Below are positions 1 to 64,000 of a stretch of 64,000 nt of DNA, one piece after another. Each line of letters begins with the position of its first letter. Positions within the stretch are counted from its first letter, which is position 1. The DNA is from Moniliella sp. 'wahieum'. Taxonomy: Eukaryota. A program made the translations under genes and the position numbers. The DNA is taken from positions 372,001 to 436,000 of the forward strand of contig RSEE01000041.1 of assembly GCA_003971905.1 (NCBI GenBank). Direction: 5' to 3'. The notes below the pieces were generated by a model. The model was not told where the DNA came from. It saw only the letters and a list, made by a program, of their open reading frames with translations, and ran no database searches.

Positions 1-1147
1 TCCTCGTTCACGCGCAACACCCACGGGTAAGGAGGCTTGGTCTGCACCATATCGATGGACAGATGTTGGATGCGATTCTCGGGGTACATCGCCGAGGCCG
101 CTCAAAGAAAGCGAGCCGGGCGCAAGTCTGGGATTGGGACTCGGTACATCTTCGCTCCGACTTCGTCGATGGTGGGAAGCCGAGGGCAGAGGCGTCACCT
201 AAGTATTGTCAGTACATCTGGCATAAGGATACATGCACACATGCGAGCAGAGCAGCGCTCACCTGAGGGGCGCTCCCACGGCGGGCGTTGGTGGGTGGCT
301 GTTTGGCGGAGCGCCCGGTGGCGTGACGGATGGACTTGAAGCTGATTCCGGCTCGGAGGGAGCGAATGGGGTCTAGACGCTGCGAAAGCGTATGTGACGA
401 AGCTTCATCATCAGGCAGCCGAGCATTGGAAAAGGTCTGGCTGAGCGAGCTGCCCATCGGGACGCCCGTCACGGTCGACGAGCTGTCAGACTCCTCGGCA
501 ACAGAAGAGACGGACTGCCCAACATGGAGTATTGTCTCATTGGGTGCGTTTGGATGGCCGTCGTCCACCTCTTCGTAATCACTGGCGGCGCCGAACGCGA
601 CTGGGTGGTTGACAGGGACAGGAGGGGACGAGAGGACGAGGTCGTCGTCCAGGTAGAGAGACTCGGCCTCGGAGCGCGAGAGAGGCTGGACGAAGTTGCT
701 GGGGAACCATCCGCGCACGGGTGTCTCATCGTCGTCCCCGAGCAGCAGGCCGTCCCACCATCCGGTGTCGAGCTGGTTAAGGACTTGGATGATGGCGTCC
801 TGGCGGAAGGAGAACGCGTTGGGGTCGGCCGCAGTATAGTCGTAGAGGGTGCGCACAAAGAGCGGCTCGCCGGGCGAGGGTGGGTCGGGTCGGGGCGGAT
901 CGGCGCAGTGGAGGGCATGTGGCGCGGGTGGGGGGGGGGCGGAGGAGCGGGGGGGCGGTTTGAATACGGTGGTGAGTACGGTGGTGAGTACGGTGGTGGA
1001 TACGGTGGTGATTACCGTGTTGAATGCGATGTCGGATGGGAAAGTCGATGCAAGGGTGCTGTGTGCTGCTGCTGCTGCGTGCTGCCTACGCCTACTAGTA
1101 CTGCCTACTGCCAAGTGCGACTCACCGCGTCTGCATGTAGATCGCAT
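1..1147 (-). CDS. SH3-domain protein, probably the N-terminus of a Cdc25-type Ras GEF (3' part lies outside the window)
   Basis: ORF 209..1318(-) has a clear SH3 domain (LFVRTLYDYTAADPNAFSFRQDAIIQVLNQLDTGWWDG...RGWFPSNFV). An intron-like segment GTGAGC...CTGAC...TAG lies at ~201-262 and the reading frame continues to the window edge. The RasGEF call is inferred from the SH3 type; the start codon is uncertain. Confidence 0.7.
963..1017. repeat. 12-bp tandem repeat (TACGGTGGTGAG)~x4
   Basis: Visible directly; reads VLTT-like repeats on the minus strand. Confidence 0.8.
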
Positions 1148-2384
1148 TCCGCGGCCGAGGGACGCGCCGGTCGTGTGCGAGCGGGGTGCGGCTCGGGGCC
1201 AGTGTGGCTGCCCGCCCGCTCCAATTGCAATTGCAATTGCAATCGCAATTTCCATCCCCAGTCCCCACTCGCCCGGGGCGATCCCAATCCCATCCCACAC
1301 ACAGATTTCCCATCTCACCCGCCCTTCCGCACGGGCCTGCCCAAGCCGAGCGGGAGCTACTAGCTACGGGCCATGGACGCACCCCAGCCGCTGCTATCGA
1401 CCCGCTCGGTAGTATCCAATCCGTCCTCGATCCGCACGGAAAGGACTGTGGCTTTCAGATGCCCCTCCCAGATGCCCCCCTCGAACCCCCTCGAACCCCT
1501 TTCGAGGGGAACACATGTAGACGTTTTTCTCAGGCCTCAGCCAACGGTCCGGTCACCTGTCACCTGTCACATGTCACATGTCACTGTCACATGTCACCTG
1601 TCCCCGGGGGGAGCCCGTTGAGTTGAACGTTTGAACTACGGTGACCAAGTAGGGTAGAATGAGTGAACACCCCCGCCATCACTGATGGTCGATGGATGAG
1701 TCGATGAGGTCCTCGGCCTCGTCTGCATCGATCATCGATCACCATGTGTCATGCATCATGCGTCATGATCTTTTTCCTGTCCTTACCCTGCTCATCGACA
1801 CCGCTCAGCTGAACTCGATCAGGGTCCGACCGCACCGCCCAACACGCCGCCCCGCTCCCGGTGCACCTGTCATATCGTCCGCAACCAGCCCCCAGCTCCC
1901 CACCAAGTACTAACCCACGCGGCTCCCAGGATCTCGCAGCCCCCCCCAGCCAACTCTGCGGAACCGCGTCTACCAAAACGACCCTCGCCCCATCCTCTTA
2001 TTCGCACGCCCCTTGCCCGGTGCCATATATCCCACCTCTGGGGCCACCTAGTCGGACGCCAATGATTAATGAGCAGCTACAACTCAGACTACGCGCAAAA
2101 GCTCAGTGGCAAAAACAAGGAATATCAACTGGATCTTCCCGGTCCAAGCGGCCAGAGGGTATAGGCCACCAAGGGTAGGGGCGGACAGGAGAAGAAGGGA
2201 AGCGTAGGAAAGGGGAACCAAAGGCGAAAAGAGATGGAGCAAAAACATGAAAAACAAAAAAGCAAAGATTTTAGGGGGATCAGGCTGGACACTGGACCTC
2301 AGGCCTGAGCCTGAGAGGCCTCAAGGCCCGAGGGCTGCGACCGCCGTGATCGGTCATGTTGCGGTGACCGCCCTAAGGAGGGCC

Positions 2385-5300
2385 CTACTTCTTGAATGGG
2401 TTATGCAACCGAGAGCGACGCTTGCTGGTAAACACGCTGGCCGCGTCGGGGGAAACCGAGCCGGAAGGGCTAGTATGCTCAGCTGGGGAGTCCGAGGGAG
2501 GCGCCGAGCCCAACTGCGGACTGCCATCGGGCCCTGGGGCCTCAACGGGGGAAGACTCCACCTCGTTCCCCTCCTCGTCCTTGTCCCACGCGACGGACAA
2601 AGCCAAACGCCTTGGATGGCGCTGAGAACGCCGTCTTGCCCACATGGCCCACCGCCTTGATCCCTGCCTGCCCACTTGTCCGGGCACGGCAACCGCGCCA
2701 GGACTGTGGCCGCGCGACGCGAGGGGCACCCATGCCGCCCGCCAGGACAGAGCGAGCGTTACAGTGGGCTGGTTGTCGCCCGCACCTTCGCCCACGATGG
2801 GAATCGTCACTGTCGCCGGCTCCGTCGACACGGAAGAGAGGTCCAACTGTGCCTCACCAAGCGGATCCGCAGACCCGACTTGGTCCCAATCATTGAGTGT
2901 AATCACCACGGGTTGCGTCGCGCGCGACGCCACCACACCTCCTCCAGTGTCTCATTAAACTCTGGGTCCAGGGTCTTCTTGACCACCTTGGATTTGGCCA
3001 TGCGCTCGCCGTCGACGAGGATGCGAGCGTACGGGTCAGACGACTTGCCCCGGTCCGCAGCACGTAGGTGCGCAGCCGAGACGAGGTGGACAGTGAGGTA
3101 GCCATGGTTGTCAAAGCGCTCCGCCGGGTCGAGGGTGAGTGGCAAGGGAATGTACTTGCAAATGAGCGTCACGCTGTTCCCCCCTTCGCTCGCGCCACGT
3201 TTCCCCGTCACGGGGATGGTGACCGGCTTATTAAACGTCTTGCTCAGCAGCTCCTGCGTCGAGCCCTCGTACTCGGCGTACACATCATCCGGATCTTCAC
3301 TGATGCCCTTGCGGAAGCGAATAAAGAACCGCGACGGACCCAGCTCCCGAATCACCCGCTCATGCACATCATCTAGCGTCAGCGTACCAGCCGACTTGGA
3401 CGGCTCAGTCTGGTACGAAGGCCAAGACGATTCGTCAAACCAAAACTCAATTGAAGTTTTCTCCTTGTTGACCGTCGCAGAGAGCACATTGAAGGCAAGC
3501 ATACCGCTCTTGGACTCCAGCAACTGAGGGAGAGTACGCGTCACGGGCTCGGGTTCAGGCTCCTTCACTTCCTCGGGCTCGCCCTCGCCTTCCTTACCAT
3601 TGCCTTTCCATCATTCCTTGGTCTCCTTGGTATCTTGGCTTGGGCAGCCGCATTCTCAGCCTTCGTAGCAACGGCCTCCTTGACCTCATCCTTAGGTGGG
3701 AGAGCCGGCTTCTCTTCCACTTCTCTCCACCATGGGCGGCAAGGAAGTTGACGCCTTGCAGGTTCAGAGCAGGGATAAACTCCACATCGTACTCAACAGT
3801 GCCTTTGTACTGATGTTTGCCAACAGCAATCATTTCCTTGCGCTGTTGGCGACCAAGGGACTTGTACGGATACTCATTCTCACTCTTGTTGTTTCGCCAG
3901 CGGTGACGGGAATCGTAACCATGCCCAAAGGACGGTGCTTGCCGTTGTTCTGGAAGTCTTGCAACTCCAGGACGACCGTGTCGGAAAGACTGTGTACCGG
4001 AGAGTAAAGAATCGTTCCAAACGGGGTCAAGGTTACTTTCCTGGACGTTGGTACGATCCAAATGGCCCCACGGAAGCGAAGCTGGGCATATGGGTCGCTC
4101 TTGCCCCCAGAAATTGCCTCGACATTTTTGACATCCAGTGCACGCTTGGCCCAAACCTTCAGGGTACCGATGGGAGGTGTGTAGCCCTCACCGCCATTGG
4201 CCCGCCAGTCATCGCCACGGGTTTCCAGAGCGTAGCCAAACGCACTTTGGCGCCCTTGCCCAAATCAAACCATTCCTGGTCGCTGGCCTTAGCCTGAATC
4301 AAGTCTTGCAGTCGCTTGGTCACTTGTCCCACGACAACGCCCGAGCCCATGTCTGAAGTGACGACCTGGATCGATACCTTGCTCATATCACGGTTGGTCG
4401 AAAGGAACTCCTTGGTGTATGCCCAGTGGGGGGTTGCCGTACGTTTCTTGGAAGACGATTCGCCGACTGTCTTGCCATTAAGCAAAATCCGAACCCACGT
4501 TGAAGGTTCGCCCAGTCCACGCTTCGACAGCCCTTGGCCTCATGCACCGACAGACGCACAATTCCACTACGCGACTCGGGAATTGGTTCATCCTGGCCAT
4601 CGGGGCCCTTGGTAGCAGTGAGAACAGGGAAGTATTGAGAGAATAGTTGAGCGTGCCACGATACCGCCCGCCCAACTGAACGGGAGAAGAAAGGCCCTCG
4701 CGCTCGGGCTCCGTGTCAAGGCCATCAAGGGGGTAGGACACAATACCCAGCTTGGTATCCGGGCGGTGGTCATTGAAATCCATGAGATGAAGGTAAGGAA
4801 ACCATTGAGGTTACGGACCAGAGCATACTGCGTCTCCTTCCACGTCGGGGAGTTTGTCGAGGGGATCGTCTTGGTGCGTCCCTGCAATTCGCCATCGTCG
4901 ATGCCCAACGCCACGTACGGATCGGGTTTTCCGCCACCAAACTTGGCGCCCTTAATGTCCGTCGCGTTAGCAATGGTGACCTGTACCACACCCGTAGCCG
5001 AGTCCAAAGGTTGCCCCGCCAAAAGTTCTTCGACATTGAGAGAGAAGACATTGGGAGCATACACCATCGGACCAAGAATGTTGTTGACTTGATCCTTGAT
5101 GAAGTTGGTGAGGCCAGGGAGGTTGTTGACGTCCCAACCAAACGTGTGGCCCCCAACCGGCTTCAAACATAATCGTAGTAAGGCGGCTCCAGCATGGTCA
5201 CATCGACAATTTGCACGTGCGGGAAGTTTGTGACGAGCTTCAGACGCAAGCGCAGGTAGCCGCTGAAAGTGAAGTCTTCAACATCAATAGGGAGGGTGAC

Positions 5301-6434
5301 GAGAGCGCGTCCTTTACCAAGCTTGACAGAGATACGAATGCGGGGATTGACAATGTTGGCAGACTGCCGCTCAGTCAGGTCAATGTTGTCGTGAGGCGTA
5401 AAGCTAAACTTCCAGTCCATCAAAACCACATCGTCCGGAGTATCCGGGAATGTGCGCACATGGTTGACACGCGGCGGTTTTGAGCCAAGGGTAAACGTGG
5501 ACCTGGAGAATCCAAGTCAGTGTCTCCATCCGCATGTGGCTTCTCAATGGGGATATATACTTACAAACGAACAGAATCGATAAAGCCGTAGAGGTAGATA
5601 CTGTGGGATCTGCTGTTCGGCCTGAGAAACCACGACCGCAGATGATGGGTTCAAAATGGGCCAGAACCGGGCGAGGAAGAAATTGGCCCATTCCATGGTT
5701 TCGAACTGGTCCTCCATCTTTTTGGACTGAAGTTCGCGCGTAATTTGGTCACGGGCACGTTGGCGAGCGCGGCGCATACCTGCATTCCAGTAGACAGCCA
5801 AAGCCGCACCCACAGTCATCGCGCCGCAGAGACCGAGACCCAGCGTGTGGCCAGCCAGGAAAGAAAAAGAGTAGCCAAAGCGGCAGCCGCTTGGTACCAC
5901 CAAAAGCCGATGAACTTGTCTGGAACACCCGCGGTAACCAGTGTGGACTCCCACGACATTTGCTTGATCTCATCGTTTTCGACCTCGGCAAACGTACGCG
6001 TGTCAGGACCCTCGGGGAGCACCAATGTACTGGGCAAACTCATGGAGAGACTTGCGCTTGTCGGACTTGGCCGGGGGCGGTGCATCCTTACTATCGGTGC
6101 TAGGAGCTCCTTTCGTGCTGGGCTTTGGGGTAGCAGCGGCCGTGTTCTCAAAGCCAAGAGGGGGTCAAGGTAGCGCGTGTTGAATGCACGCGCGCCTGTC
6201 CATCCAATGATCGCATCGGGGCGCACACCGCCGACAGTGGTGGTGGTCTGGGTCGCGTCGCCGGTGCCGTCCTGGCCTTCCTGCTTGCTGATGCGCTGGA
6301 TGTCGGCGAGAGAAATGGTAGGGCGGGCGGGACGGGCGGCGGGGGCAATGTCTGAGGGCAGGCCGGCCGTCAGCCGGCTTGGGTTGCTTCTTGAGGGCAC
6401 CGCCTTGGGCGGCGGCAGCGCGCGACGGCGGCAT
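2385..6434 (-). CDS. Tricalbin (TM hairpin + SMP domain + multiple C2 domains), frameshift-fragmented
   Basis: Consecutive minus-strand ORF pieces: TM region and ETMEWANFFLARFW; SMP (DDVVLMDWKFSFTP, LRLRLKLVTNFPHVQ); C2 motifs (GKPDPYVALG, GYLTVHLVSAAHLRAADRGKSSDPYA, KKTLDPEFNE, DWDQVGSADPLG). Intron at ~5503-5564. Confidence 0.88.
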
Positions 6435-7351
6435 CGGCCTGTGCCTCGGGCGATGCGTTCTGGTCCGGGGCGTCGTGGGGATCGGCCATGCTGGCAGAGG
6501 GAACACACGCGGTGGTGGGGGGAGGGGTAAGGGCCAGACGGACGCGAGTGACCAGGAGTGTCGGCAGCGTGCGTCGCTGCTAGGCCAGCCCGGGAGCGGT
6601 GGGAGCGTCATCATGCTCATGCACAGGCGTCGTACACCAGCCGGGGGCTGTGCTCAGGCTGAGCAGCACGGGGCAGCGCTGTGCGTTCGGCTGTCTGCTG
6701 CGCTGCTGCGCCCTGGGCTCGAACTTCGCACCGCCCACACACAGCCCCGTGGCCCCGCCCGTGCACGGTGCACAGCACGCAGCCCCCGCACGGGTGCGGT
6801 GTCCCCAGCACAAGCCAAGCCGCTGCACCGCCCCCGTCGCTCGCTGCTACATCACATGTGTCATCGGTGTCACATGTCTCCCGTGCTCGCTCTGGGCCAG
6901 AGCCCTGGGCCACGCCTGCATCGGCCATGCCGGCGCCCGCCCCTGGCAGCTGCTCGCAGCCCCTTGCAGCACCCTGCGCGTCTGTAGACGCAACCGGCAG
7001 CCGATCATCGGTCCGCCACGCCTCGCCCGCCCGCGGCGCCAGCACACGGCCAGTCGCCGGCGCCGCAGCCATGCGTGTCATGCATGTCACGTGCACCGGG
7101 GATGAAGCAGGCAGCGCCTGGGGCTTGGCCTTTCGCCTGGGCCAAGTGGCGCCAGTGGCATGACGTCGGAGCAGGCCGGAGCAGGCCGGCCGACGCACGT
7201 GGCACCACTCGTCCGGCAAGCGCAACGTGGATGTGCTGACGTCAGCCGCTCCACCCGCCCGCGCTTCGTCCCGCCCGCCTCGGCCTGCCTCCTTCCCGCC
7301 GCGGCCACTGGAGGCGAGAAGCGAGCGTGCTGCGCCCCCTGCTCGCACGCG

Positions 7352-8049
7352 ATGGACGAGTTTGAGTCGGTTCTGTTCGTGGCACGCGAGTGCTTTGTGT
7401 ACCGCATCCCGCCCCGCGCCGCGTCCGCTGGCTACCGCGCCGCCGAGTGGGGCGACCTCGAGGCGTTTATCTGGAAGGGCCGTCTCCGCATCATTGCCAA
7501 GTCCGACACGTGCGAGATCCGCATGGAGGACGCCAGCTCTGGCGAGCTCTTTGCCAGCTCGCCCTACGACGTGTCCGGCTCCAGCGTCGAGGCGGTGCTC
7601 GACTCCTCCCGCTACTTTGTCCTGCGCGTCGAGAGCGTCGACCCTGCCACGAGCAAAACACGCAGGGCCTACATTGGCATGGGCTTCCAAGACCGCAGCG
7701 ACGCGTTCGACTTTAACGTAGCGCTGCAGGATTGGACCAAGCGCGTCAAGCGCCAGAAGGCCGCGGCTGAGGCCGAACAGTGGGCACGCGAGCACCCCGA
7801 CGAGGCGGCCAAACAGATCGAAGAGGAGGGCCCCTCGCCCCATATCCCGTCGGGACCCAAGCAAGACCTCTCTCTCAAGGAGGGCCAAACCTTCTCCATC
7901 AAACTGCCCGCACGCAAACGCGACGCCGACGAGGGCGGTAACTTGCTCTCCTTGACGCCCCCCCGCCTGCTCGTCCCCAGACGGGCTCGGCTGGGTTTGG
8001 CGGGTTTGGCGGAGGATTGCTGCCTCCGCCACCAAGTCGCAAGCGGTAA
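7352..8049 (+). CDS. NECAP / adaptin ear-binding coat-associated protein (PHear domain)
   Basis: MDEFESVLFVARECFVYRIPPR...GYRAAEW...WKGRLRI...VEAVLDSSRYFVLRV...AYIGMGFQDRSDAFDFNVALQDW...DLSLKEGQTFSI. C-terminus LLPPPPSRKR* is reached after a frameshift. Confidence 0.9.
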
Positions 8050-8427
8050 CCCGACTGCTCATACCCCCCCTTTGAGCCCAGTGATACGAAAGAGATCAAA
8101 AGGATGAGAACAGTTCCTTTGCAAAAGAGAGACTGGTGATGCAGCTGCAGAGGTGCTTTCACTGGGCATCAAGCTTCCAAGGCGGGAGAAGGGACATGAG
8201 TTAGGGGATGCCCCCTTTCCCGCTCTATCGTGTCAGTCTGTTTGACGCAATTTGGTGTAGCGTCAGAAGAAGGGCGCCGCACTACGTACACAGCTTTTTG
8301 GACTAGACAAAGTACGCGCACCCGGCAGGATGCTCCCCTTGAACCCCGCCAGGCTGCAGCAAGAATATAAAGGGATGCAGTGTGTTATGCAAGGTGCAGG
8401 AGGATATGAAAAAGTGGGGGTAGAGCT

Positions 8428-8644
8428 TGTTGGGACCCGTGGTCCCGTACTTAGGCCAAGGCGCCTCATCACCCTTCACCCCTGATTTGTCCTCCGAAGC
8501 CTCCACGTGTATACTCAGGCTTGTCTGAACCCCTGTCTCTAGGTGTGGCACAAGGCTTAGACCTTAACCACCACCATCGCGATTGCATTGCTCTACATTT
8601 CCAGAGGTTCTTCACCCAATCCCTTGGGTTCCTCCGGTCTTACA
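8428..8644 (+). repeat. 5' LTR
   Basis: TGTTGGGACC...GGTCTTACA; identical by eye to 13768-13984. Confidence 0.96.
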
Positions 8645-8750
8645 GAGTTACAATCCTCTTGACGCTCAGCCCTGAGCCTTCCACTCTTACACTCTTCGGT
8701 CCTCCGCTGCCGGCCCTATCCACAAGCGCTTGCTCGAACTGCGTAAGCTA

Positions 8751-11700
8751 ATGGCAAGCATCATGAGCTCTCAGACTCAGGAGTCTTGGTTCAACTCCTC
8801 AACCCCTACTTCACCAACTGCCGGAGCAGAAGAGAGCACCACTCCCGTCGGAGTTGACCACGCCTCCCCGCCGCTGACACCATCGCGTGAATCTACCCCT
8901 ACACCTCAACCCACCCCCGTGGGCCCCGACAACACCGCGAACGACGTCGCCACCCTCGCCGACCGCATTCGCAACATGTTCAAATTGTTTCCCGAACACA
9001 TCACCCTCAAACAGCTACAGGACACTGGTATCAAGCTTGGGTACAGCGAAAAGACGACCACAGAAGCCATTGTCATGTTATCATGTGAGAATCCACCCAA
9101 TGCTAGCAAGAACGAAGGTGCCTTATCGTCAACTCCGGCCGTCGACGACAACCCGTGGGCTTTGACTCCCGACAAGCTCCTCCGTAGTGCCACTCGCAGC
9201 AACGTGCCGTACCACGAGCGTTTCCACAACAACAGCTCGTTTTGGTTATGGACCCGGATCTTCCTCCCTCGTATCCAGATTATCCCTGGAGCGCGTGAGC
9301 ATCTGGAACAGGGCAAGGCCCTGGACGGGTATAACGCAGAACTGGACGCTCACTTGGCCAACATTCTACTCCCGTGGATAGACTCCGACGTCGTCCAGCA
9401 GATCACCGGCGATGGCACGCCGGCTCTAGGGTCTGCATACTATCATGCTCTGCGTGATTTGTACGGCACCGTTTCAGACACTGAGATCTGTGATATCCTC
9501 ATAAAGGTTCTCACTCTCAAAATGGGCACCAAGTCGGGCCGCCAATACCTGAATGAGTTCACTGTGGCGGTAACCCAGTACGAGATGACGTCCAAGTCCA
9601 AGCTGGACGAGATTGGTCTAGCACAGATGCTACGGAAAGGCGTTACTGATCAGGGGTGGTTGCACCTCCATCGTAACAGCAGCTACGCCGAATTGCGCCG
9701 AGCAGTGAGCGAACTCAAAGGCTCCAACTACGGCAGTACCTCCAGTTCAAGCCCAGCTCCCTCCAGTACGGCCCCTTCGGAAGCCACGTCGCACAGCCAA
9801 ACAAGCAGTACGGTGACAGGCCGCGGACGAGGCCGAGGTGGCAGCGGGTACAGAGGAAGTCACCGTGGTGGCCAACGTGGCGGCCACTTTAGCCGGCCGG
9901 CTACGACAGCCCAGACCACCTCATCTGCCCATGCAGTAACCCCTATGGCAGCCACTACACCACCCAAGCCAGCCAACCTCCCTGCGCAACACGATTCAGG
10001 TGCGAGACCATCCGTATTCAATGAACGAAGTGCGTTTATCAATCTTCGTCCACACCGCGAGCCCATAGCAGTGGCAAACGGACAGATCGCATACACTGAA
10101 GGCATTGGCACCATCTCTATGTACATTCAAACCCAGAACGGAGCCCCTATCCGCATCCACCTACCCGGCAGCTTGTACTGCCCCACCTTCCCGACCAACC
10201 TGCTCAGCGCTTACCATCTATCTATCGCAGGCATTGGCAGCTGGATCCCTCCAGGTGGCCATGGTCTCTATCTCGGACGACACGGCGAACCTTTTCGTCT
10301 CGCCGCCGACTCAAGCTATTCCCTTACTCTGGCGCCCAATACGACAGCCACAGCCAACAGCGCCACTTCGCTACTCAACCTTGATGCAACCCTGGTCAAG
10401 GTGAAAAACGCCCACATCCGATGGAATCATGCACCTCTAGATCAACTTTCATCCCTCACGTCGGATGACCCAGCATTCGAACGGGTCAACAGTGGCGACA
10501 TCGCTTTAGTCCGGTCCTCGTGGCACTGTGCACCATGCGCATTAAGCAGAGCCACTGCCCCACCCCACGCCACGACTGGACGCCCAATCCGAACCATTCG
10601 CCCTTTCTCTCTCCTCCACCTCGACGTCCTTGACATATCCCGCCAAGGCGGCGGGGTCATACTTACGCCCTTATCATTGTCGACGACTTTACGCGGTATA
10701 CCTGGACGCTACCCCTGGTGTCCAAGGGTGATGCCACAGCCGAACTTCAAGCCTTCATCCGGCGCGAGCATCGCCAACATCCCGACCGCCCCCTTCAGAC
10801 GGTCCGCTCTGACAATGCGCCTGAACTCACCACCGCAATGGACGAGTTTTACTGCGAGCTGGGAGTAGTGAGCGAGCGCACCAATCCTGGCGAAAGTGCG
10901 TCCAATGGGGTCGCCGAACGCGCCATAAGATCGATTACGGATCGCGCTCGACTCATGGTAATCGCCAACAGATTGACTCCCGACGAGTGGTGGGAACACA
11001 GCTTGTTGGCGGCCACATATGCACACAACCAGTCGCCGCCGAAAGCACTGGGTGGGGACAGCCGATTTGTCCGGTACCATGGCTTCAAACCCTCCCTTCG
11101 CATGCGCGGTTTTGGCACTCTTGCCTACCTGCACCTATTGCCCAACCAACGCGAGGGCGGCAAACTTGGTCCGCGGGCCGTCCCAGCAATGTTGGTGGGT
11201 TACGGGCACGGCCGCGGTTCGAAGGGGTGGCTCTTTGCCATCCACCAGGACGACGGCCAAGTTGGATTCCGTTGGAAAAAGCCGTCCACCTGGACGCATG
11301 TCCCGTACACCACCGAATATCCCACGCACTTTCATCTGGACCCCCTTGTCCCTGCTGGTGGCGGAGAGGTGGGGGGGCGGAGAAATGGGTGCTGGTGGGA
11401 AGTCAGACAGCTCCCCACCCCGGCGTGTGCGTTTTGCGATAGATGAACTGACCCGCGATACTAATGGTAAGAAAGACAATGCCCCCCATGGAAAAAGAAA
11501 ATTAAAAGAACGAAAAACAGAGGCACATCGCCCGGCTCAAGCCAACGAAAATGAGAATTCAGAGCCTGGCCCCACTCCCACCAACTCCAACCCCCCACAT
11601 GTATCCCCCCAACCTGTTGCATCTGACCCCGCAGGCATGGCACAACGCCAGGCAAAGCAAGCCGAAGAAAATGAAACTATCACAGAAGATGCCGTTGACA

Positions 11701-13702
11701 CTGGCCACCAAGTCCTGCTTTCCCCTCCCTCTTCCACTTCCCCTTCCTCTCCCGCCCTATCCCCCTCCCCTCTCTCCCCCACCGACACGCTCGCCCCCGT
11801 GACCGTGCCCCTGACCGATACAGCCGTCCCCGCACTCGTGCGTCGCAATCCCGTTCGCCAAGCGCGTATCAACGCTCCACCCCTCGACCTGTCCATTCCA
11901 GCCAACGACAATTTGCGCGATGGCACCTTTTCCCTGCTCGTCAACAAGGCCCCTAGCATCTTTGGCAACCCGGCCGCCCTCTCCGCCCTAGGAATGCAGG
12001 CTTTGGTGAGTATTTTCGGACCAGCGCCGGACACATCCATGCTACCTGCTTCGGAGCCAAGCTCGCCCCCCATTGCACTCGCAATCGAATCCGCGGCAAG
12101 TGACACCGAGGTCATACTGACCACCGATGGGGTCCCGGTGGCCCCCAAGAACATCAAGAAGTTGGTGGGTCACCCTGCCTTTGATGGCGTACTCGAGGCA
12201 ATGCGCCTCGAGCTTCGGCGTTTTGACGAGCGTGACGTGAAGGAAGTTGTACCCATCCCCCCAGGGATCAAACCCCTTCCCGGCATGTGGGTCATAGGTA
12301 CTAAGACGGATGCGGATGCTAACTTCCTCAAGTACCGTGCCCGCTACGTTGTGGGAGGGCACCGGCAAGTTCCTGGCACATGGGCGAAATCTTTTGCTCC
12401 TGCCGTTCGTACTGCTGCCGTCAACACGCTAATTGCGTTGGCCGAAGCTGATGGCCTCCACTTATTTTCTGCCGATGTGGAAGCTGCCTACCTCTATGCC
12501 GATATCAACGAGCTCGTCTATGTTCGACCACCCCCCTTCTTCCCAGAAGCGCCCGGTCATTGCTGGAGACTCAAGAAAAGTCTCTATGGCCTGCACCAGA
12601 GCGGGGCCAACTTTGGAGATTGGCTCCGCACTTTCCTTTGCGACCGACTCCACTTCACTAGCCTAAAATCAGAGCCTTGCCTGTTCATACGTCGCACCGA
12701 ACCTCTTGGCCTGATCCTAATCGCCGTCCACACTGACGACTTTTTGGTCGCGTGTCGGTCCCAAGAAGCGTATGATGAATTCTTAGTGGAATTAAGGCGC
12801 AGCATCCAAATTAAGTCCAACGGCCCCCTACGTTTCCATCTCGGCTGCCAATACGACCGTATCGATGGACGACTGTACATCAGCCAACCCAAATTCATCG
12901 CTGAGACGCTTGCCGCGCATGACATATCACCTCACCGGCCCCGCTACCTTCCAATCGGCCACCAACTTCCGCCTCCCAAGCGACCCGAACACGAAAAGCG
13001 TGCCACTCGAGACGAGCACCGTGCCTACCGTTCTATTGTCGGATCCAGCTTGTGGGCGGCTCGTATGTCCCGGCCTGATGCCCTCTTTGCGGCTACCTTT
13101 TTAGCGCGGTTTATGGACGACCCGTCCGCCCCCACCGACGCGCAGCGGAGGACCTATTACGTTTCTTCGCCGGTACGTCTGACTACTCTTTGTGCCTCAC
13201 ACCCAACCGATCTCGCCCTCTACTCGAGCTGCACACCGATGCCTCCTTTGCATCAGACAAGAGCAACTCTCACTCCGTTTCGGGCCATGTTGTTTTTGTT
13301 TTCGGTGTGCCTGTATCCTGGGGCTCCAAGTCCCAAAATCAAGGTGTGAGCAACACAGCAGCATCTGAATACCTAGCCATGGGAGATGGCCTTCGAGATG
13401 CTCTATTCATTCGCAACATACTGTTTGAACTTGGTGTCTGCAAGGCTAATCACCCGATTGAGCTCTTTGTTGACAACACCGCTGCCAAAGCGTTGGCCGA
13501 AAAGCTCGGCAGCCTAGGCAAAATACGGGAGATTGACGTCTCGTACCACGAGGTGCGGGAACGCATCCACCGAGGCGAAATTAAAGTCCACTACACTCCA
13601 GGTGCACACCATCTCCCTGACTGGTTCACCAAACCTCTTTCTCTTCCCAAGATCATTTCTGCGCGTAACAATTTCGATTTGGCTTCTCTTTCTTCGCGCT
13701 GA
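8751..13702 (+). CDS. Copia Gag-Pol polyprotein (about 3 frameshifts)
   Basis: Protease HDSGA; HHCC zinc finger HIRWNH...CAPC; integrase core LLHLDV / VRSDNAPE / SNGVAERAIR and GKLGPRA; RT KYRARYVVGG, ADVEAAYL, LKKSLYGLHQSG, VHTDD; RNase H LHTDASFA...SVSG...ASEYLA...FVDNTAA...DWFTKPL. Confidence 0.93.
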
Positions 13703-13767
13703 TCCCCTTTCTACTTTTCTTTTGTTGATGGCCAACGGGCTTCTTTCGTTCCCTTGGCCCGGGGGGG

Positions 13768-13984
13768 TGTTGGGACCCGTGGTCCCGTACTTAGGCCAAG
13801 GCGCCTCATCACCCTTCACCCCTGATTTGTCCTCCGAAGCCTCCACGTGTATACTCAGGCTTGTCTGAACCCCTGTCTCTAGGTGTGGCACAAGGCTTAG
13901 ACCTTAACCACCACCATCGCGATTGCATTGCTCTACATTTCCAGAGGTTCTTCACCCAATCCCTTGGGTTCCTCCGGTCTTACA
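13768..13984 (+). repeat. 3' LTR
   Basis: Exact copy of the 5' LTR, preceded by GGGGGGG and followed by the TSD. Confidence 0.96.
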
Positions 13985-16039
13985 GAGCTTGCATTGCTGG
14001 AAAACGAAGCGCGTCGGAAAGGGTTGAACGGCAGGAAAGAGACAGTCCTATTGGAACATTAATCGATGAAGAGATTGAAGCGATTGGCAACAACCTCGCA
14101 ACACGACCCAGTCTCTTGCGCGGACACCGCTTAAAAGTCCAGACCGCAGTGCTGGGTGAGGACAGTGTGGAAGAAAGAAGAATACAAGTAGAGAATCAGC
14201 GAGCTCGTACCGGCACATACACCCCATGTGTGAACGGGGCTAAATCTGCTATCCCGGTGATGTAGTTGGACTTCCAGAGACTCACCGGCCATCGATGAGG
14301 TGGGCGTTTCCATGTTGTCTGCAGGCGCCCGCAGTGTTGCGCATCGTCAACCACAGCACCATTGAGACAGGGAAAAGGGGAACTCGATGCTGCCCTTTAG
14401 AAACCGGATACGGAGAAGGGAGGCTGTGGGGTTACCATCGATGAAGAGGCAAAACCCCAATATACCCAAAACTACGGAGGGTATTTTGCCCGAACAACGC
14501 CACATATACCCAATAGTGAGATGAGAAGCGGTACGTGTTTGAGTATAGTACTGAATCACCGGTGTATACAATCGAGTATAACATTGAATAGGGAACAGGC
14601 ACACGCTGCCCATGTCGCAGTCCGAGAAACGAGGAAGCCAATCTTCACAGGTAAAACATGTCCCTTGTTAGGGGGAACAGTGCGATCAGCTTCTCGCCAT
14701 TACACAACAGGTATTAACTGAGGTTCAGTCCAGCGACAACAATCATAAACTTCACGCCACGTTCGGCGACAAGGATCAGTACTCGTTCCGCCGCGCCGCA
14801 GCACCCGCCAGCAAGATCTCAAAGAAGGGCATGGACCAAGGCCAATGAACATTGACTCACCTTCGCCTTTTCACCATGACCATGACCAAACGGGAGTTGA
14901 GGGAAGTATATAATAGCCATAGAAACAACAGTCCTCACTCCGGCTTCTTCTTCTTGGCGGTTTATTCCTCTTCGTGCACCGCATTCTTATTTTTGGTACG
15001 CACAACTTTGGTCTGCTTTGTGCCCGAATGCCTCATGAAGGAGTGTGGTCCAATCTCCTTTCTTGAACCGTCCCCAGCCCAGTCAGGAGAAAAAACCTTG
15101 TGCAGTGCTCTATAGCTTGCAGAGAATGAGGAGTGGGACCTGTTGGGGCCAGCCCCTGTACCCTGAAGCCACTGGCGTGGGTGGGCAATCGGTACACCTG
15201 TGAAAAGGTTTTCGGTTACGAGACTATTCTATAGCGTAACAGCATCGGCCAAGATAGAGATCACAGAGAGAGGTGGCCTGACCCCAAAAGGGTGGTAACG
15301 TGTATGCATACGCCAAGTCCCGCCAGTATGTATATCCACAAGTAGGGGGAGCGTGGGGGGGACTTGATGAGATACCCAAAGCTTGGATGGCCCCCGGGCG
15401 GGCGGTCGATGCAATGGCACTGGTGGTGATAATGGTCTACATCACCAACAACCCCTATACGGAGGGACATATAACCAATCAAGCTCAGCTAGAGTGTTGT
15501 TGCCGCCTTCAAGTCTCTGAACGTGTTGACTACGGAACAAAGAATACAGATGTATAGTACTACTAAAAGAAAACGGCACACGGAGCTTTTATATATAGGC
15601 CTCACACACGGTGATGGGACTGAAAGAACCTTGGCCGAAAACGCATGAAGCTAGCTCATGAAGCTGATGAAGCTCATGAAGAGAGATCCTGTGTGTGGTA
15701 CAAAAAAGAACTGTTGTTCATGACATGCAACAACAGTGCCGTCAATCCGGCCAATTGGTTATTAGGGGTTAGGTACCACGACCGTCGCCCCTAATGCCCA
15801 AGAGGCCCACAACTGGCCTAATACTCATCGCGGGTGCTAGTACTAACAGCCGCATTGTCTTGCATCGTGCACCACCATGCATTTTATGCGTCCAGCTTCA
15901 ACACAGCAACGTCAGGACACGTCGCAGCCGCAACGCAGACGACAGCAGCTTGCGCTCGCATCACCCCGGCGCAGTCTATCGACACAACCGTAATCACTAA
16001 GCTGTGCCTATTACATGTACAGAAGAACGTCAAAAAATT

Positions 16040-16124
16040 CTCTCCGACCGGGAATCGAACCGGGTCTCGTCCGCACGCCTGTTCACATGACAGGGACGTG
16101 TCATAGCCACTAAACTATCGGAGA
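16040..16124 (-). tRNA. tRNA-Asp(GTC) with ~14-nt intron
   Basis: Reverse complement: TCTCCGA TA GTTTAGTGGCTATGAC A CGTCC CT-GTC-A[TGTGAACAGGCGTG]C GGACG AGAC CCGGTTCGATTCCCGG TCGGAGA G. Acceptor stem pairs; a T6 Pol III terminator follows (A run at 16032-16037). Confidence 0.93.
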
Positions 16125-17269
16125 CGCTACAAGTCACTATCACCTTAATTTCATGTATACTCACTAATAGTAATGCAATTGAAAATGCCGCGTGAGGAAG
16201 AGTATCCCTTTCCGACAGATTGTATCTTTTGCCTCTTGTAAAAGAAGACGAGGTCTACAGATAGAAAGGGAAAGAGAGAGAAGGTGATGGATCTATTCCA
16301 AGAGAGGAGCCCGTTAGGGGCAGAAAATAGGGGAGAGTCGGATAGAACAGCGCCATGTGCGATGTGTGTGATCAGCTGCATGCATGATGGCGCTGACACC
16401 TCTTTCCTCATTCTCGACGTTGCGTATACTGCATCCATAGTATCATTGACAGAGCTTAAGGCTGGGACAGGGAAACGCTACGCCTAACCCGACCCGTTCA
16501 GCTTGTGTGAGTTACTTGGTAGCGCCACCACTGCTAGCGAACCAGGGGGATCGCCAAAGAGGATATCAGGGCCCTCTGTGGTGCTCGCCATCCGCGGTCC
16601 CACCGTACCCGAGGAGTAGCGCTTGTGGATAAGGATGAACGTGGTAGGCATCCGAGCGAGGAATCATTTCCATTGAGATTCAGTAGCCAAATCGTTCCAG
16701 TGCGTAAACATCTTGCCCGCTATCTTGGTGCCGTAGTATCCTCGCGTCGTCAGAACCACGGGGAAAATGGCTCTTGAGTGATTCCCTGGTACTTGACAAT
16801 CTTGTCGCATTCTGCTTGTTCCAGCAGCAGAAGCAGCTCCTTCTCCCGACGTTCCAAGGCCTCGTGGTGCTCTCGTGCACCACCTTCCGGCCTAAGTGTC
16901 GCGCAGCGTGTGGTCCACACCTCCATGCCTGATCCTCTGATTGCTCCAGGCCCCATGACGCGGTAGTCGGTGTGCAGTGCCCTCCACCAGCGCCTCGACC
17001 CATCCCCTTCCCCCCAGCAGGTTGTTGCGAACGTGGGTGTCGGGGATGAAGCGCACGAGCTGGAGAATGGGCTCCCGTGCTGCCTCATGCAACCCGATAA
17101 ACAACAAAAGTCACCCGTGTAATCCAGTCCTATAGTCCCGCCCGGCGGCCCGCTCCTCCCAACAGATATACGCCCGCACGCACGCACACACTTCGTTCTT
17201 GTGGAGATGAAAAATGACACAAGTCAACACATATGTTTCCCAGAACCCGGTGTTTTAGAGGGCAGTACT

Positions 17270-17535
17270 ATAGGGTTCCCCTGTACGGCCCTCGGCAGTG
17301 GGTCGACGGTGACGCGTGACGCTCACTTAGCCAGCCGGAAGAGTTCCGCTCTCGCAGGCCGCGTACGCCCTGCTCGCTCCATCTCCCTCTCTCTCTCCTG
17401 TCGCCTTCCCTTCAGACGTTGATTAATGATTGAAGACTTGTGGCTCATCACTTTGCCTTCACGCCTTTTTGTCTGTGAAGGCTGGTTTGCAGCTGATCCA
17501 TAGGATCGCGAGTGCTCCCAAGTCGCACTCTATAG
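17270..17535 (+). repeat. Dispersed ~270-bp repeat, copy A (relatives at 34870-35415)
   Basis: Shares the blocks GGTTCCCT..ACGGCCCTC, GACGCTCACTTA, GGAAGAGT, GCAGG..CCCTGCTCGCT, TGAAGACTTGTGGCTCA and CCATAGGATCGCGAGTGCTCCCAAGTCGCACTCTAT with the 35-kb copies. Confidence 0.88.
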
Positions 17536-19302
17536 CACCCGGCCCTAATCGATCAGGGGGGACTCATTAATCATTTTGTCACCGCGGGCGGGGCTCTTAC
17601 GTTTGTCCAAGCTCCCTTCAGTTCCTCCTCAGGACTCGGCCTGGGTCCCCTGAGCCTCAAGACTTCAAATCATCGGAGAAATATGTAGCCGCATGTGGTC
17701 GTAGGCCTCTATAGGCGTGAGCGCGTGAGCGCAAAAGCGTTAAAAACATGCCCGTCAAGTGCCGAGTGAGTATGTCGTGGGGTGAGCCCCGAGACGGAGC
17801 CCGACCCCGGAATTTAGGGGTGACCTGTGAAAGCCCTTGGACATAATGGCATTAGAGTTACGTACGCTAGGTCCTGATTCAGATCGTGTTTGAGTCGAGA
17901 GGGTGTAGAGGCAAGGGAGAAACCCTCTAGTTTGGGTGTGGCTGCCTGCGTGATGCAAAGTCCGCAGCTCAGACCTTCCGAGGTAGGAGCCGCGTACTTA
18001 CGTCGTATGACCAATTTGAAGGAGTCCACTGGATCTCCGAAGTTACTCTGTTCCTCACAGCGTTACCACACTCGGTACGCTGTAGTATACGCGGGAACAG
18101 ACAGAGTCATCCTAAAGAAGAAGAGCAAAAAGCGCTACTGATAGTAACCGCGGGGCTTGCAACCTAGCGTGGTCGACGTATAGAAGTCGTATTCGTAAGC
18201 GTGAGGGTGAAGAGTGGAGAGGAAGTCGGGGGAAAGACGTGGGGCTGGCGTGTGTTCGTTGAGAGATCTACGAAATGCGCGGGTTCGGTGTCCGAAGATG
18301 ATCGATGACTAGTGACTAGTGACTGTAGCACCCATAACAGAGTAATAGTGACTGAGAGAAGAGTTGGTGCTCTGCTGTTGCTGCATGTGTGATGCTAGCG
18401 TGACAATTAAGCTTTAAGTACATCATCTTAGACCTAACGTTAACCCTAATTAACCCTAAAGGGGAAACTTATATATACCAACTCAGACACGGAGAGGAGG
18501 GAGGGATTGATCGATTGAGTGAGAAACCCGGGACGAGGTGGTATAGTCGAAGGCAAAGCGCCACATACGCCACAGTTTGGAATAGCAGAGAATATAATAG
18601 CACGCCATCCCTGAGGCTGATGTTTCCGATATACGCTTGATGAAGCTTGAAGAGGGGGGGGTCTGGGCGGCCAGGCACTGTTATTACCGCACAGGATTAA
18701 ATGGAAAAAACCCACCCGCACCCAAGAGTTGGACATGATTGAGATGTAAGCCATTGTGGAGACGAAGCATGTCTCTTCGCGTCGTCGGCATATGACAAGA
18801 TCATGAGCGATCGATGAGATACAAGTTTATCTTATAGAGATGGGGGGGGGCAGGGAGGAACACACTTGTTTTGCGCGGGTATTAGACCACATCATCGGTT
18901 AGATGGTGACTTGAGGACGACAAGAGACATTCTCTCTCCAACGTTATGTCAGGCATATGCCTTTTGACCACAGGCAATGATTGATTATATATAGATATAT
19001 ATGATGCAGATATACCCCCTTTTCATGCGTGACAGACAATAGTACGTGGAAACGTTCCTATGCACTGTAGTGCTTCATCACTGTCTCTATCATTAATCAT
19101 TGAATCCTCTCATTAATCATTGAATACTTACTTTTAATCATGTCCCCTCTCATTAATCTCATTGGCTGTTGAAGATATCACGCACAACTGGCCTCTGATG
19201 ATCATCTGACGTATCTGTGATTATTGCCCGTATAGTACTGTACAGCGCACAGACACAGTTACTGAAAGAGAGAGGGACTATTTAAACCTCTCCCCCCAAC
19301 CC

Positions 19303-20510
19303 ATGTGGAGTACGGCTGTGAGTCCATTCAACCAGCACCTCCAAGATCCCAGCCACCATCATGAGCTTCCCCCTGCCCACACCCAGTATCAGTCCTACAC
19401 GGATCACCATCCATCGGTTGTACTGTGGATCCGAAGCAGCTGGTCGTGCCTATTAACACGGGCGCAGAGCAACCGAATTGTGACCTTCGGTCGCATTTAC
19501 TGCCACCCACGACCCCGCAACAGCTATGCAGCGTGCAACAAGCCACTGTTCACTGTCAGGGCAAAGCGACATCTCCAACAACTTTAACGCATCCGACAGC
19601 GTATCTGGCCAGGCTCCCGCGAGCCGCCGCCGAAGAGGTGTATCCAACCCCGAGCTTGATCAACATTTTGGGGGCCAACATGGAGCCCATGAAGGAGGCA
19701 ATGAAGCCATTTCCCCTGAGGGGGGCAACACTCATTATTGATTGAGTGCCAGGGATCTTAGACGAATTACGTTGGTACTTGGCCTCAACAACAATTTTCC
19801 CGGGGGACGCGGCATTACCCACTTCCCCTCCGGGGATATGGGATTATCCACGGATTCTATGCAGACACCGAGCCAAAGTGTGGGATTCAACGATGCTGCC
19901 CCTAATTGGTCAAGCCACGCCCTGATGCCTGGAGAACCAGGTCCTGCTGTGATGCCGTCTTCTCCGCAAAATAGCCAGGATTTCTCCCCTTATGTGGATG
20001 ATTCCCCTACTGTGGACGTCTCCCCCTGGAATTCAGTTGGATCCGATCCACGGCGTGGGCCGGGTCTGAGGACGAGTATAGTCCACTCACATCCTCGTCA
20101 CCTCAGACCACCAACTTAAAATGTTCAGGAGCCGTGCCCACCAAGAAACCTGGTCGTGCGATCTGCCATAATCCTGACCCCAAGAAACCGAAGGAATCCA
20201 AAATTCAGTTACAAGGGAAGCGCGTACCGTGCCCTCTGTGCCCGCAGAGGTTTACGCGGGTATCCAACAGAAATGCGCATCTCAAAAGTCACGATAAAAA
20301 TCGGGAACGTCCGCACAAATGCCCTCTCAAGAGATGTGTTAAGACCTATCTTCAAAACATGATCTCCAACGGCACGTGACCAGACAACATCTTGACCCGG
20401 ACAGAGAATATTTAACCCAGGCCGAAGATGATGCTATCAAGAACGCTTTGGAAAAAAACTTGTCTTCCAGCCAACTTGAAGACAGAGCGCCCACGCATGA
20501 TGAGTACTAG
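19303..20510 (+). CDS. C2H2 zinc-finger transcription factor (two C-terminal fingers), frameshift-fragmented or pseudogene
   Basis: Finger 1: CPLCPQRFTRVSNRNAHLKSH. Finger 2: CPLKRCVKTY/(shift)SKHDLQRHVTRQH. Stop TAG at 20508-20510. Upstream S/P/Q-rich ORF pieces; the 5' end is uncertain. Confidence 0.7.
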
Positions 20511-22443
20511 GCGCCGGGAATCATTCCAGTTTCCCTCATCGTGTGTAAGCCGTCGTCATCGGCGTCATATATACGTTTGGGGCTTTTCACACGGCGGTAT
20601 CTATATATACCCCCCCAATCCCCCCCCCCCCCATTGACCTTCCCTCCATCACAGTATATCTCCGGCCTAACATGTTGTGCTTCTTTCTCATGCCTCTCAT
20701 CGCTTGGATCTCATTCTTATATATCACAATACAACACTCGGTTTTGCATTGTTTCGCTCTCATAACACACACACTCTCATGGGCCTTCCTTACAATTGCT
20801 TTGTGTGTCCAACAAAACCACAGAAGATCGAGAGGTGCTTCTCAAACCACAGAGAGGAGATGCGGAGTTGTATTAACAAAGATCGATGCGACTGACGGAG
20901 GGGAAGATAGATAGATACTCGTTCCCAGCTATTCCCATATTCCCATAGTGTCACAGGAGATGATTCAGAACTTGTGTATTCGGTCACTGCCTTTTCTCCC
21001 GTAGGTTATACACACCTCTATTTTGTAACTATATCATTTTGACAGAGCTAAGGCTGGGACAAAGAAACGCTGCGGCTAAACAGACCGGTTCATCCGGCGT
21101 GTCGAGCTTATAGCGGAATTCGCAGCCCACCATCTCCGCGCGCTCAGCCCGGCTCTGCACTGCCCTCGTCCAACACCATCATGTCGAGCTCCGAGGACCT
21201 CTGCGGATGGGCGACAAGAAGGTAATTATATCGTCTGCAGGATGATTTACCAGTAAGCAGTCTGATCTTAAGGAAGCAGCCCACAGCATTGCAAGGGTGC
21301 CGCCAACAAGTTTCGTCTCGACAAGCGATACAACTAAGGAGAGGGGCGCATGCCATTTCACGAAGGTCGTTGAGATAGAGGTATCTTGTCGCCAGCTTGA
21401 AACGGCCCGGAAACCCCTATTGGGAGGCCAGCAAGGTTTTGAAGCTGGTGCGCCCTGAGCTTGCAGTCACAGCACTGGAAAGAAGGTGGTGCTCCTCCTC
21501 GATAAGGGCCAGTTCCGTCAAGCTTCGGATCGAGAAAGTCGATTGCAGAACTTCTCAAGAACGAGCCCATGACCGAGAAAAAGCCCTTGCTGACTATACC
21601 TTCAGGCGGCTGATTGGTACCTACAGGAGAAGGAGCCAAGGCGAACGCTTCCTCGACCCCATTCTTGCAGGGCAACTACTGACGTGATCTGTATATCCAG
21701 TACGGCTAGGCTGCCTGCGCGAGGCAGGCCAATTGGCTGCCGAAACGAGGCAATATCCTTTTTGGCGATTGAACAATGGGGAAAAGTAGCAACGATGAGT
21801 CTTGAATCCAACAATCTATTATAACGAGTTATGCGGTCAAGGACTACTATCTGAATGCGTAGGGCTTGTGCTATCTCTGCAGTGGTCATCCCCAATTTTA
21901 TTGCCTGTGGGCGGGCGATGGAGTTTTACGCGCAACAAGACCCTGCCTTCCCTCCAACGATGGAGGGAAGGTTCTTGAACAGCTTGCTCGAGGCTGCCGA
22001 GTCGGGGATCTAAACTAACTTTAACACCATCGTCCAGGACTTTGACCGTACCAAGCGTTTCCGGGGTTGACAGGACAGCCTCTCATCGAGATTAGAAAAC
22101 ACTTGCAACAGGAGCCCGACCTTTCTTAAGACTATAGCAGCTACGTTTGTTGTGTGGTTTGGTAGATGTGATGATTGATGATTGATGCATGTGGCATGAG
22201 GACACCCCGTAGGACAAGGGCACAGCGATCCTAGTGATCGGTTGGCCTTCCAGCGTCATGTGCATACTATCAGTGTGCATCGGGACCATTATGCGTTCAT
22301 TCAGTGGGTTAAAGTACCACAACGTTATCGTATTGGCGTGCGGAGGAATGGCAGGAGAGATATAAAATGATGGCGAAAGTTGGCGCTCTCTTTCCTCGTA
22401 CGGGAGTTTCGCGTCGGACTAGAAATTCTTGATTAGAGGAAAG

Positions 22444-23405
22444 TTAGTTCCACTCGTCGGGGGTGTGGTTGGCCAAATCCACAGCCGTTGCAATGTCAAG
22501 TGCCACATAGGTCGGTGTAATGGGGCGATCGGGGCGATCGAGCATAGCCTTGGATGTGATGCCACTGAGGACGAGGCAGGGGCGAAACCGGCACGGCGAC
22601 CGAACGGAATGTCTGTGTCGAGACGATCACCAAAGAAGATGGCACGCGAAGGATCAACGTTGTGCGCCTTGACCACGCAGTCCAGAATGGGTTGATGAGG
22701 TTTGCCAATCACTACAGGCTCCCGACCGGTAGAGTTGATCAACGGGGCAACTGTAGCCCCAGCCTCGGGCCAGGGACCACCAATGGCCGGGTAGTCGTGT
22801 CCTCATTGGTGAGAATAAAGTGGACATCCGGATCCATTACATACTTGGCTGCCTTGGCCGTTTTGGCATAGTTCTGGTCCACGTCAAATCCCACGATCAC
22901 AGCCCCGACGTCGGGATCAATGCTCCCTGGTGCGGCGAGGGCCTCGAAAGGGTGATCGGGAGGAAGACCAGGAGATCGGTGGTAAGGGTCTTTGGTGCCG
23001 CCGATGTGCTCAACGCCCTCGAGATCAAGCTCATGTTCGATCCCTTCCATGCCGAGAACGTAAACCTTGTTGCGCTTTTGCTCCTTATCTTAAGCACTTT
23101 GGAAACATACACAGCGGCAGCATAGGCGGAAGAGATCATCTCATCTTCGTGGACCTCGATACCGAGCTTGGCGAACTTTTGAGGTACTGTGCGCGGGAAA
23201 CCGAAGCATTGTTGGTGACAAAGAGCACCTTCTTGCCCTGAGAGCGAAGGTAGGCCAGTGCGTCGGCGCTGCCGGTAATGGGGGTGGCGATGCGGTAAAG
23301 GACACCATCACAGTCAAAGATGAACGTGTCGTACTTGGCAAGCAGCTCGGACGAAAAGCCCTTGGGGGAGAGCTGGAGCTGGCGGTACGCGGCGGTGGCG
23401 GACAT
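22444..23405 (-). CDS. PHO13: HAD-IIA p-nitrophenyl/phosphoglycolate phosphatase (Pho13-like)
   Basis: YDTFIFDCDGVLY; GKKVLFVTNNA; DPDVGAVIVGFD; FILTNED; VIGKP; FFGDRLDTDI.FG. Confidence 0.85.
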
Positions 23406-24440
23406 GCGTGTCGAAACAAGAACAGACGGCAAAAGAAGGTAGGAGGGTGTTGTTCGTGCGGGTTCAGGTGTGGGGGAGACGCGGATTTTATACGGGGCCA
23501 CGGGATATCCTAAGATCGCCGTAGACCCGCGCCGGGCTCGAGTATAGCATTGGCGCAACGCCAACGCGTATTGCTCCATGACGTCAGTGCCGGCACTGCG
23601 CCACTGTGGGTGTGACTTGGCGTGAAACACCGGACTAAGCACAGCAGCTCAGCGGGCGGCCGCTTCATTGCCGCCTCCCACAACAGTTTGAGGGCACTGG
23701 TACGATGTGGAGCAACGGCTGTGGTATTTGATAGATTGAATATGGCCAGTTCAACGATGAACATTCTTCTTCTGTTCGTCCCGATCTAGATGGAAAGTCG
23801 CTTCAAGCTTCCAGCTTCAGCGCCAGCTGAAGCTACAATCTGGGTTCAGAACGATTATTCATCATCAGCGTGTGCCCATCGAGAATCGCTCATCGCAGCT
23901 CTCAGCAATAAACGTTAAACGTTAAACGGAGAAGCGCCATCGATTGGCTCCTTCAGATATAAAAACCCATTGCAACACACCGGGGCCCACAGAGAGTGTG
24001 CTGAGCCTGAGGAAGATAGATAACCAATAGGCGCTAGGTCCGGGCCTCTGGCAGTTTGGCATACACTCCCCAAGTGCGTATCAATAGCACCATCATCGAC
24101 ATCACTATAGGCCTCAAGATGTGTGTGCAGCGGGGGACGAGTGACGGACGTGATTCATTGGTGACTGTGGTGTATCCGCCGATAGATTCCCCGTGGCAAT
24201 ACCCAAGTTTTCGATCTTAGATCTGCGCTGCCCCTACGCCCTGCCAGATCTATACCTCCCAACAGTTGGCAACATGAGTGCACCTGAGAAATATTAATGG
24301 CAAAAAGAAACGTCACGCTGCGTGACGCGCGTAACTGGAAGTACAGGTGCATTGCAAAGCACGCCCAACGTTCAGCGCGTTCAGCGTTTTGTTCAGATGC
24401 CAGGTTTAACCGATCACCGGGACCAGCAATGGGAAGCTTA

Positions 24441-25816
24441 CTAGGCCAAAATTTGAGTGAGCAGCTTGACCAGTTGCTCGTTCTCCTCTTGAGTACCAAT
24501 GGTAATGCGTAGGCATCCAGGACATCCCAACTCCTTGGAGCGGTCCCGAACTACAACCGCGTGTTTCTCAGCCATGGTCTTGTACACCCTCCCCGCCCGC
24601 GCCGAGTCAGGTTGGGCGTTTGCTTCCGACCGAGGACGGTCCAAGACAGGGACAAGAATAAAATTGGCATCATTGCTCCCCTTGGCTTGCCCCAGAGCAG
24701 GAATTTGCTTCAACGCATCCAAAAGCCAAGCACGGTTCGCGATAAGCGTCGTCAGGTTCCTCCGCATTTCTCCAGCCCATCATCGCTCAGGGCCAGTGAG
24801 GCCAGACGCGCGGCAGGCACCGACACATTGTACGGCGCCTTGGTGTTGTTCATAATCTGGATCAGGGGGGAGGAAGCGTACGCTACCCCCATACTAAAAA
24901 CAAATACAAGCAGTCAGTATGTGAGCCATGACCTGTGAAGGAAGATGGACGTACCGCACACCCGCCAAGCCATATGCCTTGCTGAGCGTCTCGGTCACAA
25001 TCACATTGGCGTATTTGTTAACAAGGGGGCAGCTGACACTGGTGGCTCTGCAGCGCGCTTGCCTTCACGAATCTCTTGCTCGGCAAAGTCGATGTAGGCT
25101 TGGTCGACAACTACCAAGCCGTTCCAGCGGTCAAGTTGGCAATCGTCTCAATGGCCTTCATTGAAAGGAGCGTGCCGGTAGGGTTTCCCGGAGAGCAGAG
25201 AAACAGCCTTGATGCTCGGATCCTTTTCCAGGGCCGATAGGACGGCTTCTGTGTCGAGCGCAAACCGGCCATTCTCCCCGCCCTCACCCGCGCCGGGAGC
25301 GGGGTCGACAATCAAAGGCACCTTGACCACTTCAAGTTCGTTCACCGCCGCACACACCGCGTACATCCCATACGTGGGGGGGCAGATCAGAATCTTGTCT
25401 TTGCCCGGACGGCCGACGATGCGCTGGATCAGGTCCAGCACCTCGTCCGAGCCAACACCAAGCATGATGTTGTCCTCGCCCCCGACACCACGGAGAGCAG
25501 CAAGACGTTGCTTGACGCCAATAGCGACGGATCCGGGTATCGGTGCAGCGGCAAGCGGAGCAGATCCGCCTCCTCACTCTCAACCGTCCCTGGGGCACTA
25601 TTGGGAAGTGGTGCAGGAGGCCGTGGCCCATGCTGTTCTCGTTGGCGTCGAGCAGGACGCCCTCTTGGTAGTCGTCGCGAGCACAGCGGTAAGGTTGGAG
25701 GGCGAGGATGTTGGGGCGGATAAGGGCAGTGAGGTCGAAGTGGGCCGGCTTGAGCGTGGCCTGGAGCTGGGCGGCCTTTTCGGGGCTGATGCCGGGGATG
25801 GCGAGGGAGGACAGAT
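24441..25816 (-). CDS. HIS5: Histidinol-phosphate aminotransferase
   Basis: LIRPNILALQPYRCARDDY..GVLLDANENS; GVGSDEVLD; ILICPPTYGMYAVCA; LCSPGNPTG; TLSKAYGLAG; DANFILVP; GCLRITIG. Intron at ~24895-24954; start codon appears corrupted. Confidence 0.92.
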
Positions 25817-26229
25817 GGTGAGGTGCGGGGGGGGGCGGCGGAGGAGCAGGTGCAGGTGCAGGGCAGATCCACGGGCTAATAAAAAAGCCGCCGTCGGGGG
25901 GCTCGAGAGACGTGACTCGGACCGAAGCGGACAAGGACAGCCAGCGCCCCCCGGACATGGGCTTGTCCTCGGCCTGCCCTCGGAAGCACCTCCCCTTTTT
26001 TTCCGCGCCGCTGCTTGCAACTTTCAAGTCGGCTGCCACCTCCTTGAACGTTCAACCGCAAACGGGTGGTTCGCAGCGGGGCGTGCTTACGGCATCCAGT
26101 TCGACCTGGGCACTGCGCCAACCCGACGGCAGTTCTGCGTCGCTGGGCGCACGCCGCAGCCGGGCCTCTCCACCACCCCACCCCCACCTCCCCCTCCCGC
26201 CGGTCCCCGGTCGACGCTCGCTGCCCAGG

Positions 26230-27355
26230 ATGGAGATGCTTGCGTGCGTCAACGTCGACAACGGCTACCTCGAGGGTGTCGTGCGCGGCTACATGAACGG
26301 CCTCTTGACCGCCTCGCAGTTCCAAACCCTGACCCAGTGCGAGACGCTCGAGGACCTGCGTATGCAGCTCTCGGCCACCGACTATGGCAACTTCCTCGCC
26401 AATGAGCCCTCGCCCCTCACACAAGTGTCGTCCTCGACCGCGCGACCCGACGCATGGTCACGCAGTTCGAATACTTGCGCGAAAATGCCGTGTACCCTCT
26501 CAGCAAGTTCCTCGACTTTGTCACCTACGCCTACATGATCGACAATGTCATCCTCCTCATCACGGGCACGCTCCACGAACGTGACACGCACGAGCTGCTC
26601 GAGCGCTGCCATCCACTGGGCTGGTTCGATACGCTCCCCGCTCTCAGTGTCGCCAATACCGTCGATGAGCTGTACCAGACTGTGCTGGTGGAGACCCCGC
26701 TGGCTCCCTACTTCCGCGATTGCCTCTCGGCCGCCGACCTGGACGACCTTAACATTGAGATCATCCGCAACACTCTGTACAAGTCATACCTCGAGGACTT
26801 TACCAGTTCTCCCTCTCTCTTGGGGGCGTGACGACGCGAGGCGATGCAGGACCTGCTGGCCTTTGAGGCTGATCGCCGCGTCATCTCCATCACGGTCAAC
26901 AGTTTTGGCACCAGCCTGACCAAGGAGGAGCGCGCCCGCCTTTTCCCCTCGATCGGCAAGCTCTATCCCGCGGGCAAACAATGCCCTGGCCCGTGCAGAT
27001 GATGTGGAGCAGGTCAAGGCCGTGTGCGACATGGTCCCTGAGTACAAATCCTTCTTTGATGCTCCTCCTGGACAGGAGGAGGCCCAATTGGACCATCTAG
27101 AGGATAAGTTTGCCAAGGAAGAGGTGAGGATCAACAAGATTCTTACCATTCAGCAGTTTCAACTTCTCCATATTCTACGCCTGGGCCAAGCTGAAGGAGC
27201 AGGAATTCGCACCCTTGGCTGGATCGCGAGTGCATTGCTCAAGGCGCCCGAGGTTCGTACCTTACCCCCTTGTCATGCTGTTCGTGTGGCACGAATACTG
27301 AGCGCTGACACTGCATTCGTTCGCAGACCGTATTGGCGACTACATCAATGTGTGA
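26230..27355 (+). CDS. VMA6: V-type ATPase V0 subunit d
   Basis: [88 protein letters not shown]. Last intron at ~27253-27326; ends YINV*. Confidence 0.95.
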
Positions 27356-28710
27356 TCCCATCGCTGTCAGGTTGCCCTGTCCCATTGCCTCTCCGGACCA
27401 AAATCTTTCATCTTACAGCCGCAGCCGAATGGATTTCTACTATGTATGTTTCGCCTGCCTCTGCGCCAAGCGGATGTGCTTTACGACCAAATGAACATGG
27501 TCTGGTCTTCAACGTCCTCATGCAGCTAGCGCAGAGGCCCCTGCATGTAGCCCTGCGGGGGACGTGGACATCTACAGAGTGCGGAAAGGGGAAGAAAGCC
27601 CCAACCGAGACAGTTCTCCTGGTCACAGTCGTGGGAGCGGTCCGCCCATTTCCAACAAGGACAGTCGGTCCCCGGTTCAGGACCATAATGCTGTAATGCT
27701 GTGTCAACGCAACGCATCGGTTTCTGGTGTCGGCGAGGCCGTGGTGTTCATCAGTTGGCCTTGCAGTGCGTTTGGCTCAGCTGAGCACCAATCCTTCATC
27801 ATGAAACCACGTTAGACCCCGCATGGGCGACCTTTGGTGGACCATGCGTTTCCCCTCATGCTTTGCCAGTGGTATGGCTTTGGATCAAGTGTGCGTAGTT
27901 GCTACTGATTCAGTCCACTGTTCATGGCGTTTATGGTTGGATGGGCCAACACACAACCAACCACTTATCAATGACCCGAAGTTAGTAAGACCCCTTCGGC
28001 CTTATATTAGGAGAGCCTCCTATCAGTCTATGTTGCACCTTGACACCGCAGATCGGACATGTCAATCAGCTCCTTTCGACTGTAGTCTGTCGTGTCCGGT
28101 GCGCTATCAATGAAGGAGCTCGGAAGGTGTGACAAACGGTACGGCAATGGCTCAAAACTCAGCAGGCGGTAGGGTAACCAAGAACAAGAGGCAAGGGACA
28201 TGACATGATGGGCGGTAGTAGAACGGCACGCACACCAATACAACCAGAGATAAGCGTACAAGCACGAAAGATGGAGGACAAACGATCAAAGGTTCGCCAA
28301 GTTAAATTGGTGAGAACAAGGGAGAGAAACGGCAACTCTCGTGCGTCGCGGCGATGGGCTCCAGGACAGGAAACTAGATGCGGCCTAGAACAAAACAGAA
28401 ACAAGAGGCGACCGGAAGGAGGGACAACCGGTGGGAGGGGGGGGATTTCGAAAGGCTAACAAGACCCAAGCGCGTTTCTCGATCGGGGAGTGGGCAGGCC
28501 CAAAAAAAGTGGAGGCTGAGGCTTGACGTGAGTAGATCGAGATGGGCAGCAAATGCGGAGGAAGAAGGACGTGGGCTGTGGACGGCTAACGAGCCTGTAG
28601 GGGAGGGGGGGGGTCATAGTCCGTCCAGGAGAGGGGAAGGAGGATCAGAGAGGACAAGTACAAGACCAATGGTCACAGGAAAAATGCACCAAGAATCGCA
28701 ACGGCGGCGA

Positions 28711-29991
28711 TCAAAGTAGTGCCGTCTCTCGTAACGCATTCTGGGACGATTGTATCCTTGATGTCCATAAAAAATTGTTCAATGTCTTTGGTGTCGGTAG
28801 CTGCGTGAGGTGAGGGTAGATGGGAAGCTTGGCGCGGTTGAGCTGGGTGAAGCGCCACAGACGTACCGCGCCGCTTTTTGAACGTCGGGCCCGCCCGTGT
28901 ACTCGGGGAAGTATTTCTCCAGCGGCACGCGCTTGATCTTTTTCTGGAACACGTCCACCTTGTTCAGAAAGAGAATCACCGACGACCTGGCAAACCAGCG
29001 CGAGTTGACCACAGACTCAAACAGAACCAGGGATTCGTCCATGCGGTTCTGCTTCGGTTCCTCCACAGCACTTGGTCATACTCGGAGATAGCAACGCAAA
29101 AGATAATGGACGTGACCGCCTCAAAGCAATGGATCCATTTGAAGCGCTCCGACCGCTGGCCACCCACGTCAAAGAGGTGGATCACGAGATTGCCCATGGT
29201 AAATGTGGTCTCGGTGATCGCCGTGCTCTTCGAGCGGGCTCGCAAAACGTCATCGTTGGTGGGAAGATAGCCTGGGGCAGCAATACGTTTGGCATTCTCG
29301 AAAAAGTAGGGCCCACTGTCCATGAGATAGAACTGGTCGCTGTGAAGATCGAGAAGTGTGCGCGTGACAGGCGCATTCCATATTTGCTGTGCGTAGGCCC
29401 CACTTCGGGCGTGAGAGGGTTGGCATCGTCCTCCAACGGGGAGGTCTGGGACGAGAGGGGGGAGTGGGGGTTCCGAGGGAGGATTTTCGCACTCATCGGC
29501 ATTAGAGCCTGGTGCACTGGTGTCCGCGCCAGCGGGGTTGGAGACTTGATGGTGAAGTTGAGGACCTTCTGGATGGCGAGGCGGGAAGGGGTGTCTTCGG
29601 GCTGGAGCTCGAACTTGACCAAAGCCATGGCGATGGTCTGAGCTGACTCGAGGAGGTTCTTGGCAATGATGAGGCGGTAGTAAAGAAGCTCAGCGTGGTT
29701 AAAGCCGTCCTTGTGGATGATCTTCATTTGCTTGCTGATGGTGCTCTTGCCGCTCTCGCCGCTGCCGAGGAGGAGGAGCTTGAAGGACGGGGCTCCTTCT
29801 TGACCGCAGCTGGAACAGAGGCAGAGTTGGCGGTGGAGCCATTGGTGTGGGCGCCGTTGTTGGTGGATTGGAGGTGGGGGCGAGGGAGGAGGAAGCGTCG
29901 GCAGCCTTCATGGCGCGGCAGTGGGTTTAGTGGCAGACGGAGCCGGGGCAGACGCGGAGGCGTCGGGCGTGCTGCTGAAGCAGTTCCCCAT
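28711..29991 (-). CDS. Heterotrimeric G-protein alpha subunit, fungal group III (Gpa3/Gpa2-like, cAMP pathway)
   Basis: MGNC N-terminus (myristoylation/palmitoylation); [55 protein letters not shown]-terminus [12 protein letters not shown] after a frameshift. Confidence 0.9.
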
Positions 29992-30069
29992 GGTGTGGGC
30001 GGCAATGCATCCCCCTGTGGCAGGGATGAGTGTCTGGCGGGGGATGGGGGTGGTGGAGAGAGGGTTGGT

Positions 30070-30182
30070 GGAGAGATGGGGGGAGAGATGGGGTGGGGAG
30101 AGATGGGGTGGGGAGAGATGGGGTGGGGAGAGATGGGGTGGGGAGAGATGGGGTGGGGAGAGATGGGGGTGGGGAGAGATGG
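30070..30182. repeat. 15-bp tandem repeat (GAGAGATGGGGTGGG)~x6-7
   Basis: Visible directly, ~80-190 bp upstream of the G-alpha start codon. Confidence 0.9.
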
Positions 30183-31733
30183 AGGCGGATGGATGGGGAC
30201 GTGGATGCGCTGCGGCGGGGGGGGGCGAGGGGGCGAGATGTTCAAGTTGAACGTTCACGTTCCAATGCAAGTTGAATGTTTGCCGGTTGCACGTACCAGG
30301 TTGCAGGCGGCAGTTGAGACGATTAACGTTTATTTATCGTTTCACGCTCCCCGCAGCGGCAAGCGCACCTGCGAGAGAGCGGCGGGCGCCGTTCACGCTG
30401 CCGGTTCACGTTCCCCGGGCACCGAGCATCGCCCACACATCCAACATCGAACGCTCCAGCCATGCGAGCGAGGGGGCACAGGTGGGCACGCACTCAGTGC
30501 TCGATATTCAATAGACCCTCCGACCCCACTCAGTACTGAACTCGTACTCAGTGCCATCTTCCCCTATGATGCTGCATTCGCGGCCCCACATACTCTGCAA
30601 GTCTATCAGTGGCACTCACAAACGCTCCCGCTGCATGGCCCACTGGGTATATGGGCATAGCATTACTACGAACCCACCAGCAACCCGGTCGGTTCCGTCT
30701 GTGCCGGTCTGTGTGCTCCCCGCTGACGGTGTAGTGTCTGTCAGCAGGCTGTTTGTTATAAGCGAGTCATCATCCATTGCACCCCCATTCAACATGTCCC
30801 TCCGTTCGAGGTGAACATTTGATTCCCGCAAGACCAAAACAATGAAGCTAATCCAGATCTGACCGATTCCAAGATCTCCTGTCACTAGTCACTCTCATTG
30901 ATACGCGACAAGTGCATGTTTCTATTTCGCAGGTGGCACAGCGTGGAAAGTGTTGATTGGTCTCTACGACTCCTTCCTGCATCTCAGCTGCCTCAGGAGA
31001 CAGCTGTCAGTATCTTCGTCGTTCTGGTTCTACTTGAAGGCATCCTGGCCTGTATGGTAAACGGTAAACGTATAGCTGGACCTGGACCGATGGCTAAGCA
31101 CACTACAATAGGGTTAGACTCGACCTTGCGTTGTTGGTGCTCGAACCCCAACTACATGGCGTAGGATCATGACCGGAAGTGATGACGTTTTGAACGTTGA
31201 TGCCTGAGCCTGATTCAACTGAGTAGTAGTAGTGAGGACTGCAAATATACGTCAATGCTGCATAGGGAGTCCGTCGCGTTGCCCTACCTGCTTTTGTCCC
31301 CTCTGTTTCGCTTCTCGACATTCATACACTTTTCATATCACATACTCGCCACATAGTAATAGAAAAAAGTAGAAGGAAACTGGATACGGTCTTGTCGTTT
31401 TTACTAAAGAAACAGAGTAAAACATGAAACGCAGACATGAATAAACGCGAGAGAAAGATCAAGGATCTCGGGATCCGAACAGGGAGACTAATAGGGATAT
31501 ACAGCATCGCAACCCAACATCCGCAATCGTCAATGCGCTCCAGGCAAACCATAAGGCCTGTACTTCTCAATAGTCATGAGCGCAAACTCGCAGCGGGAGG
31601 GCAGTCGGATGAACAAGACCAGGAGGGGAAACTGTTCAGAAAAGTATCCCTCTCATACACGCAGAGGGGGAAGAGGGGGGAAGGAGGGGTACTAAAAGGG
31701 AAACAAGACGAGGTAATAGAAGGGAAACAAGAC

Positions 31734-33073
31734 TCAGATCACGGCCCCGACGCCCCTGGCAACGGTGGGCGGGGCGTGGACCGTGCGTTCATAGAGTGGA
31801 CACGGAAGGCGTAGGCGTAGGCAAAGAAGAAGAGGACCAGAGCGCTCGCTCAGCCCACGACGAGGCGTTCGTTCCTCAACAGGTGAGGGGGGGGCTACGT
31901 TCCGGCTCCACAGCGGGATCGGCTCTCTCCCCTTTGGCACCGCCGTCAACTTGGTGCTTGGACCTCGACCACCTGGTGCTGGATCCGAGGAGAGCGAAGG
32001 GCGAGGGACGGGGGTGAGCTGGGTATGGGTCCGTCAAGCCTGCTCCAAGGAATCAGCTTGGGGGGCGAGGAAACTCGGGGCCAAAGATGGAATGGGTGGG
32101 CGAGTGGGGCGGAAAGAGATCCGAACCACCGTGAAGCGAAGGCGAAATCGAGAGCGACGAAGGGGGCGACTTGGGAACCCAAAGTGCTTCCGCTCGTCTC
32201 CGATGTGCGTGCCCACCGTTTCTTCCCGAGGGGGGGTACCAATGGGAGCCAGAGGCACACCACCCTTCTGCTCGAAGTAGATCGAGGCAAGGTGATGGAA
32301 GAAGGGGGTGTAGCTGGTGGTCTGGGTAAATTGGGTCCAGACGAAGTGCCGTAACAGGAATCATACTGTGGTCCGAGGCGCCGGGGAACGGCGTCTGAGG
32401 GAGAGGCTCGGAGCGCCATCCCGTACCAGAGGAAGAGTGATGAAGAAGAGGGGCCGAACACGAGCGGATGAGCACCTGTGGCTCAGCATGGGTGTGGGCA
32501 AACGTGACGGACGGGAGGACGGGGGTGAGCCAAACTGGCTTTGTGGGCGTGAGGGACTTGGGGCCATAGGGAAATCCCGTCGAGAACGTGAACGGTGCGA
32601 GGACCGTGACCGCATTCGGGCATGATGTGAACGGGGCGGGAGGCTGATAGAAACAGGAATGTACGTCCTGGGGTGAGGGAGGGGAAGAAGGAACACGGTC
32701 AGTCGCTGGTCCACCCAGGGAGAACAGAAAATGGGCAAGGAGACATGCCTATTCAACCGGGTCATCGCAGAGTGGAGTTGGGTAGGGACGATGCCCTTGG
32801 AGGAGCAAAGGGACTGGGATGGGAATAGGCGTCCGCGGTTAATTAAGCCAGGATGCTCCACCGGTAGCGTTGGAAAGTGGAGGGAAGAAAGAGGTTCTGG
32901 TTCGGTGACGGGACGGGGCCGTCTCCGACTGCAGCACCAGGGAAACAGGTAGGTAGGTATACCACGGGGCCTTGGCGTCGGTAGAGTTTGGCGGAACGGG
33001 CATGGTATGGACTGATGGATATCGTCGTCAAGAGGAAGATCGGTATAATAGACAGGAAAAAAAGAATGGCCAC
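31734..33073 (-). CDS. Hypothetical S/P/R-rich protein with hydrophobic segment(s), fragmented
   Basis: Chain of overlapping minus-strand ORFs; hydrophobic stretch VAILFFLSIIPIFLLTTISI after an acceptor-like CTCTCAG. No recognisable domain. Confidence 0.3.
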
Positions 33074-34869
33074 TTGTGCCTAATACACCTGAGAGGAAGT
33101 ACAGTAACCCCAGGCCGGCCAGAGGCGAGGAGACGCTGAAAGGTACTAAGTGCGCGGGAATAGCGTGGTGCGGGTGTCGATGGAGGTTAGAGAAATCCGA
33201 GGCGAGAGGAGTGACGCGGTGACGCGGTGACGCGCGAGGCGTGACTGAGGTGATCTGTGCTTGGTGATGTGGCGGGGTGGTGGCTTAGCTAGGTGTGCGG
33301 TGTTGGTAGCGACGGCTGATGTGTCGAAAAGGTAGTACGCGCTGTGAGGACCGAGGATGGAGCGGGTCCTGGTTAAACTGTTTGGAATGGTAGATGCCCA
33401 CGGAGCTGGCGAATTGTGTTGTTTTGTGCCGGCGGGGGGCATGTGATGCCACCAGCGCGCGGGAGGATGAAAAAGTGGAGGTGAGGGGTTGCTACTGCCC
33501 AGCCTGAAGGTGCCTGGCCAAGGCCACGACGGGAGAGTACCACCAAGTAGGCAAGACAACCGAGGGAACGCACGCGGGGACAGAGCAGGTGGTTAGGGGG
33601 GGTGCGGAGCTCAGGAGCTCACACGATAAGCGTGTGGGTCGAACACTGTGCTACAAAAGGACGCTCGGATGCCCTGGTGAATAGCACTGCAGGGAGGGCG
33701 GCAAGGCGCGTGGCAGTCGAGGCCGAAGAGGAGCAGGTGTGGGCGGGGAGATGGCGGAGCGTGGGGAGGGTGGAGGGGGGGTGGGGGTGGATGGGAGTGG
33801 CGGTGAAGGAGGGGGAGGGACAGGGTTATAGTGATGGTGGCGCGGCCCAAACAACGCTCCGCAGCACTGCTGTGTGCTTTGAGATTGAGAGCTGAGCCTC
33901 AGCGCTGGGCTTTGAACCGAGAGGAAGGGTACACGTTTAGACGGGACGGAATAGGGGGACAGTGGTCATTTAATACGGTACTATTAGGCCCTATGCGCTA
34001 CGCTTTCTAAGAGCGGATGACGTCGATGACGCTGAGGAAGCGGCCACCTTGCCCCATCTCCCCAGCCCATCCAGCCAACACATCCGTGCAACGCATTCGC
34101 CTCCCGCACAGCATAGGTTTGCGATGCAATGCGCCATCCGGTCGGTGTGGCTTTGCGACAGAAGGGTCACCGGGCTGGACAATGCCGAGAAGACGATGGT
34201 TGCCGGGTATATAGGCAGCACAGCGTGCACCCATCTCCGATCGTGGATCTCCTGCCCTGCCCGGCTTGGCGTCTGGTGCCTGCGTACCGAAGCGTTAGCA
34301 AGGTGGTGACAGGCAGCATAGCATTGGGCGATAGAGGGGCAAGTCGATTCTAGTAGACGGGACAGGGCGCAGCGTTGTGCGCAGCACAGCACTGGCGCGG
34401 GTGCCTAGTCTGGTGACGCGAGTGACGACAGTGGCCAGCTGCCAGTGACTGAGTAGTGAGACTGCCGTGTTGCGTTGCCCTGTGGGCCGCCGTTTTGCCA
34501 CCCGAATTGCCCCAGCGCCGCATCCCCGGCGTAGGCATCGCCTACCATGCTCCCATCCGCTGGCCCGTCCCTCTCGCCATCGAGCACCATCGACCTTCTC
34601 CGGTCGGCCAGCGGGGCAACTGCAATATAGCCAGCGTTCACACCGCCACCGGCCTCAGGCTCAGGAGCTTAGCAACTGGCCCACGGCCTCTGGCCTTACG
34701 GTTACCAGCTACCGGTTACCCTCACAGAGGCGTCACGTATGTTACACCGTCGCGTACGTACTGTCGCATCTCATTTAATTTGTATCCACGTACAAAATGT
34801 CAGTCCCACGGTGGCCAATAGTAAAGAGGAGAGGAAGTGCTATCGGATGACATTCTTAGTGCCTTGGCA

Positions 34870-35415
34870 GCCCTCCGCTTGCTTCTGTTGGAGGGTAGTG
34901 CTGGGTTCCCTTGCACGGCCCTCGGGGGATCGCGGAAAGAGTTCGCTCGCAGGGCGCGCGAGCCCTGCTCGCTTCATTTCCTTCTCTCTTGACGCTCACT
35001 TAACAGGGCGGAAGAGTCCGCTCGCAGGGCGCGGCGCCCTGCTCGCTTCATCTCCCTTCTCTCTCTCCTATCCTTCCCTTCAAGCTTCAACTCAGATGTT
35101 ACCTGAAGACTTGTGGCTCACCCCTTTGCCTCCATGCCTGTCTGAAGCCTCCGCTTGCTTCTGTAGGAGGGGAGTGATGAGGTTCCCTTGCACGGCCCTC
35201 TCGGTGGATCGGTGACGCTCACTTAACCGGGCGGAAGAGTTTCGCTCGCAGGGCGCGCGCGCCCTGCTCGCTTATGCCCCTTCTCTCTCTGTCTCCTTCC
35301 TTCGATTCAGATGTTGCCTGAAGACTTGTGGCTCACCTCTTTTGCCTTCACGCCTATCTGAAGGCTGCTTGCCATCATCCATAGGATCGCGAGTGCTCCC
35401 AAGTCGCACTCTATC
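34870..35415 (+). repeat. Tandem cluster of the dispersed repeat (2 units plus an internal ~75-bp duplication)
   Basis: Unit start GCCTCCGCTTGCTTCTGT recurs at ~34870 and ~35147; the GCAGGGCGC..GCCCTGC hairpin occurs three times. Confidence 0.88.
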
Positions 35416-35968
35416 CTTCCATCTGCCCAGTCGCGCGAGCCTTCCATCAGCCGCGTCGGTTCTCGTACCACAGCGTGTCGCGTGGGTTCCTTTCACAGCC
35501 ACTGCCATGCCTCAGGCCTGGAAGTGTCTGTCCGTTCCACTGCATCTACCCGTCGCTCAGCCCGGAGGCTTCAGACACGTTACTACCCTCCAGCCGGCGT
35601 ATACGCAGCCTTGCCACGCACGCAGGCCGCCCTCTGGACCATCGATCATCCTTGCTCATCCTTCCACCAATTCCCTTTGCCCACCCCCCTCTTCTTGTCC
35701 TCCCCCCCTCTACTTGTCCTTCCCCCTGCACCTTATTTTTGTCGCAAAGACCCAGTTGCTTTCCACATCTCTCCTCCTTGCTCCACAGCTCCGCGGCGGC
35801 CTTGTGGCCAGGCCGACGGCAGTGGGGGCACAACCGTGGGCGTGGATTGAGGGGGCACTTGAAGCAGTGTGGTCGATGGTGCCGCAATGGGGGCACCGGC
35901 GGTGAGTACGGGTAGGGGGCATTTTAAGGGAGTGGAGGGACGCGTCGACGCGACTCTGTCATATGCCC

Positions 35969-36175
35969 GATTATTGGCGAGCCAGCCCCACCCAGCCAGC
36001 AGTAGGGTTGGGATCGGGAGCAGTAGGGTTGTTGGCAGATTCTGATGGGTACTCCGATATGGAACTAAAGGATTATTGGCGAGCCAGCCCCACCCAGCCA
36101 GCAGTAGGGTTGGGATCGGGAGCAGTAGGGCTGTTGGCAGATTCTGATGGGTACTCCGATATGGAACTAAAGGAT
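35969..36175. repeat. 102-bp direct tandem duplication (x2)
   Basis: GATTATTGGCGAGCC...GGAACTAAAG at 35969 and 36071, with one T/C difference. Confidence 0.95.
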
Positions 36176-37699
36176 ATGAGGCTGCGCTGGCTGAGGTTCC
36201 TATATAGCAAAGCTAGTATACTTCCCCCCCTCTCTCAATGTCTCTTCATGCTGAGGAGACGAGGAAACCATCAGAGATTATCGATGATCGATGACCCGGT
36301 ATGCTTTCGGGGGAATACAAGACAAGGAGACACAATTTAAACTTGGGAATGACACAATCGAGTCGAAGAGATCCCAAGGGAAGATGTCACAAAGCCCCCC
36401 GAGGACTTGACTTTTGCTCTGATGGCTTATCGATCATCTCGTACAAAGTATATCCTTCTCTCTTTTCTCATCCCAAGGCGCACATGTATCACAAGGGTAG
36501 TGATATAATGTCGAAAAGGGAGTGGTTCCATGAGGATGTGCCATGTATACATGACGCGCATGATAAAGTGGAGGGGGAGGGAGTGGCTTTTGCGTGTACG
36601 CGGGGGGGATAGAGTGTGTTTCCGTGCAATTCAATATAGTTAGCGAAGAGCAGACGATGTGCGTGGTATATACTGCGGGGACATATCTACTAATACACCC
36701 TATGTTGGTGAAGCAGACAAGCAATGCCTCTCCTGATGCATTATTGACGGGAATTAATATGGAGAGGACCGTCTTTTGCATATAGTGCGAGAGAGGCAAG
36801 GTCCTCAAGTCTGTGCTCTCCATCCGGGATGCCCATGATTTCTATGAGAACCAGTTGTGGGGAGAAAAAGAAGGAAGACGTAATACGGATGAGGTACCGT
36901 GGGCGCGAATAAGGGCCAGGAAAACGTTTGATGAATCACAGGGGTGGAGGTTGATCACATTTGGTGAGACCCTTGGGGACAAGGGAGGAACAAGGCATAT
37001 GCATCCCAACGGACGGTACCCGGTAACACACGAGAGAGAGATATGAACGTTTCTTCGTACGTTCACCACATGCAGGCCCCACGATTGAACAGTGACTACT
37101 ACTAGAGTGACTCATCGTACTCATCCCCCTCACCAATCTTCTTTCTAGCCTGTATCCCATCCGTCGTCCTCGGGCCATCCATGCATTTATACTTATTGTT
37201 CGACCCATATAACCTGCCCACAGTCGACTGCTCTACCCCAACTCATGATCCATGCCGTCATGCCGTCTCTAGCCCATCCATCCCAGTTCTGACTGAACCC
37301 CGATTCCCCCGTCAGACTGGTTGCTTGTCTTATTCAATCCGAATCGAGATCCGAAACAGATATGATGGATTTGAGTGGTAATAGGGGCGAGAGCCAAGAG
37401 AAAGAGTAGCGATCGGAAAGAGAACAGAAACGGAAAGGGCAAGAAAGAAAAAGAGAAAAAGAGAAAGAGAACGGGAACGGGAACGGGAAAGAGAAAGAGA
37501 AAGAGAAAAGAGAGAGAGAAAGAATCAAGTGGAGCTCCTGCACACGAGAAGAGATGGAGGGAGGTGGTGCAGGCGCATAGGGATCCAGGCACAGAGGAAG
37601 AAAAGCGACACTTTGATGGGTTGAGAGGGCGAGGAGAGATGGGGAGAGACGACGAGAGAGAAGAGACGGAAAGCAATACCATCCGTGCCCACAGGGCGC

Positions 37700-40447
37700 A
37701 GGCAGAGATTACGTTTGGGTTTCTCAGGGATCCGGCCAGAAGCAAAACAAGCGGTCGGGGAAGCTCCCCAGCCGATGGGTATACGCCCCGTAAGCAGAAG
37801 GGCAGACCCAAGTGCCCGAAACTAGGCCAGCTCGGCAAAAGGCAAGAAGGTCTGCTGGAGAGGGGAGAATGGCGGCGGCTCCTCTTGCTCTTCGGCAAGC
37901 GGGAAAAACTTGTCGAGCGGGCTGAACATGACACCGGCAGAGGGAGCAAGGGGTCCTTGTTCAGGTTCCACCCTCGCGATTCCACCATCGAGCACACCGT
38001 CTCGTCCGAGTCAGACAGAGGCACTTCGTCCAGGTTCAACTCGGTTGCGCCCGTCGTCTCGGTAACAGGCACCGGCGCAGGCATCCCTTCGTACGGCTGA
38101 CGGAGGAAAGTGAGCGAAGCGTCGAACGACTCGCGACGGAGGACCTTGGGGTCCAGCCGAGTAGCAGCAGCATGCACTTGGCCGTCCGACTGCAGCTGCG
38201 CAACGGGCCACTCGAGTGGCGCCGCCCAAGGCGCCGGCGACGGGGACAGAAGCCGCTCCAACGGACCGAACACGCTCGCCCGCATGGTCGAGGGCGAACC
38301 GGAGACAAGAGTGGGACTGGGGTAACAGGCTCCCACGCCGAGGGAGACGAGGCAGAAGATGCAGCGGCAATCGAGTCGGGGGAGGCCGTGAGCGAATCAA
38401 CAGTGAGCTCGGGAATAATTTGCTCGGACGAGGCGGTCTGCGGCCGTGCGAGGGGCTGTTGGTCAGCGCACGCAGACAGGTCGAGCGAGGGAGGCGGGGC
38501 TGCCTCGGTCAATGTCAACGGCCAAGAGTCGGTTTCGCCCGACACTGAATGAGCCCGCTGGTCCACTACCTGCTCCGGGCCAAGCCAACCGACGGGCACA
38601 GCCGGTTGGGAGAAAAGATCGGGCATCGTGTTGGAGCGCGGCTTGTCCCCCCCCAAGTTCCCGTCGGGGACGGAGAGAAGCCCCAGACCCGTACCAGCCG
38701 ATTGCGGCAACTCTGTGCTCGGCGACGGAGGTAATCCCGCCGTGGGAGATAACAAGGGCGCCGTGACGAACGGTAGCATTGGCATCTGCGGTGACGTGGG
38801 CGTGGGCAGGAGGCCCATTGGCGCGCCCGACACAAAAAGAGGCGGAGCAAGCGTGCTCAGCGGCTCTGTCGCGGTATGCCGACGGCGAGCAAGGGATGAG
38901 GGAACGGCCGCCTCCTTGTTTGGTCGCGGCGTCTTCAGGGACTCCATGGCGGAACGCTTGCGGTTCATGTGGACAGCATCGGCGTGCGAGGGGCGTTGAG
39001 GCTCATGGAGGGGTTCAGGAACAAGGAATCCTGGCCCGCTAGCATCGCCAGTGAGGAAGGGCGAAGGCTGCCTCTTGGGCAAGACCGGCTTGGGAAATGA
39101 ATCCATGGGGACTTCAACCCCCCGGAGCTCCTCAGGAATGCACGAGTTCCACGACTTGATCTTGTTGAATTGCCGGGTCTGGTCGTTGTATCGGAACTCG
39201 GAGACGTACAACTGCTGCGTCTCACGGTCCCACACCTCGGTTGTTGGACGACCACGAATGTAACGGGTGTAGAACATGACGAAGCAACGTTCCAGAATGT
39301 CCTGTACCTTGTGATCCACCATGAGCCCTGTCTTGAAGACCTCATTGGGGATGAACTGACGCGAGGGTGGGTGGACGGTCTCCTCGGGACGGTGGTACCA
39401 GCAGACTGAGACGTAGTATTGCCCAGAGCGGGCCAAGGCAGATTTGCTGGTTGAAGATGCCACCTCGTGCCCCGAAGGCGCCTTTTGAAGTACCTTGAAA
39501 ATTTGGCCGACAATGGGCTTGCTTGGGTCAGAAGGGTTGAGCAGATGCACCCAATCACCAACCCGGTACGTTTGACCTTTGAAATTAACATGGTCAAACA
39601 CCACCTTTTCGCGATTGTGCAGACGCGCGTGCGAAAGCAAGTCGGCCGCGGACGATGCCAGCAGCTCGGACGAAACGGGCCCGAGAGGACCATCTGCTAC
39701 GAACGGGTGGGTGCTGCCTCACCCGGCCCAACAGGCACCGAGGTAAAGGGTGTCGGCTGCACTGAAGCGAGGTGGGTAACGGAATCCATGTGTGCTTCAA
39801 TTGCCTCCACCGAACTTTGGGCAGGCCAAGCAACGAGCTCAAAGTAGATGTGCTGCAGACGAGCCACTTGGCCGTAGGTAGAGGTGCCAATCGGATTGGT
39901 GAGGCGGGCGTTGGCAAAGAGGTGCATCATGTCCTGCTCAAACTCAACAGGCGAGCTATACGCCTGCCGGTCGATCTTTGCTTCAATGACATGAAGAGAG
40001 ATGGGATGGGACACCTACTCGAATCACAAAAAAGGAGAAAGGGTCAGACATCCTGGTTAGCCGTCATAAAATACGCTGTAACGTACCTTGCTGTAGTACT
40101 CCGCATCCGTGGTCGGGTCTGGGCACAAGGCCAGATCATGGAGAGCCATGAAGGGCGCCGGGTCCCGCGGGTGGGGAGCGGGGGAAAGGTCGACGAGGTG
40201 CTGGAAGACGGAGGCGTAGATGGCATGGGCCTGAGCCCGGGCCACATCGGGCACGTCCGAGAGGCGGCGGGAGATGGAGCCAGAGGTCGGTGGGGCTGGG
40301 GGTGCGCACAGCGGCAACAGGCTGGTGCGAAGGAGGCAGGGTCTGATGCGCGAGCTGCTGCGGCATGGGGGGGGGGGTGGGGGTGGGGGCGGGGCCGGGG
40401 GCAGGGGCGGAAGCAAGAACACTGGGGACAGCAGGAGCGGCGGCCAT
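37700..40447 (-). CDS. Rsc1/Rsc2-like chromatin remodelling subunit (bromodomain + BAH)
   Basis: Bromodomain EYYSK|VSHPISLHVIEAKIDRQAYSS..EFEQDMMHLFANAR (intron ~40016-40087). BAH: FKGQTYRVGDWVHLLNPSDPSKPIVGQIFK...CWYHRPEETVHP..RQF..NEVFKTG...FNKIKSWNSCIPEELR. The 3' end is uncertain. Confidence 0.8.
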
Positions 40448-43400
40448 GGTGTTCAGCGGGGGGGCGTGAGCGTGAGCGTGATCAAACGAATGTGTGTGTG
40501 TGGTCGAGGACCAGGGCGGGGGACGCCTGCCGGCAGGCGAGGGAGGGGGGGAGAGGGCCAAAAGAATGTGGGTGGGGCGCAGAGGCCAGCGAGTTGGGGG
40601 AGGTGGAGGCAGGGATCGCCGTCGTCGGGGGGGTCGAGGACAGCGGGACGGATGGCAGAGGGGGCGGTGGTGGTGGTGGAAAGCAAGGATGGGCCGATGG
40701 GGCGGGAGAGGAGGAGTAGGTGACTGGGGCACTGGAGCAGCTGGGAGCGGTGGGGCTGGCCTGGCTGCATGCCGCACCAGGCGCCAGGGCGCTGTGCCGG
40801 GCGGGGCCAGGCGGGGCGGGGCGCGGGGCAGTGTGAGGCAGACGGGGAGGGAGGGACACTGTGCGGGTGCGTGCCTGGAGCTGCCGTTTGCTGCCTGGGC
40901 GTCCTGGGACTGCCTAGTGCTGCCTAGTGCTGCTTGAACGGTGAACCCCCCCCGCCCCTTGCGTGGCGCAAGCAGGGTATGTGCAGCGGCCAGAGCAGCA
41001 GCACGCCAGTGTGGGCGGTGGTCAGCGGTGGGCCACCGGTGATGGCGGATGGCTGATCGATGATGCCTGGATGCGCTGACGCATGCGCAAAGCACACGAG
41101 ACACCCACCGCGGTTGGGCGAGTTTTCGCTGCCCGTTGGTGCCCGGGGCGTTGTTGGCCAACCCCGCCACACCCCAACCGCCGCCAGCGTGGGCCACCGT
41201 CCAGCGGCAGTGGCCTGGTGGGGGCGTTGGTCGTTGTATGCCCTGAGGCCTGAGGCCCTGGGGCGCTGAGGCGTGGCTATTGAATGGGAACGCACGGGAA
41301 AGCACGGCGCCCTTTCCGGCCGTGGGCGTTGCAGGACCAGGGAACAGCTGATCCTGATCGACTGACCTGCGGGGCCTGCCCATGCTCAGGCGTTTAGGGC
41401 TCAGCCGACGCAGGGCCTCAGTCTTGCGTGTTCCCCACCAGGGACTGGGCTTGGAAGAACAGTGGGCGTGGCATTAGGCTCTCATTTGTTGTTCTCCCAG
41501 TGCCAGAACAAATGACTGGCATTGAGGTGCTGCGTGAGGCCGAGGACGGCATGAGGCGTTGGTAGGGCCAGGGCAGGCAGCTCATGCATCATGCATCATA
41601 TGCTACCGATCATCGATCAGTGCAGATCCTCTCTGGCATCGTGCATGGTGGGCTATGGCGCCGCTGTGGCTGGACAGGGCGACGCGCACCGTTTGGGATG
41701 TGTGGCCGACTCAGGAAGCGGCAGGTCTCGATATCCTGGCACAGGCGCATGCCTGCGGTGGGCAGGGTGCCGACCCCCGAGTCCTCGGATGTCGGACAAT
41801 CGATCATCGATAATCGATAAGAGCTCACATGTCGCATGCCACAGCGGCGTGGTGCCCCTTTTTGCCCGTCTTTGCCTGTTTTGCCTGTTTTTGCCCGGCG
41901 TGCTCCACACAGAATTCAGCTGGGTGGGTCACCGTCACATGTCACACCAGTCGATGGCACACAGCCCGTGTCCCATGCCACGCCATCACAGTCAAGGCAT
42001 GTCACATGTCACATCCAGGGTCACATGGTCACAGCCGTCACACGTCAACTTCTGCGAGCCCAACATGCTATGTGATCGACACGTGATCGATGATCGATCT
42101 GATTAATGATTCGCCTCTTTCTTTTTCACGTACACGGCAGGTATAGCGAAACAGCAGGCACATTCCGTTCCCTAGGCTTTATTGCTTCTTGCGTAGCTCA
42201 AGTGCGGCATAGCAATACGACGCCAGCCATGCTGCTGATGCTCACAGTGCCCCTTCGTCGGGTGCAGAGAGAGTGGCGTCGCCAGAGCGGATAGCAGATG
42301 GAAATACAAAACTCAGGAGCACATTTTGTACTTCCACAGATACATCGCCCACCTTTTCACACACCTCTCTCGGGATCCTTTGATTAGCCTTTGATTGTTC
42401 CCATTCAATTCACTCGCTAGGCATAGTTGGGCAGAGCATTTTATGCTTTCGCACCACCACCACAGCTCGCCCGCAGGCCTGTGGTGGTGGCGACTGGCTA
42501 CCTACATAGTGTCCCCGTGTAGGTGTTGTTGCCAGATTGGGTTAGGCTATACAGCCGCAACTATTAATGCAACGCTTTTGCACCATAATCACGCCTGGAT
42601 GACGCTTGAGGTCAAGCTTAATCCTGAAGGCCACACATCAGCACTCCTGAGTGTGGACCCCAGGACTCCAGAGCTCATCAACAGAAGAGTAATACTTCTT
42701 TGCTCATCTCCAAAACAGTAAGCAAAAGGAGGATCATCTCGATCATCCAGCACTCTCAGATCTCACCTTTCACCGGCCGGCTCCCTCCCCCACCTTCCCC
42801 GCATCTTCTATCTCTCTCCCGGCGCATTTGTCAACACTATTATGAACGCCACTCCCTATCAAAACATATATTCTTTCGTCTTTGTAACCGAGAGACTGAG
42901 TCATAAAGCATAACCGTAACCCGCCTTAGTCCCCATTTTCCGTCCCCATTGTTCCTTTTTGACGAAGAAGACTTACCGTCGAGCGTGCTTCTCAATTAGC
43001 CACAAGCATTAACTCCGCAACCAATGCCAAACTCTTTACCATTATTGTCTTGAGGGATGGAGTGGTCGTCTTTTCTGGCTCCCAAATCCGAGACGGCCAG
43101 TTTGGCCGCTTTGTAACCACCATCGCATCTATTGATAAAAGAAGGAAAGTTGCTTTGGATGCACATCAGAGGAACTTTTTTGATCAATGGGCCTGTGACG
43201 CCCATGTGACGCGCACATTGTTCCTTTCACCCCCGCCTCCCAGGAAGATAGACTAAGAGGTGGTCTGTCTCAAGGCAAGCAGGCTTCTGATAATACTGGC
43301 TTGCTTCGGGACACTAGTTGATCCTGTCATCAGTGGTAACCCTGACTCATGTGGCAGAGTGCTGGCCTCTTTATAGGGGGTGGTGGGAGGGATTTGGCCT

Positions 43401-45266
43401 GTGTGGCATTATGATAGCTACCCTAACCCTGGGGTACCGCGAACGGTGGGAAACTAGCAACCTGGGTTATAGAACCACCGTTCAATTCGCCATCTTTCTG
43501 CCCAAGCAGCCACCTCTTTCACGGGCTGCACAGTGGGCGATTCCAGTAAGCCCCCCTCTCGAGTAGTTTTTTGGCGTCCCCATCCGCCGTTGGGGGATCT
43601 ATGGATCCGCCATTCCTTCTCTTGCCAGTGAATAAGAATGCGCAGGGAGCACTACGCTACGTTCGGGAGCACGATCCTCTGTCATCAGGACAGCTTCATC
43701 GGGTATTCACTTCTCCATATCCCCTATGAACATGCCGCCCTAATTCTTCTGTCGAAAGTACAATCTGACGGAAGTTACGCTATTCTTCCTATACTACATT
43801 CAAATACACATGTTCCGCGGTCCTCCCTTTCAACGTCCCGGCTTCGTTTCCCTATAACTTTATAAGGACTCTCGATGGTCGGGATGAGGAACTTTTATTG
43901 GAAGCAGCTCCCATCTGCACTCAAACAGCATGGGGCAAGACATCTCCTTGTGCGTAGCACAGGTGAGAGAGAATATTCCGCCTTGTTACGGGAGCCATTT
44001 TGCAGATGTTGCAGTGTTGAAAACACATTCAAGCCCCTTGTATCCGACACCGTCGGACATATAGCGTCCACGCAACCGTGCCCCACGATGCCATTTTGGA
44101 CAACGCACACCATACAAAATATGTCTGGCATATATGCGCTGTGGACCCATCTATCTCCTTTAACCACAGCTCCCCGATTTACTAATTCTCAGCCTCTTCC
44201 TCCTCTCCAAACGGCCATTCGAGGGTATCGGCACTGTTCTTGTATTCTCTCACATGTCACCATTCGGCACCGTCTCTCTCTTCATCCTTCTTCCCCCAAA
44301 ACGTTATTACGGGTACCAACCAAAATCTTTACCAGATGATTCGTGTGGATGTGGTCCCGACATTTCCCACGAAATCTGTTTTTCTTCCCCGACCAGTGTG
44401 TTTGTATGGCGGTCAGCTGGGCCTACACCGGCCGTTCCTGTATTGCTGATTGGGTACGACGAACGACGCAACGGTGGATGCGACAGCAAAAGGACTGTGG
44501 CTGTTGGCGCTGTGAACGGCGATCCTGTATGATCTGGTATAACCTCTATCAATGGAAGAAGCGGTTCAGAGAGCCAAAACCTGTCTATTGCCCTGGTGAA
44601 GACTCGGTCCACTTCATCTTTTGTTCTCTCTCCAACCCGATTTCCTCGATCCGACGTGTCCAGAGAGGGTGGTGGAATCCCCGGACGCAAGTGCCCATCT
44701 CACCTGTCTGTCTTTCCGATGTACCCAAACCCCTACCTACCCACTTGCCTAACCCTTCCAATGGAATCTCCCATCTTGCTTCTGATGCCCAATCGGATCC
44801 GAACGGGTCTGTGGTGAGTCGTAACCCCGCCGCAGGGGGCATTCATTACGTATAGCCCATGAAGATATATGCTACAAACATCACTCTTGCCGGGGTGCAC
44901 AGCGAGCCGGATGGTTCTTGCTGACGATTGAGATGGCGATGAAGCTGGAATGTTCTTATGAAAAACTCTTCCCGCATTCATGTTCGTCACTATAGTCGGT
45001 TTGTCATCTATACAATCGTCCTCATCACCCTCTCTGCGATTATCGCAGTATACTGTGCTCAGTAATAGTGTGCATTTCTGACCCGGTTCATGCTTCGCCC
45101 TACATCCCATTCGTCTGGATAGAGATGTGAGAGACCTGATAGGTGTGTTTGGTGCATACCACGTGCGGGAGAACCTTCCCATTGTGCCTCCCTCAACTTC
45201 GGTTTGCTCCCTGCTATTAGTTAGTCTTCCATCATGGCCACGTTCTAGGGCTGCAAATTAGCCAAC

Positions 45267-45338
45267 GCTCGGCTGGCGCAAAGGTAGCGCATCTCTCTCC
45301 TAAAGAGAAGGTTGTGGGTTCGAGTCCCACGTCGAGCT
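45267..45338 (+). tRNA. tRNA-Arg(CCT), intronless
   Basis: GCTCGGC TG GCGCAAAGGTAGCGC A TCTCT CT-CCT-AA AGAGA AGGTT GTGGGTTCGAGTCCCAC GTCGAGC, followed by an oligo-T terminator. Confidence 0.95.
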
Positions 45339-45646
45339 TTTTTTGTTTTTGAAGCTTCACATGTAAACAACGCATAGTCAGACATTGGGTCGTCGTCCCG
45401 GTGACTCTGTTGCCACCGATTTGCAAGCTTCATCACTACGAGGAGTAACTAGTAACCTCCGTTCGTAGCACCTGCCGCGAGCTTCACCAGCAAGCATCAA
45501 GGTCGACCGACGACTATCTGCAGACGTCTAGTACAGTCCCGGACACCAGCCCAAACCCAACCTTTCGTGGCTACCGACCAAGAGCTATGGCGACCCTATC
45601 CGTCAAAGGGGGAGATATACCAGAATCGATCGAATACGTAACGCCA

Positions 45647-46891
45647 TCAAGTGAAGAGCTTGTTGACACTCATGCTGCCTTCTTGCTGGCGTTTGAGGAC
45701 CTTGGATACCGCCAGCTCAAAGTCCTCGTGAGAAACATGTTGGCGGCGTTCACGAAGAGCATACATGCCGCCTCGGTGCAGATCCCACGCACCTCGGCCC
45801 GACGCTTGGCCCATCTTTCTGCCAACGCACGAAGGTTGACCCCCGCGCTGCAAGCTCATCCGGCGCGAGTGGATGCGCAGAATGGCCACACGGGCCTCCG
45901 GCCCAGGAGGGGGGAATTCAATCTTGCGGTCAATGCGGCCTGGACGGAGCAGGGCAGGGTCCAAGATATCAATTCGGTTGGTGGCCATAATGACCTTGAT
46001 GTTCTTCGTCCTTCAAACCCGTCCAATTGATTCAGAAGCTCGAGCATCGTTCGTTGCACCTCCGAGTCCCCGTTGCTCCCACTGTCGCCGCGCGAAGAGC
46101 CGATGGAATCAATTTCATCCATAAAGATGATCGAAGGAGCATGTTCGCGAGCCATGACAAAAAGTTCACGCACCATACGCGAACCCTCACCAATGTACTT
46201 TTGTACCAGCTCCGACCCACTCACACGAATGAAGCGCGTGTCGGTATGGTGCGCGACGGCCCGAGCGAGCAGGGTCTTACCTGTACCGGGAGGGCCGTAG
46301 AGAAGCACACCTTTGGGCTGGGCAATCCCCAAGCTTTCGAACAGTTCCGGGTGCTTGACAGGCAACTCGATCACCTCTTTGATCTCCTTGATCTGCCGGT
46401 CCAGGCCACCCACTTGCTCGTACGTCGAATCCGGCACTTTTTCCACCATCATGAGCGAAACGAGGGGGTCGACCTTGTTGGGAAGAATCTTGTGCAGTTG
46501 GTAGTTGTCCGGACGCAGCGCCACACGCAGCGCAGGCTTCAGCGACGCAGGATCAATGTCATCGGCAAAGTCCACGAAAACTTGCCCTCTGGCTGGATCT
46601 TGACCAACACCTTCTTCTTGCCCATCACTTTGACCACCTCACCGACGCTGCTCCCGGGCTCGTGAGCAGCTGCAGCTCTTCACGCAGAAGACGCACGCGT
46701 GCGTTGAGCGCATTGCGTTGCGCTTCGAGCCGACGCAGGTTCTGCGTCTTATCGTTGATCTCCAGCTCGTATGCTTGCATCTTGGCGGCGTAGAACGAGC
46801 CGATTCCCGAGGCACGCACGCCACCGACATTGGATGGAGTGGGGGTGCTGGGACCAGCGGCGTGAGCCTTGGATACGGTCGCTGTGGCCAT
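45647..46891 (-). CDS. RPT6: 26S proteasome AAA-ATPase regulatory subunit 8
   Basis: [103 protein letters not shown]. Confidence 0.97.
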
Positions 46892-47252
46892 GGTGGTGTG
46901 GGTCGTGGTAGACAGCGGATGGATGCGGGCGAAAGCCAAGCCCGCTGTCCTGCTTGCCTCGCCACGGGACTCGCCTCAACGTACGTTCAACAGAGTGACG
47001 CGTTCGGCGGGCGGAATGTGATGTCCGACCATTCCGCCCTCGCCACCTCGGATGCACCGCCGCTCGCCCTTCTTTCGCCATCCCGTGCGATTTATATCAG
47101 CCGGTTCAGCCGGGTTCCATTCTATTCCATTCCACTGCTGCCTGTCGCCGTACGAAAGAAAGAGACCATTCAATGCCACGTCTAGACGAAAAGCCCAATA
47201 AGGATGCATGTGCAGACTGTCAGGAGGCGAGCAACAACGAACAGGAAATGCG

Positions 47253-48502
47253 CTACTGCTGGCGGCACTCTTGCGGGTCAGCGACTGGGCCGTTGCGCCG
47301 CCAGGCGCCGGGCCCTCATCATCGTCGTCGTCGTCCTCGTCATCGTCATCATCCTCAAACCCTTCGAGCTCGTCAAACTCCTCGTATTGCAGCGCCTCAC
47401 CGGTAAAGTAGGTGATCGCGTGCGGCACGATCCGGTCCTTGAGATCTTCACCCAGCTGGTAGTCTAGCTCCAGACGCTCCTCCAGCTCCTCCAGGCCTTC
47501 ATCCTCCGACTCGTCGGCGCCCGAAGGCGGCTGCGGAGGCTGGAAAAAGTTGAAGAAGGAATCGGCCGGGACCGAGCGCTTGACCACACGGGTCTCGTTG
47601 GTGTGCTTGTTGCGCTGCTTCTTGGTCTCCACCCGCTTGGTCAAGTCCTTGTCGGCGCTTACCCAGTCGATCGTCGTACCCTCCGCATGGTCATAGATCA
47701 GGTCTCCGTTGGGACCAACATCATCACGGTAGTAGTAGGTCTTGGTCAGAGTAGTGTTGGTGAAGAAGCCATTGTTCGGCGCAAAGTCAAAGAAGAGCTG
47801 GAAGCCGGCTTGCCCTCCGATGGCAAGTGCTCGCTCCGAATGTCCTGCAGGAAGTTGAGCGCCTCCTCGTCCCGCTCCGAGATGAGCTCGGCCAAGGCCG
47901 TGTGGGTGTGAAGCGCAGTGAGCCAGAAATGGGGGATGCCAGTCTCGCCATCGGAAGGTGCCTTGACTTCGGAAAGCGATTCCTTTGCCTCCCTCGTCAT
48001 TGTCATTGCCCAACTTGGCCTCAGTGGCCTTCTCACCCTCGAGCACAAGCGCCGCCGACGGCTCCTGAGTACCGAGAATAATGTCCTTGCGTTGCTGGTA
48101 CAAAGGAGCGTACTTGGTCTGGAACTTGCGCTCCAGCTCCATAATCTCCTTTTGGAACTCGGCCTCGATCTTGAGGTGCTGGGCCTGGAGCCCTCTAGTG
48201 CTGCGAGCGGCGGCGGAGGTAATCAGGCAGGCCCTCGACGTACCCGCTGCTTGCGCCATTGAGGCGGCCGAGACGCTCGGCAATGATCGCAGCCAGGGCG
48301 GGGTTGGAAGCAAGCGCAGCAGCAGCAGCCTCGTCGGTAGCGTTGGCAGCCGCCGCCTCCTCGTCCTCCTCTTGGACAGTGCCGACGGTAGGGCGGCTAA
48401 GGGCTTCGCGAGTCAGGGGCTGGTTCTGCAGCGGGGTGTTCTGCGGGGTGGGGGCCACGAGCTCATCCTCGGGCCGAGAGTTGATGTTGAGGTGTTGGAC
48501 AT
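47253..48502 (-). CDS. NAP1: Nucleosome assembly protein 1
   Basis: APTPQNTP; RLGRLNGASSGYVEGLP; GIPHFWLTAL; FFTNTTLTKTYYY; DLIYDHAEGTTIDW; ETKKQRNKHTNETRVV; SFFNFF; LELDYQLGEDLKDRIVPHA; acidic tail; C-terminal CRQQ*. Confidence 0.95.
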
Positions 48503-49696
48503 GGTGGCGCACACGGACGCAGACACGACGGGGCGGGGAGAGGTGATGGGAGAGAGAGAGCAACGGGGCTGGGTGCGGTGCGGCGGCTCTTTGAGCTTTG
48601 GGTCTGGTCGGGCCAGCGGGCCTGGGGCGTGCGCGCTGCGGCCTGGCCAGGCTGGCTGCCGCCCACTGCTCCCTCCCGAGGCCAGGCCTGTGCTGGCCTG
48701 CCGCGCAGAGAAAAACCAGACGCGCCGCGGGAGCACACTGGCGCCGTGCCGTCTAAAGCTGACGTAACCACCGGACACTGGCGCCCTGCGGGCCGGCCGG
48801 GCAAGCCGTTTTCCCAACACGCTTGCGGTGTGCTCTGCTCTGGTCCCTCCGGCGGCAGGTGGGTTAGTACCAGTGTTGTTCTTGCATCCCCATCCCCAGG
48901 CGTTTGGGCTGGGGGTGGCGGGCAGCCCGACCACCACAGCCTCCCGACGGCGATCTCCCCAGCGCCCTGGGATGCCTCCTGCCGCGCTGTCCTGGAGGTC
49001 GGCTGCAAGCGACCCCTCTGGGTCCAACATTTCTCAGAGCTCCATCTAACCTCTCATCGATCGCGTCGCCCATCGACCATCGATCATCGATCATCCTGCA
49101 TCCCTGTCGTGCAACCCTACCGCCCCAAGGCCAATCGGCAGGCAGAAAGCAGGTGCGCAGCCAGAAATGTTCAAATCCCCTGTCACGGCGTAGACATGCC
49201 ACATGGCAGGAGGGCGTCTGATTTCCGTGTCGGAGATGGCGTGGCACCCATACGAGCGTTCGGCCCTAAGGCGTAGGCCTAACTCCTAACGCAGCAACGG
49301 CAACCAGCGCTCGTCCAGCGCCCAAGCAGCCCCGCCCCGCACAGACCGCAAAGCAGCAAAGCCGGGGCAAAAGCAGCAAGAGTGGCACAGGCCCAGTGCT
49401 GCTCCCACCACGCCCGGCGCTTGCCGCGGGCATAACGACCTCCCCCATCTCCCTCTCCGCCATCAGACCAGCCGGCTCAGTCCGAGTGCCCACTACACTC
49501 GCTCACGACTCACTGGTCCCTCTTCGCCCCCACGCCTCGCTGTCCGCCCCCCCAGTGCCCCCGTGCCACATCACCGATCATCGCACCCGTAACATACCAG
49601 GCCATCCCGCTGCTCTCGGTATAGCCCCGGCTTTCCCACAGCACCCACGGCCCCCCAACGGCAGGCATCCACCACCACCACCGCTCCTCTGCGTCC

Positions 49697-51097
49697 ATGG
49701 CCCCTACGCTGCGTACATTCGACGAGTACACTCCTGGACCAAGGACGAGGACAACAAACTCCGCTCCCTCGTTGCCCAGTATGGCACCGCCCGCGGCAAG
49801 AGCAGCCGCTGGCAAGAACTTGCCGAGCAGCTGCCAGGTCGCAGTGCCAAAAACTGCCGCACTGGTTCTACAGCCTGGATCCTTCTGTCAAGCGCAGTAC
49901 CCCGTGGAGCCCCGACGAAGACGCACGCCTGCAGGCCCTGATGGCCGTGCATGGCAAGCTCTGGTGGCGCATTGCCCAGGACATGGACGGACGCACCGAC
50001 GACCAGTGCGCCGCCCGCTTCCTCAACGTTCTGAGCGTCACCGACCGCCCCTGGAGTGCTGAAGAGGACAGGGAACTGCTTCGCTTCATGCCGAGGTGGG
50101 AAACAAGTGGAAGCAGATTGCAATGCACTTTGAAGGCCGCTCTGCTTTGTCGTGCCGCAATCGGTGTCTCAAGTTCCTCAAACGAGCGCGTGCTGCCAAG
50201 GCCACTGCTGCCTCTGTAGCGTCACGCCCTTCTTGCGAAGGCAGGCAGCGATCCCACTCCCTCCGCAACGAGGCCACCGGACGATCCAACAGTACTTCAT
50301 CTGCGGCTTCCTCTACCTCTTCTTCTTCTTCAACCAGTACAGCCGGCCCTCCTACCCCGGCGAAGCTGGGCCAGATCAGCGTGGCCGGTCCCGCTCCCCA
50401 CTTGTGCTCGGCCTGTGAACAGTGCATCTTCCCCACCGCAGGAAACGTATGTGAGGCAGCACCCCCATTGGAAACAGATGTATTGCCACAGAGGCTGCAG
50501 GATCTGTGGTCGTCCCGACCACTCCAGGACGTACCCGTCGAATTCCCCGCCAATCCGGCCCAGGAAGGGGATAGCATGTTTGGCGCATTGGCCGCGCTGC
50601 GTTGGTTGGGCTTTTGGGGACGCCTTCCTCCGCGTCCGACCTGTACCCACCCTGCCTGCTATCTTGCCGCCTTCCACCGACCCGGCCCTTTGGCTGCCCT
50701 AATGCAGTTGCTTGCTTCCCCCCAGGGCATGTCCGTGGCGGGGTAACCGCGCTTGGCGCTCTCGGCATTGGACTGCCTGGTACTCTTGCTCCTCCCACCA
50801 ATCTTCCCTTGGGTCTCGCTGGCCTTGGGATGGGATCTGTCTGCCTTCTTTACCCCAAGGTATGCCTTCCGTACCACCGGTACCAGAGCCAATGCCTGGC
50901 ATAGGTGGTCTGGGAGCGGCGGCAGGTCTTGCCGCCTTGTTATCCGCCACCCAAGTGGCCCCTGTATCGCTCCGGCCGCCACCCCCGATGCTGGAGCATG
51001 GTCGGCGTTGCACGAGCTAGTACGGCAGATCATACCTGATGCCGGACGCGCACAAATTGCCCTGGATCTGCTCCGATACTTGGCTACTGTGCCCTAA
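49697..51097 (+). CDS. Three-repeat (R1R2R3) Myb DNA-binding protein
   Basis: SWTKDEDNKL...RWQELAEQLPGRSAKNCR; PWSPDEDARL...LWWRIAQDMDGRTDDQCAARF; PWSAEEDREL...GNKWKQIAMHFEGRSALSCRNR (frameshifted). Confidence 0.85.
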
Positions 51098-51823
51098 ATA
51101 ATCCCAGTATGCACTTTCGGTCTTGGCACGAGCGCCTGCTCTTGTACCCCCTCATCCGGTCAGCCCCATTGTTCCCGAACGACTTGCGCCTCTTTTGTTT
51201 TGGTATGTTGCCTTGTTGATCCTTCTATACTTTTTTGTATCCCCTCAAAACGTCATTTTGGCCTCCCTGTAAATGGCACGCCCCTACCGTGGTCGGTTAG
51301 GGGAGGTGCTTGGGAACTCAGTTGTATGATATACTTTTTCAATCGGATATGGAAAACAGATACCAAAGAGAGTGTTTTTGAAGCCAAAAAAGTAACCCCT
51401 CCCCCATTCTTTGCCCTGACTTTATTGACAAGTGTGAAGGTGGTGGTGCAATTGTAACAGTCTTCAAAGACTTATCTGTTGGAGAGTGTGCCGGCACAAT
51501 AATCCGTACCGCAAGAAAAATAGTGGTATGACGCTTTCCTCTCGTGGGGGTTGTCTCGACGCTGCGCAGCTTCGATTTGGCAAGCGCTGTTCTTGCTCGT
51601 GCCAACCCAACCATGCAGAACGTCAGGGTGTAGCCAGCAGGCCAGGACCATCTTCTCCCACCATTCGCGTTCAAAAACCGGTATTGTAGCGAGAAGAGTA
51701 GTTAGTATGAATGAGTGTGGCAGACATGTGAGCGATGAGGCAGCTCCAGGGAAACTCCTTATTAAGGGTTTTCCAGTGTTCAAAACTTGTCGGTCGTCTT
51801 GGTAGCATCATGCCCGTGTTTCG

Positions 51824-52440
51824 TCATGAACTAGCAGTGGGACAAGAATGGCTCTTGAGTGCGTCCTCGGTACTTTCACCGGCGTTCCGGTCACATTCGG
51901 CTTCCTCCGTTGAAGCAGCCCCTTCTCCCGGAGTTTCATAGACGGCGCCGGTGCTTAGCGTCCTCCCTTTTTCCGATAATACCCAAACTTGGCCTCCAAT
52001 GTGTCTGAATTCTTCCTCAAGAAGTGTGGTCCACCTCCATTCCCGATCCTCTGACGAAAGCGCCTGGCCCCATCGCCCGATAGTCCCCCGCCAGTACCCC
52101 TGGTCTTCCTCACTCGCCGCCTCTCGTCCTCTTCTTATATAGTGATCCCTTCTGGAGCGCATACGCTTGAGGATTGGCTCCCATATAGCCTCGTGCAACG
52201 CACGGCTAAACTCAGTGGACCCTATAAGATGTGCGGTTCAAGCGAGAAGAGAGAATAAGACACAGCTGATTGAATTCCCATAGACTGACGAAGAGACCCC
52301 ATGGCAGAAGCGACAGAGACGCGAAGTCCACCGCGCACGTCTCGGGCGACTGGAACCACGGTCTGGCCAGGTGGCATGACTGGTGGTACATCGTACTGCA
52401 CGGGCACGGTTGAGTGTGGCCGAGCGTGGGAGGCGGACAT
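51824..52440 (-). CDS. Hypothetical protein (two ORF pieces joinable by one frameshift)
   Basis: ATG at 52440 (MSASHARP...) continues into ..RALHEAIWEPILKRMRSRRDHY...WTTLLEEEFRH. Protein-like composition, no recognised domain. Confidence 0.35.
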
Positions 52441-53327
52441 GGATGACAGAGCAGGCGACCAAATATGAAAGTGATGGACCGGTTGGGTCCGGTGACCGTC
52501 ACCCGTTATCGGCGAAAGCGGGGCGATGGACGATGTATTTAGACAGCAAAGGAGGCAATTTTTAATTACAGCCTCAGGGGCAAACGATGCTGAGCTTCAG
52601 CGCGCTGCTCCGGCTCAGCGCTCCGGCTGAGCACCTTGCCAGACAACCGGTTCAGTACGTTGCTCCTCCCTTCCACCACCATCACCACCACAGCAACAAC
52701 ATGCCTCCATCAGTGAGCAGGTCCCCACATCTGAGCCCACTGGTTTCGCATGCGGAAAAATGCGCACCTCTGTCCTCGCCATGGGGCCCAGATCTAGTAG
52801 TCCCCAGCACGCCAGTCCAGCAGCTCGGCCCTCCTCCCTGCAGCCGCGGCCAACACCAAGCGATGAAAGCACAGCGGCACTTCCCCCCCATACACGCACA
52901 ACGAAGCACGCCTCGAATCGGTGGAGGGAACTCATCTGGTCTCACAAACGGCACTGGTCCAGCCTCTCTTCCATCTGGCTTGGCCTGCGGCAGGGTCGGA
53001 AGACAAGCCGGTGTCCAAATGGTGGCCTCTTCGCCCGCACTCCAAATCCAGTAATTCAAACAACACCACAATTCTTGGCCACAAAGGTCAGCGACCGATT
53101 CAACTTCATTCCTTCCGCCCTCTACTTCGCTCTCCTCACCTCATTCTGATTCACCATCGCAAGAGATGGTTTATATCTTTTCTGCACCAGCACACTCGCC
53201 TAGCTCAAAAACGACCGCCTGCCTCTCTACTGGGGAATCCACCCAGCCTACTCAGCATACCCTTATTTCCCACGACGACCATATCCTCCCCCATTAACTC
53301 TCAGTACGCCCCCGCATACCCACAATA

Positions 53328-54334
53328 ATGAGGCTCGCCCCACTACCCCGTCTTCTCTGTACTCTTCGCCCTCTTCCAGACCCGAGTTGAGCTCCACTGG
53401 GCTCCCTCTGTCCGATATCAACCTGGAATGTCCTTCCCCCCGCATATTATCACCTTCTCTCTACCCCATGGACGTGGTGCAGTGGGTGGATGGGGCCAGA
53501 GGACTGCTCTTTGCCTTGAGCCAACTACACGCTGCCCTGGGCGACTTCGTCACTGCTGCGCTCACTTGCTGGGGGCCCGATGAGGATTATTGGCTGCGGC
53601 CGTTGGACGCCGTGTTGCTCTCGGCCCCGCCCGTGCTTCGGGACCTCATCGGGTCCTTGGATGAGTTTGACCTGAATGGGCAGGAGGGGGGGCCGTTGGA
53701 GGTGCGGACGGTGGTGCATGCATGCGTGCGAGCAGTGGCGGAGTTTTCGGCGGTACCGACGGCCTTGAAACGGGTGCAACAGTCCCTGTTGCTACCCTGG
53801 CACCAGCCCCGCTTCCCGGGCGAAGACTTGCTTCTGACCCGCCGGCTCATCCTCCAGCTGTATGACTGCTTGGTCGAGCTGGCCAACGCATGGTCCGTGC
53901 TCACATCCGACCGCGAACGCGGTGCGGTCGCAGAGTACCTCAACCGGGGACTCGGTACTTCAGCACTTGCCCCTCCTCCCCAGCTTGGCGACTTGCACGT
54001 GGATCCGAACGGGAATAAGGACCTCGATCCCGGCGAGGCTTGTCGACCATTACCGAGCGTTCTTCTGGCATGGCCCCTTCCTCCATCCTGTCCCATACCC
54101 ATACCCATACTTCTCCATATTCTTCTGTTATTGTACCCTCCAACACGACTGGCAACCTCGTTTCCTATTAACGCCCTGTCCTCCCACTGCGTTTCTCCCT
54201 CATCTGGCGTTCGATCAAGGACATGTTGCCCCAACAAGTGTGGCCCAGTGGCCGTAGACGCTGTTGACACGCCACAGCATGCACATGTCCTGGCGAGTAC
54301 CCATCCCATATACACCGGCGTGAAAGAAGACTGA
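53328..54334 (+). CDS. SOG2-domain (RAM signalling network) protein, apparently without LRRs
   Basis: ARGLLFALSQLHAAL...LIGSLDEFD...VVHACVRAVAEF...DLLLTRRLILQLYDCLVELANAW resembles the helical SOG2 domain (recognised by eye). Confidence 0.6.
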
Positions 54335-57162
54335 AAATGATGTTGTGATTTTGCTATTAGAGGAGTACAAAAGGAGTCTTCCACATCTATCACAGTCGGG
54401 GCTAAGGCGAGGGAGACCAGGGTCGGGACTAGGTCAAGGGTGTAACAATACTTTGTGGGGAAGAAGCAAGAGCAGAAGGCATGGTGCGAAGAGGAAGAAA
54501 CAGGGAAAGTGCGAGACGCTCGCGACAAAGAAATTGGAAATGGGAGCGAGGAGCGAGCTAAGATCAGCCAAACTATGACACCGAACCTGTGCTCCAATTA
54601 CCTGTTTTACATGTTGCCCGCCTCTCGTCTTTGGAAGGCTCGCATTACGCATTATGTCCATTCCACGCCCGTACTTGATCCACACACACCTCACAACCAC
54701 CCGTGCGCTTGTTACAAAATGACTAAGCTCGCTCCAATTTCCAATTCTGCATATCCGCCTGTGTCTCTCTCACCTTTCGCTTCTGTTCTCTGCCCGCTGC
54801 CTTCTGTTTCTTCCACGAACGATCTTGCCTTTCCCTTCGCCTCTGACAGGAGCTTGGTCTCCCTCGTTTAGCCCCAACTGTTGCACATTTTGCCCACATG
54901 ACGACAGAAGAGACTATTGGAGGGATATGCGCAGAGGAGGAGAGAGATGATCGATGACCTCTCTGCCGGTACCTTTTCTCACTGTTTGGTCAATATGTGG
55001 AAGAAGAAAAGCTATATATAGATTGCGCGGAATGTGTGCTGCCTACTGGGCGGACTAGGAGAGGGACTCTAGTGCACAGCTCCGATGCTCTCAAATATAT
55101 ATCGTTTGGTGCCGTGGCGTCTACCGATCTAATCAACAATCATTAATCAACGTTCAACGTGTTTTCAACCACCATCAAATCCGTTCTACGCTGTGGCGCT
55201 GTAGATTAGATACGCTTCTGAGCTTCCGACATCATCGACATCATCGCCCCATTGATGGAGACACATTTAATGTGTCAGCGCTCAGCCTGCAAGCTGCAAG
55301 ACCCTAATAAGCGCTCAGCCCCACCGGCCACCGGATAATGTTTAGGAACAGGGGAACCAGTTTCAACGTTCAACTTTTATTAACACTACCTGCGGGAAGT
55401 ATTTGTGTTGGTTTCCTGACGCCCTCACCTCCTCCAACTCCATATATGAAGACTTGGGCTCCCCACCGCCTTTGTCATTTGATCTCCATCGATTGCCACT
55501 TCGTGTGCTGTGCTCTCCAAGCTCTTTGTAGGGTGTCATTATACACGCTCGCCTGCCAAAAAGGGATTGCATATCAGCCGTTACATGTTACACGTCTCTA
55601 TCACACTCATCGACTCATCACAGCACTGATTTCTTGGCATTAATATCACCCCCCCGCCCAACGTGGTTGTGGCACTATGGAGGGCAGAAGGACGGCGGAC
55701 TATACATCGATCGGCTGCCTATGGATGGGGCCGGGTGGGGATCCGAGCATGCATGATGCATGACCGGGTGACCATAGACCAGGTGGCACCTGATTATCCG
55801 CATCCAAAAAAATACCCCCGCTCTTTCCAGGACTTCCGCGTTGCGCGTTCGCACCTTGGGTCGGATAGCCTACTCGGCTTACAAAGATCTATAAAGCTAG
55901 TCTACCTCAAGCTTCAAGCTTCAAGCCTCAGGCCTCAGGCCTCAAGCTCAAGCGTAAAAGAGCTAAGAAGCGCCTTTTTAAGCGCTTACTTACTTGCTTT
56001 AAGCACCAATGGCTTCCTAGCTTCCGGGCCTTTCAAAACGCTCCAAGCCACCTGTGTTGAAGAGTGTGAGAGTGGCTAGTGATGCTAGTGATGCATGATG
56101 CATGATGCATGATGCATGATGCATGGTGCATGATGGGTGATGCGTGGCTGGGACGTGTGAAACTTGTGAAAGACGACTCCCGGCCATGTCAGAAAACCCT
56201 GTGCCTGAGGCGTTTGCAATCGGCACGGGAGGTCACCGGTCAAGCTTCAAGGATGAATCATCGATGAGCGTGTACCATGAACTCCCAACTGAACCGCCGC
56301 ATCCGGGAAACGGCGGACCGCGTGAGCGGAACGTACACCCAGTACGCGCGTTGAAAAGCATGGCCAGGGTTAGACGTTAGCGCGTTAGCAGGGGCTAGTC
56401 TGTGGTAAGGTAATTTTTCAGGCTGGGAGCGCGCAGCAGGAGTAGCGTGGCGGGTGTGGGATCTGGTCTGAGCAAGTCAATGCATGTGGCTTCTTTCGCT
56501 GGACAGGAATTGAGTAGAGCACTACTACTGAGGACTCCCTGTCCTGAATCGAGGGAATCCTGAGTTGAGTACTGAGTCTGAGTACTACTGAGCTATTCAT
56601 ACTGAGTACGGAGTGGCAGGAGTAGCGCCGAGCGCCTAATAATGGGGGGGGCAGAGCTAGGCAGCAGGGCCCAGCACTAGGGCTCTCAGATCTCGTTGAG
56701 GCCGCTCAGGCACAGCGCCGCAGTGGCCGATTGTCGCCTGCGCGACCCCACATGGCAGAAACTCAGAAACCCACAGCTCAGATGGCACATGTGACATGCG
56801 TCATGTGATGGCTGCCGTGTCACGCGGGTCACGTCTTACACTGGTCTGGTGCCTGCTGCGCTCTAGCCCCTCGCGCGGCGGCGGGTTTGATTGTTTCATC
56901 GTTGCAGTTGGGGCCGGCGCATGCAATGGTTGAGCGTGGCCGGTGAGGCGGTGACCGGTGGCCGGTGACCGGTGAGCGCCCTGTCAGGAAAACTGGCAGC
57001 GAGCCACGAGCCACGAGCACCCGTCCTGGCCGCTGTCTTCCTCCACGCCCACACCCACGCCCACCGCATCCATCGCCCCTCGCTCGCCACCTCCGCTGTG
57101 CGCTCCCCCGCGCCACCACCACCACCACCGCCGCCGCCGCCCCCCCTCCGCCCCCGCCCACC

Positions 57163-59524
57163 ATGCCCTCGTCTGCGACCAGCTCCCCGCTCGTCTCGAA
57201 CCGCATGATGAAGTCGGGCGCGCGCAACCGCCCCTACGCCAAGGTACGTTGCTCGCCCCTGCCTGCCCGCCCCCCCAGCTGCGCTCCTGATCCCTGACCC
57301 CCCCCCTCCGCACAGGACTTGCACGATCTCTTTGCCACCCTCATCGTCTCCCTCCGCCTCACCACCCACCGCACCCTCTTCCGATCCTACCCCTACACCT
57401 TTACCACCGACGAAGCCGTCGCCAATCTCAGTGCCCTCAAGTTCTCCCAGTCCTCCCGCCAGCCCGACCCCCAGGACCCCGCCGCGTCATCACCACCACC
57501 ACCACCACCACCTTCACCATGAACCGCGACATTGCCAAGGACATCTGCCAGCATTTTCTTGACGCCCATCTGGTCCAAAGCTCCTCCGATCTCGGCCTGC
57601 CTGCCTTCCGCGACAAGGGCATCTGGTCCTTGACACCCAAGGGCTACTGTATCCTAGAGCGCTTCGTGTCGGTCAATGGCATTTCTGCTGACCATCTCCA
57701 ACCTGCCATGGAAGCCCATCGCCCCCCCATCCGCCTTGTCTTTCTCGACCGCCGTGCCGCAGACGATGAAATCAATATCCGCCTGCCCCTTCTCGACTCG
57801 CTCTTCCGCCGCTTTGCCGGCGTACAAGCCAACTACCCCAGCAGCGAGGCCCAGCATGGCACTCCTTCTTTTTCCCCTGAATATGGCTTTTACTCCCCCA
57901 CCTCCACCCCCGTTTTCCCACCCGACCCTACTTTTGATCGTTCGCGCGGCATCGAGGTAGTCGATGTAGTGGAGCGCTTGAAGAATGGCGAGACGCACCT
58001 GACCAAACATGCCTTTAGCGCCTTGAGTGCCATCGACTGGCTCATTGACTTTACCTCTGTCTGTGCCCGCGACGAAGCGGCGGAGCTGCTGGCGCACTTT
58101 GAACGGCTCGACCTGATCAAGCTCATTGCCGACAAGATCCGCCCCATCGCACCCGTCCCGACCAACAAAATGACTCGGACATTGCCACCGTACGCGGCGC
58201 CGATGTCGGCGGCATGATTACCGAGGGCGAGTTCCGTTGCCACTACAAGTCCATTTATGCCTTGACCGACCGAGGGCGCGAGGTGGCGCGATGGGAGGGA
58301 TTTTACCGCAGGCCCTCCCCTCAGTCGAGTACCCCGACTGCCTCCACCTCCACGCCACCTGGCCTGGCCAGTGGGATAAGACACGGCCTCGCTGCCCCCC
58401 CCTCCAGTCTTGACGAAGCGAGGTCTTCGGTAGAAGATGATACGGGCTCGCTCCATTCCATGGGGAGCAAGGGTCGAAAGTCCGACCTTTCCTCCCGTGT
58501 CGGCTCGGGCTCCCGTCCTGGCAGCGCCTCGGCCGAGAGGGCAAGTGGATCCGGGGGCAGTGGGACACGTACCAGCGTGACAGCATCCCGGGATCAAGGC
58601 AGTCGAAACCGCCTTCGTCAGATCTTGGCCGATCCATCCTTGTGCTCCCTCTTCCAAGCGTATCTGCGCCGCAACTTTTGCGAGGAAAACTTATCCTTCT
58701 ACTTGGATGTGCAAGATTTTAAACACCGCTTCTCCACCACTTCCTCCGCCTCCGCCGTCCGACCTTCGACGGCGGAGCGGCACCACCACCATCACCAAGA
58801 TAAAGCGCAACCCCGTGGTGCTCGCTTTGTCCCCAGCAGCTGGCTGCTCAAGGCCACGGGGCCCGATCCAGCGCCGGCGCCGGGCGAGCCGTCAGAGCCG
58901 AACGACGATTCGATCCTGAACCAGTCGATGAGCGCTATGGAGCGCCACCACCTGGATCTGATCGTCATTGCCTTTCTCATCTTCAACACTTACCTTGCGC
59001 CCGGTGCGCCTGCGGAGCTGAATCTCGAGCATTCCCTACGCACGGAACTATTGGCGTATATGAACAAGACGGCGCCACAAGCGCTGCAGCACACCTCGCG
59101 TGCGTTGGTCGATGAATCCGTTTCATCCCGTACCAGCAGCCCTTCCCGCTCGGCCCGCGACCCAGGCACCAACGCGTCAGCCCTGGCTGCTATCGAGCTT
59201 GGGTTTCCTCAGGAGGAAACCCAAACAAGGAAGAAAGTGCCGGTCTTGTCGCTGGAAGAACGGAAGAAACTAGTGCTGAGCAAGGTGAGTTCATCGGGCC
59301 AACTGTTGCATGCGTCCCAGCTGCAAACCTTGCTCCGACTTTATTCCAAGATCCAAGATCACATCTTCCACCTCATGGCCACCGACTCGGTCCCGCGTTT
59401 CGTGCGTGATCCCACCTTCTTGCGGGCCACCGAGGCGTCCGCACGCGAGGCATACGGCCTGCCCCCCGAGGTGCTCGACTTGCTCGAACTCGATACGCTG
59501 CGGGACAGTTTGCCCCTCGCTTGA
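57163..59524 (+). CDS. Regulator of G-protein signalling, Sst2/Rgs1/FlbA type (DEP domains + C-terminal RGS)
   Basis: RPYAK|DLHDLFATLIVSL.L.THR..FRSYPYTFTTDEAVANL (intron ~57244-57316); AKDICQHFLDAHL; IWSLTPKG; RLRQILADP.L.SLF..YLRRNFCEENLSFYLDV; IFNTYLAPGAPAELN; LMATDSVPRF. Confidence 0.92.
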
Positions 59525-60215
59525 CCCTTCTCCTCTTCCCATCTCCCCGCCATCTTTCTCTCTCTCCACTCTCTTTCTCCCCACCATCCTTCTCCTCGCC
59601 ATCTTCTTCCCTACCCTCGATTGACCAATGGGGTTTGGGCACCACCTGTTGCAGCGTTCGGGCCCATCCCCTTGACTCTTCTCCCCACTCCCACTCCCAT
59701 CGCCCTTGCCCCCTTCCCCTCGTTTTGCCGGCGCCTTGGAGCTCCCCACCCTGCTCGGACGACTTGCAATGTTGCCCGGGTCCCCGTAGCAGCAGCTGCT
59801 TGCTGCACGCCTGGCCCATGTAATCTGTCGCACTCCACGCCCCCTTTTCCTCTGGCCTCGCAGGTGGGGGCGATGGTATTTGGTCCCGTTATTTTCTGCA
59901 TTCCGCATTCTGCTCTAGATCCGACTGCCCTGATGCCCTCATGACTGGATGACCAGACTGCCCACCAGCGGCGAAGCGCGGCGTCGCAAGAAGCAGAATC
60001 CGATGTAGGGGCCATTGAATATTTATTGAGCTCGAGAGAGGAAGCCGCTTAGGTAAGCCCGCTGGGAACCTCATGCGGCGGCCACGTCCACGTAGCCATC
60101 CCCTGCGGCACGCCGGCCTGGCCGGGTGCGCTCGCGCCTGCCTCGCCCGCCGCGCCGCGCCCTCCCCCTCGCCATCTCCATCGCCACCGCCGCCACCGCC
60201 ATCCCCACCACCACT

Positions 60216-60621
60216 ATGGGCCTTGCCTTGCCACCGGCCGTGCGCAGTGTGCTGGAGGGTCACATCGACCTGCCTGCCCAGCAAACCGTGGAGAGGTGGC
60301 AACACCGCGCCCTGCTGGCCTTTGGGGTACGCTGCTTGCTGCCCCCTGCCCCGCGCAGTGCGAGAGAGTGTGGACTGACGGTGGGTTGTACAGGTACTGG
60401 CGTTTGCCATTGGCTTCTGGTTCCAGTCGTTGGCGGTGACCCTGGGGGTGTACGCGTGCGGAACAGTGGGCGTTCTGCTGGTGTGTGTCCCGCCTTGGCC
60501 CATGTACAACACGTACGACACCCAGTGGGCCGCGCCCCCTCCCCCCCCCGCCCCTCTGGAGTCCCACCCGCCTTCCCCCCCCCCCCGCAGCACATCCACT
60601 TCCACCCCCGCCTCCACCTGA
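60216..60621 (+). CDS. SPC1: Signal peptidase complex subunit 1 (SPC12/SPCS1)
   Basis: LEGHIDL.AQQTVE; intron ~60327-60393 (GTACGC..CTGAC..CAG); two hydrophobic segments; VPPWPMYN...W. Confidence 0.85.
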
Positions 60622-61946
60622 CTTCGCAGCTTGGGTGCACGGTTGCGCGCGCAAGAGGGGCGCGCGGACGGTTACGAGTACGCGGTGGTCCCGTAGCTAG
60701 TCAAGCGGGGTACCGCGGAACTGCTGTCCGAGGCCCTGGGACGGCCTTGTGGGACACTGTGATGAGGCTGGTGAATTTTGGGTGGGACACTGTCGTACCC
60801 TACTTTCCTCGTCTTTCTGCCGTGCCTCTGGCGGCCAGCAAAGATGCACGATCCATGTCGCTCCTTGGGCTTCTTCACGCGGGCCTGAGCGGCGAGGAAC
60901 TTGGTGGAGCAATCAACGATTCACACTTGGCTTGCTGCCATAGTGGACCGGGATGACTGGGATGGCCGGTATGGCGGACTAAGAGCGTACCTGCTCAAGG
61001 CACGTAGCAGCCGAGGATCTTAGCAGCCCCGGTCTCCTTCTCTCTGAATGTATATAGGCCGTTGCTTGCAAGACACACGGCTCCGGAGGAGAGGTGGGGG
61101 CAACACGAGCAAGAAGGCGACCCAACCAAAGCGGTATAAACAGCGCCGGGGCATGATCTCAATATGCTTGTTCACCCTGGCTTTGGGTCGGCGGGTCAAG
61201 CAATCTCGATTGCCAGAGTCAAATGAACCAAGACGGGTGGGGCGAAGTCATTCGTGCTGTGCACAAGAGTCTTGCATGGACCAAAAGCGATGATCGCCAA
61301 GGGACGAGTGGCTTCCAGCGCGGTGTGAGCCAAGGGGTGTCCCAAGAAAAGAAGCAAAGCAGACGCCCTCGGCGCGGCCCCGTCTGTTGCCACCCCCTCA
61401 CCTGGAAATGTGGGGCGCTCAGGGGGATGTGTCCCTTCTTCTGATGGTGCTCGTCCCAGAAGCGCTCAACACAGACAGCCAAAATCAACTCGCTGTTACC
61501 TTCAGACGTCAGCATCAGACATCCAAGCTCAGACTGAACGCTCTTCCAAGTTCACTATAAGGCCTGCCCACGCTCCCCGTTCGCGAGCTGATTGATATCT
61601 ATTACACCCACAATCGCCCCTTTTCGGTCCACTTGCACCCCTCGCATCTCTACCGAGAGCCCAGCATCACCGGATCAACTGAACCTTCACGTTCTCCAGT
61701 AGTTCGTGGTTTAGAATTCTCGTACAGTAAAAATTCTGTTATACATCGCCTGTCAGTGCCCCTTCACGCACTAAACATCAGACTGCAATTCTCGCCCCGC
61801 TCATGCCTTGAGCGCGCTGAGCCATTTATCTTAGTCTACATACCTTTACACCAACTATGTTCGCAGGTTTGAAGGAAAGGCACATGAATCCACCGAACTT
61901 GACAGAACATGAAGGCCAACGGGAAAACAAAGACGACCGACTCGGC

Positions 61947-64000
61947 TTAGAGCTTGTCGTAGTACTCCGTGTAGGGAGGAGGGGTCTCCTTGATGCCCTT
62001 GCGCACACGGATTTTGGTCACCAGCTCGTACACCTTCGACTTGGGGTCGGACGCGTCGCCGGGCAGCTCCTCCCAGTGGTCGAAGACCGACTGGGGGAAG
62101 GCCTGACCACCAGTAGCCTGGCGCAGGGCAGCGTTGAAACCGAACGACTCCGAGACGGGCAGGTAAGCCTTGACAGTGTACATGGGGTACCGGGGCGCTG
62201 CTCCTCCATGACCACCTGGCCACGGCGCTTGTTGAGCGTCGAGTAGATACCACCCAGGCCCGACTCGGGGCACTGGATCTCGACCAGGTACATGGGCTCC
62301 TGCAGCGCCGGGGTGGCGAGCAGCGCGGCAGCGTAGCAGACACGGCGCGCCGTGGGGATGATCTGTCCACCACCACGGTGGATGGCGTCCGTGTGCAGCG
62401 TAACGTCGACCACGTTGAAGCGCACACCACGCATGGGCTCCTCGGCAAGAGGACCCTCCTTGGTGGCCCACTGGAACGCGGCCACACACGAGTCCTTGAT
62501 CTCGTTAAGGTACTGCACACCCTTCGTCACACCACCCATCAGGTTGGGGCCAGTCGTGTCAGGGCCAAAGGTCCAGATCTTACGAGCGTCCGTAACGTCC
62601 CAGCCAAACTCGTCGGCAAGGTAGCGAGCACGCGACTTGAAGTCGTCGCGGGGGTTGACCTTGCCCTCCTCAATCGCGCGCGACAGTTCCTCACCAAGGG
62701 GAAGAGCGTCGACGTAAAGACGGTTGTGCTTGTTCTGCGCACTTGGACAGGGCAGTCATGCTGCTCTGCGTCGTCACAGTCTCACGGTAGCCAACAACGG
62801 GGTCGGACTTCTTGAGGGGAACCTGGGCGTGGTCGTTCTCAAGGTCGTTGAGGCAGATCTCGAGGTGGAGCTCACCGGCACCGGCAACAATGTGCTCACC
62901 CGACTCGCCAATCCACGCCTGCACACAGGGGTCCGACTTGGTCAGACGCTTCAGACCCTCGACCAGCTTGGGCAGGTCGTTGGCGTTCTTCACCTCAACG
63001 GCGACTTGCACGACGGGCGAGACCGAGAACTTCATGACACGCATGTTGTGCGCCGTCTCGGACGAGGTGAGGGTACCGCTCTTGAGCAGGAACTGGTCAA
63101 CACACCAACCAGACCCGAATGTTACCGGCGGGGCAGTCCTCAATGGGCTCGACGTAACGGCCCATCATGAGCACGGTACGCTGAATCGACTTGATGAACA
63201 GGTCGTCCTTCTTGCCGGGGCGGTAGTTCGGGCCCTGGATGCGGATCTTGGGGCCAGAGCGGACGGTACCAGAGAAGATACGGCCGAAGGCGTAGAAGCG
63301 GCCCTTGTCCGAGGTGGGGACCATCTTGGAAACGTAGAGCATCAGCGGGCCCTTGGGGTCGCAGTCACGGATACCAATGGCCGACTCGTCGTCCATGGGG
63401 CCCTCGTACAGCGTCTCCACGGTAGCGCTGCGCCGTCTTGGGCGAGGGGAGGTTGATGACAATCATCTCCAGCAGGGCGTCACCAGCGGGAGGAACTTGC
63501 GCATGACAACCTTGAGGAGGCCTTGCCCTCGAGGTCCTTCTCATCCTGGGTAAGGGGCACCTCGAGCTTCTCGAGAATCTTGGCAGTCTCGTCCTTCTTG
63601 AAGTTCATCACCGAGTCGAAGATACGGTAGATGGGGTCGAGAACGAACATGTTGAACGCACGCTCGAGGGGCTTGCCGTCAGCGTCGGTCGACTTGGTGG
63701 TCCACTTCTTGGTCTTGGGTTGAAGTAGTTGTCGCCCCACAGCTTGCCCATCATCTTCTCCTTGTCCACACCGAACTTCTTGGCGTAGCGGGCAGCGAAT
63801 TGGGACAGGGTGAAGGCCCAGCCGTGGAGACCCGAAGCGAAGGCGACAGTGCCCTTCTCGGGGTAGACCTGCGACTCGCCGAGGACGGGGTCGTTGTAGG
63901 TGGCAATGACCACGTTGACCGACTCGACAGTGCGCTGGAAAAGGTGTAGAGCTCCTCCTTCTCGACCTGCAGCTCGAGAAGAGCACGGTCGACCTTGTTC
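61947..64000 (-). CDS. EFT2: Translation elongation factor 2 (5' part lies outside the window)
   Basis: [75 protein letters not shown]; diphthamide loop [13 protein letters not shown]; ends EYYDKL*. Confidence 0.98.

Follow-up and report, generated by a model that had tools for sequence, protein, structure and literature searches.

The window analysed here, a 64,000-nt stretch of DNA from the fungus Moniliella sp. 'wahieum', contains Pfam-supported ORF segments and a copia element that together cover 22,062 nt (34%), among them divergently arranged NAP and Myb genes, and carries in its intergenic DNA numerous short arrays in which T-N-A cores alternate with self-complementary tetramers. Period-7 arrays of T[C/G]A with palindromic 4-mers had been described in the initial annotation, and the pattern is real: a T-N-A followed by a 4-bp palindrome and an identical T-N-A was seen 58 times in the window as compared to 2.25 expected (20 shuffles). 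These 58 account for most of the 67 matches in the window to the general form X-N-X', 4-bp palindrome, same X-N-X'; the other cores showed no excess against the same 20 shuffles (ANT, 0 vs 2.05; CNG, 5 vs 7.1; GNC, 4 vs 7.55), and neither did T-N-A combined with palindromes of other lengths (2 bp, 9 vs 10.2; 6 bp, 1 vs 0.65; 8 bp, 1 vs 0.05). Thirteen of the 16 palindromic tetramers are represented as spacers in the window, with AATT, ATAT and TATA missing. Perfect period-7 tandem repeats with at least two copies numbered 33, as compared to 4.2 +/- 2.4 in 30 dinucleotide-preserving block shuffles, and 18 of these had a unit made up of a 6-bp palindrome and a single extra base, a composition found in 9.9% of 20,000 random 7-mers from the window; repeats with periods of 5, 6, 8, 9 and 10 in the window showed no such bias.

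The autocorrelation of T[CG]A, proposed earlier as a check, showed a peak outside the Pfam-supported ORFs and copia (97 vs 31 +/- 4.9 at lag 7; 72 vs 29.6 at lag 14), whereas inside them only the 3-periodicity of codons was apparent (21 vs 14.2 at lag 7). The middle base of the 58 matches was C in 29, G in 22, A in 4 and T in 3 cases. A preference for C or G, as the initial annotation had it, is thus seen, but mostly follows from base composition, as 1322 of the 1844 available TNA sites (72%) are TSA; the scar junctions described below comprise 46 TSA and 6 TWA. Several details of that annotation did not hold. Its sites at 2299, 30250 and 30531 are imperfect in having complementary cores (TCA...TGA), and the one at 33899 reads TCA GCGC TGG. 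The frame it took to be shared reflects no lattice: adjacent cores have an identical N in 58 of 78 T-cored matches because the cores are copies of each other.

The spacers, which had been thought interchangeable, are dictated by the neighbouring bases. Among 110 lag-7 pairs of identical TNA cores, 52 follow a flank rule, reading either ab-TNA-b'a'ab-TNA or TNA-cdd'c'-TNA-cd, as compared to 0.15 expected. Of 46 chains, 37 have two units and 9 have at least three; in 31 of the 37 two-unit chains the spacer is set by the two flanking bases (12 by the left flank only, 16 by the right only, 3 by both; 6 by neither). The palindromes are even in length and centred exactly on the edge of the 7-mer, the main product repeats a 5-mer, and about 80% of joints represent this one product, referred to below as a scar. 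Analogues of the rule with periods of 5, 9 and 11 were not enriched in the window. As these are flank-templated insertions of +7 made in one step, neither selection for a motif lattice nor slippage in unit number fits; a mutational process, one of the two explanations offered initially, is thus favoured by the data, though not in the form of slipping fold-back repeats. The strict limitation to TNA sites and +7 insertions suggests a cut that would be defined by an enzyme rather than by hairpin thermodynamics.

The loci are listed here by the flank that templates the core, with no strand assigned to any of them. Left-templated examples are an array with CATG cores at 1565-1598 (TG TCA CATG TCA CATG TCA; TG TCA CATG TCA) and scars at 2061-2072 (AA TGA TTAA TGA), 35078-35089 (CT TCA AGCT TCA, present in only one copy of a three-copy repeat), 36283-36294 and 54946-54957 (both GA TGA TCGA TGA), 41809-41820 (GA TAA TCGA TAA), 45444-45455 (AG TAA CTAG TAA), 55752-55763 (CA TGA TGCA TGA) and 56964-56975 (GG TGA CCGG TGA). 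At 41582-41621 an array (TCA TGCA TCA TGCA TCA) is accompanied by a left-templated scar (GA TCA TCGA TCA), and at 1730-1760 a left-templated GA TCA TCGA TCA lies beside a right-templated TCA TGCA TCA TG. Right-templated scars were found at 17310-17321 (TGA CGCG TGA CG), 17420-17431 (TGA TTAA TGA TT, in one copy of that three-copy repeat), 17564-17575 (TCA TTAA TCA TT), 18407-18418 (TTA AGCT TTA AG), 18641-18652 (TGA AGCT TGA AG), 30882-30893 (TCA CTAG TCA CT), 55275-55286 (TCA GCGC TCA GC), 55363-55374 (TCA ACGT TCA AC), 55581-55592 (TTA CATG TTA CA) and 56566-56577 (TGA GTAC TGA GT), with two copies of TCA TTAA TCA TT at 19090-19121 within a 20-bp repeat, an array at 23909-23927 (TAA ACGT TAA ACGT TAA AC) and a pair at 42084-42111 (TGA TCGA TGA TC and TGA TTAA TGA TT). 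The segment 41935-42013 holds the right-templated TCA CATG TCA CA (41935) and TG TCA CATG TCA CA (42000-42013). The scar at 41242-41255 (CC TGA GGCC TGA GG) fits both flanks, and GA TCA TCGA TCA TC lies at 49082-49095 between the divergent NAP and Myb genes.

Three compound arrays, at 18299, 55140 and 56233, each combine a left core templated by the left flank with a right core templated by the right flank. They read GA TGA TCGA TGA CTAG TGA CTAG TGA CT (18297-18324, the left core mirroring GA and the right cores CT), AA TCA TTAA TCA ACGT TCA AC (55138-55158) and GG TCA CCGG TCA AGCT TCA AG (56231-56251). The segment 55905-55946 reads CC TCA AGCT TCA AGCT TCA AG joined directly to CC TCA GGCC TCA GGCC TCA AG, and may represent a plain duplication of CCTCAAG, each copy of which would then have been extended, one rightward and one leftward.

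In rarer products, +9 and +8, the 7-mer ab-TNA-cd is preserved in full, with 1 to 2 mirrored bases added. The +9 form (7-mer, 2 nt, 7-mer) occurs at seven loci in the window, namely 19148-19163 (TCTCATT AA TCTCATT), 24370-24385 (GTTCAGC GC GTTCAGC), 34016-34031 (GATGACG TC GATGACG), 37110-37125 (ACTCATC GT ACTCATC), 42732-42765 (GATCATC TC GATCATC, together with a left-templated scar, TC TCA GATC TCA), 55230-55245 (CATCATC GA CATCATC) and 56078-56121, where the longest array (TGA TGCA four times, then TGA TG) comes after AGTGATG CT AGTGATG. Among period-9 registers with a repeated 7-mer, the 2 nt are the reverse complement of an adjoining end in 7 of 8 that are TNA-centred as compared to 5 of 43 others, and the control cores AST, CSG and GSC gave 0-1 loci each of the +9 form in the window. 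The +8 form was found at six loci in the window: 1622 (GTTGAACGTTTGAAC) and 1695 (GATGAGTCGATGAGG), both within 1622-1709, 17716-17730 (CGTGAGC G CGTGAGC), 33210-33234 (an array of GTGACGCG repeated three times), 42019-42033 (GGTCACA T GGTCACA) and 55605-55619 (ACTCATC G ACTCATC). Plain 7-bp duplications, free of mirrored bases, lie at 22170-22187 (GA TGA TT, 2.7 copies) and 31056-31069 (GG TAA AC, two copies), as well as at the AG/CC joint inside 55905-55946. All three of these product types (+9, +8 and plain +7) thus contain ab-TNA-cd as a direct repeat, as expected of a retained target-site duplication. Judged from these joints, the products can be read as a 7-bp target-site duplication whose flanks were closed into perfect hairpins; opening would have occurred 2-3 nt away from the tip, with one overhang kept.

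Loci with complementary cores (TCA...TGA) numbered 4 as compared to 0.5 expected; they include CC TCA GGCC TGA GC at 2297-2310, which contains a 10-bp perfect palindrome, GT TGA ACGT TCA CG at 30246-30259 and AC TCA GTAC TGA AC at 30528-30541. Symmetric, deeper opening of the hairpins predicts such cores, but the four loci are only suggestive and point mutations could equally explain them. Duplication of the 3-bp TNA alone, combined with P nucleotides, was rejected, as on paper it predicts TNA-TN' joints; TNA-TNA occurred only 52 times vs 38.

None of 34 scar loci falls in the Pfam-supported ORF segments or copia (P = 5.7e-7), in agreement with the initial remark that conserved coding sequences and the copia element lack the arrays. 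In coding DNA, where a +7 insertion causes a frameshift, scars would be lost. Scars mark only 34 of the 1844 available TNA sites in the window, at a density of about 0.8 loci per kb of non-coding DNA, and cluster mildly (permutation p = 0.02), a result confounded by unrecognised coding DNA. Perfect scar loci numbered 35 as compared to 0.2 expected, and loci with one mismatch numbered 32 as compared to 10.1 +/- 3.4, indicating a spread of ages. At the scar at 17420, the repeat copy at 17290 exceeds its two sister copies in length by 7 nt, alongside two extra substitutions. For comparison, 80 other eukaryotic loci from a metagenome scan, used as a negative control only, contained, over 695,354 nt, only 20 joints that follow the rule as compared to 52 in the 64,000 nt studied here, a 28-fold lower density. 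None of these 80 loci represented a close relative with a long contig, the best showing 61% identity over 1.7 kb.

We consider it probable that the arrays arose as footprints, stacked one upon another, of the excision of a cut-and-paste DNA transposon absent from the window. Such an element would make cuts staggered by 7 nt at NN-TNA-NN when it integrates, so that the 7-mer ab-TNA-cd is duplicated; upon excision, as the joints suggest, each flank would be sealed as a perfect hairpin in the manner of RAG and Transib. A host nuclease would then open the hairpins 2 nt off the tip, leaving 4-nt palindromic overhangs (an offset of 3 nt would give the identical product because T pairs with A), and end joining would retain one overhang and clip the other. 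This would lengthen ab-TNA-cd by a net 7 nt, to either ab-TNA-b'a'ab-TNA-cd or ab-TNA-cdd'c'-TNA-cd, and both product sequences are observed in the window. As each product would hold two new NN-TNA-NN targets, further rounds could add further units, resulting in perfect heptamer arrays, or in compound arrays when the other overhang was retained. Repeated hits on the same sites speak for this footprint reading, as 9 of 46 chains reached at least three units although so small a share of the TNA sites is scarred. Against it, the main product, taken by itself, could equally come from a 5-nt stagger plus 2 nt mirrored on one side; the dominance of one product is far more uniform than Ac/Ds excision in Candida (28 types; described in PMC5873905); the density of scars implies very many fixed cycles of insertion and excision; and support from paralogous copies comes down to one site with two extra substitutions.

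Also against footprints, neither an element nor a transposase domain was found within the window. We searched for inverted termini between 7-bp direct repeats spaced by 40-12,000 nt; pairs flanked by TNA-centred 7-mers scored at least 10/14 in 2 of 1737 cases as compared to 29 of 58,852 for other 7-mers, i.e., without excess. The best TNA-centred candidate, 14058-19098, proved on local alignment to have no real terminal inverted repeats, and a scan of the window for inverted repeats found nothing resembling an element. The 12 + 106 ORFs scanned in the window contained no transposase domain, and a putative terminal motif, CTCACTG, was not enriched there (11 vs 10.7). The copia integrase was rejected as the agent, as its own target-site duplication is GAGCT and the identical LTRs carry no scars.

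During V(D)J recombination RAG nicks exactly at the border and Artemis opens the hairpin about 2 nt off its tip; RAG and Transib transposition generates 5-bp duplications, whereas hAT duplications usually comprise 8 bp. Correction of quasipalindromes by template switching turns imperfect inverted repeats into perfect ones and requires an existing stem; it explains neither a +7 duplication nor restriction to TNA. The scars share the Transib/RAG-like perfect flank hairpin, an even palindrome at the exact end; as for duplication size, the main product is compatible with 5 + 2, but the +9 products duplicate 7 bp. Flank hairpins, host opening and end joining are described as established for hAT, Transib, RAG and MULE elements, and RAG coding joints and Transib excision are described as combining a perfect flank hairpin, off-centre host opening and even palindromes at the former end, as proposed for the scars (PMC5499845). 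Excision of Ac/Ds and other hAT elements in plants, S. cerevisiae and Candida albicans is described in PMC5873905 as retaining the duplicated target with short palindromic insertions from hairpinned flanks, in which it resembles the scars. The hAT palindromes have at their centre the complement of the base next to the element, and Ac/Ds footprints vary widely, with 28 types among 128 clones of C. albicans, whereas here a single product dominates. The scars further differ from the Ac/Ds type in that joints of the form c d' a' b numbered 0 among the 110 same-TNA lag-7 pairs and in a 7-bp rather than 8-bp duplication.

Basidiomycete transposons with 7-bp target-site duplications are described in PMC12730594, namely hAT7 in rusts (Pucciniales) and Kyakuja in Laccaria; both share the size of the duplication and the phylum with the window, where the +9 and plain products indicate such a duplication. 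The superfamily of hAT7 is one in which the flanks are hairpinned. The two are reported from rusts and Agaricomycotina and not from Ustilaginomycotina, and neither was found in the window. Elements of Cryptococcus do not match, their duplications being given in the accessible part of PMC12810828 as TA, 8 bp or 4-8 bp, and nor does Muta1, which excises mostly precisely (PMC5225508). A comparison of rice genomes attributes small inter-genome indels to DNA transposon footprints (PMC4423477), and the accessible sections of that catalogue make no mention of self-extending heptamer arrays. In the literature searched outside the subscription journals, neither TNA-centred heptamer scars nor arrays built from footprints were found described.

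Breakage and repair by the host itself, free of any mobile element, for instance through a domesticated transposase, a RAG-like nuclease or another TNA cutter with a 5- or 7-nt stagger and a hairpin or snap-back step before joining, is the alternative with most to be said for it, though we regard it as unlikely. It suits a window that holds no element or transposase, an extremely uniform product strictly tied to its site and a high density of scars, and the main product can equally be described as 5 nt copied and 2 nt mirrored. A staggered cut by itself, however, makes no hairpins at both ends, and the +9 and plain +7 products are full 7-bp duplications, as is typical of integration. Growth of fold-back heptamers by replication slippage, or perfection of imperfect palindromes by template switching, appears improbable. 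Nearly self-complementary units (18 of 33) and arrays of 3-5 units are what hairpin-prone microsatellites would give, and slippage could also explain why scarred sites add units above the per-site rate; but most loci stop at two units, and in 28 of 37 of these a single flank dictates the palindrome, whereas a slippage microsatellite should change unit number independently of the flank (here 31 of 37 chains follow the flanking bases). Moreover, different cores stand in register within single arrays, non-TNA cores and the period-5, -9 and -11 analogues show no excess though they would fold as well or better, and a T-N-A turn with its 1-nt loop is probably too weak for an unaided hairpin.

A selected cis-regulatory lattice, with a factor reading TGA/TCA half-sites at 7-bp spacing, the other explanation offered initially, is not needed, and we hold it to be highly improbable. 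The arrays are intergenic, some lie in divergent promoters (e.g., 49082) and their mild clustering would suit it. Conversely, the spacer is set by adjoining bases and is not common to the arrays, adjacent cores are identical copies, TAA and TTA cores also occur, many loci are decaying through point mutation, and any +7 indel would be missing from coding sequences. An artefact of assembly or sequencing is hardly credible, as it would strike coding DNA equally, yet none of the 34 loci lies in that third of the window, and decayed as well as paralogue-specific copies exist.

Overall, we return to excision footprints as the preferred reading. The more specific proposal, that this smut-related fungus harbours a highly active and undescribed cut-and-paste element (or a nuclease derived from one), which targets the 7 bp NN-TNA-NN, forms perfect hairpins by RAG-like chemistry and has left thousands of uniform +7 scars in non-coding DNA that extend themselves since each scar recreates the target, has in our judgement an even chance of being correct. 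If true, one genome would hold a dense and readable record of transposon traffic, with scar loci at a rate of about one per kb in the non-coding DNA of the window, and this record would yield the target, the 7-nt stagger and the hairpin chemistry of the element without experiment. The uniform joint would inform on hairpin opening and end joining in the source fungus. Because each scar would be a new target, excision footprints would turn into tandem repeats, a new route for the birth of palindromic tandem repeats, mainly in promoters and other intergenic DNA; standard microsatellite surveys, which end at 6-bp units, would overlook such heptamer arrays. As the scars are intergenic, they may therefore supply steady variation to promoters.

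The initial annotation described T[C/G]A trinucleotides recurring every 7 nt between genes, with interchangeable palindromic 4-mers as spacers. This periodicity is real, specific and strongly non-random. Tandem Repeats Finder reported many period-7 arrays in the window, and 33 perfect period-7 repeats with at least two copies were observed, as compared to 4.2 ± 2.4 in block shuffles. The unit was a 6-bp palindrome plus one base in 18 of these 33 (as compared to 9.9% of random 7-mers), a bias found at period 7 alone when periods 5 to 10 were tested, and all of the palindromes had the form A-NNNN-T. A search of the window for X-N-X' followed by a 4-bp palindrome and an identical X-N-X' gave 67 matches, 58 of which had X = T; for this TNA class the expected number was 2.25. 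Cores of the form ANT, CNG or GNC with a 4-bp palindrome occurred at or below expectation, and TNA with 2-, 6- or 8-bp palindromes was not enriched. Moreover, outside Pfam-supported ORFs and the copia element, T[CG]A autocorrelation in the window peaked at lag 7 (97 pairs vs. 31 ± 4.9) and lag 14 (72 vs. 29.6), while codon periodicity alone was seen within them. Non-coding T[CG]A pairs also showed an excess at lag 9 (70 vs. 27.5). The coordinates initially assigned to the arrays were mostly correct, except that those at 2299, 30250, 30531 and 33899 are imperfect variants. The reported preference for C or G as middle base was recovered (46 T[CG]A vs. 6 T[AT]A joints) but is largely compositional, as T[CG]A represents 72% of available TNA sites.

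The spacers are templated rather than interchangeable. We merged the pattern matches into 46 chains and read the flanks of each, scoring a left fit if the two bases before the first TNA matched the last two of the palindrome and a right fit if the two bases after the second TNA matched its first two (chance of a fit on either flank, about 1 in 8). Among the 37 two-unit chains, 12 fitted the left flank only, 16 the right flank only, 3 both and 6 neither, i.e., the palindrome was set by a flank in 31. Same-TNA pairs at lag 7 numbered 110 in the window as compared to 34 expected, and 52 of the 110 obeyed the flank rule, as compared to 0.15 expected. With the target 7-mer written as ab-TNA-cd and primes denoting complementary bases, the minimal structure is ab-TNA-b'a'-ab-TNA or its mirror, TNA-cd-d'c'-TNA-cd; each scar thus inserts 7 nt, partly a direct copy and partly a 2-nt reverse complement. 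Three compound arrays (GA-TGA-TCGA-TGA-CTAG-TGA-CTAG-TGA-CT, AA-TCA-TTAA-TCA-ACGT-TCA-AC and GG-TCA-CCGG-TCA-AGCT-TCA-AG) each combine both outcomes at one ancestral site. A count over the chains found no orientation bias of the middle base between left- and right-type events; the TNA site is symmetric and each event one-sided. Given either a binding lattice or a mutational process, the two readings initially proposed, flank templating favours the latter, and the pattern is best read as a mutational scar rather than a lattice.

The window is fungal nuclear DNA (GC about 57%) with ordinary eukaryotic genes; Pfam matches among its ORFs included SH3, tricalbin-like C2, NECAP/DUF1681, HAD hydrolase, V-ATPase subunit d, G-alpha, BAH, AAA ATPase, NAP, Myb, SOG2, DEP/RGS and EF-G, and one copia element. 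The best named relatives of the NECAP protein (62-68% identity; Kalmanozyma, Sporisorium, Pseudozyma, Mycosarcoma maydis, Ustilago, Tilletia and Malassezia) all belong to the Ustilaginomycotina, and one further match showed 89% identity; this makes the host a smut-related basidiomycete, without a close named relative among those matches. The copia element (8429-13986) is full length, with LTRs of 218 bp (TG...CA) at 100% identity, a 5-bp duplication (GAGCT) and a gag-pol region split across several ORFs, and looks very young. The stretch 14000-23000 is gene-poor, with lower GC (about 0.50), almost no long ORFs and seven scar loci; it gave zero Pfam matches and no recognisable element ends. Other repeats include a tandem duplication of a 102-bp unit (35969-36175, 99% identity), a G-rich 15-bp minisatellite upstream of the G-alpha gene (30047-30182; GGGGTGGGGAGAGAT, about 9 copies), a short interstitial stretch similar to telomere repeat (18440-18459; TTAACCCTAA x2) and the sole notable palindromic period-6 array, 4.8 copies of the perfect palindrome CAATTG (1222-1250), which the +7 rule does not explain.

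None of 34 scar loci fell in the Pfam-supported ORF segments and copia element, which make up 34% of the window (P = 5.7e-7), in agreement with the initial observation that conserved coding sequences and copia lack the arrays. This absence from coding DNA is expected, since a +7 indel shifts the frame, and it argues against an assembly artefact. As a negative control, we used 80 loci (695,354 nt) from other eukaryotic metagenome contigs encoding NECAP relatives, among which there was no close relative on a long contig; rule-obeying joints represented 20 of 1060 same-TNA pairs (0.029 per kb) in these loci, as compared to 52 of 110 (0.81 per kb) in the window. Perfect loci (35 vs. 0.2 expected) and one-mismatch loci outside them (32 vs. 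10.1 ± 3.4) were both in excess, and two-mismatch loci were at background (118 vs. 105.5). The excess in the first two classes suggests a scarring process with some time depth, yet many young scars. No scars were found in the copia element with its identical LTRs. A dispersed repeat with three copies of ~200 bp (17307-17533, 34990-35158 and 35202-35414; 80-84% identity, two adjacent) served as an internal clock: the copy at 17290 exceeds its two sisters by 7 nt, precisely at the position of the scar TGA-TTAA-TGA-TT, although it also carries two extra substitutions, and the scar at 35080 is likewise copy-specific, but in a messier alignment. Clustering of scar loci was weak (p = 0.02).

The main product alone could reflect a 5-bp duplication plus two mirrored bases. 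We therefore tabulated all products by the length l trimmed from or added to the left copy and r for the right copy. For T[CG]A cores, cells beyond the +7 diagonal were also occupied, with six loci showing a net gain of 8 nt and seven a gain of 9 nt, i.e., 7-mer, 2 nt, 7-mer (34016, 37110, 42732, 56078, 19148, 24370 and 55230); control cores (AST, CSG and GSC) gave 0-1 in these cells. An unbiased listing of all 7-mers that recur 9 nt apart contained 8 TNA-centred registers, in 7 of which the two intervening bases were the reverse complement of an adjacent end, as compared to 5 of 43 other registers. The seven +9 products account for only part of the lag-9 excess, and some lag-9 repeats carry a palindromic 4-nt filler matching neither flank (24091, TCGA; 36550, CGCG). 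A TNA-centred 7-mer is plainly duplicated (7 bp) at 22170 and 31056, and the 42 nt at 55905-55946 may represent a plain duplication of CCTCAAG (joint AG/CC) whose copies were then extended, one to the right and one to the left. The +8, +9 and plain products indicate that the whole 7-mer ab-TNA-cd is duplicated, as is characteristic of integration with a 7-nt stagger.

All products fit a model, built on the joint sequences, in which both flanks of a 7-bp target-site duplication would be closed into perfect hairpins, with opening 2 nt off the tip. The ends would then bear 4-nt palindromic overhangs (left cd-d'c', right b'a'-ab), and retention of one with clipping of the other at the duplex border would yield both main products exactly, each 7 nt longer overall. 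Opening 3 nt off the tip would give the identical sequence, because the core T and A are complementary; clipping of the mirrored half alone would give +9, intermediate clipping +8, and opening at the tip a plain duplication. Symmetric deeper opening (4-5 nt) predicts complementary cores, and the four such loci in the window (0.5 expected) are only suggestive of it. Each product would hold two NN-TNA-NN sites, one fully symmetric, so that a further round would add an identical unit. At least three units were present in 9 of 46 chains, as compared to 34 scarred among 1844 available TNA sites, which puts re-hitting at about ten-fold the rate per site; part of this excess could be due to slippage or local hot spots.

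The mechanism with the best support, which we judge reasonably probable, is repeated rounds in which a cut-and-paste element inserts and leaves again, duplicating 7 bp (NN-TNA-NN) on insertion and passing through perfect hairpins at its flanks on excision. Its main rival, in which a host nuclease makes the scars and no mobile element takes part, appears unlikely. In the window, segments with terminal inverted repeats and a TNA-centred 7-bp duplication did not exceed background, Pfam found no transposase domain in the ORFs scanned, and no inverted ends were found in the gene-poor stretch at 14-19 kb. The heptamer CTCACTG, a candidate terminal motif, was at background as well (11 vs. 10.7). RAG and Transib make perfect hairpins, a chemistry that the scar joints resemble. 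Joints of the Ac/Ds type (c d' a' b) were absent (0 of 110 same-TNA lag-7 pairs), and scar chemistry is thus more like that of RAG and Transib than that of canonical hAT elements; Ac/Ds joints carry palindromes whose centre is the complement of the base next to the element (PMC5873905), the type missing here. For hAT, Transib, RAG and MULE systems, PMC5499845 documents hairpin formation at the flanks, opening by the host and end joining. Basidiomycete transposons with 7-bp duplications, according to PMC12730594, include hAT7 in rusts and Kyakuja in Laccaria, the nearest described candidates judged by duplication length. The Cryptococcus elements described in PMC12810828 have other duplication lengths (TA, 8 bp or 4-8 bp), and Muta1 excision is mostly precise (PMC5225508), unlike the scars. 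In full-text searches of literature outside subscription journals, neither TNA-centred heptamer scars nor footprint-built arrays turned up. Overall, footprints with P nucleotides are already known; what appears to be new is the target, the uniformity of the joint, the density of the scars and the self-extension of the arrays.
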